Source: Proteromonas lacertae
Lineage: Eukaryota
DNA: 64,000 nt
Assembly: GCA_002245135.1 (NCBI GenBank)
Contig: NGBS01001162.1
Coordinates: 124,001 to 188,000 of the forward strand
Direction of reading: 5' to 3'
Shown: piece after piece, positions 1 to 64,000 of the stretch
How the letters are laid out: the number at the start of each line of letters is the position of its first letter
Position numbering within the stretch: the first letter of the stretch is position 1
Made by a program: the position numbers and the translations under genes
The notes under the pieces: model-generated
Seen by the model: the letters and a program-made list of their open reading frames with translations, nothing else
The model's database searches: none
Told to the model about the DNA's origin: nothing

Positions 1-3000
1 TAAATCTGGTTCAAGCCAAACTGGATTTCTTGAATTGGAACATTTCACTGTATAATTTGCACTTACTCCATCACATTTTGCTTCATACACTGCATTTGCT
101 GGTGTTGCTGGATATCCTTTCTCTTCATTTGCTTTACATTCTGGTTGTGTTACAACTAATGTTAATTCTACACCATTTGTATAAAATTCTTCTTCTTTAT
201 AATTCACATAACCAGCTACAGATATTTTATATTCTCCTTTATCAGTTGGTTTTCCACTTATTACACCACTTGTCGATATTGTTATACCTTTTGGTAATTC
301 TCCTTTCAATACTTTATATCCATTCAATGTCAATGAACCAGACTTTTTAGGAGTATCAGTCTTATCAGTAAAACCTATATAGAAATCATAACTTTCTTTT
401 TCATAACTTATATTAACCATCGATTTACAATCAGTTATTTCTTCTCCCCATACTCCTGGATAGATTGCTTCACAGGTCTTTGTAACAAATCCGTATTGAT
501 TATTGGAACAACCATTTTTACTAGTTGCTGTTTCTTTTATTGGAGTTGATGGGTATTCTTCATTTCCTTCACATTCTAAATGTTTCACTGTTATTATGAC
601 TGTTAAATTCTTTGAATCAGCTCCATCTCCATTTCTTTTCTTTCCAATTACTATCATGGATAATTCTTCATTTTCTTTTGTTGAATAATCTGAATTTGCT
701 CCATTATAGGTTATTTCACCACTTCCTTCATCAATTGTAACTAGAGATGAAATGTTTTCATTGATTTCTAATATTTGATAATAATCAATTGTATTAAGTA
801 CATTTGTTACTTTACTACTATTCTTGAAGTAAGTATAAAATTCTATCTTGTTCTCTGAATTATATTCAAATTTTGGAACACAGTATCTATCATTTACTTC
901 TCCAAATATTGGATTCTTTTCTAATGGACATAATCTATACTTATATCCTTCACCACTTTCACAATTCTCTAATTTTGATTTTTCACCTATATTCACTTCA
1001 CCAAATCCATCTTCACTTCTCTGACATTTAAGCTGTGTTATTTTCATTGTAATTGGTAGTTCATTTGATTGATATACAATATCTTCATCAGTTACATTAC
1101 CTTGAATCTTTAATACATATGTTCCATCTGAACCTTTACTTGGTATTCCTCTTAATTTACCATTCTCTTCATTAAATGACAAACCAATAGTTTCTATATC
1201 TTCTATTCTTACTCCATCTTTTGATAAGGTAAAACCATATTTCATTGATAATCCTTCATAATCGTTTGTATTACTCCATATGATTTCTTCAGTTTCACTT
1301 TCTAAATCAACAAATAATTCATTCATATTTCCACTATAAGATATTGAAGGTAAAATTCTGCAATGATCTTCTGTACTATCTTCGTCCCAACTGGCTGGAT
1401 ATTCAGCTTTACACTTCTTCAGTTTATAACCATATTTACCACTTTCACAAACACTAGATCTTCCTATTTCACCTGCCATTGTATCTGGAAATCCATTCAT
1501 TTTACTACATCCATGATATGTCACAATTACAGTTAAATCGATTGTTTTCTCATATTTACTATTCTTCAGTTTCAATTTTATATTGTAATTTCCTTCTAAT
1601 TTGGTTGTTCCATGAATTATTCCACTTTTTCTTTCGATTATCAATCCTTCAGGAAGAGTTGTACCATCTGTTAATTCATATGAATCTACTTGGATTGAAC
1701 TTAACGGAGGTATTGAATTCTGAACACCTGTATAAAATTGAAGAGTAGGATATGTTGCACTTGGTTCTGGCAATTCACATTTAGAATCATCAACAATAAG
1801 TTCAGGATTCTTTTTTTTTGGACATGTTAATGTGATTGTACCTATTTTTCCATCAGGACAACTGACTTCTTTTGTTTCACCTGTTAACATTTCATCCCAA
1901 CTATCACTTGTACATTTATATTCTATTCAATTATATAATTAATAATAACATTATACGTTTTATATATATCATTATATTAAAAGTTTTGGTTGTTTCTAAT
2001 GTAGCGCTTATTGTTATATTCTTTGTAGTTTCTTCTCCAACAGCTGTTCCTTTTATTGATCTACTTTCAAAATCAATTGTTATTCCATTGAATGGATTCT
2101 CACTTGCTGAATATGAATAAATTTCTTCAGCAGGAACTGGATACATAGAAAATGTTTCATTTGCTTCAATGCCTAAACCTATATCAAATTCTTTTGGAGT
2201 AATGAAGAAACTAGTTGGGTATTTTAATCTACAATTATCTCTATTTGCATCTCCAAATACTGGACTTTCTGGGTTTGTACATTCCTTCGTTTGATTTCCT
2301 ACATATTCATCTCCACAACTAATTGTAGCTATAGTATTAACTGCAGTTTTTGGCCAGCCTTCTTCTTCACAATATGCATCTATTAAATATATATAATGTA
2401 AAACAATTATACTTTCTATTGCTATAGATATTGAAGCAGTTGTATTTGCTACAGACACAGCTTTTATTACATATTCTTTCTTTTCATATAGAACAGTTAC
2501 TATTCCTTTTATTTGACCTGATTTTTCTATTTTTAATCCACTTGGTAATTCGGGAATAATCTCAAAATAGTAAATATCACCATCAGTAGTTGGAATATCA
2601 GTCTCAAATGGTTGATAAATTGTTCCTTCATATTCTTGTTTGGAGTATTGTAAAATAGTATTCTCTTTGGCTTCTTCTTTTACTTCAATTGACAATATTA
2701 TGGTTATTTCATTTTCAATAGCAGTTGATGATACAGTTATTACATATTCTGCTGTTTCAGATATACTTGTTGGTTTTCCAGATATTTCACCAGTTTTTGG
2801 ATCAATAACATTAAAACCTGCAGGTAATGTTTTATCTATTGTAAATTCATAACTATCTTGATTTAGCCCATACAATGTAGGTCTTACCATTACATCTTGA
2901 TTCCTGTAGAATATATAACTTGAAGAACCATAAACAACACCATAGCATTCTGAATCATCTACTTCAGAGGACCAAACACCATCTGATAAACACATCTTCT

Positions 3001-6000
3001 TTCTTTTTCCTAATAATGGAGAAATACAATCAGCATAACCATAATCACCTTGATTTGCACTTGAAAATCCATCTGCTTCATTACATATTGTATTAACAGT
3101 AATATTTACTACAATTGATTTAACATTACCTTGATAATTTCCTTCAATTGAACATAATACTGAACCAGGTACAATTGATTTTCCATAGATTCTTCCTGTT
3201 AAAGAATCAATATTTATTCCTGATGGTAAACTACAATAATGTTTGAATGAATCAAATGTTTTGCCTTCAGGCAATGTTGGACTATAAGTGTTTTCTTCTT
3301 TTCCATTAAATGACAATTGATTTGTTCCTTCGTTATATGAAAAATCTAAATCTATCACATTACATTCACTAATTGACCATTCACCATTTTCTTGACATAA
3401 TCCTGTTTTTTCACCAACTGCAGCTTCAGATATACAAGGTAATGAATATGTATTACCTTGATATGAAGTAGGAAAGCCATCTTTAGCAATACAGATTTTG
3501 GGTTTACAAATATAAATAGACATTTCTCCTATTTGAACACCATCTGCACCATCAGTTGTTTTATGTTTTACTAACATTTGAATAGCATTAAATGCTTTAA
3601 AATCTGTTCTCTTTATATAAAAATCAGTTGGAATTGCTGCTTGTTTAGGCAAATTACCATCTTCAATTGTTTGAATTTTATCTGTCCAATGATTATATGC
3701 TGTTATTGAATGAGACATTGATCCTTGTATATCCCATGATTTAGGATTTCTTATATGCCATTCATCATTAGCAGTCCAAAGAGTGTATTTGTTGAAGTAA
3801 ACATATTGGCCATCTTTGAAAAACACTTCTCCTGATAGCCATTTATTAGTATTATCAGCTGGAATATATAATTTAGTATTTATATCACCATCAATTAGAT
3901 TATTTCCTCCTTCACTATCACCTTTTTCTTTTTCCATGTGTCTATTAGCTCCTGTATCACGATCATATGAAAGTCCATATCCTTCCATTGTTCCATCATA
4001 TATATTTAGTTTACTGCATTCATTATTTGATTCAGCATAATTCAATATAAATCTAAATGGATCTTTTTGATTACTATGAACATTTGAAGTTTGTATTTCT
4101 AATGCAACATAATTTATCCCTATATTTAATATATCAATTCCCATTTTAATTTGAGCTTTTCTTTGTCCATCAAATGATTTATATGTAAATATCTCATTTG
4201 AGTTTATATAAATCTTCACTTTGCCTTCATAAGTGCAATCAATATTTATATAAGCATATGATGCTTTAACAACATCATAACTAAATATCTTTCTATATAA
4301 TCTATAAACATTACTTTTGTTTGGTATTGTAGATGGTTTTGAAACTGGCCATTCATCACTATTCATTGTAAAATCTTTAGTCCAATCAGTTGTTTCTTTA
4401 TTTCCATTAAAATAAGCCCATTCACTATCAGCAGATATAGAACTGTCTGTAGTATCATAAAAATATATTGTTTTCTTTGAACTTGAATTTTCATTGAATG
4501 ATTCTTCTATTACCTGTTCAGGAGTTTTCTTTAATGTTATTATCACTTTACTATTAATCCATCTTGTATTTGTTGTACTTCCTATTATTAATTTCATCTT
4601 CTCATATTGACTTACGCAGTATGATCTTATATAATTATTGTTTATTTCTAATCCTTCATATACAAAATATTTTGTTTCTTGTGATGATAATTCTACATAC
4701 ATTTCATTTCCACTATTGCCACTCTCTATATTGATTAAAATTGGAATGTTTGGTGAAACACAGGATATTACTTGAATATTTTTAGTTAGTTTTACACTAC
4801 TTCCTTTATCATTTGATCCTATTACACTGAAGGAATATACTCCACTTACAAAATAACCATTTAATCTTCCAGTTTGTTCATTTACATGAATCGTTGAGGG
4901 TAATAAACCAGTAAATGTTAAGGTATTTGCTCCATTTATTATATCCAACATATAATCAACATAAGTATATGCTTGTAAAGTAACTGGAATATCATTGTAA
5001 CTTAACACTGGAATATTTGAATGTGTATGAGTAAATCTAATTGTTTCATCGGTTGAACCATCTTTCACTTTGTATTCTTTATAAACATATTTACCTGAAT
5101 TCTTCATTATTATTGAAGGACCATATACTGCTGTTGATGTTACTATCACTTGATAATCTCCTTGAGCTAAACATAAATGATAAACATTTGATGTAAATTT
5201 ATCAAAATTGTAATAAACATTTAATACATTATTTCCTTGTTTCAAATTGATTGAAAACTCAGGATTCATTGTTGAAACAAATAATGATAATACTTCACCA
5301 TCATTATCACATCCAATAATCTCAAGATGAATTGTTACAGATGTTTCTCCCACACTGTTTATACAATATACTATCACATCTTTATTAAATGCTTCTAATG
5401 GAATACCATAAATCCTTCCTGTTGCAATATCAATTGATAACCCACTTGGTAAATCATTACAACTATATTTCACATTTTTACCACTTAATAATGTTGCGCT
5501 AATTTCATTTATTGATGTTAATACTTTTCCATAAATATTATTCTTTGAATAGCTTAAACCACTTGGAATTGTATTATCATTTACTTTCAATTCTATTAAA
5601 CTATGTATATAAGTTGGATTATCACCTGATGTTTTTCCTTCAATTATATATTTCTGATTTGCTTGGCTAATCAATGGTGTACCAACAATCACTCCTTTAT
5701 TTGTTACAGACATTCCATTAGGTAAAGATGGATATGAATTGAATGATATGAAGTTATTGCTTGATATTGATGTAAATATTGGTTTATTATCACTTATTGC
5801 TATGTTTATATCATATACATTATATCTGTAAGTCATTTCGAATTGACTTGTTGATGAATGATAGAAGTAAGTTGATGGTATTTCTATTGGGTTTGGTTGA
5901 CTTGTATAACTCCATTTTATATTTATATATGACTTGGCATTTGATGATGATTTCCAATATACTATTCTGATTGGAATTAATCCTTTTCCTAAACTCAAAT

Positions 6001-9000
6001 ATTCAGTTGTAGAGGATTTTATTCCACATCCTTTTGTTGAGATTTTTTGATCACCAAGAGTAATATCAATTGAATCAGTTACTTCAATATAAAATACATA
6101 ATTTGTTGATTCTGGTATTTCCAAATATCCATTCCAGATTACTACAAAGTTATTCTTAAATTCATTGTTTAATCCATCCCAATAAGAATCACTATCTTCA
6201 TGACTAATCACATTATCTATTCTTTCATAACTTTTAATCATTTCACTCAACTCATTTGTTGGATCTTCATTACATTTTATGTTATTTCCACTATAATATT
6301 CACCTAATAAACCTCTTGGATAATTACTAATTGATTTTTCTACAAATAATAAAGATAACTTTGTTTTTATTGTTACTGATTCGGTGTTTAAAGTGATTTC
6401 TATATCCATTGTTGTTGCTTCATTTACACTTCCACTAATTACTCCATTTGAAAATGTTAATCCTTTTCCTTCAGGTATTGTATTTTCCCAACTTCCAAAT
6501 GATATTGCATTTGTTGGAGTTATATTCACTTCTTCATTCAGAGAGAATATAAAATGACTATTTGGATAATCTAAATATTGAACTATCTCTTTATTGGATA
6601 TTCCTTCAGATACTACTGTTAAACTGAATGTAACACTTGTGGAGTATTTTGAATTGGATATTACAATAGTTACTGCTTTTGCTTCTACTGTTTCACTGGT
6701 TTGACCACTTATTGAACCATCTTTATTCAGAATTAATCCATTTGGTAATGTTAAACTGTTATAAGATGAAATTGATCCATAACATCTTGGTGGTTTTATA
6801 TTTATATCGGAATTTGATACTATCTTCAATTCATTAAATCCATAACTACAATCACTTATTTCACCTGTTATTTCTAATGTAAATGTTACAATATCATAAC
6901 CATTATTATCAGAATTCAATCTCATTGTATAAACAATTGAAGGAGTTGAATATCCTGAAGAACCACTTATTAAACCATTTCCCATATGTTTTATACCACT
7001 TGGTAATGATGGAATTACTTTTACACTTGTTATCCTTCCTTGACATACTGGAGTTATTGTTACTGGATTATTTGCTTCTACAGAATAATTAATAACTTGT
7101 AATGAACATATTGGAGATTGACCATTTGTACATTCACTATAATCAATTATTCCACTCCAAATTGGACCATTCGAATCAGCTGTACATAATTGATAAACAT
7201 ATCCTGACATTCCACTTGGACATCTGCTTTTACCTTTATTTCCAACTGTTGCTGAAGTAAATCCATTTGATTCTTTACATTCTGCTGATTCTATAACAAC
7301 CTTTAATGTAGCTGTTATTATTGTATCACTTTCGAATAATAATCCTTCAATTTCATAAGTGTAAGCTTTAGGTATTTCAATATTTCCAGTAACTATTCCA
7401 GTGTTTTCATCTATTTCTACATTATTGAGTTCTTCATTATTTTTAAATCTAAATAATCTAAATGAGCCTTTATCTATTATTGGATTTGCTGTGAATGTAA
7501 AACCACTATATCCTTTAACTTCATCATAACTTAGTGACGATGGTCGAGTATTTAATATACAAACACTTCTATCAGCAGATTGCCATATTCCTTCTATTGA
7601 ACATAATCTTGTTTGTTTTCCTGTATATCCTTTTCCACATTCTATTGTTACAGTATTTCCTCCTTTGGTTTCAGGCCAATATAATGATTTATCATTTTCT
7701 GTTACTTCTGATAGACAGTATTTTGTTTCACAGATACTCATTCCCCATTCACTTAAAGATAAACCCAATGAACATTCTTCATTTCCACCTTCATTCTTTA
7801 ATGTTAATACTAATTTATATGCTTCAAATACATATGATGACATTTCATTATTAATGATTTTATATTCATATTTTGTTTTTCTAGACCAATTGAGATTATT
7901 TTGATTATCTATTTTTATCCAACTAGAACTTGCATCACTTCCTCCATAGCTAATTGTTCCATATAATTCAAAACTAACTGGATCATTCACTTCACATAAA
8001 CTGTTTGAAACTAGATAATATGAGTTTATATTCTTAATATTATTATCATTAAAAGACATTATTATTGTTGTTTTATCTGATTCAGTTTTAGCTATTTTAT
8101 ATTCTGTCTCTTCATTTCCATCTATCAAATTATTGATCAAATGATTCTCATCAACTCCTTCTTCACCATTCATATTTACATTATCATTTTGTTTAATACA
8201 TGAATCAGACACTTCTGTTGAATATTGTAACAATAATGAAAACTTATCAGAATGTTCAGTTTCTGGGTTTTCACTACGAAGTTCAATTCCAATTACATTA
8301 TCTCCTATATTCATTATACTTGAATCAGCTATTATATGTTTTACATATTCACCAGTTGTGCCTCCAACAACAATATCTTCGCTGTTTAGATTCTTGGTGT
8401 AAAATAATTTTCCATTTATAAATATCTTTATTCCTGCTGTAAATTCTACAGTTCCTGTTATACTAAATGAATTTATTCTATTCATTAAATTGATTGATTT
8501 TCTTAAATAAATAGTTCCTATTGAATTTGGAATATTATTATTTAATATTGATTTCCATCTTGATGATGGTATAAAATCAACATTATTCCATCCACTTTCT
8601 ATTGAATTACCTGATATATAAAGGTAAATATCGGTTGATGTAACTAAATAATTATTACTGATTATATATTCTTTTGATTCTATATTATCATCTAATCTAA
8701 AACTAGTTGGATTGGTGTTGCCTATGACTATTTGAACATTTGAATCACTTTCCCAAGCTTTGGAATTTTCACTTCCTACTATTACTTTATAATTACCTTT
8801 TGATAAACAGAAGCTCCATTTATGAATTTCATATGATTCAAAATAGATGTATTCTATTAAAGTACTACTTCCAAATTCTACATTCAATTTTTGTTGTTTA
8901 GAATTATCAGCTGTCATTATTATATTCACTAAATCATAGTGATCATTACATAATGATATTTTATTAATCATAATTGATACTTCGGATGATGTTGATATTA

Positions 9001-12000
9001 GATTTGTGGCTGTTATTCTTAAAGTGATTGTTTCTAATTCATTTGATGGGAAATAACCTGATATTTCACCTGTTTTATCATCAAATATCATTGCACTGGG
9101 TAAATCATTTGGATTTTTCAATTCAAATCTATTAGCTCCATTCATAATTGATAACGGGGATATGAAGATGAAATTGTTCATTAAATATTTATTATCTGAT
9201 GGATATGTGATTATTGGATTTGATTCAGTATTTAATGAGATTATACTTTCCACTTTATCTTCATTATCATTCATTCTACCAGATTTTAATAACAGATTTT
9301 TATCAGTGTATAATCTATATTTCAATCCTTGACCTGAATGACTGATTATTGATAATTTCAATTCATTATCATTTATACACTGCAAAAATGAATAACTACT
9401 TTTCTTTGAGGATGAATATTGAGAATAATAAAGTGCTGAGGATGTTGAACTTCTTAATTCTAAGGTAAAATCATTATCATAACATTCATAACTCAAATAC
9501 ACAAATTTCATACTACCTTCACAACCATTTAAGGTAATTGTAAATTCATTACTAATTGTTTTACCAGCTGAGTTTTCATAACTAATTTTTAGTGTAAATA
9601 CTCCAGATTCTTTAGATATTCCACTTATATATCCATTCTCAGAATCTAATTCTAATCCATTTGGTAAATTCCCACTTTCTATTTTATAAACACCATATTC
9701 TCCATTTTCGATTGTTGGTATAATTTTCTTTATATTAACACCTATTGAACCAACTGAATTATCATAATGTAAACTATCGGGATGTGGATAATACACTACT
9801 GTTATGGTTATTCTGCTATTTATTACCTCATTTTCATTATTCTTATTTGTTGCTGTTATAGTATAAACTACTTTGTTTATTAATTCTTGTGGTGTTCCAC
9901 TTATTTCACCATTCTCTGAATTGAAATGCATTCCATTTGGTAATGTTGGTTTGATTCTGTATGTATAATCACTTATACTTGTTGTTGAATATGATAATAT
10001 TGGTCTATTATTCATCATTTCACTATCTCTTGTTAATTTATCAACTACTCTTTCATATTCTAATCTATTTGTTGAAACAAAGAATAACATATCACTTGGA
10101 ACTATTATAGTCATTGTACCAGCTCTTTCATAGTATAGTTTAAACATAGTATATTCTTCAGTATTACTCTTCCAATATAATATATCAATACTATGCATTC
10201 CGCTTGATAATTCGATTGAATTACTCATTTTATTATGAGTAGAACAATCATAATATGATAATACTTCATTATTATCAATTTTTAATACTACACTATCATA
10301 TGATTCAATTCTAAACTTATAGCTACTTTCTATATCTATCTTTATATAACCATACCAATGAACAACAAAATTATTCTTAAATTCGCTTGTTAAACCATCC
10401 CATATTTCATTACTCTTCTCATGATTTATATCTACATCTATTTTCTTATATGAAACTTCAATATTATCATAATTTGGCTTTTCATTACATTTTACATCTA
10501 ATAATGAATAATATTCACCTGTTAATCCATTGTTTGTCAAGGAAGTTATATCCACAACTGCAATTGGTAAAACTGTTGATAATCTATCAATGCCATTCGT
10601 AGCTGTAATTACATAATCTGTAAATACAGATTTTACATTTGTAGAACCAGATATTTCTCCTGTTTTATTATTAAAATATAAACCAGGTGGCAGTGATGGT
10701 GATATATCAAATTTGGTTATTAATCCATACACTCTTGGTATTAATCTATTCATTTCTTTACCAATTTCTATTATATATTCTGAATATTCATAATCAAGTC
10801 TTGATACTGGAATTAAATCAGGAATAATTATAGATGGATCAAATGGTTGAAAACTATTTTCACCTGGTTTTTTCCATTTCAGAAATGCACTATTCTTACC
10901 ACCACCACCATAATATAAAACTCCAATTGCATGATATCCTTTCTTTGCATTTACATTCACTGTTATAGTTGTTTTATAGCTTTTGGAATGTGATTTAGCA
11001 ATATTCATATCATCAAAATATAAAATTGTATCATCATCAACATTAGATATAAATGTATATGTTCCTTCTGTTTCTATATTAATCAATCCTGTATATTTGA
11101 ATGTTGAATAAAAAAATCCCACATCTTGACATTTATCATTACATGTAATATTCATAGTTGATGATTCAAAACCAGTATATACAATATCATATACTCCTTC
11201 AATATCCATATTTGTCCAATATGGTTCAGTATCTGGTAAATTGTTTAGAGTAAATTGATTGATCTTTGTTTTTCTAAATGTAAATCCTTTACTATTGAAT
11301 TCTTTAATTGGATTTAATGTCATTCTATACTCAGTATGTTGATTATAAATATCTACTATTGTCATTGTTACTTCTATTGGTTCTTTTTCATAATAGGAGG
11401 TTTGACCCATAATAATACCTACTCGATCTTCATTATTCAAAACATTTAAACCGCATAATAATCTACTACTGGTTACACTAACTGATTTTAAATTGTTATT
11501 ACATTCTGGTTTTTGAATAGTTGTTTTTGTTAATGGCATTATCATCCAATCAGATTTTGCATATTCACATACTAATGGCTCAAGTATTTCAATCTCTACT
11601 GTTAAATCCACATTACTTAAACCGCCAACTATTATTATTACTCTTTTAGCTGTTTTAATGTTAAATTTAATACTACCATCTTTATCTAATTTCACACCAT
11701 CTACTTCATTCTTTAATACAGCTGAATTCATGATTGCATTGCAATATGGGATTAATGTATAACTAGCATCACTAATATAATGATTATCTACTATATATTC
11801 ACATGATGGAACACTCTCAGGATTTGATATTTCAATTGTTTTCTCTATTCTCTTTTCTAAACCATCTTTCTTCAATTTAATAACAGTATCATAAGTATTT
11901 GTTGTTGTTGGAATTCCATTTATTACTCCATTATTATCAATACTTAAACCATCAGGTAAATTTTCCACTTCAAATGTAAAACCACTTAAGAATGACTGTT

Positions 12001-15000
12001 CAATTGTTGGGAATAGAGTTGGTATTTTTACTCCTTTATAATACTTAGATTTCAAGTTTGGATATTCAAATTTGATTGGCATTTTATTAATACAATTGTT
12101 ATTTATTGAAGAAAAAACACCATATTTACTATCAATATCTTCAACTAATTCACATATTCGATATTGAATACCTGTTTCATCAGATGCACAATCTTTTGTA
12201 ACAACTTCTCCAACTTCAGTCTCAGGCCAACCATAATCACTACATGAAAGTGGTGATATAACTAATGTAAAAGATATGTCAATTTCATGCTCGTCAGAAA
12301 CTACAATATTTATAGGATAAGATCCAGATTTAATAAATATTCCAATTATTATACCAGTATCTTCATCAAATTCAATTTCTTTAGGTAAATTTGTTGCTTT
12401 GAATTTTGTTATACCTGGTCTTAATGGTTCAACTAATGGTCTTATTGTAAATGGATTATAAACAAAATAACGATCTAATAAAACATATGATGCTTTCGTT
12501 GGATATGGATCTCTGCAATTACTATCATCAATTGAATCAGCCCAAACTGGTTGATCATTTACATTTAAGCATTCTTTTGTTCTATTACCAATTTTGGGTG
12601 ATAAACATGGTATAGTAGCTGTTGTGGATATTGTTGTATCTGGAAATCCATCTTTATCATTATCACACTTCTTTGGGCCTGTAAAATGGATTGTAATTGG
12701 GATTTCTTTTACTTCACTTTCACCACTCTTTATTTTAACTGTACAACTAATTGTTTTTTCTGTTTCATCAGTTATTATTCCATATATACTTCCATCTCCT
12801 TTATTCAAATATAATCCACTTTCTAAATCAGGGGTTATTTCCCAATTTGTTGCTGCGCCATCTACTGTTGGAGTATAAGAACCATATAAATGAGGAATAA
12901 AATCAAGTTGATTTGGATATATAACAGTTGTAGCATAATTTTCGTATATTGTAACAACCATTTTTATATTCAATTCATTATTACTATTTTTGAATTTAAT
13001 GTTACAAGTAACTTTTTCTCTTGCATTGGCTGTATTAAATGTTAATTTTCCATCAACTGAATTTCCACTAATAAAGTCACATGTTGAAGATATTTCATCT
13101 ACTGGATATTTGTATGTTATTGGAGTTAATACTAAGTTATTACTAGTCTTTAATAATAATGTTGATCTATCATATTCTACTATTGGAGTTTTATATTCAC
13201 AACTTAAACTAATATCTCCAAAATGACCATCTGCACCACATAATCTGCTAGTAACTAATAATTGATCATTTGTACAAGCACCACAATTACTTTCTTTCTC
13301 TGGATCACATATCTTTTTACTATATTCGCCATATTCAACTGTCATATAACCATCTTCAGTTGTTGGACAAATCACTGTCGTTGAAACAATATGTAATAAT
13401 GTCTTCATATCTTTATTGTGAGAATCTATATGACTAGTTACTTCAACATAAAAATCAGCATTCTTTGTAAAAGTACCAAATATTCTGCCATTTACTGCAT
13501 CTAATGATATTTCAGGATCAGTATTATTCCATACAATAGAATCATATAACTGAGAAGGTATAAACTCTAATTCAATATTCTTGAAGAAATCTAATAGATT
13601 ATTAACACCATATTTAACTTGCTTAATTGGAAAACATTTATCAGTTTTATGTTGCCAACTTGGTTTATTAAATCCATAACATAAATCATATTCATATCCA
13701 TAAACATCATCACCACTACATGCATTTCCTTTAATTACCGTTCCTTGAGTTGCTGTTGGTAATAAACCAGAAGAATCACATATCATGGTAGATGCCAAAC
13801 CACGATAATATAATCTGCATTCACCCATTTTATAACTACATTTTCCACTTGATGATGCAGCATATGTGTTCTTGAATTCCCATCTAATAGCTTCATATGA
13901 AGGTACTCTGTTATTAAATGGTCTAAAATTCTGACCATTACCTGAATCAAAACCACCATTAGGGAAATCTTGAATTAATTCATAATCATCAGGTGAACTA
14001 ATATCAAATTTACCATACCAAGCATAATCTTTAACACTTTGAGCTGAAGTAACACCTTTATTCATTGGATTAATATATGATATTGCCATTGATTTAGTGT
14101 GTGGCCATTGATATGTAATATTAACTGGAGTTGGATAACCACCGTTTACACATGGTGTAACTAGATCAATATAACTTCCCTCATTTATATCAAGTAATTT
14201 CTTCCCTTCTTCCCAATTGAAAGATGGAATTTGTTCAGACCAAAAGTTCATTGCATTATCTCTGTTGTTAGTTGGACCTTCACTTACACCAGCCCATGTA
14301 CCAGTTGTGATACTTTTAAATTCAGATATTGAGAATAAAATATCACTTGGATTAGTATTAGCTTTATGAATTTCAATACTTAACCAATTTTTACCATTTC
14401 TTAAATAATTACTGGATATTGTAATTTGTTGGTTTGTTAATGTTATTGTTCTAGATTTTGGCGTATACATACCTATTGTTCTTATATCACCATCAATATT
14501 CTTCTTGTAAAACATCTCTCCATTCAAATAGAAAATCAATCCATCGGAATAACTGACTTTCAAGCTTAGTCTAGTTTGTTTATTAATATCAGGAACAGTG
14601 AAGCTTCCTCTAATATAAGTGGTAAATTTAGAAACAGATTTCTTCGAATCAGCATTAAAGTCTGGCCAGTTGTCAGCACTAACACCAATATCTTTCCAAC
14701 CTTTTTTATAAGTAGTAGAATACTTTAAGCTAAGCTGAGGAAGGAAATTAATAACTTCTTCATTATCTAGCTGTCTAGAAGGTCTAGATATTGTAAGATA
14801 TAAATGGAATTTCTCATTCTTGTTAATTGTAACTTTATATTCAGTTGTTGGGAAAGTATAATTTACTGAGCCAGTAATTTCGAATTCCTTAGTAATGTAC
14901 AACCCTTCAGGTAATTTTGGTAATATTTCTAAAGTTTTGATTATTTTATCACACCTTAATGGAATTGAAATAATGTCATCTTGACTTAACTCGAAACTCT

Positions 15001-15104
15001 TACCATCGAATGAGCATCCTTTTATGGTGCCTAATCGCTATAAATAATAATAATATACTGGTGCTTGCTATAAACACACAGATAAAAAAGATTAAAATTT
15101 TCAT
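1..15104 (-). CDS. Giant (>=5000 aa, 3' end outside window) secreted/surface protein with putative Ig (He_PIG-like) repeats, three PA14 domains, galactose-binding/F5-8C-like domains and many HRM-like 4-Cys modules
   Basis: ATG at 15104 gives a signal peptide (MKILIFFICVFIASTS). GT-AG introns at 15031-15058, 2380-2412 (in-frame) and 1923-1956 join exon 1, the 4323 aa ORF and an apparently open frame running to base 1. Motifs: LPxGLxIDxxTGxIxGxP (He_PIG), GLxGEYY...NNFVVxWxGY (PA14), NLIDG...YTLWTAND...NPKSW (discoidin-like), Cxxx(G)WPxT...C...G...RxC...W...C (HRM-like). Confidence 0.88.
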
Positions 15105-15590
15105 ATTTGTTTGAGTGAAGCTTGCGAAATGGGATGATAAAAAGATAAAATCCTATATAAAATATTTCATTGTTTATTAAATGGAGTGTTTTCGATTATT
15201 AAGAGAAATAGTAAGAAACTAATGTTCATTTTAAGATATTTTGCAGTCTCCTACCATGGGTGTTTATAAACAACAAAGAGTAGTATATTATGGTCCCATT
15301 CATTAGTTAAATTTCAATACTATAAAAAATATGACTGTTATTTATTAATAATCAAAAAAAAACTAACAGGAACAGAAGATTAGTACTGAATGTAATTTTA
15401 ACAAAAAGTTCTAGCAATTAATCAATTTTTCTATAAATAGTTGAAGTGTTAGAAAAAAATATAACTATGTAATAAAAACCGTTTTTTATATTTTGTTAAG
15501 TGTATTTGTGTAAATTATGTAAAAATTTTGTTAATTGTAATACACTTTATACACTGTATTTTGAGTATTTGTGTTATTTTTAAAGAATTT

Positions 15591-18500
15591 ATGGAATCTT
15601 TCAAAATCTCTCTTGATGTTCTTGAAAAATACGCTTTTGCAGAAGTATTTTTTGTATGTTTATATCTCTAGGACAGAAGCGAGTATTTAAGAAGTATTGA
15701 TGCTGAGACTAGTCAGCCTTTGTTATTAGTATAAATGCTTCTATTATCATTATTATTTGTTATAGCTGTTGGATTTACTTCACTCTCCAAAAGAAAATGA
15801 GAAAAAAATTAGAAATCTTGTAGGAGGGAAAGTAGGTGTATTTAATCACAATGAAGCTATTGAAAAATTAGTTAATTATCGTATTAAGATGAATGGAACT
15901 GAAGATGTATTAGTAAAGTTCTTAATAGAAGAGTGGCATCTGCAATTTAACTTTAATAAGCCAGTATTAAATATTTGTAATAATAATATATAATAGACAA
16001 AAGGTAATTCAACAAACATTTCAGAATTACAAGATGAAAAAGTACCAAACGCTGTTGATGATGAAAGAATCAAGTATCCTGCTCAGTTAAAAACAATTTT
16101 AGATGATAAAAACGCATTATTCAAGTTGGAAATGTTGATTAATTATGTAGATATTCATAACAAAGACTTTTGTGAAGATTTATTAAAAGGACAATTTCAG
16201 TGTAAAATTGAAAAAGATGAGAGAATGAAAATAATCAAGTATCTCTATGAACAAGAAGTTTTAATCGAATTAGAAGGATATATGAAGTATATAAAAGAAT
16301 TATTAAAAGAGATAGAATATTGCAATTGTATATGTTATGATAAACTGACAATAAGTGATTTAGAAGATTTAATAAAGAATAATTCAATTGTATTATCACA
16401 AGATGTCTTCATAATTCATTACATTATTGAATTAGGAAGTGATATAAACAAGAAGAGTGATGATTATAAGGAGAAAGTAAAGATTTACTTTGAAAAGCTG
16501 TTAAAGTTTAACAAATTATTACCATCTGAAGAAAAGAGTATTACTTATAGTGTTTTATATTCTATATTATATACAAATATAATATTAAACAATGATTTTG
16601 ATGATAAATTATTCAAAGAGTGGATGAAAGCAGGTAAAACATACACTACCCATTTTCCATTTGATGATAATAAGATTAAAGCATATAATGATGATTCTGA
16701 AAGACAAATTTTCAACTGTATTATGAGAAATGTTGGATTAGACGGTGAAGTAGATAAATGTGGAATTACTAAGTTAATATATAAATACTTCTACCATTAT
16801 TATGAAATGAATAAATCAATTGATGATTTTAGCAGTTATGTTAAGAATGATTGGTTTAATAGACAGAAATATACTTTAAATGTATATTTTGATAGAGAAG
16901 TTACTGCCAGTTTGAAATATTTAAATGATAAAGGTTTTGCAGATACAGTAGAATCAATTGAATTAGAAATCGATGATTTTAACAGGACATACTTCCATGA
17001 AAATGAAATAATCGAAGTAACATGTTTCTTGAAGAACATTCCAGAATTAGAAATAAAAATGTTTGAAATTAATACACTAGAATTTAAAAAAGTATATATA
17101 TTATTCTAATTATTGTTATTTTGAATAGAGTAAAAAGTCATTAAATGAATGGATTAAAGGAAATGAATTAGATGGATTAATACCATCTTATGTAGATAAA
17201 AAAGACTATAACAACATCAAACATCATGTTTTACATAAAGAGTTATTCAGATTTGATAATATTAGATTCAATGGTGTTTATGTTATTGAATTAACAGGAA
17301 ATGGTCATCAAAGTAGAATATTGGTCAATAGAGGTGAAATTAATTACATTAAGAAAGTAACACCAGATGGTTATTTGTTTAACTTATTAAATGAATATAA
17401 TTTACCATATGATAATGAAAAATGCTCAATAATAATGAATGACAAAGAGTATAAATACAATAAAGAATGTAATGGAATATTAATACCATTCATACATAAA
17501 GATAATGATAGTTCAAATAATGATTTATATTTATGTGTAAAAGAGAAGAATGAATCAGCTAATAATACCAATCATATATATTCAATACCATTTAATTGTT
17601 ATTTACATCCTGAATCTTATGAATTAAGAATTGGTATGTTATTGAATAATGAACATGTATTACAAGGAAAACATAATAATCAGTTTATTATCCATCCTTT
17701 GTTATTGTTACAAAGTCAATATGAATGTTCATTATCATTATTACATAATATATCAATAGATATAGAATTACACTATTTAGATGATAGTAGAAGTAATCAA
17801 CATATCAACATCAAAGAATTATTAGATAAAATTGACATAACTCCATATATAACCATAGATGATAATTTGGTTGATATAAATGTGAAAATGGAAGGCGAAA
17901 TGGTTATTAATTATGAAAAAGTAAAGATCAGTGGTTGTTGCAGTTATAATTATGATAGAAACAGTCAAAAGAACATAATAACTCCATATTTAAGAATTAA
18001 CAACAGTGGTAATTATGAGTTGAAAATCTTAGGTCAAAATGGAGAAATAATCAAAGATTTTATAACCAATATAATATTCTTCAATACTGGTTTTTATATA
18101 CCAATAAAATATACTCTTAAAAGTAATGAGAATGGTATTATTGAATTAGGCAAATTGAAAAATATCAAAAAGTTAGTAGTAGAAAATGTAAGTATAGAAA
18201 TACCAAAACATAGAGTAGAATATCCAGATGATGTATCTTGTTTAGAAAGTGATGAAAATCAAATTGAATTGCCATTTAATAAAGAATTATATAGGTATTC
18301 GTTATTCTCATGTTGTAAAAGAACTAATTACAATAATAACATTGAAGTGAATGATACAAGTATGATTATTAAAGGTTTAAAAGAAGGAGAATATCTATTA
18401 AACATCTTCAATAAGGAATTAGTCAAAACAATTCATTTACACATATTGAGCAAAGAGAGTGTAGAATTGAATAATTATTACTTATCTAAATGTATGGTAA

Positions 18501-21500
18501 TAGAAAAAAGTAAAATAACAAAATATAGTTTAATACTACCACCTGTAATTAATGATGATAAAATCAAAATAAAAGTGAATAATTTCAACAATACATGTCA
18601 GATACATGTTTTGTGGAATTACTTTGTTAATAATTACGATATAAATGTATTACCAAAAGTTAGAAACTATTTGTTGAAAAATCAATCATATAAATATGAA
18701 ACTGCCATATTGAACAATCGTAGACTTAGTGATGAATATGTATATGTAAAGAAGCGTAAGTCATATCAGTTAGGTAATTTACAGAATAGACCATCATTAA
18801 TATTAGTAGAAGATAAAGTAAAACCAATTACTGTTAAATCTGCAAAAGTTTCTAATGGAAGTGGATTTGAATCATCATGTGATTCATCATGTAAGCCATG
18901 TATGTGTTCTGCTGGAGGAATGGGAATGGGTTGTGGTTATGGTTATGGTGGTGTTAATGTCAGTAATGGTACTGGTGGTACTATAAACAAACAAATATAT
19001 CCAAATTTCTTAAAACCATGTTTAATTGATTTTTATAATTGTGATGTTAATGATGATGGTTATATAGAAATACCAAAGAATGAATTACCTTTCTTTGATA
19101 ATGGTGGTTGTTTAACTATAATAGATCTTGATAATGATATTGGTAGTTGTTACAGTTATTCTGTTGATGATATAAAGAAAGAGAATCAACCATTTAGAAA
19201 TCTTACAATCAAGAATAGAGTTGATGTGAATTGTCATTTGACATTATGTAGAGTAATAGAACCAAAATACAAAAATCAAGAAATGATAGTTAATACAGGA
19301 GATGAATATAAGATTATCGATAGTTTACAGGATGTATATTCAATATTCAGTAGTTGTCATAAAGTTAATGAAAATGAATTGAACAAATTCAGATTCTTAG
19401 TACATTGGAGTGATTTGAGTGAAAAAGAGAAGTTAGATAAATATAATGAGAATATTTGCCATGAATTGAACTATTTTATTTACAAGAAAGACAAAGAATT
19501 CTTCAACAAATACATATTACCATTCATTAGTAATAAACTTGAAAAGAGTTTTGTTGATCTTTATTTGTTAAATTCAAATCTTGATGATTATTTACAATTA
19601 AAGAATTTCAAAGAATTGAATGTATTTGAAAAATGTTTGCTTTGTGAAAGACTTAATGAAAAAGGAAAATATATATTCAATCAAATAAGAGATGAGTTAT
19701 TTGATAAGATAGAAGATGCTAATGAATTTAATAGAATATTTGAAATAGTTTTCAAAATCAATAATGAGATAAATGAAGAAGATTCAAGTGAAGAAGAAGA
19801 AGAACCATGTGAAGAAGAAAATGAAGAAGATCATGAAGAAAATTCTTATAGATCAATAAATTCATTTGCAAAATATGCTCCTACTTCACAATCATACAGA
19901 TCATCTGAAATGGTGTTAAAAAAAGCAGTAAAGAAATGTAAAGCACCAATCCAAGCAAGAAGTAGAATGTTAAGAGGAGTTCCAACTCCTGGATTGATGA
20001 TGGCTAGAATGGCAGTAACAAATGATGAGATGATACCTTATCAAAAGCAACCAAAAACTCAACAAATAGTAGAAATGTCATATTATAACCATCATAGTTC
20101 AATTCAACCAAATTTACTAAAAGTTACAAAATATTGGGAAGATTATTGTGGATATATATTGAATCATAATAAAGATGAATTATTCTTAAGTAAACATTTC
20201 TGTTATGAAGATAATTCCATAAATGATATAATATTACTGTTAGCAACATTAGATTTACCATTCAAAGTAGATAAAAGTGTAGAATATGTAAATGAAAGTG
20301 AAGTGAATAAAATGGTAATGAAAAGTGATGTTATAGTATTCAAAAAGAGTTATAAAGAAGTTGATGGAAAAACAGATGAAAGAAATGTCTCATTATTATG
20401 TAAATTCTATGATCCAAAAGATAAAAAGGAAATAATCAATGGAGTGTCATATCCAAAATATAAAAAAGATAATAACTATTTAAGTGGTGTAGAGTATGGC
20501 TATTGTATTTATATATCAAACTATTTACCAATAAACAAAACATATAATATATTAATATCATTCCCTGAAGGAAGTATACCAATAGGTGGCTCATTATCAA
20601 CATATTCAAAAATTGTTACTATCAGATCATTTGAAACTCAAAAGATAGAATTAGGTAATTTTTATTTCCCAAATGAAGGTAAATATAAATTATATCCTTG
20701 CCATGTTAGTGGATTAAATGGTGATTTAGAAGGTTGGTGTGAAGCATATGTGTTTAATGTAACAAAAGAGAAAATCAGTATTGATGAAAATTCTTGGTTA
20801 GATGTGTCAAGTAATGGTAATAATGATCAAATTATGAAATATTTAAAGAATCATTCATTAGAATCTGTTGATTTGAGTAATATCTATTATAAATTGATAG
20901 ATAAAGAGTTTTATGAAATAATGATGAAATATTTAGAAGATAATTTACATTATGATGAAACAATATATAGTTTTAGTTTATATCACAATGATAAAAGAAG
21001 AATATCTGATTATTTATCCAACAACAAACAGTTAATTGATATTCTGTTACCATATAGTGAAAATACAATCCTGAAAGTAGATGGATATGAAAAATTGTTG
21101 CATTATCAACACACTGAATATAATCCATTCATCAATCCAAGAATTCATACTTTAAAACAAATACCCAGAATAACAAGTGATGAAATGAAGAAAACATTAA
21201 ATGATTTCTATTTATATGTTAGTAGTAAGAAAGTGTTAAATGATCATGATTATTATATCCATATTTATTATTTATTATTACAAGATCGAATTAAAGAGAG
21301 TGAAGAAATATTCAATAAATATATAGTGAAAGAAAGAAAGGATGGTATTCCAATTCCAAAGAATGAAGATTATAGATTACAATTTGATTATTTGTGTTGT
21401 TATTTTGATTGTTTCAAACTTACTCCAGAGTGTAGTAATGAAATAAGTAAAAAGTATTTAGATTATGGAATTGAAAGTTGGCGTACTTTATTTAAAAGAA

Positions 21501-22159
21501 TATACAATACAGTTAATAATAATACAAATGATATAAGCAGTTATAAAGATCGTGAAGATAGACAATTACATGTTTCATCAATTACACCATCTTTAGCAAT
21601 GAAGATAGATGCAAATGAAAATCAGTTGATAATCTCAAGTAATAACATAGAAGAATGTCAAATCAATTATTATATTATTGATACAGAATTGTTATTTAGT
21701 GATACACCATTTTTAAAGAAGATTGATTCATCAGTATATAATTATGTTTATCCCAATTACAGTGTAATTCAAAAGATAAGTGAAGAACATATGAAAATAC
21801 CAATATTGGATGAATTTAAAAAGAAAACAGGAATAATTGAGATAGTTTATAATGGAAATCAAGTTCATGAATTATATAATTATTGCTTATTCAGTGTGAT
21901 GATAAAAGAGAATATGGGAATATTGCAGATAATAGAGAATGAAAATCACAAACCATTACCTTGTGCTTATATAAAAGTATACAGCAAAGATGAGAATGAT
22001 AGAGCTGAGTTTTATAAAGATGGATATAGTGATTTGAGTGGTAGATTTGATTATGCTTCGATTAGTACAGATCAAATGGATAATGCTGTTGAATTTGGCA
22101 TTTTAATTATGAGTGAAAATCATGGAAGTTATATTACACAAGCAAAAGTGCCTAAGTAA
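15591..22159 (+). CDS. Large (~2144 aa) conserved hypothetical protein, similar to Dictyostelium AbpF / large bacterial hypothetical family
   Basis: GT-AG introns 15645-15671, 15729-15765, 15964-15996 and 17092-17128 join three listed ORFs into one frame. Recalled family motifs: LEKYAFAEDR, ELDGLIP, GVYVIELTGNGHQSRILVNRG, HTEYNPFINPRIH and C-terminal YIKVYSK...FYKDGYSDLSGRFDYASIST. The family name is from memory. Confidence 0.75.
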
Positions 22160-22269
22160 GATTTTTTGTTATTCTCTTATTTCACATTATTTTTATATCA
22201 TTGTTATTGTTTTTATTGAATATAAAAAACAATTCAAAATAACATTTTAATATAATATAATTCAAAATA

Positions 22270-25200
22270 CTAATGCTTTGTTAATGTCGCAATTTTGTTC
22301 AACTGCTTATTTGTAGTGAAAGTTCTTGACATATTTCCTGTTGCAAATGACATACTACTTAGTTGATGGGTTGATCTAGATGTAGTAGACACACTAACAC
22401 CTAAGTTTGTGTTATTAGCTATATTAGCAGATCCACTTAATGTATCATTTTTTGCATCTTCATCATAATGTATAACAACTATTTTTATACCATATTCTAA
22501 TATATCAATAATTATCACAGATAAATTAATTCCCATAGATCTTAATAGAAGAACCGAATCAGGATCAGTATTGATATTAAAATCAAGCAAAACCATGATT
22601 GCTCCTAACACTAAAATAACAGAAGATGATATAAATAAACTCAATGTGTCACTATGTTCATTAGCTAAATTTTTAGTTGAATTGGACAATATAAACAATA
22701 TTAATGCTGGTAAAAAATCACTAACTAATTCAATTGCTATGAATGGTGTTGATATTGTACATTCTCTAATTGTAACTTCATTAAAATAGTCACTTTCTGA
22801 TGAACTATATGTTCCAACATACTCATTTGGATCAATTAAAAACCATAATAACAACAAAAGTGTTTGAAACAACATAAATGCTATCCAAAAAACAAATGTT
22901 CTATAAACTGTAATTCTTGTCTTTTTTATTGATCCTTTTATTCTAAATCTCTTCTTGTACAACTTTGTTTCACTTGACATAAGCACTGAAAGTAAACACT
23001 TTACACCAAGACTTAATAACACAACTCTTGCTGTACAAACTCCGTTAGAAGATGAAGGATAAACATACATTGGAATTGATCCAAAAGTAACAACAAATAA
23101 TGATAATACCACACCATAATTATGGGCTCTTCCTAATACTTTAATGATTAATTGCTTTTGATGAATTATAACAAATACTAAACATACAATATTAAGTATC
23201 ATTGCAACTCCAAATAATACATATGCAATACTTAATATTCCTGTATTGTATTTATAAAATATGTTATTCTTTCCAAATTTACATTCTGTTGGTAATCCTG
23301 ATGGATATGGTTCAGCTTCAAACAAATGTTCAGATCCTCTAGTAGGGAAAACTTGAATAAACTTAGCATTTCTATTAATCTCAAATATATAGGAGTTTCT
23401 TGATGAATATAATGATTCTTCTATTTTTATACTTCCTGATGGAGCACTTATTTCTAATCCTACACTTGACAATTGGAAGTATCTTAATGGAGGTATAACA
23501 CTATTCGAATCAGCAGCTGCATTCTGATATACTTCTTGCCAAATCATAAATGAAGTTTTAATAGATTCAAGAGTCTCATCTATTACTTTATTAACGCCAA
23601 CAAAGCCTTCTGTCGTACTAACGAATGATTGAGCTAATGATGTAGAAATAACAGAATCAAATCCAGTCACAACTAAAGAACCATATGCAGATGATAATAT
23701 TTCACTTGTATAATCATTTGAAACATAATTCAATATTGCTACAATTGCTTCACGACTAGTCAATCCATTTGAAGTATATTTGTTAAAGAAATTCTTACTA
23801 ATATCTCCTGATAAGTAATACAATATAGCTACCCTGTCATATTCATCCCTCTTCTGTTGAATTGAACTAATTGCATTATTTAATGAACTTTCAACACTAT
23901 TAGGATTTATAGTAAGTCTAACTAAATTATGTTTATTCTCTTTGTAATGATCTTTCACATAATAATTTACTATTGTGTAATATGAATCGATAATATCTGA
24001 ATCTTCACCTATGAATATTAAACATTTAATTTCTGGTTCAAAATTGTGCAAATAATACTCAATAGACAAAAATCTTTGGGATGCAGTAGATCCAGAAATG
24101 ATATGATTTCCGTTACATGTTCCTCCTTCATTTAAATCGTAAGAAATCCATATTCGATTACTCTTTTTAGATATCTCTTCTGCATTCTTTTTGCATGCTT
24201 CAGATTTACATCCAAAATAAGAAATAACTTCATTATCATTGATATATTTACTTGATAAATTACTAAATTGATCATAAGTAGATGCAAATATAAACTCTGG
24301 TATTAATCTCTGATTATTCAAACCACCATTAGTATTTAGTTCTTGGACTAAAGAATATTCCATTAACATTGAGTTTACTTCAATTTCTTTAGATTCAGTA
24401 TTATCATCATGGAAAAATATCAATTTTAATGCTTCTGGTCTAAATCTATTATTATTATTTTCTTCTAATATTCTATTTTCAGAATCACTTGTAAAGTCGC
24501 ATATATAACCTTCATTTTCAGGGAATAAATGATTCCATGCTTCTGCTTTTTCACTTTGTGATGCATAATCAGCAATTGAAAGTGTTTTATCTTGAGCTAT
24601 TTTCACTAAATACACAATTCTGTTAGTAAAACCATCAGAACTCATTTCTATTGTTCCTGAAGGTGCAACTGTAGTATATCCATACAATGCTTTACCAACT
24701 TTATCATTATCAAATGACATAGTATAAGATATAATAACATTAGCCCACAATCTTACAGATGTATAACCACTTTCCATTGCTGCTGTAATAATACAATTTT
24801 GACCATATCTATCATTCATACTTGTTACAAAGCTTTCAGAACTTGATTTAAAAGTCATTGTGTCTGAAGAAGATAAGCCCATTTCTTTAATGAATGAAGT
24901 AAGGATATAAGCACCATCTAGGCACTTTCCATCAATATAATCCATTAAATATCTATCTAAACTAACAGATACAACATAAGTATTCTTCATATTGATATTA
25001 AATCCACATAACCAATTGAATAGTTTAATGTTATTTTGTTCTGTAACACTAAACAAGACTACTGAATTTTTATCCAACTTCTTAGGATCAAAACCTTCTG
25101 GAACATAATTCTTATTTGATTCAATATCACTTAAATTGTATAAGTGGAAATCTAAATTGATATTATCACATAAAACCTTAACTCCTCTTGCCAATTGTTT

Positions 25201-28200
25201 GCTAAATTCTTCATCATCTTGAAAAACATACACATGATATGTATAAGGTAATATATACTTCCAAACACCGTTTATCAGTTGATTAGAACTTAATTGAGTT
25301 GAAATAGTATATCTTGGACATTCTTCAGTAATAGTCAAACCATTAAAGAAAAACAATTTCTTCTTTTCTTCAAATATTGTATATATATTAAGAGCAATAA
25401 CAGAATTTGCAACTCCAAAAACAACAACAACTTCATCAAGTCTACATAATTCTTCAGCATAAGTCTTATAGAGATCAATATCAGATTTTGCATCTTTAAT
25501 TAATACTGAAATCATTGTACCAATAATACCACCATCTTTATTGATTTCATCAATTGCTTGAATAATTCCTTGGGTAATAGATCTTTCAGTTGTATTATAC
25601 ATGCCACTGTATGATGTTAAAATTCCAATTGTCTTTGATGTCTTTCTATACATTTCTCCATATCCATTTTTAAAATCACAAATATACTTTGCATTATTCA
25701 CCCAATCTTTATAAGGTATTGATTCATATATACTTGCAGATGTAAATATAATATCGAACCCATAATTCTCATCATTTTCTTTCATCTTTCCATATATAAT
25801 ATATTGATTAATATAATTATTAAATCCAATATTCAGATTTCCACCACTTGGTGATGCATAATTTAAATTATAAAACTCATTTCTTAATGCATCTGCTTTC
25901 ATACTCTGCAATTTATTAACTGTGGTTATATAGATATCACTTGATATATATGCAGTATACATAATCTCACTGGCATAATTTGTAACAGATAATATATCAT
26001 CCTTCATTTTAGTATTATGAGTATTATCTAAATTAGTGAAATAAGTCTGAGCTGAATAGAATGATTTTACACCTCTTGCTGCAGCATTTGATGCTGTTGA
26101 TAATGACACTATATTATATTTACCTCTATTTGCTTTATTTACATTTTCTGTTAATAATTTATCTAATAAATAATGTAAACCAGAATCACCATAGTATAAA
26201 ATGTAACAACCATATTCACTGGTAGAAGCAATTAGTGCTTTTACAGCATCTGTAATAATTTTGGTGGAGTCTTTATCATCTGATGATGAAGATGAGGATG
26301 ATGAAGAAGATGAGGATGAGGACGAATGAGATTCTGATAAATCAAGAGTATTGGACGAATAATCAATATTAGCACCAACAAAATCCAAATAACTGTTAAT
26401 ATAACTGTAATACTTTGATCCAACGTCATCATTTGTGGTTAATACACAAAAATGTAACGTTTCTGGTTGTGTAGGTTCCATAATATAATCAATTATTCTT
26501 CCTACAAAACTTGGCTCCTTCAACATATAAAATACATTTTCATAACAAGTTTCTCCTCCTGTATAACCAATTTCGAACAACGGTATATTCTTTTCAACTA
26601 ATAATGGGTTTATACTCTTAAGACATAGAGATGTAGCTGTTGTAAATATCACCCCTTGTTCTACTTGACTTAAATATGCTCTTAATAACTCAATACAAAC
26701 ACTATCACTAGACTGTAGATCATAACTTTGAATAGTAACTCTTTTATTCAATAATCCATTTCCATTATTGTTCAAATCATCAAATAATAATTCAAAGATA
26801 TTCAATACATATAAATCAGTCTCTCTATATTTACCAGAAATTGATAAGCCAACAGCAATTGTAATAGTATCAACTTTCTTTCCAGATCCAACACTAGGAT
26901 CAGTGAAATCACATATTAATCCGTCTGTTTCTTTAATATCCCAACTCCATGCTAATGGTTCTTGAATTCTAGTTTGACTGTAAATAGATTCTAATATACT
27001 TGTTCCATCTTTGTGAACCACTTGCATTATAAAATATGGTAAAGAAATATGATTATTATCAAACATCATTGTTTCACCAGTACAACTATCTATATTTGAT
27101 CTATACAACTGCATTCTTATTAATGTTTTATTGTGATATCCTACTTTTTCAACAGCTTTACTCCAATACATTAATGCTAAATAGGAACTGTGAGCTAATT
27201 CATTTGCATCTAATTTGTCACCATAACTACTTCTAAAAGATTGTCTGAATCCACATTCACTATTAATTTCATCAAAAAAAGAACCACCAAAGAAAAGATT
27301 GATATTTCCAGATAATGATAATGATGCTAATATATTCCTATCACTATTAATAGATATAACAAAAAATTTATTAGTTATTGTATTACCTGATTTAATATGT
27401 GCATCTGTAACTAAACTATCAAAATAATTTATGAAATCTATTGAAGTAGTATCATCTAATGTAAGAATAATAACACATCCTGTTGTTACATACTTTTCAA
27501 CTATTTTACTAGCTAATGAATGAGTTGTTCCACTTCCTGATTCTACTAAATCATTTCCAATAACAGTAAACAATTCAGACAGCGCATTATCCAATATTGT
27601 ATTAATTAAAAAGTTACTGTCAGTATTTGTACCAATGAAGTATAATGAATTATCCACTGATGCTTGGTCAATATAAGTCGATAGTGATTTTGTGTATGTA
27701 CTTGGCAATAACCCTGTATAGAATATATTTTCATCACATTCTTGACCTTCAAATTTAGCAGGATACCATAAATATTTACTATATTTTGTTGATTTAGAAA
27801 AAATTTCATTCACTTTTGTTCTACATATTTTGTTTGTACATCCAACAACAAATATAATATCTTCATCATTCAACACAATATTTGCTATGTTTGTAATATT
27901 ATTCTCATTGGTGGTATCAAATATTATATAATCAAGATATAAGTCATGCAAAGTATTCTCACTATTCAAAGAATCAATTGAAGCAATCATTATATCTACA
28001 GCTCTTAATTCATATTTTTTATTCTCACCTGTAATAGAATACAATAATGCAACTTTCTTATTCTCTCTTTCAAGTAATGAACCTCTTTTTACTTTATCTG
28101 TTTTTGATATTTTCCATTCACAATAATACATTGTATTGTTATTTCCATATTGTGCATTGTATGGGTTAATATGATTAAGATCAGACGATTCTACTAATGA

Positions 28201-31200
28201 TTCTATTGTATAACTCTTATTGTTCGGAAAATAATGAACTTGAACAAGGTCGAGATGTAATGATATTTGATTATTTGAATTAATAACTAAATTATCGATT
28301 ATTTGACTAACATCTGTATGATGAACAGCATTAAGTAAATCTTCAAATGAATATGGAACAAAACCTTCTTCACCTGTATCTTCAGCGAAATTGATTGATA
28401 ATAATGCCTTTGCAGCAAATAATACTGACAATATAGCAGATGCTGATGCTTCTTCTTTAATGAAACTGTATCTATTATCAGCTATTTTATAAATACTATC
28501 ATCTTTAAAATGTTTTCTTTTGTATGTATCTATAAAGTAATGTCCATCAAATAATTCCCAATAAGAATCGTCAATAATATCAGGTAATTTTACATTATAC
28601 GACAGAATTGTATATGTTGAAGAATCATAATTATTCTTTTTTATCTCTAAGAACAAATCAGTAGCTGCAGTTCCTTCCAATAATGAAATAATTATACCAG
28701 ATTTCATACTGCTTATAATAATATTCATAATAATATCCATTTTGTAGTTAGTAATTGGTATTCTTAACACATTTGCTACAGAAATACCTCTTTTTGTTAA
28801 TTCATACTGAACATTCAAAGCATTCTTATAATTCATTTCAGTGTCAGTATACAGCACAAATATATCTCTCATATCTGATCCAGGTAAATAGAAATAAGCT
28901 AATGTTGAAATATATTCCGTAAATGGGGTATTCATATAAATAATATTCTCACTACATTCATAACCTTCATATAAAAATGGATAGAATAAAAGTAATTCAT
29001 TATCAGCTAAATCATCCATAACATATTTTCTCATTTCTGAGTTTGATAAACCAAATATAATTCTATTACCTGTTTCATTTATTGCTTTTCTGACATATTC
29101 TCTTGCTAAATCATTATCTGATTCTATATTTATAACTTCTGTGACAATCATTCTTTTATTAATGCCATGAAAATATTCATTAACATAATCAACAGCTGCT
29201 AAATATCCACTAACCAATGATCTTGAATTGAATGAATAAGTTCCAGTAAATGAAATCAATATATAGAATTTCAATGAAGTATATGTCTCACCTTTTCCTG
29301 TTTCCTTTGAACAGATTTTATATTCGTCTTCATTGAAACCATGTCTAAAACTTTGAGCTGGCCAATTGACTGATATAGTTGAAACTACATCAGTAATTCC
29401 TCCTGGCTTCATTTGTAAAATAGTAACAGGGAATGGTATATTTGTATCACTATCAGACATCTTTGTAACACCAAATGATGATTCTAATTGATAAGTACTT
29501 AAATATTCCATTATTTTTTCATTACTAAAATCTCCTAATTCTTTATATTCTCTAACTAGTAATTCATATGCAATAATTGCTCTTGTTTCAACTTTTGGCA
29601 TTTGATATGATCCACCAAACATATTTACTCCAATATTGTATATATTTGAAGCTGTATATTTGTCAGAATGACAACTGGCTAATGCATATTGCTCTTCAGT
29701 GTAATATTGGTCTATTTCCATGAATGTTTCTTTCGAAAAACTAAAAATTGGGACTTTTTGTGAAGCTTCAGCTGAACTTGTGAATAAATTAGTAAAAGCA
29801 CTTTGATATACTTTGAATAAAGTCAAATAACTTTCTGTAGTGGTTAAATAATTCAAAATAACACCTCCTTCTGGTATATATAGTTTATAAGAAGTCAAAA
29901 AGTCAGAAATATTTTCATTCATTGATGATGGATTTGATTCATTAACAACTAAATGTCTTTTAACAAATCCACCTAAACTTGATATTGTATCTAGAATCAT
30001 GTTATTATCAATATCTGGTAATTCAGTTGATGTAATCAACATGATATTTGGAGAAATATAACTCACAATATAACCAATAAATGCAATAACTCTTTGACTT
30101 GGGAATGTACCAAGATCAACACTATTATAATATAATTAAAAACAAAGAAATATACATTCTTTTATCACAAATATCAGCATTCTTGTTAATTAATGAAATT
30201 AATAATAAATCAGGGTTTTCTTCTAAAAATTCATTCTGTTGTTCAACTGAACAAGTTGTTATAGCAACTGAAGAAGCATTCATTCCATTAAACTCATCAC
30301 AATAATACTTAACCAATATCTATTAGGATTAAAATAATAATAAAAATATATACTATGTTATAATTCATATCATTATAATTAGATAAATACATATCTAACA
30401 AAAGCATTAAAGATTCTTCATTAGTGTTAATAACTAAATTAATTACTAATGGTTCTGAATTATCACTCACTAATGTACAAGCTTCTGTATCTCCGTCATT
30501 TCTCTATAAAAAGAATAGTAAAAAGCAATTATATACATAAGCTAAATAAGCTGAAATTGACATAGGCATGATTGTCTGTAAAATAATAGTATAACCTTCT
30601 CCTTCTTCTAAATCGTTCATTTTTATTAGAACATATGAATTTGACAATACCATATCATCTCTTAATTGTATTTCTCCAACTGGTAAATCAAGAGTAAGTC
30701 CTTTCAACTGTCTTTTAATTTCCTCATATGAATAATCACTAGCTTGCTCATATACTGTTTTTAATATCATCATTGAAGTATATAAATTTAAAATATGTTC
30801 ATTCAATAATTCACTATTATTACCAAATTTTGAAGTAAAATCATTGACAAATATTTCATTCTGTTGATTGGATCTACTATCTCTTGTATAGGATGTAAAC
30901 ATCAAATGTCCATTCCATATTTCTTTATCATCAACCCATTCTATCATTGTATCAAGACTAATGACAGTATAAACAGCAGGATCCATATCCTTATCTCTCA
31001 TTAATCTCAGCATAACATTTATATCTTCCCCTAACACTGTAAATATCATCATTCTTGTTGTTTGAATTTCTTTTAGTGTATCTGTAGCATTATCTAAAGA
31101 ATATGTTGAATTGAGATATATTGTTATATAATCAATCTCTCTGAATGTATCAATAGTAAGTGCAATTGCCTTACCAACATCATGACAGAATTGGTTATCA

Positions 31201-34140
31201 CACATAACAATTGCTGCTTTCTTTTCTGGACAATATTGCCATATTGTAGCTATTGAAGCAAATGCATAATGATTAGGAACTCTTCCTACTTGAATGATAT
31301 TTGAATAACATCTTTGACCTTCACCTGGATGAAAGCTGAATAATATTTTCTTCTTCTCTACTAAAACATCAGCAAGAGCATCTCTTTCTGGATTGCTTGT
31401 AGTTCCAAAATAAGCTAATAAATCTTCATCATCACTATTCTCTTCAACGTATTTCTTCATTTCATCGATTGTGTTAAATATTTTTAAAATTGCTTTCAAC
31501 AATTTGTTATTTATTCCGTCTTTCATATTCATATAATCTGACATTATACTTGAGTATAATTTATAATTGTTCATATAACGTTCTACTTGAGCATTAGTGA
31601 TATATAAGAAAACAATCTTATAATATGGTCTATTAACAGTCACACCATCAATCCAAGAACATTGTATACTAGTATCAGTAAATGCATTAGTTGATATAAC
31701 ATAAGATGATGATAATATAACTTCCACACTTTCTGTATCATTATGAATCTTTCCAATATGTAATTGAGCTGAAAGTGTTCCTTGACTATTCCATTCTACA
31801 TTACCACCAGGTCCTGGAATACTAGAAGCATAGACAATCATTTGGTTGATTGTATCTCTATCATCATTTCTTGCTAAGTTGACAGCATTCGCTAATAACA
31901 TCATACTTACATAACTAGTAGCCATAGAAGATGAATAATGTTTGATTGTTACATCGCTAAGCTCATTGATTCTTTCCTTAAATTCATTACTGTCTGTTGT
32001 ATTCAAATCCTCAAAATAATAGCCAATAACATAAGATCCATCATACTATAAAAAAAACAATACATAAACATAATATATATATATATATATATATACATTT
32101 GTCCATCCATTATCAGTATTATCCATTACTTCTTCATCTAAAGTAAATGAAATAACTGGATGATTCACATTATCATGGACAATTTCATTGTACATACTGA
32201 AAAACACTTGTAAATAATCTCTTTCTAATACATTAGCCACTAAACAACCATCTGTGCATCTTGAATTTATAGCTGCGCATACATTCAATGCTTGTTCTCT
32301 ACTTCCATCTTTCATTACTTCATATATTACAGTATTGAAGCCACCATATTCATTAGTAATATTCTTTAACGATGCAGTTGCCGCTTGTGAATACATACCT
32401 TTACTTGACACTACGAATAATGTCTTAAATGTAACTATATTAGTGAATTCCTGTACAACAAATTTCCACATTGAATATACACTTATTCCTTATAATTATT
32501 AAAGAAAATAATAAATTTAATAGCATTAAAAAAAGATATAGGAATAACATTCTTCTTACAGAAATTACTTCCATCAGGTTGAAGAGATATATAAGTATAT
32601 GAAGTAATGTTATGACCATCAATTTCACTTAAGAACTTAATTGTATCTTCAATCGAAGATGTACTAAATGAAGTTATTATATTGTAGACCTTTCTATAAT
32701 CAGTATACTCCTTATATAACTGTTCACTACTTGCAGATATATCCATGTAAATTGGTACTATTTGTTTATTTAATACCGGTTTCTATTAATTGAATATTAT
32801 AAATTATATAATATATCATACTTCAGCATTTAAATAATTAATTGCAGCTTCAAATGCGTGTATAATATTCTCATCATATCTTGACAAGTTTCTAATTGTT
32901 ATATCTTCATGGTAAAAGTTTCTGTATGTAAATAACAATACATATAATGCATCAGGTTTGTACAATGAATCAGATACTAATTGATTGCAAATGTATTCCC
33001 TTGGAAAACCATTTGTAATTGTATATGATACTTCTAATGACAATTGAATAGGTTTATTATCTACTATTTTATCATTCGTTGAATCTACTTTTGCCAAATC
33101 AACAATTGTTGCAATTCTATTACCAGGAGTTAAACCTACTTTCATTTCCTCATCACCACTTTTATATATTGTAATATACTCATCATTATTATATCCAAAG
33201 TACACTATATCACTTCCACTTTTGAAATTACCTTTTAAATATTCATTACCAATTGTTATATATAATTTGTACATTGAAAATAATATAACTGATTCTATAT
33301 TTAAGTCTTTGTTTGTTAATGCTGTACCACTTCCACCGATTTCAGTAAGTAAAGTTGGAGGTATTTGTGCATTTTCACTGAGTATATATGAGTCATCACT
33401 GCTAGCACTATGATAGACAACTTCTCTTGGAACAACTGGCATGTTGACCAATTGGACTTTTTTACCTGTTGGAAATGTTCCAGCTTTCCATTCATCAATT
33501 AAATCTGTGGTACTATAAAAATTGAGTATGTAAACTTCAGATATGTTTGACGTTTGTAAATAAGTGGTAAGTGAAGTAATGATTTCATTTGCTTTATCTG
33601 CTTTTTTATCTACCTCAGTAACTGAAACACGAGCGAAATTAAATAGTTTTATTGTTTCAGTAATGAATGTTCCTAATTTATCCTTCTCATCTGAATCATA
33701 AGCTACACAGACGTTTTCAAATCGATTGATTTCTTTGGATATAGTATATAAACTTGATGAAACTGTATCATAACCAAAAATAATGTTAGAATAACAAATT
33801 GGACTTGTATAAGGTATAATATTCCAAATATAAATATCATATGCAACAGCTACTTCGTTTATCATATTATAATCAGCAGATTTGAAGTAAGGCAAACACA
33901 GTATCGATATAATTTTTCTTAAACTTTTCAAATTCTGAAATTAATGAAGTATTTGTTATTTCCATCTATTTTTATCTTTTTTAGAGTATATTCGGTCGTT
34001 GTAAAGTAAGTGATTATTGAATCAACACCTGTTGGTAAAGTTTCTCCAGTAGAATATACAAAAGGTCGCTCTAATATAATGCATAGTACATTATCGCAAT
34101 AAAAAGCTAATACTAAGAAAAACAAATTAGAAAACGGCAT
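22270..34140 (-). CDS. Receptor A: ~3875 aa class C GPCR-like protein; signal peptide + 9 tandem UrtA/AmiC-type periplasmic-binding (Venus flytrap) domains + 7TM
   Basis: Introns 32783-32821, 32490-32539 (AT-AA), 32046-32096, 30504-30536, 30320-30353 and 30122-30155 join six listed ORFs. The junction with the first (signal peptide) ORF near 33930 is unresolved. Repeats carry UrtA-like motifs (IGILTSYSG..TERS, AIDEINKDGGIIG, LLFYPFLYEGYECSENI, WYPAKFEGQECDENIFYTG). Seven hydrophobic segments lie at ~23240-22480, including a CTARVVLLSLG TM3. Confidence 0.85.
26278..26325 (-). repeat. TCN trinucleotide tract encoding a poly-Ser insertion in VFT domain 7 of receptor A
   Basis: GATGATGAAGATGAGGATGATGAAGAAGATGAGGATGAGGACGA on the + strand; protein reads SHSSSSSSSSSSSSSSDD. 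Confidence 0.8.
32490..32539 (-). other. U12-type (minor spliceosome) intron, AT-AA termini, in receptor A
   Basis: 5' ATATCTTTT, branch-like TTCTTTAAT 8 nt before the 3' end ...TATAA|GGA. Removal gives CKKNVIP|GISVYSMW in frame. The paralog has a phase-0 intron at the equivalent position. Confidence 0.75.
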
Positions 34141-34432
34141 TTTTCAAAATAGAATTGATTAATCGTTATGCTAAATATAGAAAAACTGAAAAGGCTATAA
34201 AATCTATTAGCTTGCTATTCTTAATTGTTTTGGTTTCTATAAACGAAACATGAGGTCAGAAAATTATTTATTCTCTTTTTTTCATTTCATAATCAGCTTT
34301 AGTAAATAAACACTATTCACTATTCAAACTTATTCTATCATATACAACAAAACTAATTTAATCACATATTCGTTAATTCTGATTTAAGAACAACGAAAAT
34401 TTTCGATATAAATTATTCCCCCAAATAGAAAA

Positions 34433-35459
34433 ATGGATCACCCTTTACGTAATTGTCTGGAAAAATGTGCAGATATATCACAAAAGTTAGTAAAAGGTCC
34501 AAATACTAACATATTTAACAACACAATCTATAAATCAACATGTATACTTAATCTTTCTAATTATAAGGGTTATTGTACTTTTATTTTGTCGTTGAAGATG
34601 TGTTACTGTTATTAATGAATTACTTTTTTGTGTATATTATTTTTTATTATAAATAGTACAAAGACTTCATTTCATGGATGGATTAAATATTTTATGAATT
34701 TAAAAATAATAGTGTTGTTAATAGGAGCAATAATATTAATCCAGTTAATGGTTGGTGTTTCAATACTCATTTACATCAGTATATATTAATTTATCTCTAT
34801 TTAAATAATGTAGAGAGAAATTATTATCCAAATCGATTTAGTAAAGCATTTCTTTTTGTAATTCCAACTGTATGTAATTGATTTATGCTATTTATTTATA
34901 GTTTCCATTTTACACATTCACTATACTAGTCTTATCATCTTACACAACAGAATATTATGCTATCTATTACTATGGTTATATTTTAACAGTAGAAACTGTA
35001 GTAATCTTAGTTCAAACATTAGATGTAATATTCCATATAAAAATGAATTTAAGAATAATTATAATAATATCATCTTTGTTATTCTATGTTTTAGTGAATG
35101 ACAGTATTAATGTCATTCTTTATTTTATATTATATGCATTGATAATGGCATTTAGAGAAGTATTTATTATTATTTATATTATTCTTATAGAGAACTGAGA
35201 ATATGGAAGTTTCTAAAGAAGTGTTATATCAGTATATTTTTATATATTGAATTATTATTTTTTCTGTTATAGTTATACATCGATATATTATGGTCCAATA
35301 TTATCTCCAATGTTATTTATATCTATCTACTTTTTAGTACTTGGATTTATTGTTTATTTCATGTATATTTGTTTAAGGTCTTGTTGTGGTAGATGTTGTG
35401 AAAGAACTATAGTGGCTAGAAATGATGGATTTGAAGAAATAGTTGTTAATATAGATTAG
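34433..35459 (+). CDS. Hypothetical multi-pass membrane protein (about 6 short introns)
   Basis: GTAT..AG introns join MDHPLRNC..., WLLYFYFVVEDVLLLLMNYFF, KIIVLLIGAIILIQLMVGVSILIYI, FPFYTFTILVLSS and ...PMLFISIYFLVLGFIVYFMYICLRSCCGRCC into one hydrophobic frame. Confidence 0.6.
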
Positions 35460-35574
35460 TATATTAAAAAGTATAATGTTATTTATTGTTTTAAAGTTGT
35501 TGTTTTTTTGATTTTATGAAGAATGAAAAATAAATTATTCTAAAATTCTTTTTATAAATAAATTAGATTATCAA

Positions 35575-36390
35575 TCAATCAGGCATTACAAATACTTTTG
35601 ATTGAGAAAATATCTTAATAGCATCTTTTGTTTCTTTCAATTTCTCTTCTAATTCTTTCTGCCTTCTGATCATACTTGGTGTTTCAATAACTAAAGGCAT
35701 TCTTCTAAGTGATTCTTCGATTTGTGCAGCAGTTTCTTCTAATGTTCTGAGTGTGCTTACTCTTTCATCATCTGGTAATAATACCATACCTGGTGGACAA
35801 TCAGGATCAGGCATATTGGCTAATCTTCTTTGTTCTTCTCTACTTTGTTGAATTTTTCTTTTTATCAAATAATCTGGAACTTGTCCCTTTTGATGAGATG
35901 GATCTACAGGTGGTACTAATGGCTTTGGCTCGAATTTCTTTGGTTCCATTTTCAAAGCTTTTGATTTATTCACTGTAATGAAATCTTTGGGTGGTGGAGT
36001 TGGTTCTTTTTTTACTATTGCTGATGGTACTGATGGTTTTCTTTCTTCTTTTCTAACAAATGGTTTTGATGGAGCTGGTAATGGTTTTTCTGTCTTTTTC
36101 AAGAATTCATGTTTTTCTTTTGGATGATACTTTTCATTATCCATTTCTTTTTCTATTCTTGGTTCTACTTCTTCAAACTCCTTCATTTTGTACGGTTTTC
36201 TATTCTTTATTATTTCTTCGAATTCCTTTCTTTCTTGAGTTTTACTTTCTATTTCATCAATTACTTTTTTGTTTTGTGATATATAATCTTTTGGTTTTAT
36301 TCCCTTTCTTTTCATATCATCTCTAATTCCTTGAGATGGATTTAAAAGTGCAGCAACTGCTGATCCAGAGTTTCTTTTGTAATAAGTCAT
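35575..36390 (-). CDS. ENKD1: Enkurin domain-containing protein (ENKD1-like)
   Basis: Intronless 271 aa ORF. C-terminal enkurin domain GQVPDYL...PDPDCPPGMVLLPDDERVSTL...LEEKLKETKDAIKIFSQSKVFV. Confidence 0.85.
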   Translation of the reverse strand: MTYYKRNSGSAVAALLNPSQGIRDDMKRKGIKPKDYISQNKKVIDEIESKTQERKEFEEIIKNRKPYKMKEFEEVEPRIEKEMDNEKYHPKEKHEFLKKTEKPLPAPSKPFVRKEERKPSVPSAIVKKEPTPPPKDFITVNKSKALKMEPKKFEPKPLVPPVDPSHQKGQVPDYLIKRKIQQSREEQRRLANMPDPDCPPGMVLLPDDERVSTLRTLEETAAQIEESLRRMPLVIETPSMIRRQKELEEKLKETKDAIKIFSQSKVFVMPD

Positions 36391-36573
36391 TATGATAAAT
36401 TTTATATAAATTCAATGATTGAATAAAACAAAAATTTGAATTTCAGTTTTTAAAAAATCAAACTTTTCATCAAACTAATTTTAACGAATATATTTTTATT
36501 ATAATTTTTCATCAACAAACAATTCATACGATAATAAACACATTACTAAATATAATAATAATACTATCAATCG

Positions 36574-38936
36574 TTATATATCTTTCAAAGAAGCGTTAAT
36601 CTCATTCTCAATATCATCTAAATTAAAATCTGATCCAGTTCTACTATCAGCCATTGGTATATCTAATTCACTCATAATATTATCAATAGAAAACGAATCA
36701 GCACTACCTTTCTTTGTAATTTGAACATTTTCTTCTTCATCACCATCTTTATTAGTTTCTTGTTCAACTGCTGGTAGTGGTGGTTCTTCTGAATGTTGTT
36801 GTTGTTCTGTATTGTCACTATGTTTTGGAGAATCATCAAATAAAGAAAATTGATCATTTTTATTATCTTCATTTTTAGCAGTATCAGTGGTTGTTGTTGT
36901 TGTTGTTGTATTATCTACACCAACAGGTTTATCTTTAGTAGGTGATGGAGTATTAGAATCAATTTGAAATAAACTATCATTATCATGAGGTGATAATGTT
37001 TTATTAATAATATCTTCATACTTCGATTGGTTAATAGATGGTAATAATCTCTCCATATATTCACTATTTTCATTATTACTGTCGTTGAATAAATCATTGT
37101 TATTATCATCAGCTATCTTTTGATTGATTACTTCATCTGTTAATATGTTATTAATTGGTGCATTTCCTAATAATAAATCGAATAATTGATTATCTTCTTC
37201 TGATTGAATGGTAGGTGGTGGAGTTGGAACTGATTCATAGTTATTATTATTATTATTATTATTATTTGTAGAAGAATCTATATCATCTATTTATATATAA
37301 TATATATATATAATACCTGGATTTCTAGATTTCTTCTTATTCTTCCTACTATTATTGCCATTATCATTGCTACTATCTATTAATATTACAGATGGTGTAG
37401 TTTTCTTGGAAGGTGAAAACTTCTTATTAAAGAACAATTCTTCTTCTTCTTCACTATCATCATCATCTTTATCTGTAGATGTATCATTAGGTAATCTTTC
37501 TTCACCTGGTTTTAATGGAGATGTGATTTTACTATTCTTTTTCAAGGGTGAACTCATTCCATATTCTTTTTCTACTACTTCAATATCTTTTAAAAACTAT
37601 ATTTATATATTTATATATTATACGTTTTTCTTCTTTTCGCTACCAATCACTAAATCATTCAATTCACCTCTTTCTAATGGCTTTCTTTTCAATTTTCTTT
37701 CATTTACTTCATCCCAAAAAGATTTGTTGGAGGTTAAGACTTGCTCATATATATCACTAGCATCTGTTGAGGGAGATTGTTCTTGACTATATAAAATAAA
37801 ATAAAATAAAATATACTCTGTTAAGGCATAATTATCAAAATGTAACTCTACACTAAAGTTTTGAGGGAATTTAATATTTTGATCTTTTAATGGACCATCT
37901 AATTTATAAATTGGTAAAATTAATAAATTATTATCTATAAAACCAGTATGAAAACCACATCTAAATAATGTTACTGGTCTTCCATCATCTAGTACTTGAG
38001 TACAACGCAATAATATATTTCCTTGTAAAAATAGATCCGTTTCATATTTAAAACACTTATTTTCTATTTTAGTGTTGTTTAATGTTGCTAATTTTGTACC
38101 ACTTTTATATATTCTTATTTCTGGTGTTTTCTTCAAATTAGTTAATGGGTTGTTATAGATTAATATACTCTTTAATATTAATGAAGAATTAGAAGGATGA
38201 ATTCCATTTAATACTTTGTCAAAATAATGGATATATCTTCTCTGAGTAGGTACTGTTAAGGACATGGATGATTCATTTCTTTTTTCACTTATATACTCTA
38301 ATCCATATTGAGCAGAAGGTGCCAAGCCTGACCAAGCCAAAAAACAAGAAGTTGTAGTGATTGTTCTACCTCTACCATTGAGACAATGAATTAAAACAAC
38401 ATTTAATGGATCAGCTGATAACCAAGATTCTACTGTCCAAGCTATTTTGAATAAAACACCTAGTGGAGGTGCACTATAACCAGGAAAGAAGAATTCCACC
38501 ACACAATCATTGAATATAGATGTGTCATAGTGTTTATCAGATATATTGATGATTAGAAAATGACCTCTATGATGTTGATCAAGATAATCTGAAATTACTT
38601 CTTCTCTTGTTTTACCTATTCCTGGAGCATCTTCATCAGAAATTGGATAAGCCATTACTATTAATATTAAATATTGCTTAGAATATACTTATTATCCTTG
38701 GAGCTATATAAATCATATCGCTTAAACGACCTGATATTACTTCATTCAAACGTTTCTTTGTATCTTCTTTTAATATTTTAAACTCCTGTTTTGTTTTATC
38801 TTTAGCTGTCTTTACTTTTTCCTTAAATTTACTATATTCTTCGCTTTCCAGAAAAGTGTTCATCTTCTATAAAATATAGATTTTCTAAACATACAGATGA
38901 AACCTTAGCTCGTGTTTTATTCCAGAAATTAGACAT
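36574..38936 (-). CDS. PTEN/tensin/auxilin-type phosphatase domain + C2 domain protein with a long acidic low-complexity tail
   Basis: DMIYIAPRII|MAYP, HHRGHFLIINIS, HCLNGRGRT (CX5R), VPTQRRYIHYF, LFRCGFHTGFI, FPQNFSVELHF. Start MSNFWNK at 38936; about 5 GT-AG introns link the listed ORFs. Confidence 0.82.
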
Positions 38937-39101
38937 GAAAAAAAGGATTAAAGAAGAAGAAGGCTCGAGAGTGAATCCAAACTTGTATATTACAACACAC
39001 TGAATATTTACTTCCACACCTTATTAATGTAATATTTATATAAATAACACATCATTAATACAAATAAATTACAAATAAAAAGAATAACTACAAAATTTTG
39101 T

Positions 39102-39477
39102 TCATTTTCTTTTGCTTCTCATTCTATGTTTTATTAAATTATCTACACTCAAACTGACTGGTATATCAACATATTTTATCATCCTTCCTGGTATAAATAT
39201 CATTTCTAAGTGTATTTTCTTACCCTATATACTAACAAATGTATTCATACATTTCGAAATGTTTCTGTTGCATTGACAAGTATAACGCTAAATAATATAA
39301 ACAATAAATATCTACTTCATATCTCTCTCAACTCCAATTAGTTGACCATAAACAATATCATCAGTTTTCATCTCTACATTTATTCTTTTATTCTTTATAA
39401 ATACTATATAAATCATATACAATTAGACTTTCAAGAATAATCTCTAAACCAAAACGACTATTACTCCCTTTTCCCAT
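39102..39477 (-). CDS. LSM10: Sm-fold protein most similar to U7 snRNP-specific Lsm10 (not in the ORF track)
   Basis: Three 26-28 nt GT-AG introns removed give MGKGSNSRFGLEIILESLINKRINVEMKTDDIVYGQLIGVERDMNVILVNATETFRNGKKIHLEMIFIPGRMIKYVDIPVSLSVDNLIKHRMRSKRK*, with Sm1 and Sm2 motifs. Confidence 0.7.
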
Positions 39478-39631
39478 TATTGATGTGAAACCTTTATATA
39501 TAACTATCAACGAAAATTATTATATGTACAAACCTGTATTTTATTGGTAAATTCAGTTTATAAAAAAAAATGTTTGACTCGAAAAAAACAGTCATTTCAT
39601 ACTAACAATAACAATAAAATTAAATATTATT

Positions 39632-42168
39632 CTAATTAGTGTCAGAATCATCATCATCATTATGATGATGATGGTGGTGGTGGTGGTGATGACTATGACT
39701 TCTATTGGACAACTTTCTATTTTCTTCGTCATTCTTCATTAAATCTTCTACATTTGCACTTTTGGATTGTTTAAACTCATTCTTATGTTTTGGTGAACTA
39801 TTTTCTGATGAAAGCAATGAAGCATCTGATGGAGGTGATATTACTGCTGCAATAGGTAGTGGAGGTAAAACCAAATTTTCAACACCAAGATTCACTTTTC
39901 TGTTATTCATTCTTTGCCTAGTTCTAACTGTATTTTCAGGTGAATTAGGTGTTGCAGTTTGAGTTTTCTGGAATGAATTGTCATTCTTTCGATATGACTT
40001 TCTATACAAATTCTGAACTGATGGTGATTGCATTGAAACTGCTGCTGGATTGTGAAAACTACCAGTTGGACCACCAACTCCAGCTGGTAAGTAAAAACTT
40101 GCTGATGGTGATCTTATTTTTATATCATCCAAATTAACACTCCTTTGTCGTCTTTGTCTTGATTCACTATTAGTTGGAATTGTTGCTAACTCAGCTTCTT
40201 TTGTTTGTGTATTTTCAGTTTCAGTTGGTGCTGAATCTAATGAATTCTTAACACTTTCTGATTGTAATCTACTTCTTTGAGTTTCAAAACGATTAATTGA
40301 TGGATTTCTACTTCTGAATCCATATGCTTCGTCGTTTACATTCATTGGATGATGAGGTTTTCTTTTTGGTTTTTCATTTGATATTTTTCTCCCTTCTTCT
40401 ATTAATCTATTCATCATATTATTATCATCATCTTTAATTTCTCTGATATTTTTATTATAATTGCTAAAATTAGTACAACAACAGCAATAACAATAGTTTT
40501 TATTCGCCTTTTTCTTAATACATTTAATTATTTCCACATTATTACTAAATATAATGTCCATTACTTGAGAAAAAGTAATATAACTTTCATCATATTCACC
40601 TACCTTGGAGTATTTCATTATATTATCAGCCATAATATTTATTTCTTCATCATTAAGAGAAACTATATCATTTGAATCCCTAAAACCATGATATTCTGAA
40701 TCAGTTTGTGAAAAAGATTCATGCAACAAACAGACTAACTCATCTTTAAATAATGCATTTGAATCAATAGATTTAAATATTTGAGTGTTTATTATTGTCT
40801 TTAAAAAATACTTTACTAAATCTCTCTGTATATTACAGTCTTTCATAGAATAATTCCAATATATTTCTGAATCTGATCCTAGCAAATATAAAGCAACAAA
40901 TGTAGTAATTGAATATGTAATTTGCAGTAACACTATAATCTCTACAAGACTTGATATAAAATAACTATAACTGAACTTTGGTTTATTCTTATCTACTGTA
41001 ACAGTCTTAAATGTAACTCCAATTTTATTTCTTAAGGTATAATTGTTTTTACTATTAAAATCTGTTGGATTTGAATATAAAATCTCTCTATCAACATTAG
41101 TGTTCTTTTTATCAATTTCAACTGCAACAACACAAACAACATCATTCTCTAGTTTATTATATATATATATAAAATATAATATACTTCCCTTTTCATTATT
41201 ATAACCATCAACATAAATATCTTTTGGATTAATATTGTTATTGAAATTCAATTTAATTACCAAATTCACTCCTGTATATCTAAATGTGTTGCTTTTGTCC
41301 ACATATGAATTCTTTTGGTCTAATGATATATTAGCAAGTTCCAACCACTTGTATAACGGTAAGGATATATCTTCATCATTGTTGAAAGCAAAAGCTATTG
41401 ATTTGTTATGATGTTGAATTATAGTTGTTACATTCTTTTCTTCATCTTTTGCGTAGTATATATAATTAAGGAATAATAAATTTGTATATATTTTAAATAA
41501 AGTGCAAAAAAGATATGACAATTTGATTCATTTTGAAATTTATTTGATCAGATCCTATAACTACATAATTATGATCTTCACTTTCCAAGCACTCATTGTT
41601 ATTAAACGTCTTAATACATTTTACTGATTCTATGTTTTAAAAATCAAAATTAATATAATACTCTCACATAATGAGCAATCTACTTCATTCCCCTTTACAT
41701 TTACTTCATTTATAAATGTTGTTATTTTACCACCATTCATATGACTTGTAGATACTTCAAAATATTCATAAAATGAACATTCTGTTTGTGTTTCTATGCC
41801 ATTTCTATGATTAGTAGAATATTATATTAGGAAATACTGATAGTATTTACTATCTTTACAGTATGATGGTCGAACAGCTTTGTTTACATAATTTACTTGA
41901 TAACTCTTAAGATCACCTTCAGTTATTTCAGTAGAAATGGAGTTTTCAAATAACTAAATCTAAAAAAAAGCTGGATATACTTCAACTTTGTTATATCGTT
42001 TATTTAACACAATGTTCAACACTGAATAAACTATCACGACCACTTGTAGTAGCCTCAATACTATACCCTAAAATTTTAAAAGTATTAAAATACTAGCCTT
42101 GTATCAAAAAGTCGAATAGATTTGGGTGTATGATAAGTTCCTAGTAGGCATCCAAATAATCTGTGCAT
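39632..42168 (-). CDS. P2X receptor-like ion channel with a long C-terminal extension
   Basis: Spliced N-terminus MHRLFGCLLGTYHTPKSIRLFDTRL|GIVLRLLQVVVIVY (YxTxK motif + TM1). Cys-containing ectodomain, WLELANISLD...FRYTGVNLVIKLNFNN, RNKIGVTF, TM2 FSYSYFISSLVEIIVLLQITYSITTFVALYLL. Five GT-AG introns and one AT-AC intron. Confidence 0.75.
39660..39695 (-). repeat. CAY repeat encoding a poly-His tract near the P2X-like C-terminus
   Basis: Protein ends SHSHHHHHHHHHHNDDDDSDTN. Confidence 0.8.
41456..41516 (-). other. U12-type AT-AC intron in the P2X-like gene
   Basis: 5' ATATCTTTTT, branch TTCCTTAAT, 3' TATATAC. The 61 nt removal is needed to join NQIV to YAKDEE in frame. Confidence 0.88.
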
Positions 42169-42507
42169 AGCTGAGTACTAGTTTACTATTAGTTTTATAA
42201 ATTACTCTCTTATTAAATTATATGAAAGAAAATGATATTTTTGTACACACTCTGAAAACTGCATATAGAAGGATTTATTTAGAAATAATAATATTATTTT
42301 ATGTACCTATACAAATCAACTACCATTTTCTTTTAAATAGAGGATGATACATGAATGTGTATAAATTCATCTCACCTAAAACACCTTTATTTTATCTTCT
42401 AATGTGTTAAGTGTATAAAATATAATATGTCAAACCCCTTTTCTAACTCATTTAACACATACAGAATAATTACATTAAAAAATAGTTGTATTAAATATAA
42501 TTACATT

Positions 42508-43817
42508 TTATATCATTGCCCAAAATGTTTCTTTAACCCTTTTAGTAATTGATTCTTTGTAGGTTTCTTTACAATATCTTCAAAACTTGAATCTGATGTT
42601 GTAAGGGTAGTATCATTTAATTTATTCTTATTCTATATAATTATAAAGTCAATAGGTCAGTAATACAATATTAATCCTTTTCAACACTTCTCTTTTTTCT
42701 CGAATTTCTTGTTGTCTATCTTTAAAAGCATTTTTTATTTGTGTACTCTCATACTTTCCATTACAATTACTATCGTCTTCTTCTCGTCTAAGTATATCAG
42801 CTTCTAAATGAAGTGTGTTTAAATTATTTTCTATTTTTGATCTTCTTTTTTCAAACATTGTTTTTTTCTGTAATATTTTTACTTGTTTTTCTTCTTGTTT
42901 ATCTTTTTTAATCTGTTCTTTTTTCCATTTCAAGATTAATTCTTTTTCTCCTGGTTTTAAAGAAGTATCTTTCTCATCTTCCGACTCTTCATTCTCTTTT
43001 CCTTTATAGTATTTCTTATTCATATTTTGTTTTATGTTTGTATATAGTAATGATAATTGGTCTTTTTGTGATTGTAACATATCTGGCGGAATTGTTATTG
43101 GGTATGAATCATGTGATGATGGTTTATTTGGATCTTTAAGAAAGAATAAAACTCTCTCTAATTCTAGTTTCATATTATCAATATTCTTTGAATTAGTCTT
43201 TAATATAACATACATATCATTAATATTATTCTGTATCTCTAATATATTCTTGTTATTCGTATCTAAATCATTTTGAATTTGCATTACATCAGTTATAGAA
43301 CAGGCACAATCGTTTGGTTTATTAGATAATAATTCATTTATTTGATTTTGTTGTTTTTCTAGTTTTTTATTGATATTTGATTGCTCTATAGTTATTGTGT
43401 TGATTTGACTCTGTATTGATTTTATTGATTCTGATGATACACTTGTTCTGATAGCTTTCTTACAATAAACAATGTCATTACCCATATTTTCTAAACATGA
43501 AGTGGTTGAATTAGCCTAAAAATTATATTTTTTCTGAATACATGGTTTTGAAGTATATCTAGTATTTTTTCATTTTTCTTTTGACTGGATTGTAATGATT
43601 TACAAATTGTGTTAATTTTGTTGTTATTTTCACTTTGTATATTTACAGAATTGATTATATCCATCATCATTTTGAGAATACTGATGAACGCTGACTATTA
43701 ACATAAACATCTAAATAAATACTTTCACATCATCTAAATTATGTAAATTTTCTACTTTTTGTATTTGTTGATCAATTATTTTGTCTAAAAGTACAATATT
43801 GAGAAAGAAATACCCAT
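42508..43817 (-). CDS. Hypothetical coiled-coil protein (4 introns)
   Basis: ATG G|gt at 43817. GT-AG introns extend the 278 aa ORF upstream (MDKIIDQQIQKV...) and downstream (...KETFWAMI*). Rich in Q/K/E/N with heptad-like character. Confidence 0.6.
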
Positions 43818-43934
43818 TACTAAAAAAAGAGTTGTTAGAAATTATTTTTGAAAATTCAAATTTAAAAACAAAAAATCTCATAATATACTCAACATTATTT
43901 GTAAATAACTAATATATATCGTTTTATTGCTTAT

Positions 43935-45386
43935 TTACAACTCATCATAAGGCATATTATTCAGCAATTTGTCAATCCTAAAGAATTCCTTTTCAAGTAT
44001 TTTCCCAATCACTGGTAATGAATAATATTCAATCATATCTTGCCTTGCTCTTTTGCCAAGCATAACTCCTATATCTGGATTATTATACAAATATTTCATT
44101 TTTAACCCAAGTGTAGTTACATTTGGTTCACACCATCTATGATTCTTCCAAGGACCTTCCGTAATCTTAGCTAAATACATACAATCTATCAATAAAGAGT
44201 TATTCTCATTCATAAATGCTGTATTACCACTCCAATTTGTAGCTATTACAGGTAAAGACATACTCATTGCTTCCACATGAGGTCTACCCCAACCTTCTCC
44301 TCTAGATGGCTGAATTAAACAATTCACAGTTTTATAATAACTTAATAATTCATCATCTGATAATTCTGATAATATTTCATATTTTGGTAAATTCTTCTTT
44401 TTATAACCATTTACATCAATCCAATTACTTATTTCATTATTAAAATCTGAAGTTGAATGATATGCATTGGTCAAAATATACAATATTACTTATAAATATT
44501 AAAGATATATATATGTAACAAGTAATTTCTTAAAAGGATATTTTGTCTGTTTTACTAAATGTATTAAAATATGCTTTTAATAACACATCCCATCCTTTTC
44601 TCACTTCCCATTTAAAAACTGAAAAAAACTTATAACTAATCAACATAATTAAATTATAAATATACTCATTGTTATGTAGATTAATTGGTTTTATTACATC
44701 TGCGTTATATAAATCAGTATCAATTCCTTCAGGTATAATTCTTATTTTTTTCTTTTCAACTCCATATTTTTTAAATATTTCATAATGAAACACAGTTGGA
44801 ACCCATAGTTCATCCATTTTATTTAATTTTTTCTCCCATCCATCAGGTAATCTATCAGTTTCGAACATTGTTCTCCCTATTTTATATTTTGATTCTATAA
44901 TTAGAAAATTATTAATATATATCACTATTACTCTGCACAGGACAAGGTGAAGTGTCATATTGGGCTGGAATCCATGCTCCTGGTTCACTGTGACATACCA
45001 TTATTGTGTCTTTTGGATTATTTCTTGTTTTTTCTAATTTGCTTAAGTAATTATAAATCTACAACATTACTAATTATAATAAAATAATACTTCTGTTTTC
45101 ATTGATGCAACATATTGATAGTTATAAGAATCACCATGCTACTATTATAACAAATGGAAATACATACTTGATCAATTTTTAAACTAATGTTTGAATGTTT
45201 TAGAGATAGTGCATAATATGTAGCTTCACTACAATATCCTCCACCACTAAAAAAAGGAGCCATCCACGTAACCTAAAACAATTATCATATATCAAATACC
45301 TTTATTAATTTTCTTCCTTCTATTATACGTATACATAGAATAATTAAAATTATCACATGTTTAAGAAAAAAATATAATTCAAACAT
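43935..45386 (-). CDS. Glycosyltransferase family 4 (GT-B, glycosyl transferase group 1) with N-terminal signal/anchor
   Basis: VTWMAPFFSGGGYCSEA, CHSEPGAW, IGRTMFETDRLPDGW, FSVFKWEVRKGWDVLLKAY, QPSRGEGWGRPHVEAMSMSLPVIATNWSG (EX7E). Ends in YDEL. Confidence 0.88.
44490..44541 (-). other. U12-type intron with AT-AA termini in the GT4 gene
   Basis: Consensus U12 donor ATATCCTTT, branch-like TCTTTAAT 8 nt before ...TATAA|GTA. Removal gives SKTDK|VILYILTNAYH in frame. Confidence 0.85.
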
Positions 45387-45423
45387 GTTTGTGATTGTTG
45401 TTTAAATCTTCAATTTTCTCTCG

Positions 45424-46706
45424 ATGCAGCAAGTATAATTGTTATAAATAAATTTAAATATAAAATACAAATTATTTATTAATAGATAAACTTTAACTTA
45501 ACAGAATCTGTAAAAGTATAAGTAAATTTCAATATATGCTTATTTTGAATAGTCGATATTGAATGATATAATATCAGAAGCGAATTTATTATACGTTTCG
45601 CATGTTGTTGATATAAATCTACAGAAAAAGCCAGTAGAGAGATTGACTGATATGGATATAAAGCAAGCATATCATGTATTGATATTGTATATGATAGTTA
45701 ATATAGATTTTAAACAAAATTTCAAGGATAGCTGATGATAAACATAAAGATGATGTTTTGAAATTAAACCTACTCTATAATAGCTTTATTCCATCTTATA
45801 AAGAAAAGCAGAAATTACAGGAGCGACAAATTTTAACTCCACAGGATTTAAAAGTGAGATTAACATTTTTGTATGTAATATCAGAAATGAGAATTCAAAA
45901 ATTGTTACTGAATAAATGTTTAAAAGATGAAAGAAAAATATCAAAAGAAGAGAAGTACTATGAAATATTAGGTTGTAATATTGAAGAAATACCAAAGGAT
46001 GGAGAAGACTATAAAAGAATTGATAAATACATAACTCAAAACTCAGGTAAAACATATGACACAAAAATCACTTTACAAAAATGTTATTTGGTAGATAATC
46101 CAGAATTAGTATTTCTATATTTCTATATTTAATATTATTATAGAGTAAGAAATTCAAAAAAGAGATAGGAAATATAACTTTGTTATCATATGGATCACAT
46201 ATTACAACATATGCTTCAATATTGAAATATGGCTTAAAAGTTCCATCTAAAGATGCACCAATTGGTTCATTTTATATGCACGGTAAAGGAATAGAATTAT
46301 CAGATTGTATATCTAAAAGTGGAGGCTTTACTTATGCACAATATTCACAGAATCAAGCAATTATTTTACTGTGTGAAGTTGCGTTAGGTAAAAGGAATGA
46401 TATTTATATTCCTGATTTCTATGGGGATCAATTACCTGATGGATATAATTGCAGCGTTGGGATGGGATTATATCAACCACAAGGTGTTGAAACATATCAT
46501 AGTGAAGATAATGAGTATGAAGTGAAAGTACCTGTTGGACCATTTGTGGAACAACCTAATTTTAATGGATTTTTGAAATATAATGAAATGATAATGTATT
46601 TATTGTCATTCATAGATATATTTATTATAGATTCGATGCAAATCAAGTTAAATTTAAATATTTGCTAAAAGTAAAGATTGAAAAGAAAAGAATTAACAGT
46701 AATTAG
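45424..46706 (+). CDS. Short PARP-like protein (regulatory + catalytic domain only) with a degenerate NAD-binding signature
   Basis: Five GT-AG introns. INLQKKPVERLTDMDIKQAYHVL (PARP_reg), LLSYGSHITTYASILKYGLKV, YMHGKGIELSDCISKS, ILLCEVALG, LKYNEMIIFDANQVKFKYLLKV. Confidence 0.85.
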
Positions 46707-47139
46707 TATTCAACAGCATTTTGTAAAATTGGGTTTTGTGTTTTTTGGTAATTGTGTTTTATCATTTTTGATTGAAATATGATGATGATTGTCGTTTTGT
46801 TTATTGCTTCTTGCATACTTGCTCTGTTTATTAAGAAGTAATTATATTATAATGTTTGTTTGGAGATATATCTTGAGGGTTTATGGGATTAGTCAATCTA
46901 TTTTACTTTGGACTTACTTAAATGAAGGATGAGGCAATTATTCATTAGTGTTGTGGGTGTGGGTATGGGATGATCTAAGGAATATATGTAGTAAAGAAAT
47001 TGATTATAGAATATTATAGTAAAAAATGAAAATATAACAGTTATTATGCTATTATTTGTTTAATTCATTTCTATTTCAATGCAACAACAAAGCAATTCAA
47101 CAATACAGTTATAAAAGCTTGATTCAACGCTTGAGCAGA

Positions 47140-50100
47140 ATGAATCAGTTTTGTATTTTTTTCACATTCACATTATTTATTTTTCCTATTTATTCTAGTA
47201 ATGTATGTCATTTACCAAATTATATAGTGCAAACTGCTCAAAATTATTCAAAATATCTTCAATTACCATATAATGTGGTATGTGACGATAGTAGATTGAA
47301 CATATCAGATCGTTTTGTTATTAGTTATAATGAAGATGTTAATTATGAAAAATTAAGTCCAAATATAAGCTATTTCATAGTTACTAAATCGCTAATGTTT
47401 AATTGTAGTGAGAATATATTCCATGTTCACATGAAGCTTAGATCAATTTCAAAAGTTGTAGAGTATTTTATTCGCAATGGTTATAAAAAAGTAATTCTAC
47501 TGTCAGATAGTAAGAATGAAGTAGAAATTAAAAATATTGTGGATATATTTACATATTATGGAGGTAACGTAGATTTAATAGACGATAAATTCAATGAATC
47601 TAGGTTAAATGACACGCTAAGTAGTTGTACATCTTATAAAGATGTTATAATATTTAATTTCTTTATGGATGCTAGAAATCTATCTAAGTCATTATTATAT
47701 TATCAGCAATATAAAAGTCTCTATCCTGTCTATTTTGTAACATTTTATGTTGATGAATTATATATATTCGTTGATCCTGAGTTAGTTAATGACACACATA
47801 TACTATCAGGATATCTTCATCATTATGATAATGATGAAAAAAGATCATTTTTAGAGAAATTTGATCTGGATAGTATAAAAGACTTTGATGATTTATTATT
47901 TCAAGTGTATTTATTCATTTTTCTTATTTTTACTAGGATAATTGTATTAGAATTCCTGAAATTTATTCCACAATCATTTCCAAAGGATAATCCATTTTTA
48001 ATAAGAAGACAATTAATTGATAAATCAATCAAAATTGCAGGTCAAACCATTTATTTTTCTCCATGCAATTCATTCATAAGGAATATTTATCTTGGTGATG
48101 TAAATTCAACAGGACAAATGACTAATGTTGTAGAATTTCAAACGAATGTGCCAAATTATAGAGATTTATTAGATTTAAGAGAAAGATGTCCATATATAGA
48201 AGAAGCACATTCAATTACTTTTGGCTTTTTATCTACACTAACAGATGTGCTTCATTATAATTTTTTGGTCGGAATTAATGCAGCGATTGATGATATAAAT
48301 AGATATGAATCTTCGATGAAAAGTCATATTATTTTAAGATTACCTCCAAGTATAGATGCAGATATTAATGAAGCATATAATTATCTTAAATCATTTAATC
48401 CAGTTATTTTGTTTTATTTTATTGATAATGATAATACTACTGATATAATGAGATGTATATATATATATATATATTTAATTTCTATTAATATTTTAAATAG
48501 TAATAAATGATGATGAAGATTCTCCTCTATTTTTTACTTATGGTTTCTTTTCTGGTAAAATATGTAATCCTAAATTCTTTTATGTATATTTATTTTCTAT
48601 TTTTTTATTTAATATTAGTTGGGATTATCACAAGATGTTAGATTCAGGTATATACAATATCTAAGTAATTCAGATTCAATATTTACAGTTACTACTACAA
48701 CAAAGTATATTAATATAAATTATTTTTTTTCTATATTTTATTATTCTGATTAATAGATATGGTAAAGCAATGACTAAAATTGCACATGATAATATCTATG
48801 TAAAAGAAAATATTAACATTATTCAATATACATGCGATTCTGCTTTTAGACTTGATGTTCAATCAATGTTCAATTTTATGAGTACATTTTTAAAACCAGA
48901 AACTGTAATTTATATTATAATTGAATCATGTAATTTTCAAAATTTGGTTTTAGAATTTCTACCACAATATATAACGACGAATAATAAAGTGAATTTCATT
49001 AATTTTAATCCTGATTGTGGAATATATAAATCATATGGCGTATATATATATATATATATATATATATTATGTTTTTCTATATATATTTATAATAGTGGGG
49101 AAATTATTATTTATCTGATCCATTTATTGATATCTCAAAGACAACTACATTATATAAAATCAATAAACTAATCCTTCCAAATGGTGGTATTTCATCAACT
49201 CTATATACTGGTTATTATGGTGTTTATATATATTACAATGCATTAATGTCAGCAGGAGTATCTGATTTATCAACCTTATTACCAATAATAAGTGAGACAA
49301 AAATAAAATATGATAATCATGAATTATTCATTTCTGATGATCATTATTTCTCTTCATGTTTACAGTATGGAAAAATAGATGAAAATGGTGAGGTGGAATT
49401 ACTAGACAAATCTCCTTTTTCATATGTTTCACATGCTTATTATCAAATGCAAAATATGGATTATATTAAAACATGCAATTGGAATATAAATAATAAAAAT
49501 GATGAATATACTTCATCTTTAACTAATTTTGGAATTTTAATTGTTGATAATAACTATTTTCTTGCAGATTTTGCTCAAGCATTTATCAATGAGATTGCAG
49601 TTACAAAAACCTATGATTCTCTTGTTTTTAATGTTCATTATTATAATAATATGAATACATCATTAGAAAATTTTTTACCAATGATAAAGTACTTTCATGA
49701 TACAAGAAAAATAAGATGTGTAATTCTAAATGAAGAGTTTAATCCTATAGATTTTGGTACTTCTGATCTTTCATTCATTATTATTTCTTCTTATGATGAA
49801 AATCTATGTGATGATAGAGTATTCTATTTTGGCTATTCCAGAAATGAAATTTTGAGAAGTTCAATCGCAAGTGCATTTGAAAATCAGATTGACAATTTCC
49901 TTTATATTACAAAAATCTCATCTGGTGAAGTTGATGCAACTGATCAATATTTTAGACATTTATTAAATGGTTTGTATTATTATGATATAAATTATACTGT
50001 CATATATTATACTGAATCAGAAAAGATCAAAGATTATATTACTAATGCAATAAAACCTACATTTATGTTTATTGGATTAACAGTTGAAGAAGATTTCCTA

Positions 50101-53100
50101 TTAACAAAATATTTAATAGAAGAAGTTGATTATGATTCAAATTTAATATCAATTGTTCATTCGAATAATCTGTATGTGTATTATAAAGAAAATTTGCCTA
50201 TAAAGAATCATTTTTTCCCAATTCATCAAATTCAGTTACATCAATCAGATATTGGATCAATAATAGAACCGTATATTAAAACAGTCCCAATTGATTTTTA
50301 TGCATTATATATTTCATTGTATTATATTTTAAATACTGTTTCTGACTCACATTATGAATATTCTTCTGATTATATTAGACAATTATCAAAAGCAAATTAT
50401 AGAATAATTGAAAATGGAGTTGGATCATACATATCAAATCACCAATTTAATTCACCTTTTTCATTTGCTAAAGTAATTAGTAAAGATAATATTTTCTTTA
50501 CTTATTTCCCATCAGAATATGTACCAAGCACATTTACTCTTAAAAGTTATGATATAGTGGGAAATAATCAACTTCAGAAATGTGATTTAGATTCAGGATT
50601 AACATATATAAATGTTACTGTTGTATATTTAGGAATAATTAGATCATCAAGTGATTTATCTCAAGGATTTTCACAAACAATGAGATTAGTAATTGATATA
50701 TACATTGATTCATTTCAAAGTAAAACAAAGAATTTGTATTTCAAACAAATAATTGAAGATGTTGATAAGACTACTGATCCAGAAACCGTATTAAAGAAGT
50801 TTCATGATTTACACATAACAAATGTATTTGGGTTATTTTATTACAGTTTATTGCAGAAATATATTCCTTATCTAAATAAATACAATATGATTGCATGGTA
50901 TACAAGTGGAATACCAGGCCCAAGTTTTTCTAATGATTATGTTGTTTCATTTTATATTCCTCTTACTTATGTTAGTTTAATTGAGAAAGAATCAGATTAT
51001 GCACTTCTTATATATTCAGATAGATTATATTTCAATGAATACATTGATGAAATTCTAAATTCGTTATATGATTATAAAAAAGTGAAAGTATTACCTTATA
51101 AATCAAATCGATCTGATATTAAATACGTTGATCATTTTATAGATGAAGTGATATTAGAGATGTTGGAGAATGAAAATGATATATATTTATTTCTAAGAGC
51201 TGATGATTTTAATGAAATAATACCACAGTTAGTAAGGACATTTAAAGCATCAGAATCATTAGAAAAATGGTCAATAACATCATTTATTGATTTTCCAATA
51301 TTAAAACAAGATGATGAAGAGTTTAATGGTATTAAATTCTTAACTGCTGTAGATTTTGCTCACCAAACAAATATAAATAATAATATAATAAATATATTTA
51401 AATCATATAATCTGAATAGTATTAGTCCAACAGATGTTGAACAGTATATGTATATTGCTTTATCAGCCTATGTAGCATTAGTTCAAAAAACAGACTATAA
51501 TAACGTATCATTAATTCAAGAAATGATAAGAAAGAAGAATGAATTTAATGACACTTCAGTTTTTGAATTTGCGCTAGTTGAACCATCTTTAATAAAGAGA
51601 ATAAATAAATATGAATATAAAACATTGCTCTATTTTAGTTGTGTGCCAAATTTATTAGAGAATAAAGATACAATGCAGCATTATCAATGTCCTAATGATC
51701 ATACGGTTATAGATTACAAATTAAATTATACAATAGCTGTTATATATGATAGAAAAATAAAATCAGATTATTTTATCATCACTATCGCACATATATTTCA
51801 ATCAATTGCAGGTTCATATATTAATGACAGGTTTATATCAGTAATGGAGATTAACTCTGATGAAGATGATTTGTATTTATCAGAAATTGAAAACAAAATT
51901 GACATTATTGAATTAATAATATGTGCTACTGGGAGTAGAATAAGAGATAAAATCGATGAAAAAATACTTAGAGTATACAAGAAAGTAATGTATTATATAT
52001 ATGATGATAAAGGATGCAATTGTTCTCCTTATATCTTTTATTTTGGTATGTCAACTCAAGGAAAAGTAAGAAGTGAAATTAATTATATCTCTGAGAATTG
52101 TAAAGCCATAACAATGATTTATGATAATTCAAAACATTCAGAAGAAGAGCTTGAATCATTCAAGGAAGAATTGAAATATTATAATATTCAATATGGAAAT
52201 ATATATAAAGTTCTTGATGAAGATTCTGATTTTACTGATTTTATTAGGATAGTGACATATAGTATATCAATTAATGAATGCATTTTAAATTTTCTGGATG
52301 ATTATAACACCGAAAATATAATTAAAGTATTCAATAATTATTCTTCATTAACATCTGATATGAAATTAATAAGTCTTAGTTTGAAGTTTAATGCATTTAA
52401 ATTTCCATCATCTAATGTAGATCATATAATTATTAATTATTTCAATCCCATTAATCCGTTGCCTATTTATAACAATATATTAGAATCTATAGAGAATCTG
52501 TATGGTATAAAATTACAGTTACAACAATATATTTATAATACAGTAAATGCAGTTAGTTTCTGGAAATTAATAATGAAGAAAACCAAAAGTAAGTTTCATT
52601 CAACCAATGGTTTTCTATTGGCTCACTACAAACAAATATTTAATAATGGAAAATATGATTTTAAAATACAAGAAAACCATCATATGTCTCATTCAAGACA
52701 TGTTATATATCAAAAATATAAGGATAATAAGCCAAAAGTAATATTTGAAAGTGTTGGTACTTATGAAACATATGTTTATTCTATTGATGATTCTAAAATG
52801 TGTTTATTAATTGATGATGTATTTAATGAATATTATACACCTAAAAGACTTGTTACAATTGGTTTTGTAATTCCATCTAGTACTAATAGTTACCAAAATA
52901 TATATCCAAATATTGTGACTGGTTTAGTTTCATATTTTGTTATGACAGAAAAAATCTACAAATTAATTGGAAGAGAAGATGTAAGATTTAAATATGTGAT
53001 ATATAGAGTAAATGATGATAATGAAAATGAATGTATAAAAGCAATTCAAAATTCTATAGATGAAGAAGTTGATTTTATTGTTGCACCAGTTATTTCTTCT

Positions 53101-56100
53101 TGTGTAGAATCAATGGTAAACTATTTGAATAAATCTTCAATAATTATATTTGCAACAGATTACTTAATGGGTACTACATGTAACAGTAAATTTGTCTACA
53201 CATCCAAAGTTCCAAATCAAATCATTAATCCAACTTTTGGTTATTTTACAGAATTTCTTGCTTCTACTAAATACTGTCATTTGATATATAATCATAACAA
53301 AGTATCAAGAGAAATTTTAGATGAAATTATTGCTTATTCAATTTCTCAACAAGGAAATGGTTATAGTGTGTATAAGTTTACAAAAGTATCCGCAGAAACA
53401 TATTCGATATTATTAAATATTTTTAAGCATCCAGGTCTTATAATGACATTTCTTGATTCAGTTGATTTGGGTTATTTTTTATCTGAATTAAGTCATTATA
53501 GTTTGGATAAAAATAAATGGAAGATTTTCTCTCTTCTTGTCAATCATGAATCATTAATATATAATATTCCATCAAAATATTTAGATAATGTTTATATTTC
53601 ATCATTAGTAGTTGATGAATCAAAATCGAAACCAATTCTAGATTATTATTTCTTAACAGATCATCAACCTATTTATTCCGGTTCTACAGAAGTTGCATTT
53701 GAATTTATATATGAGATGATTATCCATAATGAAACATTAAAAGATTTATATGGTAAAGTATTCCACAATGAGATAGTTGGTGATTTTCAATTAGATGAAT
53801 CAAATAGTATAAGGTATCCTCTATTATTGGCATATTATAATAACGGTGTCAGAGAAATTGTATTTCCATCTTCCTATCTATTCAAGCCAAATCCTCTTTT
53901 ATTCTCATTGAAACAAGAACAATGTGACTTTTCAATATCCAATGAAATTACTCCAGTGAAAATACAAAAAGTTCATTTAGGATTGGTTTATCAAAAACAA
54001 TCTGATTTGATAATATCATCATTACTTGCTCAAGTATTGAATTTTATGGCATTTAGTATATATATATATATATTGTTATTTATTTCTTATAATAGACATA
54101 AAACAAGGAGTTCAATATTTTGCTGGTATTGTATATTTAACAACAGATATAGAAATTAGAGACTTTATACAACAATATATAGATGATGATTCATTAAATC
54201 CATGTATTCTATTAACACATCCTCAGTTTAAAACAGAAATATTAGATTTAATAAGAAAGACTGATAAAATGTTTTATATTACCAACTTTAGAAATGAATA
54301 TTGTTTAAAGAACTTGATAGCAACAGAAGCTAATACATTGTTTTCACTTAACAAAGTGATTCAATTGATACCTTATGCAATATATGAAGTTGACTATTAT
54401 TTATTCTATGATGCTAAATTGAAAGATTTATATGATCAAATAAATGCTCTTTTAGCTGAAAATGGTTATAAAGCAATATTTTCAAGATCAATAGAAGATT
54501 ATGATGAAGATGTATTATTAGATAATTTGGAATTCAGTGATAGAAGTGCTGTTGTATTCTGTGATTCAAGTGATGAAATTTGTGAGATGATTAATAACTT
54601 AATGCAGTCTGAGCTTGGAGATGGAGTTGTATTTTTCATACAATGGTTTTACGAATCTCCTACTTATGTTGATTCATTATACCATCTTATGTATGGTTCA
54701 GCTTATCCATCTGATACAGAATTTACAAGTTATACAACTTTGAAGTATTATACTGAAAAGAATAATAAATCCTCACTGTTTGATTATTATTCATTGAATA
54801 AAATATATGATTTATTGAAGGTAATATATATGTGGATGGAAATCGAAAAATTAGATGATTCAAAAGAATTTTCAGAACTTTATTTAAAGGAAATAGAAAC
54901 TGAAGTTGGTCCAATCAAATTAAATCCAAACAATCGAATAAGTTCTCATATGATATTATATTTTCACTACATTGATATGTTGTTAGAATTCAAATTATCT
55001 AATTTTGTAGAATTGAGACAATTCGATAAAGATTTTGCAGAAAAAGATACTGCTCTTCATTGCAACTGGAAAGATGGAAATGGTTTGAAAGAAAAAAAGA
55101 AAATGGTGGTAGCAATAATACATGAAAAGAAGTATTATGAATCAAAAACTTCATCTCTATATGTAATGTTAAGAGTTTTAAAAGAATCTCAATATTACGA
55201 AGAAGGATTGTTTGAAAAATACAGTATAGAAGCATCAATAAAATTCTGTATGAAATGGAAACCAAATTGTATGCAGAATATTTTGGATGAGTTATTTAGT
55301 AAGGATTTTTTAATAGCAATATTTGATTTTACTACAAATTCTCTTGAAGATTATCAAGAAATGATTGATTCAAAGAATGTATTATATTTTGATTTAGGTT
55401 ATTTGATAAACTCCTATTGTTCAGATAGAATATTTGAAATTGGTTTAAGTGTTGTTTCACTTGTTAGATATACCCTGTTAGATTGTATTGAAACAATAAA
55501 AATAGCAATTATAATCCATAGTAAAGATGAATTTGGATATTCATATATTAACGCATTTGAAGAAGAAACTAAAGGATTTATGATTAAAATGATTCCTATG
55601 GCTGTTTCAGATTTGTTTGATATAATAGAACTATTTCCAATATGCTTGAAAATACCTAATCAGTGTGTAATTATTTCAACAGCTTACATAGAAAATCTAT
55701 CTCTATTATTTTTATTGCTATCTGCTAGTAAAATAAGTCTTGAGAATGATATATTGTTTTATTATTACTTTTATTCAGATACAATTAATCAAGATTTTAG
55801 TAATAGTTTTACAGGAGCAAAATATATTTCCAGTTTTAATCCATCAGTCAATTTTTATGATTATAAAGGAAATGATCCAATGATATATGATTTTAAAGAA
55901 TATATAAAAGAATCATTCTGTGGTGTAGTTGAAGCAACTCCATCACTTGAAGGTGTGATAGTTGGATATGAAATTCTAAAGAAACTGTTATTATCATCTG
56001 AAGATGTTAATTTTGATTTAGTATTATCAAAAGCACATAATTTGTATTTTGATACACCAGCTGGTCCTGTATATTTTGGTACTAGTAGTTTCTTAATGAT

Positions 56101-58465
56101 AGATGTGATGTTTTCTAAAATAACTAATCAGTATAAAATAGAATACCAAGATTCAAGAAAAGCAGTAAATCCAATTTATTGGAACAATACTTGTTCTACT
56201 TTAATAAAGCCAATAATAGTTGGAGTTATATTCGATTTCTCTAATACTTCGTATTTATCATCACAAGTGTATTTTTCGTTAGTAAAAGAATTAATTGTAA
56301 ATCAAAATAGAATTGGAGGGATAAATGATAGACAAATTGTACCAATACTATATCCATTATATCACAATGAGAATGATACTGTAACAATTGAAGATTTGGT
56401 GAGTAATGAGAATATATCTATCATTTTAGGATGTGTTACACATTACTGTAATTATAAGATATTACCTTATTTATCATCTTCTGATAAATTGTTATTTTCA
56501 CATTTATTCTATCCAGTATCTTATGGCCAACCAAATGTAATTACGATTGGGTTGTCGGTTGAAAGAAGATTAAAAACAGCCAAAACATATTTAGATTCTA
56601 CTACATTTAAGGCATATGTGTTAATATATCATACATCTTTGAATGATCCAGATGATATATCCTATTTCAAAGAAAATGGTATTTCATTTGAAAAAGTATT
56701 TCAAATTACTCATGATAATTATACTGAAGATATTGATAAAGCATTGAATTATTTGGAAATTGAAACTAATAAAAGAGAAATAGCTTTGTTTAATTTATTA
56801 GGTGAATCATTGTTATTACAATTTGAAGAGTCATTTATACAAAGAACTATAAAAAACAACAATTTCATTCAAATCATTTTCAATTTAAATGAATATTTAT
56901 TAGGTTTTGATCTATTATCAAAAATATCTGGATCAATAGTAGTAACTACTTTTACTGAAAATTCAAATAGTCATTTAGCTACATTATTTGAAGAAATGAT
57001 AAAAACAAGATTTGGTTCAATTCGAATAACTCAAGGAATGGCTTTATTCGATGTATCAATAAAAATGTTAGTAGCAACTTATAGACAGGCAGAAAAACTA
57101 CTTACTGAAGATGGTATAGTATATGATGAAATGAATGAAGATTATATTTTTCCATTTGAATATTTAAGAAGAGCAGCTCAGATGTCCAGTTTTGAATGTA
57201 GTTGTGGAACAGTGGCAGTAACTACAAGTAATGAAGTGATTTATGGATATGAGGTTGGATATATTTCTCCAAATGGCAATATTATTTCTGTAAAGACAGA
57301 TGTTAGAGAGTTTATATTACCAAACAGAAATAGTAAAGATTGTTACTTTGGTCCTAAGATAAGAATTTATGAATTACCTGTTACTGTTACAATTCCTACA
57401 ATTGTTATAACGGCATTAATTCTAATTATGTCAGCAGTAGTGTTTGTGGTTGTGATTAAGTATAGAAAGAAACTAAAAGCTTGTAGTCCATTTTTTATCT
57501 GTTTTTATATTATATCTGCTTGTATTTCAATTCTTTTAGAAGTATTATATAACAAAATAAATGATTCTGAAATAGGATGTGAAATAGTAGTGGTATTATT
57601 GTTTATATCAATAATCAACTGTGTATCAGTTATTGTGTTTAAAACCTGGAGAATTCATGCAATTTATAATAATGTAGGAATAAAGAAAACTAAAATAACT
57701 GATATGATAGTATTATCGAAGATTAGTTATATACTAATACCTGATGCTTTAATTTGTGTAGTATTTGGATTATTTAATACTTTAGGATCAATTCAATCAA
57801 ATAAATCAATAGAAATGAGTACAACAATAGAATATGTAATATTTCAAAAATGTCAAATTAACATATACTTTTTAGTTTTTCAAATAGTCATGTTTCTATT
57901 AATAGCCTCATTGGGATTATATTATTCTTGGGGAACAAGAAAGACAAGTAAAGAATATAATGATTCTCAAGCAATGGCTATATCTCTTGGTTTACTTACT
58001 TTCTTAATTGTAGTTACAGTGATATTAGAAACAAGTCTAGATTTTGAATTGGATATAAAGTATATATTTGAAATAATTGGATCATCAGCAGTGTTATTTG
58101 TTGTATTAATGGTGTTATTTGTTCCAAAATTCTATTTGATAGTAATAAAGAAAAAAGTATTAACAATATCTACTGAAGAAAGTATTAAAAAATCAGTTAA
58201 AGCTGATATACAACCACAAATAGTGGATGGAGCGTTTCTAGTTGATTATTCTAAAGTTACACGTACATATGGCACTAAGACAGTAATATATCCTCAGCAT
58301 ACAACAATGAATACAAGATTAGGAGCAATGATTCCTGGTGCTTATGCAAGAAAGAAAGCTTTGGAAGTTGTGAAATCTTATGATCATGATGATTTTGATG
58401 GAGAAGGCGAAGTGAAAAGAAGTAGTGATGACAGTGATAGTGAAGAGAATGAAGGAAAAAAATAG
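47140..58465 (+). CDS. Receptor B: ~3688 aa class C GPCR; signal peptide + 9 tandem divergent periplasmic-binding (Venus flytrap) domains + 7TM
   Basis: GT-AG introns 47907-47936, 48455-48500, 48584-48618, 48705-48756, 49040-49095 and 54056-54095 give one 11067 nt frame. The 7TM (~57380-58150) has class C motifs LKACSPFF, FKTWRIHAIY, TRKTSKEYNDSQAMA and LFVPKFYLI. Repeats include QNRIGGINDRQIVP, LGCVTHYC and TPAGPV. Confidence 0.88.
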
Positions 58466-58610
58466 ATTATGTAGCTTTATATGTTGTGTGATTTTTTGTA
58501 TGTGTTTGTATATTGATCTTTATTCAAAAACTGTAGTTATTGTAAATGTAAAATCATTTAGAATACAATGGTTTTCAGAAAGATTTTTCATACACCAAAA
58601 ATATTAAAAA

Positions 58611-60242
58611 ATGGGTTGTGTGTTATCTTGCCTATCATATGCTCATTCGCTCTTTAGAAATTATTCCTTTTTGGACAAATATGATACAGAGATGTATAAA
58701 GATGGTACTTCAGTTGTGAATAATGAAATTGTTTTAGATAACAGTAATATAATACATAATACATACAAAAAAGACAATGATCCTATAATTATAAGGATAG
58801 ATGATGGTGATATAGAACAAGCTAATCAAAATATACAAAATTCAAAAACTCAAATAGCCAGTGTTTGTTCTAGGAAGTCAAAATCATATTTTAGTGATAC
58901 AAGTAATGATAGTAGTAGTAAAAGCCACACTAAAAGTACAAAAACAAAGAGTAGTAGTAAAGATGATTCTTCTACCGGTACTAATCCAGATTTACGTAAA
59001 AATGTAAATGAAAGAATAAAATGTGATGGATGCCATAATTATTTTCTAAAAGATGAAATTAGAAAAGTAAAAACCATGAATTTATGCAAATTATGTTGTG
59101 TATTTTACTGCTCTGATGTTTTTGATAATGAAATATATCAAGTAAATAATAATAATAGTGATTTTGATGTACTTGGTAATTTAGCTCATGAGAATGATGA
59201 TTCTATAACTAACAATGATTATATTCTTCCAAATAATAATAATAATAATAATAATAATTTAAACCCCGATAATAATAATGTAAATGTAGATGTAGATGTT
59301 AGTAATTTTGATACAAGGTTACAAAATGTAGCTGAAAGTATGAATAATGAGATTTTGCCTCCAAATGTTTCAATATTTACAAATAATGATATAAATAATG
59401 ATATAAATAATGATATAGAACTACTTACTATTCCAGAAATTAATAACAATGTAAAAGCTGAGTATGCTGAAACAATAGATCATAATTGCTTTGATATTAA
59501 AGAAGAAAAAGGAGAAGAACAAGAGTGTGCAGTTAATCGTGGTGTAAAAAGAATGAGAGAGAGACATCCAAAGAAGATTGAAATATTGAATATGGTTGAA
59601 TTTACTAGTTTAAAAGACTTATCTAATCCTAAAGAAGTTTATGATGAATTATGTGAAATAGATATGAAATGTAATAGTTGTAAAAATTCTTATAGATCGG
59701 TTGAGTTGTTTAGATATGATAAAAATTGGATATGTATAAATTGTAGAAAAGAAGTAAATATTTCTGATATATATGATTGGACATTTAAATCAAAATGTGG
59801 TGAAAAGATATGTCCAGTATGTAAAGATATAAGAGATAGATGGAAATTTTATAATAATAATTGTAAGGATGAACTAACAGATTGTATGCATTGTAGAAAT
59901 TTGAAAAGAGATCATAAAAGGCCTAAAGAGGATTATATTTTACATTCAGATCCTTCTGAAATAATTTGTTGTAATGATTGTAAAAAAGAACATGAAATAA
60001 AAGAGTGTGTGATATATAACAATGATATTATATGCAAAAAATTTGCTTTTCAACAGTTAATACCATCAAAATTACTTAATCCAATAATTAAAGAAGTTAA
60101 AGATGGAAAAAGATGTATAGTATGTAAAAGATCATTGCCTGTATCTTATATACAAGAAAAAAGTGATAAATGCTATTATTGTATAATAAAAAAAAGCGTA
60201 GCTGATCATATCAGAAATTCAAATAAAAAGAATAAAAAGTAA
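58611..60242 (+). CDS. Hypothetical protein with multiple CxxC...CxxC zinc-ribbon-like motifs and an N-terminal MGC acylation-like motif
   Basis: Intronless 543 aa ORF. CDGC..CKLC, CNSC..CINC, CPVC..CMHC, CNDC..CKKF, CIVC..CYYC; central Asn-rich tract. Confidence 0.7.
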   Translation: MGCVLSCLSYAHSLFRNYSFLDKYDTEMYKDGTSVVNNEIVLDNSNIIHNTYKKDNDPIIIRIDDGDIEQANQNIQNSKTQIASVCSRKSKSYFSDTSNDSSSKSHTKSTKTKSSSKDDSSTGTNPDLRKNVNERIKCDGCHNYFLKDEIRKVKTMNLCKLCCVFYCSDVFDNEIYQVNNNNSDFDVLGNLAHENDDSITNNDYILPNNNNNNNNNLNPDNNNVNVDVDVSNFDTRLQNVAESMNNEILPPNVSIFTNNDINNDINNDIELLTIPEINNNVKAEYAETIDHNCFDIKEEKGEEQECAVNRGVKRMRERHPKKIEILNMVEFTSLKDLSNPKEVYDELCEIDMKCNSCKNSYRSVELFRYDKNWICINCRKEVNISDIYDWTFKSKCGEKICPVCKDIRDRWKFYNNNCKDELTDCMHCRNLKRDHKRPKEDYILHSDPSEIICCNDCKKEHEIKECVIYNNDIICKKFAFQQLIPSKLLNPIIKEVKDGKRCIVCKRSLPVSYIQEKSDKCYYCIIKKSVADHIRNSNKKNKK

Positions 60243-60334
60243 ATTAATATATTTTCCTTTTGAATAACATACCCCAAACAAAACAAAAACACTTGTATTT
60301 CTCGAACTCTTTTCATATAAAATACATTATTATT

Positions 60335-60926
60335 CTAATTTCGGAGCTTTTCCTTCTTTCTGTGGAATAAAGCCAATAATGAAATATTTGCAACTTTTAC
60401 AACCTTGAATCTAACACCGGGAATATCACCAACTGAATGTCCTGATCTACCAAAACCAGCAATTAAGACTTCATCATTCTCATCAATAAAATTTAAGCAA
60501 CCATCACGTGGTACGAAAGCAGCGATTTTCTTGCTGTTTTTAATCAATTGCACTCTCACTGCTTTACGGATGGCTGAGTTAGGTTGTTTTGATTCAATAC
60601 CTATCTTTTCAACAACAATACCTTTAGCCATTGTAGCTCCTCCTAAAGCGTTAGCTTTAATTGAGGCTAAACTGTGAGTCTTCTTATATTTCTATACAAG
60701 AGTTAAAAAAGTAGTATTTAATACTTTAATACTCCATCTTTGAGATTGTCTGTGAACACGAAGTTTACGTGCAGAACGAATACCGTTAGGTTTGCTAGTA
60801 AAATATAAAATGTGTAATGTTTATTAGAAAGGTATATAAATGACAGATATGGTAGATAAGAATATATAGAGATGAATAAAAGATAGATTATATCAATCGT
60901 ATCAATATATACCCGTGACCACCCAT
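60335..60926 (-). CDS. RPS23: 40S ribosomal protein S23 (uS12)
   Basis: [25 protein letters not shown]...[22 protein letters not shown]...[14 protein letters not shown]; two GT-AG introns. Confidence 0.97.
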
Positions 60927-61045
60927 AATTAAGAGTTCAAGCAAAGAAATGCAGGCTTGTTAATATATACACATTAATACAGTATAATTTTGTATTAAAC
61001 AAATAAACAAAAAAAGCATTATAATCATTGATATTATCTAAGAAT

Positions 61046-62456
61046 TTATGTACTTGTATAAATCTTCATTGATTTATCATATGAACAAGTTAACAGAAAC
61101 ATTTGATCATCAAAGTATTGTAGAGAAACGTCTCTTATCTATAGAATATCATTTAAAAAAGCAATATTATACCGTTTGTGTATGATTGCAAATAGTAGAC
61201 AATACATTCTTTGTAGATAAAGACCATACTACAATACTATTATCATTTTGAACATTGCATAAAACATATTTACCTTCTTTATCCCAACATAGCTTTGGAT
61301 TAAAATAAATATCACAAACAGTATTATACAATCTCCACAACTATGAATAAACACAACAAATATACTATATTATTAGTTAATAATTGATAAATAATAATGG
61401 TACCTTTATCATTGATTGTTCCAAGATATTTCTGATTATATGATACTTTCATATCCAATATTGTGAATGAAACAAAAGTATCATTATTGCTATTTATTGA
61501 TACTTCTGTTACTTTGTAATCAGATTTTAAATCAATGTAATAAAGGCATTGTGCATCTCTTACACTAATTATCAAACTATTAATATTATAATAATAAAAC
61601 AAAAGAGAAATAATACTAACATTTTTTATCATTCATAAACCATTCAATAGCTTCAACATTATTATTGAAATAGAATGATTTAATTGGTTTTTCATTCTCT
61701 AAATTGTAAATATTACATATTTTATTATAAGATCCACTTGCAAATAGTTCTCCATCACTACTAAATTTAATACAAGTAATGTATTTATTATTGTCATTTG
61801 AAATGGTTCTTTTTATAACCATTTTCTTGTTTCTTTTTTCTTCATCATCAATAACATCAATGATATGTATTTTTCCATCCATACTGCTAGTTATAATAGT
61901 ATTACATTCTGTAGGTTCAACAACAACTGATAATAAAGGAGCAGATAAGAGTAATTCATTCTTGTCAAACACTAACTTTCCATCATTTATGTATAAATGT
62001 GTAAGGATTATATTTTTATCTGTTCCACCTGATACAATATAATGATAATCATTAGGAAAGAACTTACAACAAATTATATTGCTACCAGAATGATGATTAG
62101 GTAAATTAAGAAATGGTAAATCAGGATATTTGTAAGGTCCATCTTCTATATATTCTGGAGTTGGTAATAATTGTTCTTCTTTTGCAGAAATGGATTCAGG
62201 ACATTTAACTAATAAAATATTGTATTTTGATTCCAACTCTCTGTATTGATCATTCAATTCTTCAATCTAACACTTCAGTTAAATAAATAACATATACTTG
62301 TCTTGAATGAGCATATTTTAAATGTTCTATTTGTTTTTGAAGATCAGAATTAGTTGTTTCTAACAACTTGATTTTTGATAAATACCCTTGTATCATTAAT
62401 TTTACTTTTTCTGGATCTTCAGGGATATTGTCCATCATAATATCACTATTTGACAT
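61046..62456 (-). CDS. WD40-repeat protein with an N-terminal coiled coil
   Basis: IVSGGTDKNI, ITSSMDGKIHI, FSSDGELFASGSYNKICNIY, LLTCSYDKSMKIY; four GT-AG introns join the listed ORFs. Confidence 0.85.
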
Positions 62457-62515
62457 TTAATTATAAGAAGAAAAGAGATTTTTTAAAATCAAGCCAAACC
62501 TTTTTCATTTTTTTA

Positions 62516-63587
62516 ATGAAGGATTTTGCAAAAAGGAAGACACGAGGGGTTCGTATGAACCAATTAGTAGGTGAAGAGAAACAGGAAGATGATTCTTTTT
62601 GGAATCAAGAAGCATTTCAAGAAAAAGGTGATGATGATGACTTTACTTCTAGTGATGAATGTATTTTACATTCATAAAATATACAATTTGTTATAGCAAG
62701 CGATACAGATTCAGTAGATTCAGATTTTGATGATCCAGAAGTGGATGAAGTATTAGAAGTGGATGAATCAGAGGAGAAAAGGCTAAATAAAAAAGTATGT
62801 TTTGTAATATATTAAAATTTAGACAAAAAATAAATCGAAATATATAGATCCAGCCAAATTAAGAAGTCGTCCAAAACTAATGCCAAAAGAGCCAAAAGTA
62901 AAAAGACCAGCGCCTGAAGTAAATAATGTGAATAGAGTAATATCAATGAGAGCATCCACTGCTGATAAAGTAGCAATATCAAAAATAAGAAGACAATTGG
63001 ATGATGAAGAAAAAGAATTTTGTGTATATTTTTATATCTTTATTATATATATAGACACATTATCGTCGTGTAACAAAGAAGAAGAAGAGATATACGCAAA
63101 ACCAAATGATCCAAGAAGCAGTGCGTAATGAAGCAATCAATAAAAGATCATTAGAAATTATGTTAAATTATGAAGAAGCCTCAAAACAACAAGCTCCACC
63201 TATTAAAAGATTAGCAACAGAGTCTAATATTAGATATTATTCTAAGAAAGGTTATCCTACAACAATAACATTTGAGAATATGACAGAATATCCATCAATA
63301 TTTAGAGAACATAATAATATTTCGTGTATTTATATATAATATACTTTGAATTTATTGTTTTATTTTATTTAGATGTTGAGCCATTGAAGTGTGTTATAAC
63401 TGGTAAAGTTGCTCATTATCGTGATCCAGCCACTGGTGAACCTTATTATGATTTAGGTGCATATAAAGAATTAGTTAGAAGAAGAGAAGAAATGAAAAGA
63501 ATATATAGTATGAAGAATGATGAAAAGAATGTGAAAGTGAGTGGACTTGGTTTTTCTAATAGTACTTTACCTCTTGTTCCTAGTTAG
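62516..63587 (+). CDS. VPS72: Vps72/YL1 (SWR1/SRCAP complex subunit, H2A.Z chaperone)
   Basis: N-terminal KRKTRGVRMNQL...FWNQEAFQE...DSVDSDFDDPE and C-terminal YL1_C motif CVITGKVAHYRDPATGEPYY..AYKEL; about 4 introns. Confidence 0.88.
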
Positions 63588-63689
63588 AACTAAATTATTT
63601 AGTTATTTATACTTTTTTTCATTTTGTTGGTGTGTGAAAATAAAATACTTGAAACGGATATTTTTTCTTATTTTTCATTTCATTTTTTA

Positions 63690-64000
63690 ATGTATAACAC
63701 TCCATCTTTCTTACAAGAAGATCACTTAACATCTTCTTCAAACTCTCAACTTATATCTGGGAGTATGATTTTACTTAAATAATTATTATAGACGGATATC
63801 AAGATTATAGTTATAGTAACTATTATTCGCAAATTCCACTTTCAGTTCCAAATCAAGATGAAATAATTCAGCAACCAATTAAGCGAATTAGACTAGAAGA
63901 ATCAAAATCTACTTATACTGTATATATATAATTACAATAATATATAGGAACAAATTGAAAAGATTGATAGAATGAAAATAAATGATGCAATAGATGAAGG
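63690..64000 (+). CDS. 5' part of a hypothetical protein (runs off the window)
   Basis: ATG at 63690; two GTAT..TAG introns keep an open frame MYNTPSFLQED...PIKRIRLEE...EQIEKIDRMKINDAIDE. Confidence 0.55.

What the first reader, a model, noticed from the sequence alone, without database searches (positions are those of the whole stretch)
22270..34140. Class C GPCR with nine tandem bacterial UrtA/AmiC-type Venus-flytrap domains (receptor A)
Seen: after splicing, a signal peptide is followed by nine ~390 aa repeats, each ending in a Cys-containing linker (YICNQ, IQCSW, EACTL, KICSK, YYCEW, LICDF, YICDF, YICDF, TECKF), then directly a 7TM domain. Known: canonical class C GPCRs (mGluR, CaSR, GABA-B, T1R) carry a single VFT. 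Repeats 5, 6 and 8 match the urea/amide-binding UrtA/AmiC family (Peripla_BP_5) rather than animal ANF-receptor VFTs. Inference: a beads-on-a-string multi-ligand chemosensor that I do not recognise as a described architecture.
Basis: partly seen in the sequence, partly recalled or inferred. Interest (0 to 1): 0.93.

Follow-up and report, generated by a model that had tools for sequence, protein, structure and literature searches.

The report
Nine-flytrap receptor built from urea binders
This protist gene encodes a class C GPCR-type receptor whose outside part is a chain of nine fused copies of a bacterial urea-binding protein, likely of cyanobacterial origin; its own nine pockets have lost the urea-binding residues and likely sense other molecules, while distant nine-unit relatives keep them and would be urea receptors.

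Summary
Confirmed. The minus-strand gene (34140-22270, about 3,875 aa) has nine UrtA-type flytrap repeats, then a class C 7TM. A model of repeats 8-9 plus 7TM (pLDDT 92, pTM 0.83) matches UrtA and mGlu folds.

Corrections: the 'Cys linker' is the C-terminal tail of cyanobacterial-type UrtA, so each unit is a whole UrtA, likely disulfide-pinned. No repeat keeps the urea site (0-1 of 5 essential residues). The 7TM lacks the TM3 Lys and TM7 Pro. The 5' end and one splice junction are unresolved.

It is a family. Receptor B in this window, P0046, P0200 and P0201 also have nine units, and P0022 at least nine. In P0022, P0200 and P0201, 20 of 27 units keep the full urea site, and the membrane-proximal unit never does. 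Two-unit relatives exist.

The host is likely Proteromonas-like, not Blastocystis. Best reading: an ancestral urea-sensing receptor whose pockets were rewritten into a chemoreceptor repertoire. I found no such architecture in the papers searched, but the Proteromonas genome paper was not available. New variant of a known kind.

The parts
22270..34140 (-). Receptor A gene, 7 exons, about 3,875 aa
34072..34140 (-). Likely signal peptide (hydrophobic residues 5-23)
   Evidence: hydropathy; no signal-peptide predictor was run
33893..33965 (-). Unresolved change of frame: one or two frameshifts, or a 92-125 nt GT-AG intron ending at 33935
32985..34070 (-). Repeat 1, most degenerate (profile match 33898-33374); limits approximate
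31638..32950 (-). Repeat 2, spans three introns; limits approximate
32783..32821 (-). Intron, 39 nt, GT-AG
32490..32539 (-). Candidate 50-nt AT-AA minor (U12-type) intron, phase 0; alternative 80-nt GT-AG intron 32568-32489
   Evidence: PMC10639083 passages
32046..32096 (-). Intron, 51 nt, GT-AG
30475..31649 (-). Repeat 3 (33-nt intron 30536-30504 near its end); limits approximate
29287..30465 (-). Repeat 4 (34-nt introns 30353-30320 and 30155-30122); limits approximate
28087..29310 (-). Repeat 5 (profile envelope)
26878..28110 (-). Repeat 6 (profile envelope)
25657..26895 (-). Repeat 7 (profile envelope), with a 15-Ser insertion
24466..25671 (-). Repeat 8, best conserved; UrtA fold including the tail
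23248..24480 (-). Repeat 9, membrane-proximal, type I PBP fold, ending in a short stalk strand
22465..23244 (-). Class C 7TM: seven helices, beta-hairpin in ECL2; TM3 Lys and TM7 Pro lost
22270..22464 (-). Short cytoplasmic tail (about 64 aa) and stop
47140..58465 (+). Receptor B: paralogue, about 3,689 aa, nine units (8 by profile plus one weak unit filling a 360-aa gap) and a 7TM with intact coupling motifs

Best explanation
Receptor A is a single-chain class C GPCR-type protein with nine whole UrtA-derived flytrap units fused head to tail, which likely works as a chemoreceptor for small solutes other than urea, with ligand-driven closure of the outer units likely passed through the last unit to the 7TM. 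Shown: the architecture; the UrtA sequence and fold; loss of the urea site in all nine units; retention of two Cys per unit; fixed position identity of the units across the host lineage's paralogues; loss of two coupling motifs in the 7TM. Inferred: (1) the two Cys form a disulfide that pins each tail, so the next unit starts about 12-30 residues later and packs on it; (2) the last unit is an adaptor rather than a sensor and sits on a GABA-B-like stalk and ECL2 hairpin; (3) the ancestor sensed urea, and its working core was one intact plus one dead unit; (4) in this lineage the pockets were rewritten for other ligands; (5) A itself probably couples weakly and acts as the binding partner of a motif-intact subunit such as B, signalling through G-alpha.
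For: Architecture. Fold: model pLDDT 92.3, pTM 0.83; r8 against UrtA Z 47.5, rmsd 2.7, 381 aligned; r9 against the GABA-B2 ectodomain Z 29.7, rmsd 3.7; 7TM against mGlu2 Z 26.6, rmsd 2.1, 238 aligned. Origin: conserved relatives' units cover the mature cyanobacterial UrtA profile (positions 51-436) end to end; 25 of 25 organism-named hits among 120 listed are cyanobacterial UrtA; eukaryotic units are sister to filamentous cyanobacterial UrtA, SH support 0.967, same topology with the tail removed (no supports). Disulfide: in 199 prokaryote-type domains, 113 have both Cys, 80 neither, 6 only the first, 0 only the second; they are the two best-conserved columns in the host lineage, 99% and 94%. 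Urea site (residues from PMC10392092): 20 of 27 units of P0022, P0200 and P0201 keep 5 of 5; the membrane-proximal unit keeps at most 1 of 5 in all 6 conserved 7tm_3 relatives; P0071 and P0086 have two units only. Position identity: A against P0046 7 of 8, P0020 7 of 7, P0001 6 of 6. Context, if the host is Proteromonas-like: 116 class C 7TM, 182 PBP-I, 7 G-alpha and 75 RGS entries in P. lacertae (PMC12129017 Table S5).
Against: No ligand, expression or coupling data. Old pocket columns are no better conserved than average among close relatives (0.43 against 0.49; 443 of 2000 random column sets score as low), except in r5 (0.61 against 0.45); this fits diversification and decay equally. A and 6 close relatives lack the TM3 Lys, and A lacks the TM7 Pro. 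The 5' end may carry frameshifts. Only r8-r9-7TM was modelled; r9 sits on the 7TM at a different angle from GABA-B (rmsd about 24), so the known activation path may not apply. PMC4352136 notes that linear flytrap arrangements may dissipate signal from distal units. The Cys counts and the tree are not corrected for relatedness or for how the bacterial rows were sampled. Host identity is inferred.
Confidence: 0.55

Rival explanations
1. Structural stalk or adhesion receptor: the units are dead sensors kept as a stiff rod of fixed length (about 40-60 nm if extended, my estimate) that binds gut surfaces, bacteria or glycans and signals contact or force, as adhesion GPCRs do.
For: No unit keeps the urea site; 0 of 113 host-lineage units have 4 or more of the 5 residues. 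Fold residues and Cys, not pockets, are conserved. Unit number and order are fixed across paralogues. A neighbouring giant Ig/PA14 surface protein points to a cell with long surface proteins.
Against: The same nine-unit plan occurs with intact urea sites in P0200, P0201 and P0022, so the length predates loss of the site or arose without it. The r5 pocket is conserved above background in two groups of relatives. Flytrap pockets change ligands readily (general knowledge of PBP-I families).
Confidence: 0.25
2. Receptor A is a recently inactivated or non-signalling copy in an expanded family.
For: A change of frame near the 5' end whose only clean splice solutions remove part of repeat 1 and look like coding DNA; one junction needs a non-canonical intron or loses a conserved Cys; coupling motifs are lost.
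Against: The remaining 3,790 or so codons are open, including 2,621 in one exon. P0001 is 58% identical over six units and the 7TM and shares the motif changes, so these are old and conserved. Short indels are a common assembly error (general knowledge), and AT-type phase 0 minor introns are common in Blastocystis ST1.
Confidence: 0.12
3. A is still a urea or amide sensor.
For: Best family matches are TIGR03407 UrtA and PF13433; best folds are UrtA and AmiC.
Against: Each unit keeps 0-1 of the 5 residues whose mutation removed or strongly reduced urea binding. The summed score of six units (369 bits) is below the one-domain cut-off of 493. P. lacertae has no listed urea or ammonium transporter domain.
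Confidence: 0.05
4. The region is several genes: secreted PBP arrays plus a shorter receptor.
For: Two junctions in the first two units are unresolved.
Against: Junctions fall inside units. P0046, P0200 and P0201 carry all nine units in one open frame, and A's units match P0046's in register.
Confidence: 0.03

Closest known systems
Class C (glutamate family) GPCRs, closest in plan to GABA-B and to diatom, fungal and Dictyostelium GABA-B-like receptors
   Same: 7tm_3 fold with the TM3-ECL2 Cys pair, a type I PBP unit on a short stalk, no nine-Cys domain. Atlas neighbours are 810-901-aa diatom 7tm_3 plus ANF clusters. Non-animal members are known to recruit other bacterial binding proteins such as BMP, OpuAC and SBP_bac_1 (PMC3251606, PMC3971589 passages).
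   Different: Nine units instead of one; about 3,550-aa ectodomain against at most 1,667 aa in the PMC3251606 survey; UrtA-derived, not ANF; different tilt of the unit on the 7TM; TM3 Lys and TM7 Pro lost in A.
Cyanobacterial UrtA, urea ABC substrate-binding protein (TIGR03407; PDB 7S6E, 7S6F, 8HIC)
   Same: Fold, length, C-terminal tail and Cys pair.
   Different: UrtA is a single-domain transporter subunit. Here it is fused ninefold to a GPCR, 14-24% identical, with the urea site lost.
BvgS-family sensor kinases (tandem flytraps)
   Same: Several flytraps in series before the membrane, one to five per chain, with a closed membrane-proximal unit (PMC4352136 abstract and passages). This is the nearest functional analogy.
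   Different: Bacterial, single TM, kinase output; its flytraps are of the other (type II) class (recalled, not tested); in BvgS the proximal unit binds the modulator.
Ionotropic glutamate receptors
   Same: Two flytrap-type domains per chain; r9 matches the GluK ATD fold at Z 29.7.
   Different: Ion channels, two unlike domains, no 7TM.

Membership tests
Class C GPCR | 7tm_3 seven-helix domain | tested here: met
   PF00003 E 7e-18, 65.7 bits over cut-off 33.5; seven helices in the model; mGlu2 7TM Z 26.6, rmsd 2.1
Class C GPCR | Extracellular type I PBP flytrap | tested here: met
   Nine by profile; r8 and r9 by fold
Class C GPCR | Cys pair at the TM3 start and ECL2 | tested here: met
   Both present in A and nearly all relatives
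Class C GPCR | TM3 Lys/Arg, TM6 acid and TM7 Pro-Lys activation motifs (as listed in PMC3727952) | tested here: not met
   In A: Lys to Ser, Arg to Lys, acid kept as Asp, Pro lost; kept in B and P0022. Partly met only; it lowers the odds of direct coupling by A
Class C GPCR | Constitutive dimer | not testable with these tools
   Needs biochemistry
Class C GPCR | Ligand-driven G-protein coupling | not testable with these tools
   Needs a cell assay
mGlu/CaSR/T1R subgroup | Nine-Cys domain (PF07562) between flytrap and 7TM | tested here: not met
   No hit; a short stalk strand only
UrtA urea-binding proteins (TIGR03407) | Score above the family cut-off | tested here: not met
   369 bits summed over six units, cut-off 493
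UrtA urea-binding proteins (TIGR03407) | Urea-site residues W120, S122, Q144, Y190, N246 | tested here: not met
   0-1 of 5 in each of 9 units of A; met in 20 of 27 units of P0022, P0200 and P0201
UrtA urea-binding proteins (TIGR03407) | UrtA fold with the cyanobacterial-type tail | tested here: met
   Z 47.5, model 7-410 on chain 37-431 of 8HIC; both Cys in 8 of 9 units by column and the ninth by eye
BvgS-type tandem-flytrap sensors | Single TM with histidine kinase output | tested here: not met
   7TM, no kinase domain; analogy only

The most novel reading that the evidence does not exclude
An undescribed, widespread family of eukaryotic urea-sensing GPCRs, made by fusing cyanobacterial UrtA to a class C 7TM, in which a chain of exactly nine disulfide-pinned flytraps works as one cooperative allosteric rod whose unit number is under selection. 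The nine-unit plan was inherited or reached independently by distant lineages, and a gut flagellate turned it into a combinatorial chemoreceptor repertoire with nine different pockets per chain.
Probability: 0.3. Interest if true: 0.9.

Novelty: new variant of a known kind. Interest (0 to 1): 0.77.

Why it matters
Class C activation is understood for one flytrap per subunit. A chain of nine raises a directly testable question: how far can closure travel along a flytrap chain, and why does nine recur? The conserved relatives predict a urea-sensing GPCR, which I did not find described, and they give ready parts for urea biosensors. The family is a clear case of a bacterial transporter subunit captured whole as a GPCR sensor, and of its later rewiring in a likely gut protist whose relative Blastocystis lost the whole system.

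Tried and rejected
No whole genome is held for the window. No sequencing run was listed, which is no evidence on expression, so no reads were laid and the two junctions stay open. The metagenome scan returned 5 weak loci of 107 candidates (23-37% identity); the one inspected, L005, has only ORFs of 279-578 aa. Single-sequence folding of r8-r9 failed (pLDDT 33). The homodimer prediction for r9 gave no answer (score 0.01, alignment not used). Four 5' readings could not be separated by profile or pairwise scores, and my first impression that one short frame piece resembles P0046 did not survive shuffling (52 of 200 shuffles as high). Position identity between the host lineage and P0022/P0200/P0201 was not detected: 12 tests, best p 0.025, A 0 of 9 in all three. 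The bootstrap tree timed out, topology only. Exact look-ups of 10 window frames found none in the collection. Blastocystis as host was rejected: 0 class C 7TM, 0 enkurin and 0 G-alpha entries in 8 strains. The Proteromonas genome paper was not held. Earlier-finding look-ups returned nothing. Repeat limits in the parts list are profile envelopes, not residue-exact.
Full report
OBSERVATION. The window is AT-rich eukaryotic DNA (GC 0.23-0.30) with short introns. The gene runs on the minus strand from 34140 to 22270. Its last exon is one open frame of 2,621 codons with 7 PF13433 stretches (E 4.5e-128) and 7tm_3 (E 6.8e-18). Joining exons by coordinate gives 3,875 aa and 11,628 nt with no internal stop. 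A repeat profile built from relatives, without window sequences, finds nine units. The 5 units of A tested against 100 shuffles each all beat every shuffle, r1 weakly at 18.5 bits. Units are 12-18% identical to each other, so the array is old and not an assembly artefact.

UNRESOLVED JUNCTIONS. Five introns are clean (33-51 nt, AT 0.82-0.90). Near the 5' end the frame changes. Eight GT/GC-AG options open it, but the best-looking one (125 nt) has the AT content of coding DNA (0.72) and would remove the start of repeat 1. One or two indels are the alternative, and scoring did not separate four readings. In repeat 2, a 50-nt phase 0 AT-AA intron with a U12-like donor keeps a conserved Cys; an 80-nt GT-AG intron deletes it. 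The donor word is not rare (32 matches on both strands). PMC10639083 (passages) reports 253 short minor introns in Blastocystis ST1, 77% AT-AC and 49% phase 0, and AT-AA as the commonest non-canonical ends in animals and plants. A minor intron is plausible, not shown.

FOLD. With a 54-row alignment, the model of r8, r9 and the 7TM reached pLDDT 92.3 and pTM 0.83, with two bilobed units, a stalk strand, seven helices and an ECL2 hairpin. r8 matches UrtA at Z 47.5, rmsd 2.7, 381 aligned, tail included. r9 matches the GABA-B2 ectodomain (Z 29.7, rmsd 3.7) and the 7TM matches mGlu2 (Z 26.6, rmsd 2.1). Against full-length GABA-B the rmsd is about 24, so r9 sits at another angle. Units 1-7 were not modelled.

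WHAT THE UNITS ARE. In conserved relatives each unit covers profile positions 51-436, the whole mature UrtA, and the next begins at once. Among 199 prokaryote-type domains the tail Cys and a Cys next to the urea site go together (113 both, 80 neither, 6 and 0 singly, not corrected for kinship). They are the best-conserved columns of the host lineage's units (99% and 94%). All 25 organism-named hits among 120 listed for P0022 are cyanobacterial UrtA at 53-55% identity. In a 119-row tree the eukaryotic units form one clade (0.858), sister to filamentous cyanobacteria (0.967). A 60-row tree without the tail, and without degenerate units, host-lineage units and 9 distant prokaryote rows, has the same shape but no supports. 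Bacterial rows were chosen as best hits, so the donor is likely, not proven.

FAMILY. Three clusters at 49-61% identity hold six units plus all or part of the 7TM in one frame. Of 150 listed representatives (877 hits), 33 have three or more units; many are cut by introns. Complete or nearly complete chains have nine: A; B in this window (8 by profile plus one weak unit); P0046; P0200 and P0201, which begin with a hydrophobic leader; and P0022, at least nine because it starts inside its first unit. The search that found P0200 and P0201 allowed 2,059-6,554 aa and returned 4 proteins; all three with 7tm_3 have nine units. Nine is not obligatory: P0071 and P0086 have two, and P0038 at least three. 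Units keep their position across the host lineage (A against P0046 7 of 8, P0020 7 of 7, P0001 6 of 6; A against B 3 of 9, p 0.008). Position signal also holds for P0022-P0201 (5 of 5, 1 of 120 permutations) and P0200-P0201 (4 of 7, 7 of 5,040), but is weak for P0022-P0200 (57 of 720). Between the two groups none was found in 12 tests, so a shared origin of 'nine' is open. The organisms behind these relatives are unnamed.

LIGAND SITE. PMC10392092 (passages) names nine pocket residues, five of them essential, and a Kd of 141 nM. A keeps 0-1 of 5 in each unit; 0 of 113 host-lineage units, partial ones included, keep 4 or more. P0022, P0200 and P0201 keep 5 of 5 in 20 of 27 units, and the membrane-proximal unit keeps at most 1 of 5 in all six conserved 7tm_3 relatives. 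Pocket columns among close relatives of A are about as variable as the rest (0.43 against 0.49), except r5 (0.61 against 0.45).

7TM. The extracellular Cys pair is kept. Of the motifs listed in PMC3727952 (passages), A has lost the TM3 Lys and the TM7 Pro, has Lys for the TM3 Arg and keeps a TM6 acid. Six close relatives also lack the Lys; B and P0022 keep the full set.

HOST (inferred, about 65%). Table S5 of PMC12129017 (rows seen) lists for Proteromonas lacertae 116 class C 7TM, 182 PBP-I, 7 G-alpha, 75 RGS, 16 nucleotide cyclase, 74 PA14 and 2 enkurin entries. Eight Blastocystis strains have 0 class C 7TM, 0-1 PBP-I, 0 G-alpha and 0 enkurin. The window carries enkurin, a PA14/Ig/HRM giant and two such receptors. 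This fits Proteromonas or a related gut opalinatan; no marker-gene test was possible.

MECHANISM. Shown: architecture, fold, origin of the units, lost urea site, fixed order. Inferred: the ancestral core is an intact urea-binding unit on a dead adaptor unit, the same pair that appears alone in P0071 and, with other outputs, in P0208 and P0211. Closure of the sensing unit shifts the adaptor on the stalk and ECL2 hairpin and so moves the 7TM. Extra units add sites. In P0022 both r8 and r9 are dead, so if it signals, the signal crosses at least two units. In the host lineage each position drifted to its own pocket, giving a repertoire of multi-pocket receptors; A, with weakened coupling motifs, is likely a binding partner in a heteromer, as GABA-B1 is (recalled). 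I put this at 0.55, a structural or adhesive rod at 0.25, an inactive copy at 0.12, urea sensing by A at 0.05 and split genes at 0.03.

COMPARISON AND NOVELTY. It works like a class C receptor and meets the structural tests for the family, though not all activation motifs; it is not a member of UrtA by score or site. Exchange of the flytrap for other bacterial binding proteins is known in non-animal class C receptors (PMC3971589, PMC3251606 passages). Tandem flytraps are known in BvgS kinases, one to five per chain (PMC4352136 abstract and passages). Searches (listings) and passages of PMC12965686 and PMC12842992 showed no GPCR with tandem or UrtA-type flytraps. Atlas neighbours are single-flytrap receptors. 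Limits: the library lacks most subscription papers; the Proteromonas genome paper was not held; supplementary figure S3 of PMC3971589, on species-specific architectures, was not seen; the domain counts are in print although I saw no description of the architecture. Verdict: real; new variant of a known kind; interest 0.77.

Noticed in passing
window 47140-58465 (+): Receptor B: second nine-unit class C receptor, six short GT-AG introns, no internal stop, coupling motifs intact, units more degenerate than in A.
   Followed up: partly
P0208, P0209, P0210, P0129: Leader, intact-looking UrtA unit, degenerate unit, one TM and a cytoplasmic glutaminase domain (PF04960): a possible urea-regulated single-pass enzyme receptor.
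   Followed up: partly
P0202, P0211, P0212: Intact plus dead UrtA pair, ephrin-receptor-like repeats and about six or seven TM segments that Pfam does not call 7tm_3: the same sensor pair on another membrane domain.
   Followed up: partly
window 32490-32539 (-): Candidate AT-AA minor intron; if real, the host keeps a minor spliceosome.
   Followed up: partly
window 1-15037 (-): Giant surface protein with He_PIG Ig, PA14 and HRM domains; 4,368-codon frame plus a further frame that runs off the window.
   Followed up: no
window 35575-36411 (-), 37618-38688 (-), 43935-45000 (-), 46144-46668 (+), 60335-60926 (-), 61616-62266 (-): Enkurin-domain, PTEN-like, family 4 glycosyltransferase, PARP, RPS23 (recognised by eye; 118-nt first intron) and WD40 genes.
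   Followed up: no
window 17129-22159 (+): 1,676-codon frame with no Pfam match, ending 110 nt from the stop of receptor A on the opposite strand.
   Followed up: no
P0077-P0166 (many): Prokaryote-type proteins fuse one UrtA-like unit to kinases, GGDEF, MCP, SpoIIE, cyclase, TrmB, SIR2 or arginase domains: the module is a widely reused sensor.
   Followed up: no
P0200 residues about 3040-3150: About 110-residue helical-looking insertion inside unit 8, whose urea site is intact.
   Followed up: no

Follow-up and report, generated by a model that had tools for sequence, protein, structure and literature searches.

Two giant receptor genes and their surroundings

The DNA that we analysed (the window) is a 64,000-nucleotide stretch of the Proteromonas lacertae genome (assembly GCA_002245135.1, contig NGBS01001162.1, positions 124,001 to 188,000), with ~27% GC and short introns of the form GTAT...TAG. 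It harbours two genes, hereafter called A and B, that code for very large G-protein-coupled receptors (GPCRs) of class C. Their features are collected in Table 1. Gene B is interrupted by six GT-AG introns and codes for a canonical seven-helix (7TM) domain. In gene A, the donor and branch pattern of the likely U12-type AT-AA intron agrees with that of a second such intron at 44541, in a glycosyltransferase gene. U12-type signals were found at 44541, 41516 and 32539 of the reverse strand, two of the introns being apparently AT-AA and one AT-AC.

Table 1. Positions of the receptor genes and of their features in the window
Feature	Position	Strand	Remarks
Gene A, class C GPCR	22270..34140	-	~3,870 aa; signal peptide, nine domains of UrtA/AmiC type, non-canonical conserved 7TM, short Ser/Thr tail
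Gene A, GT-AG introns (n=5)	32821-32783, 32096-32046, 30536-30504, 30353-30320, 30155-30122	-	
Gene A, likely U12-type AT-AA intron	32490..32539	-	in domain 2; donor and branch pattern
Gene A exon 1, frame offsets of one base (n=2)	33880..33965	-	relative to orthologue
A ectodomain, domains 1-9	23272..34074	-	
A domains 1, 2, 3	34074-32978, 32977-31650, 31649-30468	-	
A domains 4, 5, 6	30467-29302, 29301-28111, 28110-26902	-	
A domain 5, sole position with invariant pocket residues	28111..29301	-	S122, Y141 and E146 equivalents, 7/7 A-clade rows
A domains 7, 8, 9	26901-25669, 25668-24490, 24489-23272	-	
A 7TM	22468..23244	-	S at 3.50, K at 3.53, mid-TM3 Lys, Asp 6.35, without Pro 7.50
Gene B, class C GPCR	47140..58465	+	3,688 aa; open frame, signal peptide, nine diverged UrtA-type domains, 98-aa tail
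B ectodomain, domains 1-9	47206..57352	+	least diverged: 9 (membrane-proximal), 5 and 6
B 7TM	57377..58138	+	KTWRIH, EYNDS, FVPKF; best solved match GABA-B2

The frame of gene A is broken in exon 1 as assembled. The orthologue P0181 spans this exon in one frame and matches frames -1, -2 and -3 successively in tblastn comparisons. No GT-AG intron fits the break, and a 29-base non-canonical intron was ruled out because the orthologue matches the bases that it would skip. The two offsets do not compensate each other, and the frame as assembled stops after 71 residues. Gene A might therefore be a recent pseudogene, with no A protein made in this organism, but this is very unlikely: the other 11.6 kb are open, with one frame of 2,621 codons, and the A branch is 0.30 long versus 0.29 for the orthologue. 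Since the rest of the gene is open and its branch is not long, an assembly error is the likelier cause of the offsets than a null allele. Both of them fall in short base runs, as would be typical of such errors. On the other strand, a frame of 1,676 codons without Pfam match (17129-22159, +) ends ~110 bases from the stop of gene A.

A distance of 13 kb separates genes A and B, and about seven genes unrelated to them occupy it. Among those at 36574-46850, one codes for a PTEN/tensin-like phosphatase-C2 protein, another for a GT4 glycosyltransferase and a third for a PARP catalytic domain, and an enkurin-domain gene (PF13864) is found at 35575-36411 (-). The window also harbours a gene for a giant protein of >5,000 residues with He_PIG, PA14 and HRM repeats (1-15037, -), which runs past the window start. 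Together with the enkurin gene, this protein would point to a stramenopile close to Blastocystis and Proteromonas. Metagenome scans with an alignment of A and with the PTEN-like gene yielded no confirmed relative. Table S5 of PMC12129017 attributes 7 G-alpha, 116 class C GPCR, 2 enkurin and 75-84 RGS-domain entries to Proteromonas lacertae, and no entry for G-alpha, class C GPCRs or enkurin to any of the 8 Blastocystis isolates.

A family of nine-domain class C receptors

Both proteins match the Pfam 7tm_3 signature and tandem Peripla_BP_5 domains. The 7tm_3 scores are 65.7 bits for A (E-value 6.8e-18) and 79.9 bits for B (3.1e-22), for a curated cut-off of 33.5, and both proteins have seven helices and the TM3-ECL2 cysteines of class C. 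Their ectodomains consist of nine repeats of 320-410 residues, each closed by a linker Cys, and TM1 starts within ~15 residues of the last one, with no cysteine-rich domain. The gene models thus bear out two features of A and B reported in an earlier sequence-only reading of the locus, the nine domains and the missing cysteine-rich domain. The flytraps are nine PF13433 domains per protein rather than a single ANF_receptor domain, and no match to the latter (PF01094) was found in the nine window frames scanned. The tails of A (58 residues) and B (98 residues) show no C-terminal coiled coil or heptad run, and a simple scan detected no RxRR ER-retention motif in them.

An AlphaFold2 model of A domain 9 with the 7TM, built from 29 sequences, has a pLDDT of 89 (43.5 with 6 sequences). 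It predicts seven helices and, matching the account of the GABA-B stalk in PMC8163086, a linker strand together with an ECL2 hairpin. The best Foldseek matches of this model are GABA-B and mGlu chains (E ~1e-22), with a TM score of ~0.4 and an rmsd of ~25 A that we read as a different orientation of the domains in the model.

Several conserved elements were found in the ectodomains. The junction of A domains 1 and 2 (32822-33025, -) is ultraconserved: of its 68 residues, P0181 shares 66 and P0182 shares 57, for an overall identity of ~60%; this sequence conservation may reflect a distal binding surface. In the membrane-proximal domains, the pocket loop is overlain by a GCxxxxC pair in clades A and C (see below) and in B of the window (23272-24489, -, and 56204-57352, +), and a P-x-x-Y motif is common to A, B and their orthologues.

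We collected 2,529 proteins with a five-sequence profile (E 0.001). The 150 matches listed include many tandem UrtA and 7TM proteins of 2,000-3,745 residues. Of 20 clusters looked up, 16 are nameless and two carry informative names, Capsaspora and Phlyctochytrium; Capsaspora CAOG_05347 and Phlyctochytrium KAJ3101170.1 have UrtA-like domains. A search of the Atlas with B returned generic class C clusters. For the phylogeny, we built two quick trees with SH-aLRT values as sole support. The first comprised 76 7TM segments, after the removal of 15 near-duplicates and of rows not spanning TM1-TM4. It contains a 36-row group (support 98) made up of clades A (12 rows), B (13) and C (10) and one unplaced row. 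The second, with 44 rows of domain 9 plus 7TM, gave the same clades, with support over the two trees of 93-95 for A, 99-100 for B and 80-91 for C, and joined A with C (93). Clade C members have a canonical TM3 and UrtA-like domains, and they are nearer A than B is. Nine domains are also present in P0021 and P0092, and at least eight in three B-clade fragments. A and B are old paralogues in a large family of giant nine-domain class C GPCRs.

Contrasting conservation of the transmembrane and binding domains

The sequence-only reading contrasted six short 7TM motifs, all of which are present: SSETKLY (22977), ANEHSDT (22665) and EYGIKI (22497) in A (-), and FKTWRI (57638), KEYNDS (57950) and FVPKF (58118) in B (+). 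Aligned from the TM3 cysteine, SETKLY of A lies opposite KTWRIH of B, and A has no K3.50 but a Lys at 3.53. Of the coupling residues K3.50/R3.53, D/E6.35 and FxPK, B has them all and A only the 6.35 acid and the Lys at 3.53. Contrary to what had been proposed, ANEHSDT is not a loss relative to KEYNDS, because A retains the Glu and the Asp at 6.35, and its orthologue P0001 has EFHDT. At the clade level, [KR]xxR in TM3 is found in 0/12 A-clade rows, 12/13 of clade B, 9/10 of clade C and 37/40 outside rows. With truncated rows dropped, the respective proportions are 2/7, 13/13, 1/6 and 32/40 for Pro 7.50, and 7/9, 12/13, 9/9 and 36/40 for the 6.35 acid.

In GABA-B2 (GB2), the substitutions S515A and R577A abolish signalling, and changes of K574 impair or abolish it, as described in PMC8222003. 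The equivalents of S515, R577 and K574 are L, K and S in A, whose ICL1 was placed by eye, and C, R and K in B. A thus differs at all three positions, which supports poor canonical coupling. However, K or R occupies 3.50 in 8 of the 12 A-clade rows and 3.53 is basic in 10, the ICL3 motif retains its F in most of the clade, and A exceeds B in the basicity of ICL2. The basic 3.50 and 3.53, the 6.35 acid and the basicity of ICL2 make altered coupling as possible as lost coupling. A mid-TM3 Lys is conserved in 6/12 rows of the clade.

The 7TM of A had been called degenerate, a description that its conservation contradicts. Its identity to P0001 is 63.6%, within or above the 50-65% of the ectodomains, and reaches 96% in the TM6-ECL3-TM7 bin versus 52-60% in TM1-TM4. 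ETKL recurs in both orthologue groups. Given this strong constraint, the recurrent ETKL and the retained TM6 acid, a decaying 7TM was ruled out.

We scored the ectodomains against a profile built from 35 UrtA domains of bacterial type, which came from our own search and are hence not wholly independent. The mean score per domain is 84 bits for A and 21 bits for B of the window. It ranges from 84 to 125 in six A-clade proteins and from 14 to 50 in 12 B-clade proteins, with no overlap; five C-clade proteins score 69-114, the unplaced row 40 and P0021 349. The A/B contrast counts as a single evolutionary comparison, not as 18 independent ones. The claim that B shows the reverse pattern of A holds across two whole clades, with the TM3 motif in 0/12 versus 12/13 rows and UrtA scores of 84-125 versus 14-50 bits.

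Similarity to UrtA does not extend to the binding pocket. The UrtA pocket comprises eight positions, and S122, Q144, Y190 and N246 (plus W120) contact urea, according to PMC10392092. A matches 12 of the 72 pocket positions, B 5 and P0021 55, and at most one of the four urea hydrogen-bonding residues is present in any A or B domain. Of the earlier statement that A has the best-conserved UrtA-like binding motifs, the greater overall likeness to UrtA thus stands, but the pocket residues do not follow. Binding of urea by A in the manner of UrtA was rejected, with at most 1/4 contact residues per domain. Between A and P0001, 22 of 40 pocket columns are conserved (0.55, versus 0.59 elsewhere). The pocket conservation in A domain 5, four domains away from the membrane, has p = 0.017 as one of 18 groups and is not significant after correction. 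B domain 5 matches 3/8 pocket residues, and 0 of the 7 B-clade positions examined has invariant pocket columns. As a conserved candidate pocket is found only in A domain 5, the proposal that A binds the ligand rests on one site.

Partner subunits or independent receptors

We favour the view, with a probability of about 0.45, that A is a non-coupling partner subunit of some canonical paralogue, of B- or C-type and not necessarily its neighbour B. B keeps the G-protein-coupling residues and would be a signalling subunit. A, with its conserved but altered 7TM, would couple poorly or otherwise, by analogy to the GB2 mutants. It would dimerise with a coupling-competent paralogue, as dimerisation is general for class C receptors, probably through TM6-TM7, a face whose strong constraint in A fits a partner subunit. 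The active GABA-B interface is TM6-TM6 (PMC8163086, PMC8222003). Domain 5 of A might sense a small ligand, amide-like or otherwise polar, and urea is predicted not to be bound as by UrtA. P0021, a single chain in which intact pockets go together with a canonical 7TM, speaks against the partner-subunit view.

Alternatively, A and B may be independent receptors, each a homodimer or a monomer, which we consider a real if lesser possibility. A would then signal alone, either by coupling to G proteins in an altered way or via a different effector, much as RGS7 is recruited by GPR158, and B would have drifted to new ligands or surface binding. The basic 3.53, the 6.35 acid, the basic ICL2 and the ICL3 F kept in most of the clade speak for this alternative, and the mid-TM3 Lys points to an intramembrane chemistry proper to A. 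The paralogues are numerous, a low UrtA score reflects distance from bacteria rather than lost binding, and the RGS-domain and class C entries of Proteromonas lacertae in PMC12129017 provide a lead only. On the other hand, whole clades diverge in complementary fashion, and no B position has a conserved pocket. GPR158 and GPR179 resemble A in having a class C 7TM able to act via a non-G-protein effector, but as described in PMC8611064 they have no flytrap, retain K3.50 and LxPK and possess a cytoplasmic coiled coil, which A lacks.

A narrower form of the partner-subunit reading holds that the two genes of the window are linked because their products pair obligately as a 9:9 heterodimer in register; this form is improbable. 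The genes are neighbours in one genome region, each has an 8-member orthologue cluster (of records without accessions), and their local trees have similar shapes. Register between the clade profiles is detectable (p ~0.001, mainly from domains 9, 8 and 6), but in the pairwise comparison A domains are not significantly closest to B domains of the same rank (p = 0.10). The A-C register is far stronger, with a residual of 64 versus 15-25, and A groups with C, not B; P0021 is out of register. A register common to the clades points to duplication after the array had been assembled. The number of domains (nine also in P0021 and P0092), the register and the absent cysteine-rich domain, all put forward as signs of pairing, are family traits, and the roughly seven unrelated genes that separate A from B weaken the case from linkage. 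Both tails are devoid of coiled coils. Scores of 0.04 and 0.02 (mark 0.34) from a complex prediction for A domain 9 with B domain 9, run without alignments, count neither for nor against the pair. Divided labour as in GABA-B nevertheless is a reasonable hypothesis, given the clade-wide contrast and the replacement in A of residues critical in GB2; its attribution to this exact pair is unsupported.

A broader form is that giant class C receptors, assembled by a protist lineage from nine bacterial urea/amide domains, split, independently of animals, into obligate sensing A-type and coupling B-type subunits, in convergence on a heterodimer of the GABA-B style. This is rather unlikely. It would involve a relay along a very long ectodomain, with P0021 as a surviving single-chain counterpart whose urea-type pockets are intact.

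A and B share with GABA-B receptors the class C 7TM, the lack of a cysteine-rich domain and, in the model, a predicted beta-stalk of linker and ECL2. The 7TM of B is nearest GB2 among solved chains (E ~1e-7), and A and B are paralogues with complementary conservation. However, in place of one ANF-type flytrap they have nine domains of UrtA/AmiC type, their tails lack a coiled coil and their many paralogues fall into three clades. GB1 retains the lock and FxPKxY motifs (PMC8163086), whereas A has lost K3.50 and FxPK, making A unlike GB1 in sequence and the analogy functional at best; this tells against the GABA-B1-like role first assigned to A. The type and number of flytraps and the tails without coiled coil or RxRR rule out A and B as GABA-B proper. 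The absent cysteine-rich domain and the stalk are not diagnostic of GABA-B, being common to the whole family and to the fungal receptors described in PMC5168858.

Unicellular eukaryotes are already known to have class C receptors whose binding domains are of bacterial type (PMC5168858, PMC12965686). Like those of gut fungi, Capsaspora, Phlyctochytrium and Proteromonas, A and B combine a bacterial-type domain with 7tm_3 and have no nine-cysteine domain. The gut-fungal receptors of PMC5168858 have type II or pectin-lyase domains and up to 1,600 residues, whereas the ectodomains of A and B are type I arrays of ~3,300-3,500 residues, in a family split into coupling and altered clades. With UrtA/AmiC (PF13433; PDB 8HIC, 7S6E, 1PEA), each A and B repeat shares the fold, the YP..EG.EC motif and the closing Cys, but A and B carry the domain nine times, fused to a 7TM, with at most 1/4 urea residues.

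A literature search, mostly outside subscription papers, found no class C receptor with multiple UrtA domains in tandem and no protist heterodimer. To our knowledge, the known class C receptors have one flytrap per chain. The Proteromonas genome paper may cover part of the nine-domain family. With an array of nine domains one can test whether the distal ones signal at all, and in what way. If true, a split between coupling and ectodomain conservation across clades would mean that divided labour in the GABA-B style arose independently, and would show whether dimers of class C are prone to it.

P0021 (3,745 residues, from Logan) harbours its nine UrtA domains and canonical 7TM in one chain and lies outside clades A-C. 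All eight pocket residues are present in five of its nine domains. Its sequence predicts a eukaryotic multi-site urea/amide GPCR, a prediction that is directly testable.

What the first reader, a model, noticed from the sequence alone, without database searches (positions are those of the whole stretch)
24490..29280. Repeats retain UrtA-like terminal signature, suggesting bacterial origin and a conserved disulfide
Seen: repeat ends EPLAWSWDIKETDGLICDFTDP and AEAWNHLFPENEGYICDF, plus internal (Y/F)EGxECxxNI. From memory, cyanobacterial-type urea ABC binding proteins (UrtA) end in a PWNQ...KG(Y/F)ACDW.DP motif and contain YEGQECS. Inference: the receptor ectodomain was built from a laterally acquired ABC-transporter binding protein, the two cysteines pair within each repeat, and urea or short amides are candidate ligands.
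Basis: partly seen in the sequence, partly recalled or inferred. Interest (0 to 1): 0.7.

Follow-up and report, generated by a model that had tools for sequence, protein, structure and literature searches.

The report
Nine-trap receptor from bacterial urea binder
This stretch is part of a eukaryotic cell-surface receptor gene whose outer part is a chain of about nine modules most similar to bacterial urea-binding proteins; these copies have lost the urea-gripping residues and likely sense other molecules, while relatives in chytrid fungi and other microbes keep them and would be urea-sensing receptors.

Summary
The quoted motifs are real. They lie in repeats 5-8 of an intron-containing class C (7tm_3) receptor gene at about 34,140-22,270 (minus strand), with about nine tandem type I binding-protein repeats. 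By profile, pairwise score and predicted fold the repeats are closest to cysteine-bearing, cyanobacterial-type UrtA, then AmiC, and far from LivJ and animal Venus flytraps. Trees are unstable, and a LivJ grouping was not rejected (AU p 0.70). The two cysteines are the best conserved columns in 157 paralogous repeats (94%, 93%), so a disulfide is likely but was not measured. Urea is not supported: the seven window repeats scored keep 0-1 of five essential urea residues. The follow-up found the same UrtA-plus-7tm_3 fusion in six chytrid species and in unnamed eukaryotes, one with nine repeats. There the distal repeats keep the urea pocket and the membrane-proximal repeat does not (13 of 13 proteins). 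Best reading: an old UrtA-derived class C receptor family, expanded and re-specified in this AT-rich lineage. Ten literature searches found no description of it, though bacterial-binding-protein/7tm_3 fusions in general are known.

The parts
32822..34140 (-). Putative first exon: ATG, hydrophobic signal-peptide-like start, weak repeat 1 and start of repeat 2. The reading frame shifts twice (near 33970 and 33900): assembly error, an unrecognised intron or 5' decay
   Evidence: three-frame translation; R1 scores only 8 bits, iE 3e-4, with the paralog profile; inferred
32783..32821 (-). GT-AG intron, 39 nt
   Evidence: joins frames without a stop; predicted, no RNA evidence
32490..32545 (-). Unresolved AT-rich junction inside repeat 2, with no in-frame GT-AG pair that keeps the conserved Cys
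31650..32960 (-). Repeat 2 (interrupted by introns; Cys in SNFC and IQCSW); contains GT-AG intron 32046-32096
30449..31646 (-). Repeat 3; CysA 31310, CysB 30479; intron 30504-30536
29298..30437 (-). Repeat 4 (most worn); CysA 30169, CysB 29313; introns 30320-30353 and 30122-30155
28092..29298 (-). Repeat 5; YEGYEC; CysA 28956, CysB 28122; keeps S122, Y141 and E146 equivalents; pocket best conserved among orthologues
   Evidence: TIGR03407 E 1.6e-19
26874..28077 (-). Repeat 6; FEGQEC; CysA 27738, CysB 26913; second Cys pair 27840/27825
   Evidence: TIGR03407 E 9e-27; AF2 pLDDT 92
25641..26886 (-). Repeat 7 with a poly-Ser insert (about 26280-26335); CysA 26547, CysB 25680; second Cys pair 26697/26625
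24462..25656 (-). Repeat 8; CysA 25320, CysB 24501
   Evidence: TIGR03407 E 1.3e-33
23253..24456 (-). Repeat 9, membrane-proximal, joined directly to TM1 without a nine-cysteine domain; CysA 24117, CysB 23283; second pair 24210/24195
22500..23220 (-). Class C seven-helix domain (7tm_3); TM3 and ECL2 Cys kept, TM3 Lys replaced by Glu, TM7 PK replaced by IK
   Evidence: Pfam PF00003 E 6.8e-18, above the curated cut-off; seven hydrophobic segments and alignment
22270..22499 (-). Ser/Thr-rich cytoplasmic tail and stop codon

Best explanation
The finding is repeats 5-8 of a class C (7tm_3) receptor gene whose ectodomain is a chain of about nine UrtA-like binding-protein modules that have lost the urea-binding residues and likely sense other, unknown small molecules or act as scaffold. 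Shown: the architecture, UrtA as nearest family by similarity and predicted fold, pocket loss, near-invariant cysteine pair, and a large paralog family. Inferred: (1) a cysteine-bearing, cyanobacterial-type UrtA domain entered eukaryotes long ago and was fused and multiplied in front of a 7tm_3 domain; (2) CysA (EGxEC loop) and CysB (terminal CD[FW]) form a disulfide that pins each module's C-terminal arm onto its N-lobe, so the fold survives while the pocket drifts; a second, variable pair braces the pocket loop in R6, R7 and R9; (3) distal modules bind ligand and close, and the pocket-less membrane-proximal module relays this to the 7TM, as the intact-distal, degenerate-proximal pattern in relatives suggests; (4) in this AT-rich lineage the family expanded into an orphan chemosensory repertoire. 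G-protein coupling of this copy is uncertain because two class C activation motifs are altered.
For: Architecture. UrtA affinity; the best-scoring reference set for 61 AT-rich repeats was intact eukaryotic repeats 43, Cys-type prokaryotic UrtA 16, Cys-less UrtA 2, AmiC-like 0, LivJ/K 0 (mean bits 47, 44, 33, 19, 0.6). Without long outgroups the AT-rich clade (SH-aLRT 99) lies on the Cys-UrtA/eukaryote side (99), also after dropping the Cys loop and terminal arm (98). Pocket: essential residues from PMC10392092 (passages); window 0-1 of 5 in 7 of 7 repeats; of 157 paralog repeats 98/49/8/2 keep 0/1/2/3 and none keeps 4 or 5; controls keep all five in 162 of 216 mostly prokaryotic domains and 16 of 38 GC-rich eukaryotic repeats. 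W120, Q144 and N246 columns are in the 94th-98th entropy percentile. Cysteines are the top two columns, 94% and 93%, against a Cys background of 1.3%. Second pair: 77 of 77 repeats with C93 have C88 or C69, against 4 of 85 without C93. Repeats are position-orthologous (47-62% to the same repeat of P0002, 12-18% between repeats).
Against: Trees with distant outgroups disagree. FastTree put LivJ/K inside the AT-rich repeats. The AU test did not reject AT-rich plus LivJ/K, and that tree had lnL 10.8 higher (p 0.70). The careful tree placed the clade outside UrtA, next to TIGR03669-like proteins (90/93). No animal VFT sequence was in any tree. The AF2 model was built from an alignment rich in UrtA hits, which biases the fold ranking. 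The disulfide distance was not measured; 36 bacterial signalling domains carry CysA without the terminal arm, and the passages search of the UrtA paper found no 'disulfide'. Repeats are not independent, so the covariation p-value is inflated. Splicing is predicted only, and the 5' end has two frame breaks and one odd junction. TM3 Lys to Glu and TM7 PK to IK (motifs per PMC3727952 passages). No ligand data.
Confidence: 0.66

Rival explanations
1. One reading: the repeats still bind urea or short amides, using a remodelled pocket.
For: UrtA and AmiC are the nearest solved relatives. R5 keeps S122, Y141 and E146 equivalents, and 7 of 8 pocket positions match its orthologue P0002. Relatives keep the whole pocket.
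Against: Single mutations of W120, S122, Q144, Y190 or N246 strongly reduce or abolish binding in UrtA (PMC10392092 passages). Window repeats lack 4-5 of these; none of 157 paralog repeats keeps 4.
Confidence: 0.08
2. The ectodomain is a rigid, ligand-blind stalk or adhesion/protein-binding surface, and the 7TM is a non-coupling partner or anchor.
For: Pocket columns are among the most variable; an extra Cys pair sits in the pocket loop; 7TM activation motifs are altered; about 3,400 aa ectodomain with 17 N-glycosylation sequons in R2-R9.
Against: Repeat order and identity are kept between paralogs, and the R5-type pocket is partly conserved, which suits function at specific positions. Several paralogs keep the TM3 Lys (P0007, P0015, P0024, P0030).
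Confidence: 0.2
3. The repeats are an independent or much older offshoot of the LivJ/AmiC/UrtA superfamily, and their UrtA look is retained ancestral character or an alignment artefact; the AT-rich, chytrid and dinoflagellate-type fusions arose separately.
For. Chytrid 7TM domains are only 11-18% identical to the others, so the chytrid fusion may be separate.
Against: LivJ/K score 0.6 bits on average against 44-47 for Cys-type UrtA. The terminal W...CD[FW] arm is shared with Cys-type UrtA and absent from the Cys-less UrtA, AmiC-like and LivJ references. P0005 has the same nine-repeat-plus-7tm_3 layout and a 7TM 27-28% identical to AT-rich paralogs.
Confidence: 0.12
4. This copy is a decaying pseudogene.
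For: Two frame breaks in R1 and a non-canonical junction in R2.
Against: 3355 codons open through four GT-AG introns; 57% identity over the full length with P0002 and a shared intron position at its start.
Confidence: 0.1

Closest known systems
Cyanobacterial UrtA, urea ABC substrate-binding protein (TIGR03407; PDB 7S6E, 7S6F, 8HIC)
   Same: Type I PBP fold (Z 44, rmsd 2.7, 375 aligned), EGxEC loop, C-terminal W...G..CD[FW] arm, 22-23% identity.
   Different: Tandem modules fused to a 7TM, not a free transporter subunit. 60-116 bits per full repeat (21 for the partial R4 exon) against a cut-off of 493. Urea residues lost.
Class C GPCRs (Pfam 7tm_3; GABA-B-like, without the nine-cysteine domain)
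   Same: 7tm_3 above the curated cut-off, TM3/ECL2 cysteines, large bilobed ligand-binding ectodomain joined directly to TM1.
   Different: About nine flytrap modules instead of one; the module is UrtA-type, not ANF_receptor (ANF hit in 1 of 6 repeats, E 2e-4); TM3 Lys and TM7 Pro changed.
Non-metazoan class C receptors with recruited bacterial binding proteins (Bmp, OpuAC, SBP_bac_1, LysR_substrate; gut-fungal SBP type II receptors; diatom receptors)
   Same: Same principle, a bacterial-type binding protein fused to 7tm_3 (PMC3251606, PMC5168858, PMC3727952 passages; a generic 'Peripla_BP//7tm_3' row in the PMC3971589 supplement).
   Different: None of the passages seen names UrtA, urea or long tandem arrays.
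Chytrid two-repeat UrtA-7tm_3 proteins (e.g. KAJ3101170.1, Phlyctochytrium bullatum) and unnamed P0005/P0035
   Same: PF13433 repeats plus PF00003, both cysteines, degenerate membrane-proximal repeat.
   Different: Their distal repeats keep the urea pocket. They are annotated only as hypothetical or periplasmic-binding-domain proteins.
Pseudomonas AmiC and bacterial UrtA-like sensor fusions (histidine kinase, adenylate cyclase, Ser/Thr kinase)
   Same: The same domain is used as a sensor rather than for transport.
   Different: These mostly lack the terminal Cys arm and signal through non-GPCR outputs; AmiC scores lower (76 against 155 bits).

Membership tests
UrtA (TIGR03407) | Score above curated cut-off 492.75 bits | tested here: not met
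   60-116 bits per full repeat; 369 summed over the ORF
UrtA (TIGR03407) | Essential urea residues W120, S122, Q144, Y190, N246 | tested here: not met
   0-1 of 5 in 7 of 7 repeats scored, R3-R9
UrtA (TIGR03407) | Free subunit of an urtABCDE transporter | tested here: not met
   fused to 7tm_3 in an intron-containing gene; no ABC subunit family among the 13 window ORFs scanned
UrtA-like lineage (descent) | Nearest family by profile, pairwise score and fold | tested here: met
UrtA-like lineage (descent) | Nested in Cys-type UrtA in a phylogeny | tested here: inconclusive
   yes; no; LivJ grouping not rejected
Type I periplasmic binding protein fold (Peripla_BP_5) | Pfam match and bilobed alpha/beta fold | tested here: met
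   6 of 6 repeats match; AF2 pLDDT 92, pTM 0.92
Class C GPCR | 7tm_3 domain with seven helices | tested here: met
   65.7 bits against cut-off 33.5; seven segments
Class C GPCR | TM3 Lys/Arg, TM6 acidic residue, TM7 PK, extracellular Cys pair | tested here: inconclusive
   Cys pair and TM6 Asp kept, second basic residue Lys; first Lys is Glu and PK is IK (motifs from PMC3727952)
Class C GPCR | Dimerisation and G-protein coupling | not testable with these tools
   needs experiment; no genome was held to look for G-alpha
Metazoan ANF/GABA-B/mGluR Venus flytrap | ANF_receptor as best family or fold match | tested here: not met
   ANF weak in 1 of 6; GABA-B Z 30 and E 2e-14 against UrtA Z 44 and E 8e-27; not tested in a tree
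Intra-repeat disulfide CysA-CysB | Bonding distance in a structure | not testable with these tools
   model coordinates are not returned; conservation only

The most novel reading that the evidence does not exclude
An undescribed family of class C GPCRs built from cyanobacterial-type UrtA exists in several eukaryotic lineages. Its intact-pocket members (chytrid two-repeat receptors, the nine-repeat P0005) are genuine urea-sensing GPCRs that work by a distal-sensor/proximal-relay chain of flytraps. The AT-rich lineage of this window turned the same scaffold into dozens of multi-trap receptors, each able to read several different ligands on one polypeptide.
Probability: 0.4. Interest if true: 0.8.

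Novelty: new variant of a known kind. Interest (0 to 1): 0.6.

Why it matters
Class C receptors are usually described with a single flytrap. A chain of nine raises a clear question of how distal binding reaches the membrane. The family also shows both ends of an evolutionary path: members with a letter-perfect urea pocket (direct, cheap candidates for a urea GPCR and for nitrogen sensing in chytrids and protists) and a lineage in which the fold and its cysteines were kept while every pocket was rewritten. For this window alone the result is more modest: an orphan receptor whose ligand is probably not urea.

Tried and rejected
No genome was held, so G proteins, urea metabolism and paralog counts in the organism could not be checked. 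A word-index search with repeat 6 found nothing. Locus searches gave no result (alignment too diverged; no answer). No RNA holder was listed, so splicing is untested. ESM Atlas returned only generic bacterial Peripla_BP_6 clusters; a second query got no answer. The terminal-Cys regex undercounted (missed CDH, CNH, CSK and others) and was replaced by column counts. In one search three AT-rich fragments (P0047, P0085, P0130) fell into the 'mostly prokaryotic' bin, so 11 rather than 14 of its both-Cys domains are putatively non-AT-clade. The careful tree did not finish; the quick tree is quoted. Recent direct transfer into this organism was rejected: GC3 0.155 against 0.126-0.168 for four other long ORFs, introns, and shared fusions elsewhere. 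No complex prediction was run. My guess that the host is a Blastocystis-like protist is recalled and untested; the ten AT-rich clusters looked up are unnamed Logan proteins. Earlier-findings look-ups gave nothing relevant.
Full report
1. Observation. The finding lies in one minus-strand ORF, 30135-22270, 2621 codons. Both quoted repeat ends and two copies of (Y/F)EGxECxxNI are there; none of 2000 shuffles reached these counts. Each full motif is in 2 of the 4 repeats covered, and only the cysteines are in all four.

2. Gene anatomy. Pfam finds six Peripla_BP_5 stretches and a 7tm_3 domain above cut-off in the ORF, and more Peripla_BP_5 in the upstream ORFs. Four short GT-AG introns join 32489-22270 into 3355 codons without a stop, holding the back half of repeat 2, repeats 3-9, seven hydrophobic helices and a tail. 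A fifth intron links a further 452 codons upstream. A signal-peptide-like ATG lies at 34140, but repeat 1 has two frame breaks, scores weakly (8 bits) and the junction inside repeat 2 is unresolved. So eight repeats are firm and a ninth is probable. Splicing is predicted only. Repeats are 12-18% identical to each other but 47-62% identical to the same position in homologue P0002, so the array is old and ordered. The host is an AT-rich (about 26% GC) eukaryote with short introns; I did not identify it.

3. What the repeats are related to. TIGR03407 (UrtA) is the best NCBIfam match in 7 of 7 repeats scanned, far below its cut-off. A profile of six repeats scores solved UrtA proteins 154-159 bits, AmiC 76, LivJ 24, and lists no animal flytrap among 20 hits. 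An AlphaFold model of repeat 6 (pLDDT 92) matches UrtA best (Foldseek E 8e-27; Z 44.1, rmsd 2.7, 375 aligned), then AmiC (E 1.5e-21; Z 40), Liv-type proteins (Z 31-36) and GABA-B (E 2e-14; Z 30); its alignment was rich in UrtA hits, which biases this. Single-sequence scoring of 61 AT-rich repeats favoured intact eukaryotic repeats in 43, Cys-type prokaryotic UrtA in 16, Cys-less UrtA in 2 and AmiC-like or LivJ/K in none. Trees are weaker. With a mixture model the repeats nested among eukaryotic repeats inside Cys-type UrtA (98 and 96), and without long outgroups they stayed on that side (99; 98 with the Cys loop and terminal arm removed). But FastTree drew LivJ/K into them, the AU test did not reject that grouping and found it 10.8 lnL better (p 0.70), and a careful tree put them beside TIGR03669-like outgroups. 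I read this as long-branch attraction; that is an inference. Trees used 33-154 of 560 extracted domains, and no animal flytrap sequence was available for them.

4. The wider family. The profile search of 1.84 billion representatives gave 4114 hits at E 0.001; I examined the 150 listed. About 40 are AT-rich multi-repeat proteins, many ending in the same 7TM; the ten clusters looked up are unnamed. Pfam confirmed 7tm_3 plus Peripla_BP_5 in 8 of 41 hits scanned. Among these are GC-rich proteins: P0005 (3745 aa, nine repeats by Pfam) and P0035, unnamed, and P0052, KAJ3101170.1 of the chytrid Phlyctochytrium bullatum. A search with P0052 added six proteins from five more chytrid species with the same two families, two multi-repeat proteins with other C-termini (one from MMETSP), and many cyanobacterial and planctomycete signalling fusions (120 of 147 hits listed; candidates capped at 7989). 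P0064 is from the dinoflagellate Yihiella (group name recalled). Chytrid 7TM domains are only 11-18% identical to the rest, while P0005 is 27-28% identical to AT-rich paralogs, so there may be more than one fusion.

5. Ligand. In Prochlorococcus UrtA, mutating W120, S122, Q144, Y190 or N246 strongly reduces or abolishes urea binding, and these residues are reported as strictly conserved (PMC10392092, passages). Window repeats 3-9 keep none (4 repeats) or one (3 repeats). Of 157 paralog repeats, 98, 49, 8 and 2 keep zero, one, two and three; none keeps four or five. Controls: 162 of 216 mostly prokaryotic domains and 16 of 38 GC-rich eukaryotic repeats keep all five. Only domains of at least 300 residues were counted. 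Urea binding by this receptor is therefore unlikely. Repeat 5 has the most conserved altered pocket (7 of 8 aligned positions equal in P0002), a lead only. In 13 of 13 GC-rich multi-repeat proteins where it could be read (six chytrid proteins, P0201, P0202, P0204, P0205, P0185, P0035, P0005), the membrane-proximal repeat keeps 0-1 essential residues and a more distal one keeps 4-5; P0200 and P0142 had only one domain tabulated.

6. Cysteines. CysA and CysB are the two most conserved columns of the 157 paralog repeats (94%, 93%; Cys background 1.3%) and both are in 7 of 7 window repeats scored. Among 23 other domains with both positions covered, 14 had both (3 are misbinned AT-rich fragments), 8 neither, 1 only CysB and none only CysA; 36 further domains had CysA but no terminal arm. 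A second pair emerged: C93 occurs with C88 (45) or C69 (32) in 77 of 77 cases, against 4 of 85 repeats without C93 (162 repeats, 41 proteins). The repeats are related, so these are not independent events. A disulfide is likely for an extracellular protein, but no distance was measured and the UrtA paper's text has no 'disulfide'.

7. Mechanism. Shown: architecture, similarity, pocket loss, cysteine conservation. Inferred: a Cys-type UrtA domain was captured by eukaryotes early and fused to 7tm_3; disulfides hold each module while pockets diverge; distal modules sense and the proximal module relays, comparable to the non-binding flytrap of GABA-B2 (recalled). This copy's 7TM has Glu for the TM3 Lys and IK for the TM7 PK motif (motifs from PMC3727952 passages), so it may signal through a partner or not at all. 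Rivals are listed with their odds.

8. Known or new. Fusions of bacterial-type binding proteins to 7tm_3 are known (passages of PMC3251606, PMC5168858, PMC3727952, PMC3971589), and the PMC3971589 supplement lists a generic Peripla_BP//7tm_3 architecture (one file not searched, and figure counts are not readable). Term searches in PMC12842992 (text and supplement), PMC12716839, PMC11291939, PMC13345962, PMC5447177, PMC12129017 and PMC12965686 (95, a GPI-anchored single flytrap of Entamoeba) showed no UrtA-type receptor; I saw passages only, no whole text. Ten library searches listed no paper on UrtA-derived or tandem-flytrap class C receptors. Subscription papers and unseen supplements could hold one.

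9. Verdict. Observation confirmed; interpretation partly supported (UrtA-like origin and disulfide likely, urea not supported, transfer old). New variant of a known kind. Interest 0.6.

Noticed in passing
window 47038-58465 (+): A second, more diverged receptor gene of the same kind over several ORFs: at least eight weak repeat matches to the paralog profile and a 7tm_3 domain (E 3e-22) that keeps the TM3 FKTWR and TM7 FVPK motifs.
   Followed up: partly
window 32545-32490 (-): The junction in repeat 2 would start ATATCTTT and has a TTTTCTTTAAT stretch about 10 nt before its end, resembling minor-spliceosome (U12) signals as I recall them; or it is an assembly error.
   Followed up: no
P0142 / P0185 cluster, P0204, P0205: Two UrtA-like repeats (distal intact, proximal degenerate) plus a membrane segment fused to a glutaminase domain (P0142) or to other C-termini with PF07699 (P0204, P0205): the same sensor pair on non-GPCR outputs.
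   Followed up: partly
P0066, P0082, P0090: AT-rich single-repeat proteins with 2-3 N-terminal membrane segments and Cys-type UrtA domains, unnamed; one grouped with eukaryotic repeats. Origin unknown.
   Followed up: no
window 1931-15037 and 1-1926 (-): A 4368-codon ORF and a truncated continuation built of many Ig-like and Cys-rich repeats, probably a giant surface protein (domains judged by eye, not scanned).
   Followed up: no
window 35575-46668: Neighbouring genes with Pfam hits to Enkurin (35575-36411), PTEN-like phosphatase/C2 (37618-38688), glycosyltransferase 4 (44530-45000) and PARP (46144-46668).
   Followed up: no
L002 2408-3607: A Treponema saccharophilum UrtA-like gene with an intact urea pocket lies between an adenylate/guanylate cyclase and a chemoreceptor gene rather than in an urt operon.
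   Followed up: no
window 15997-22159 (+): Long convergent gene with no Pfam match in its 1676-codon ORF.
   Followed up: no
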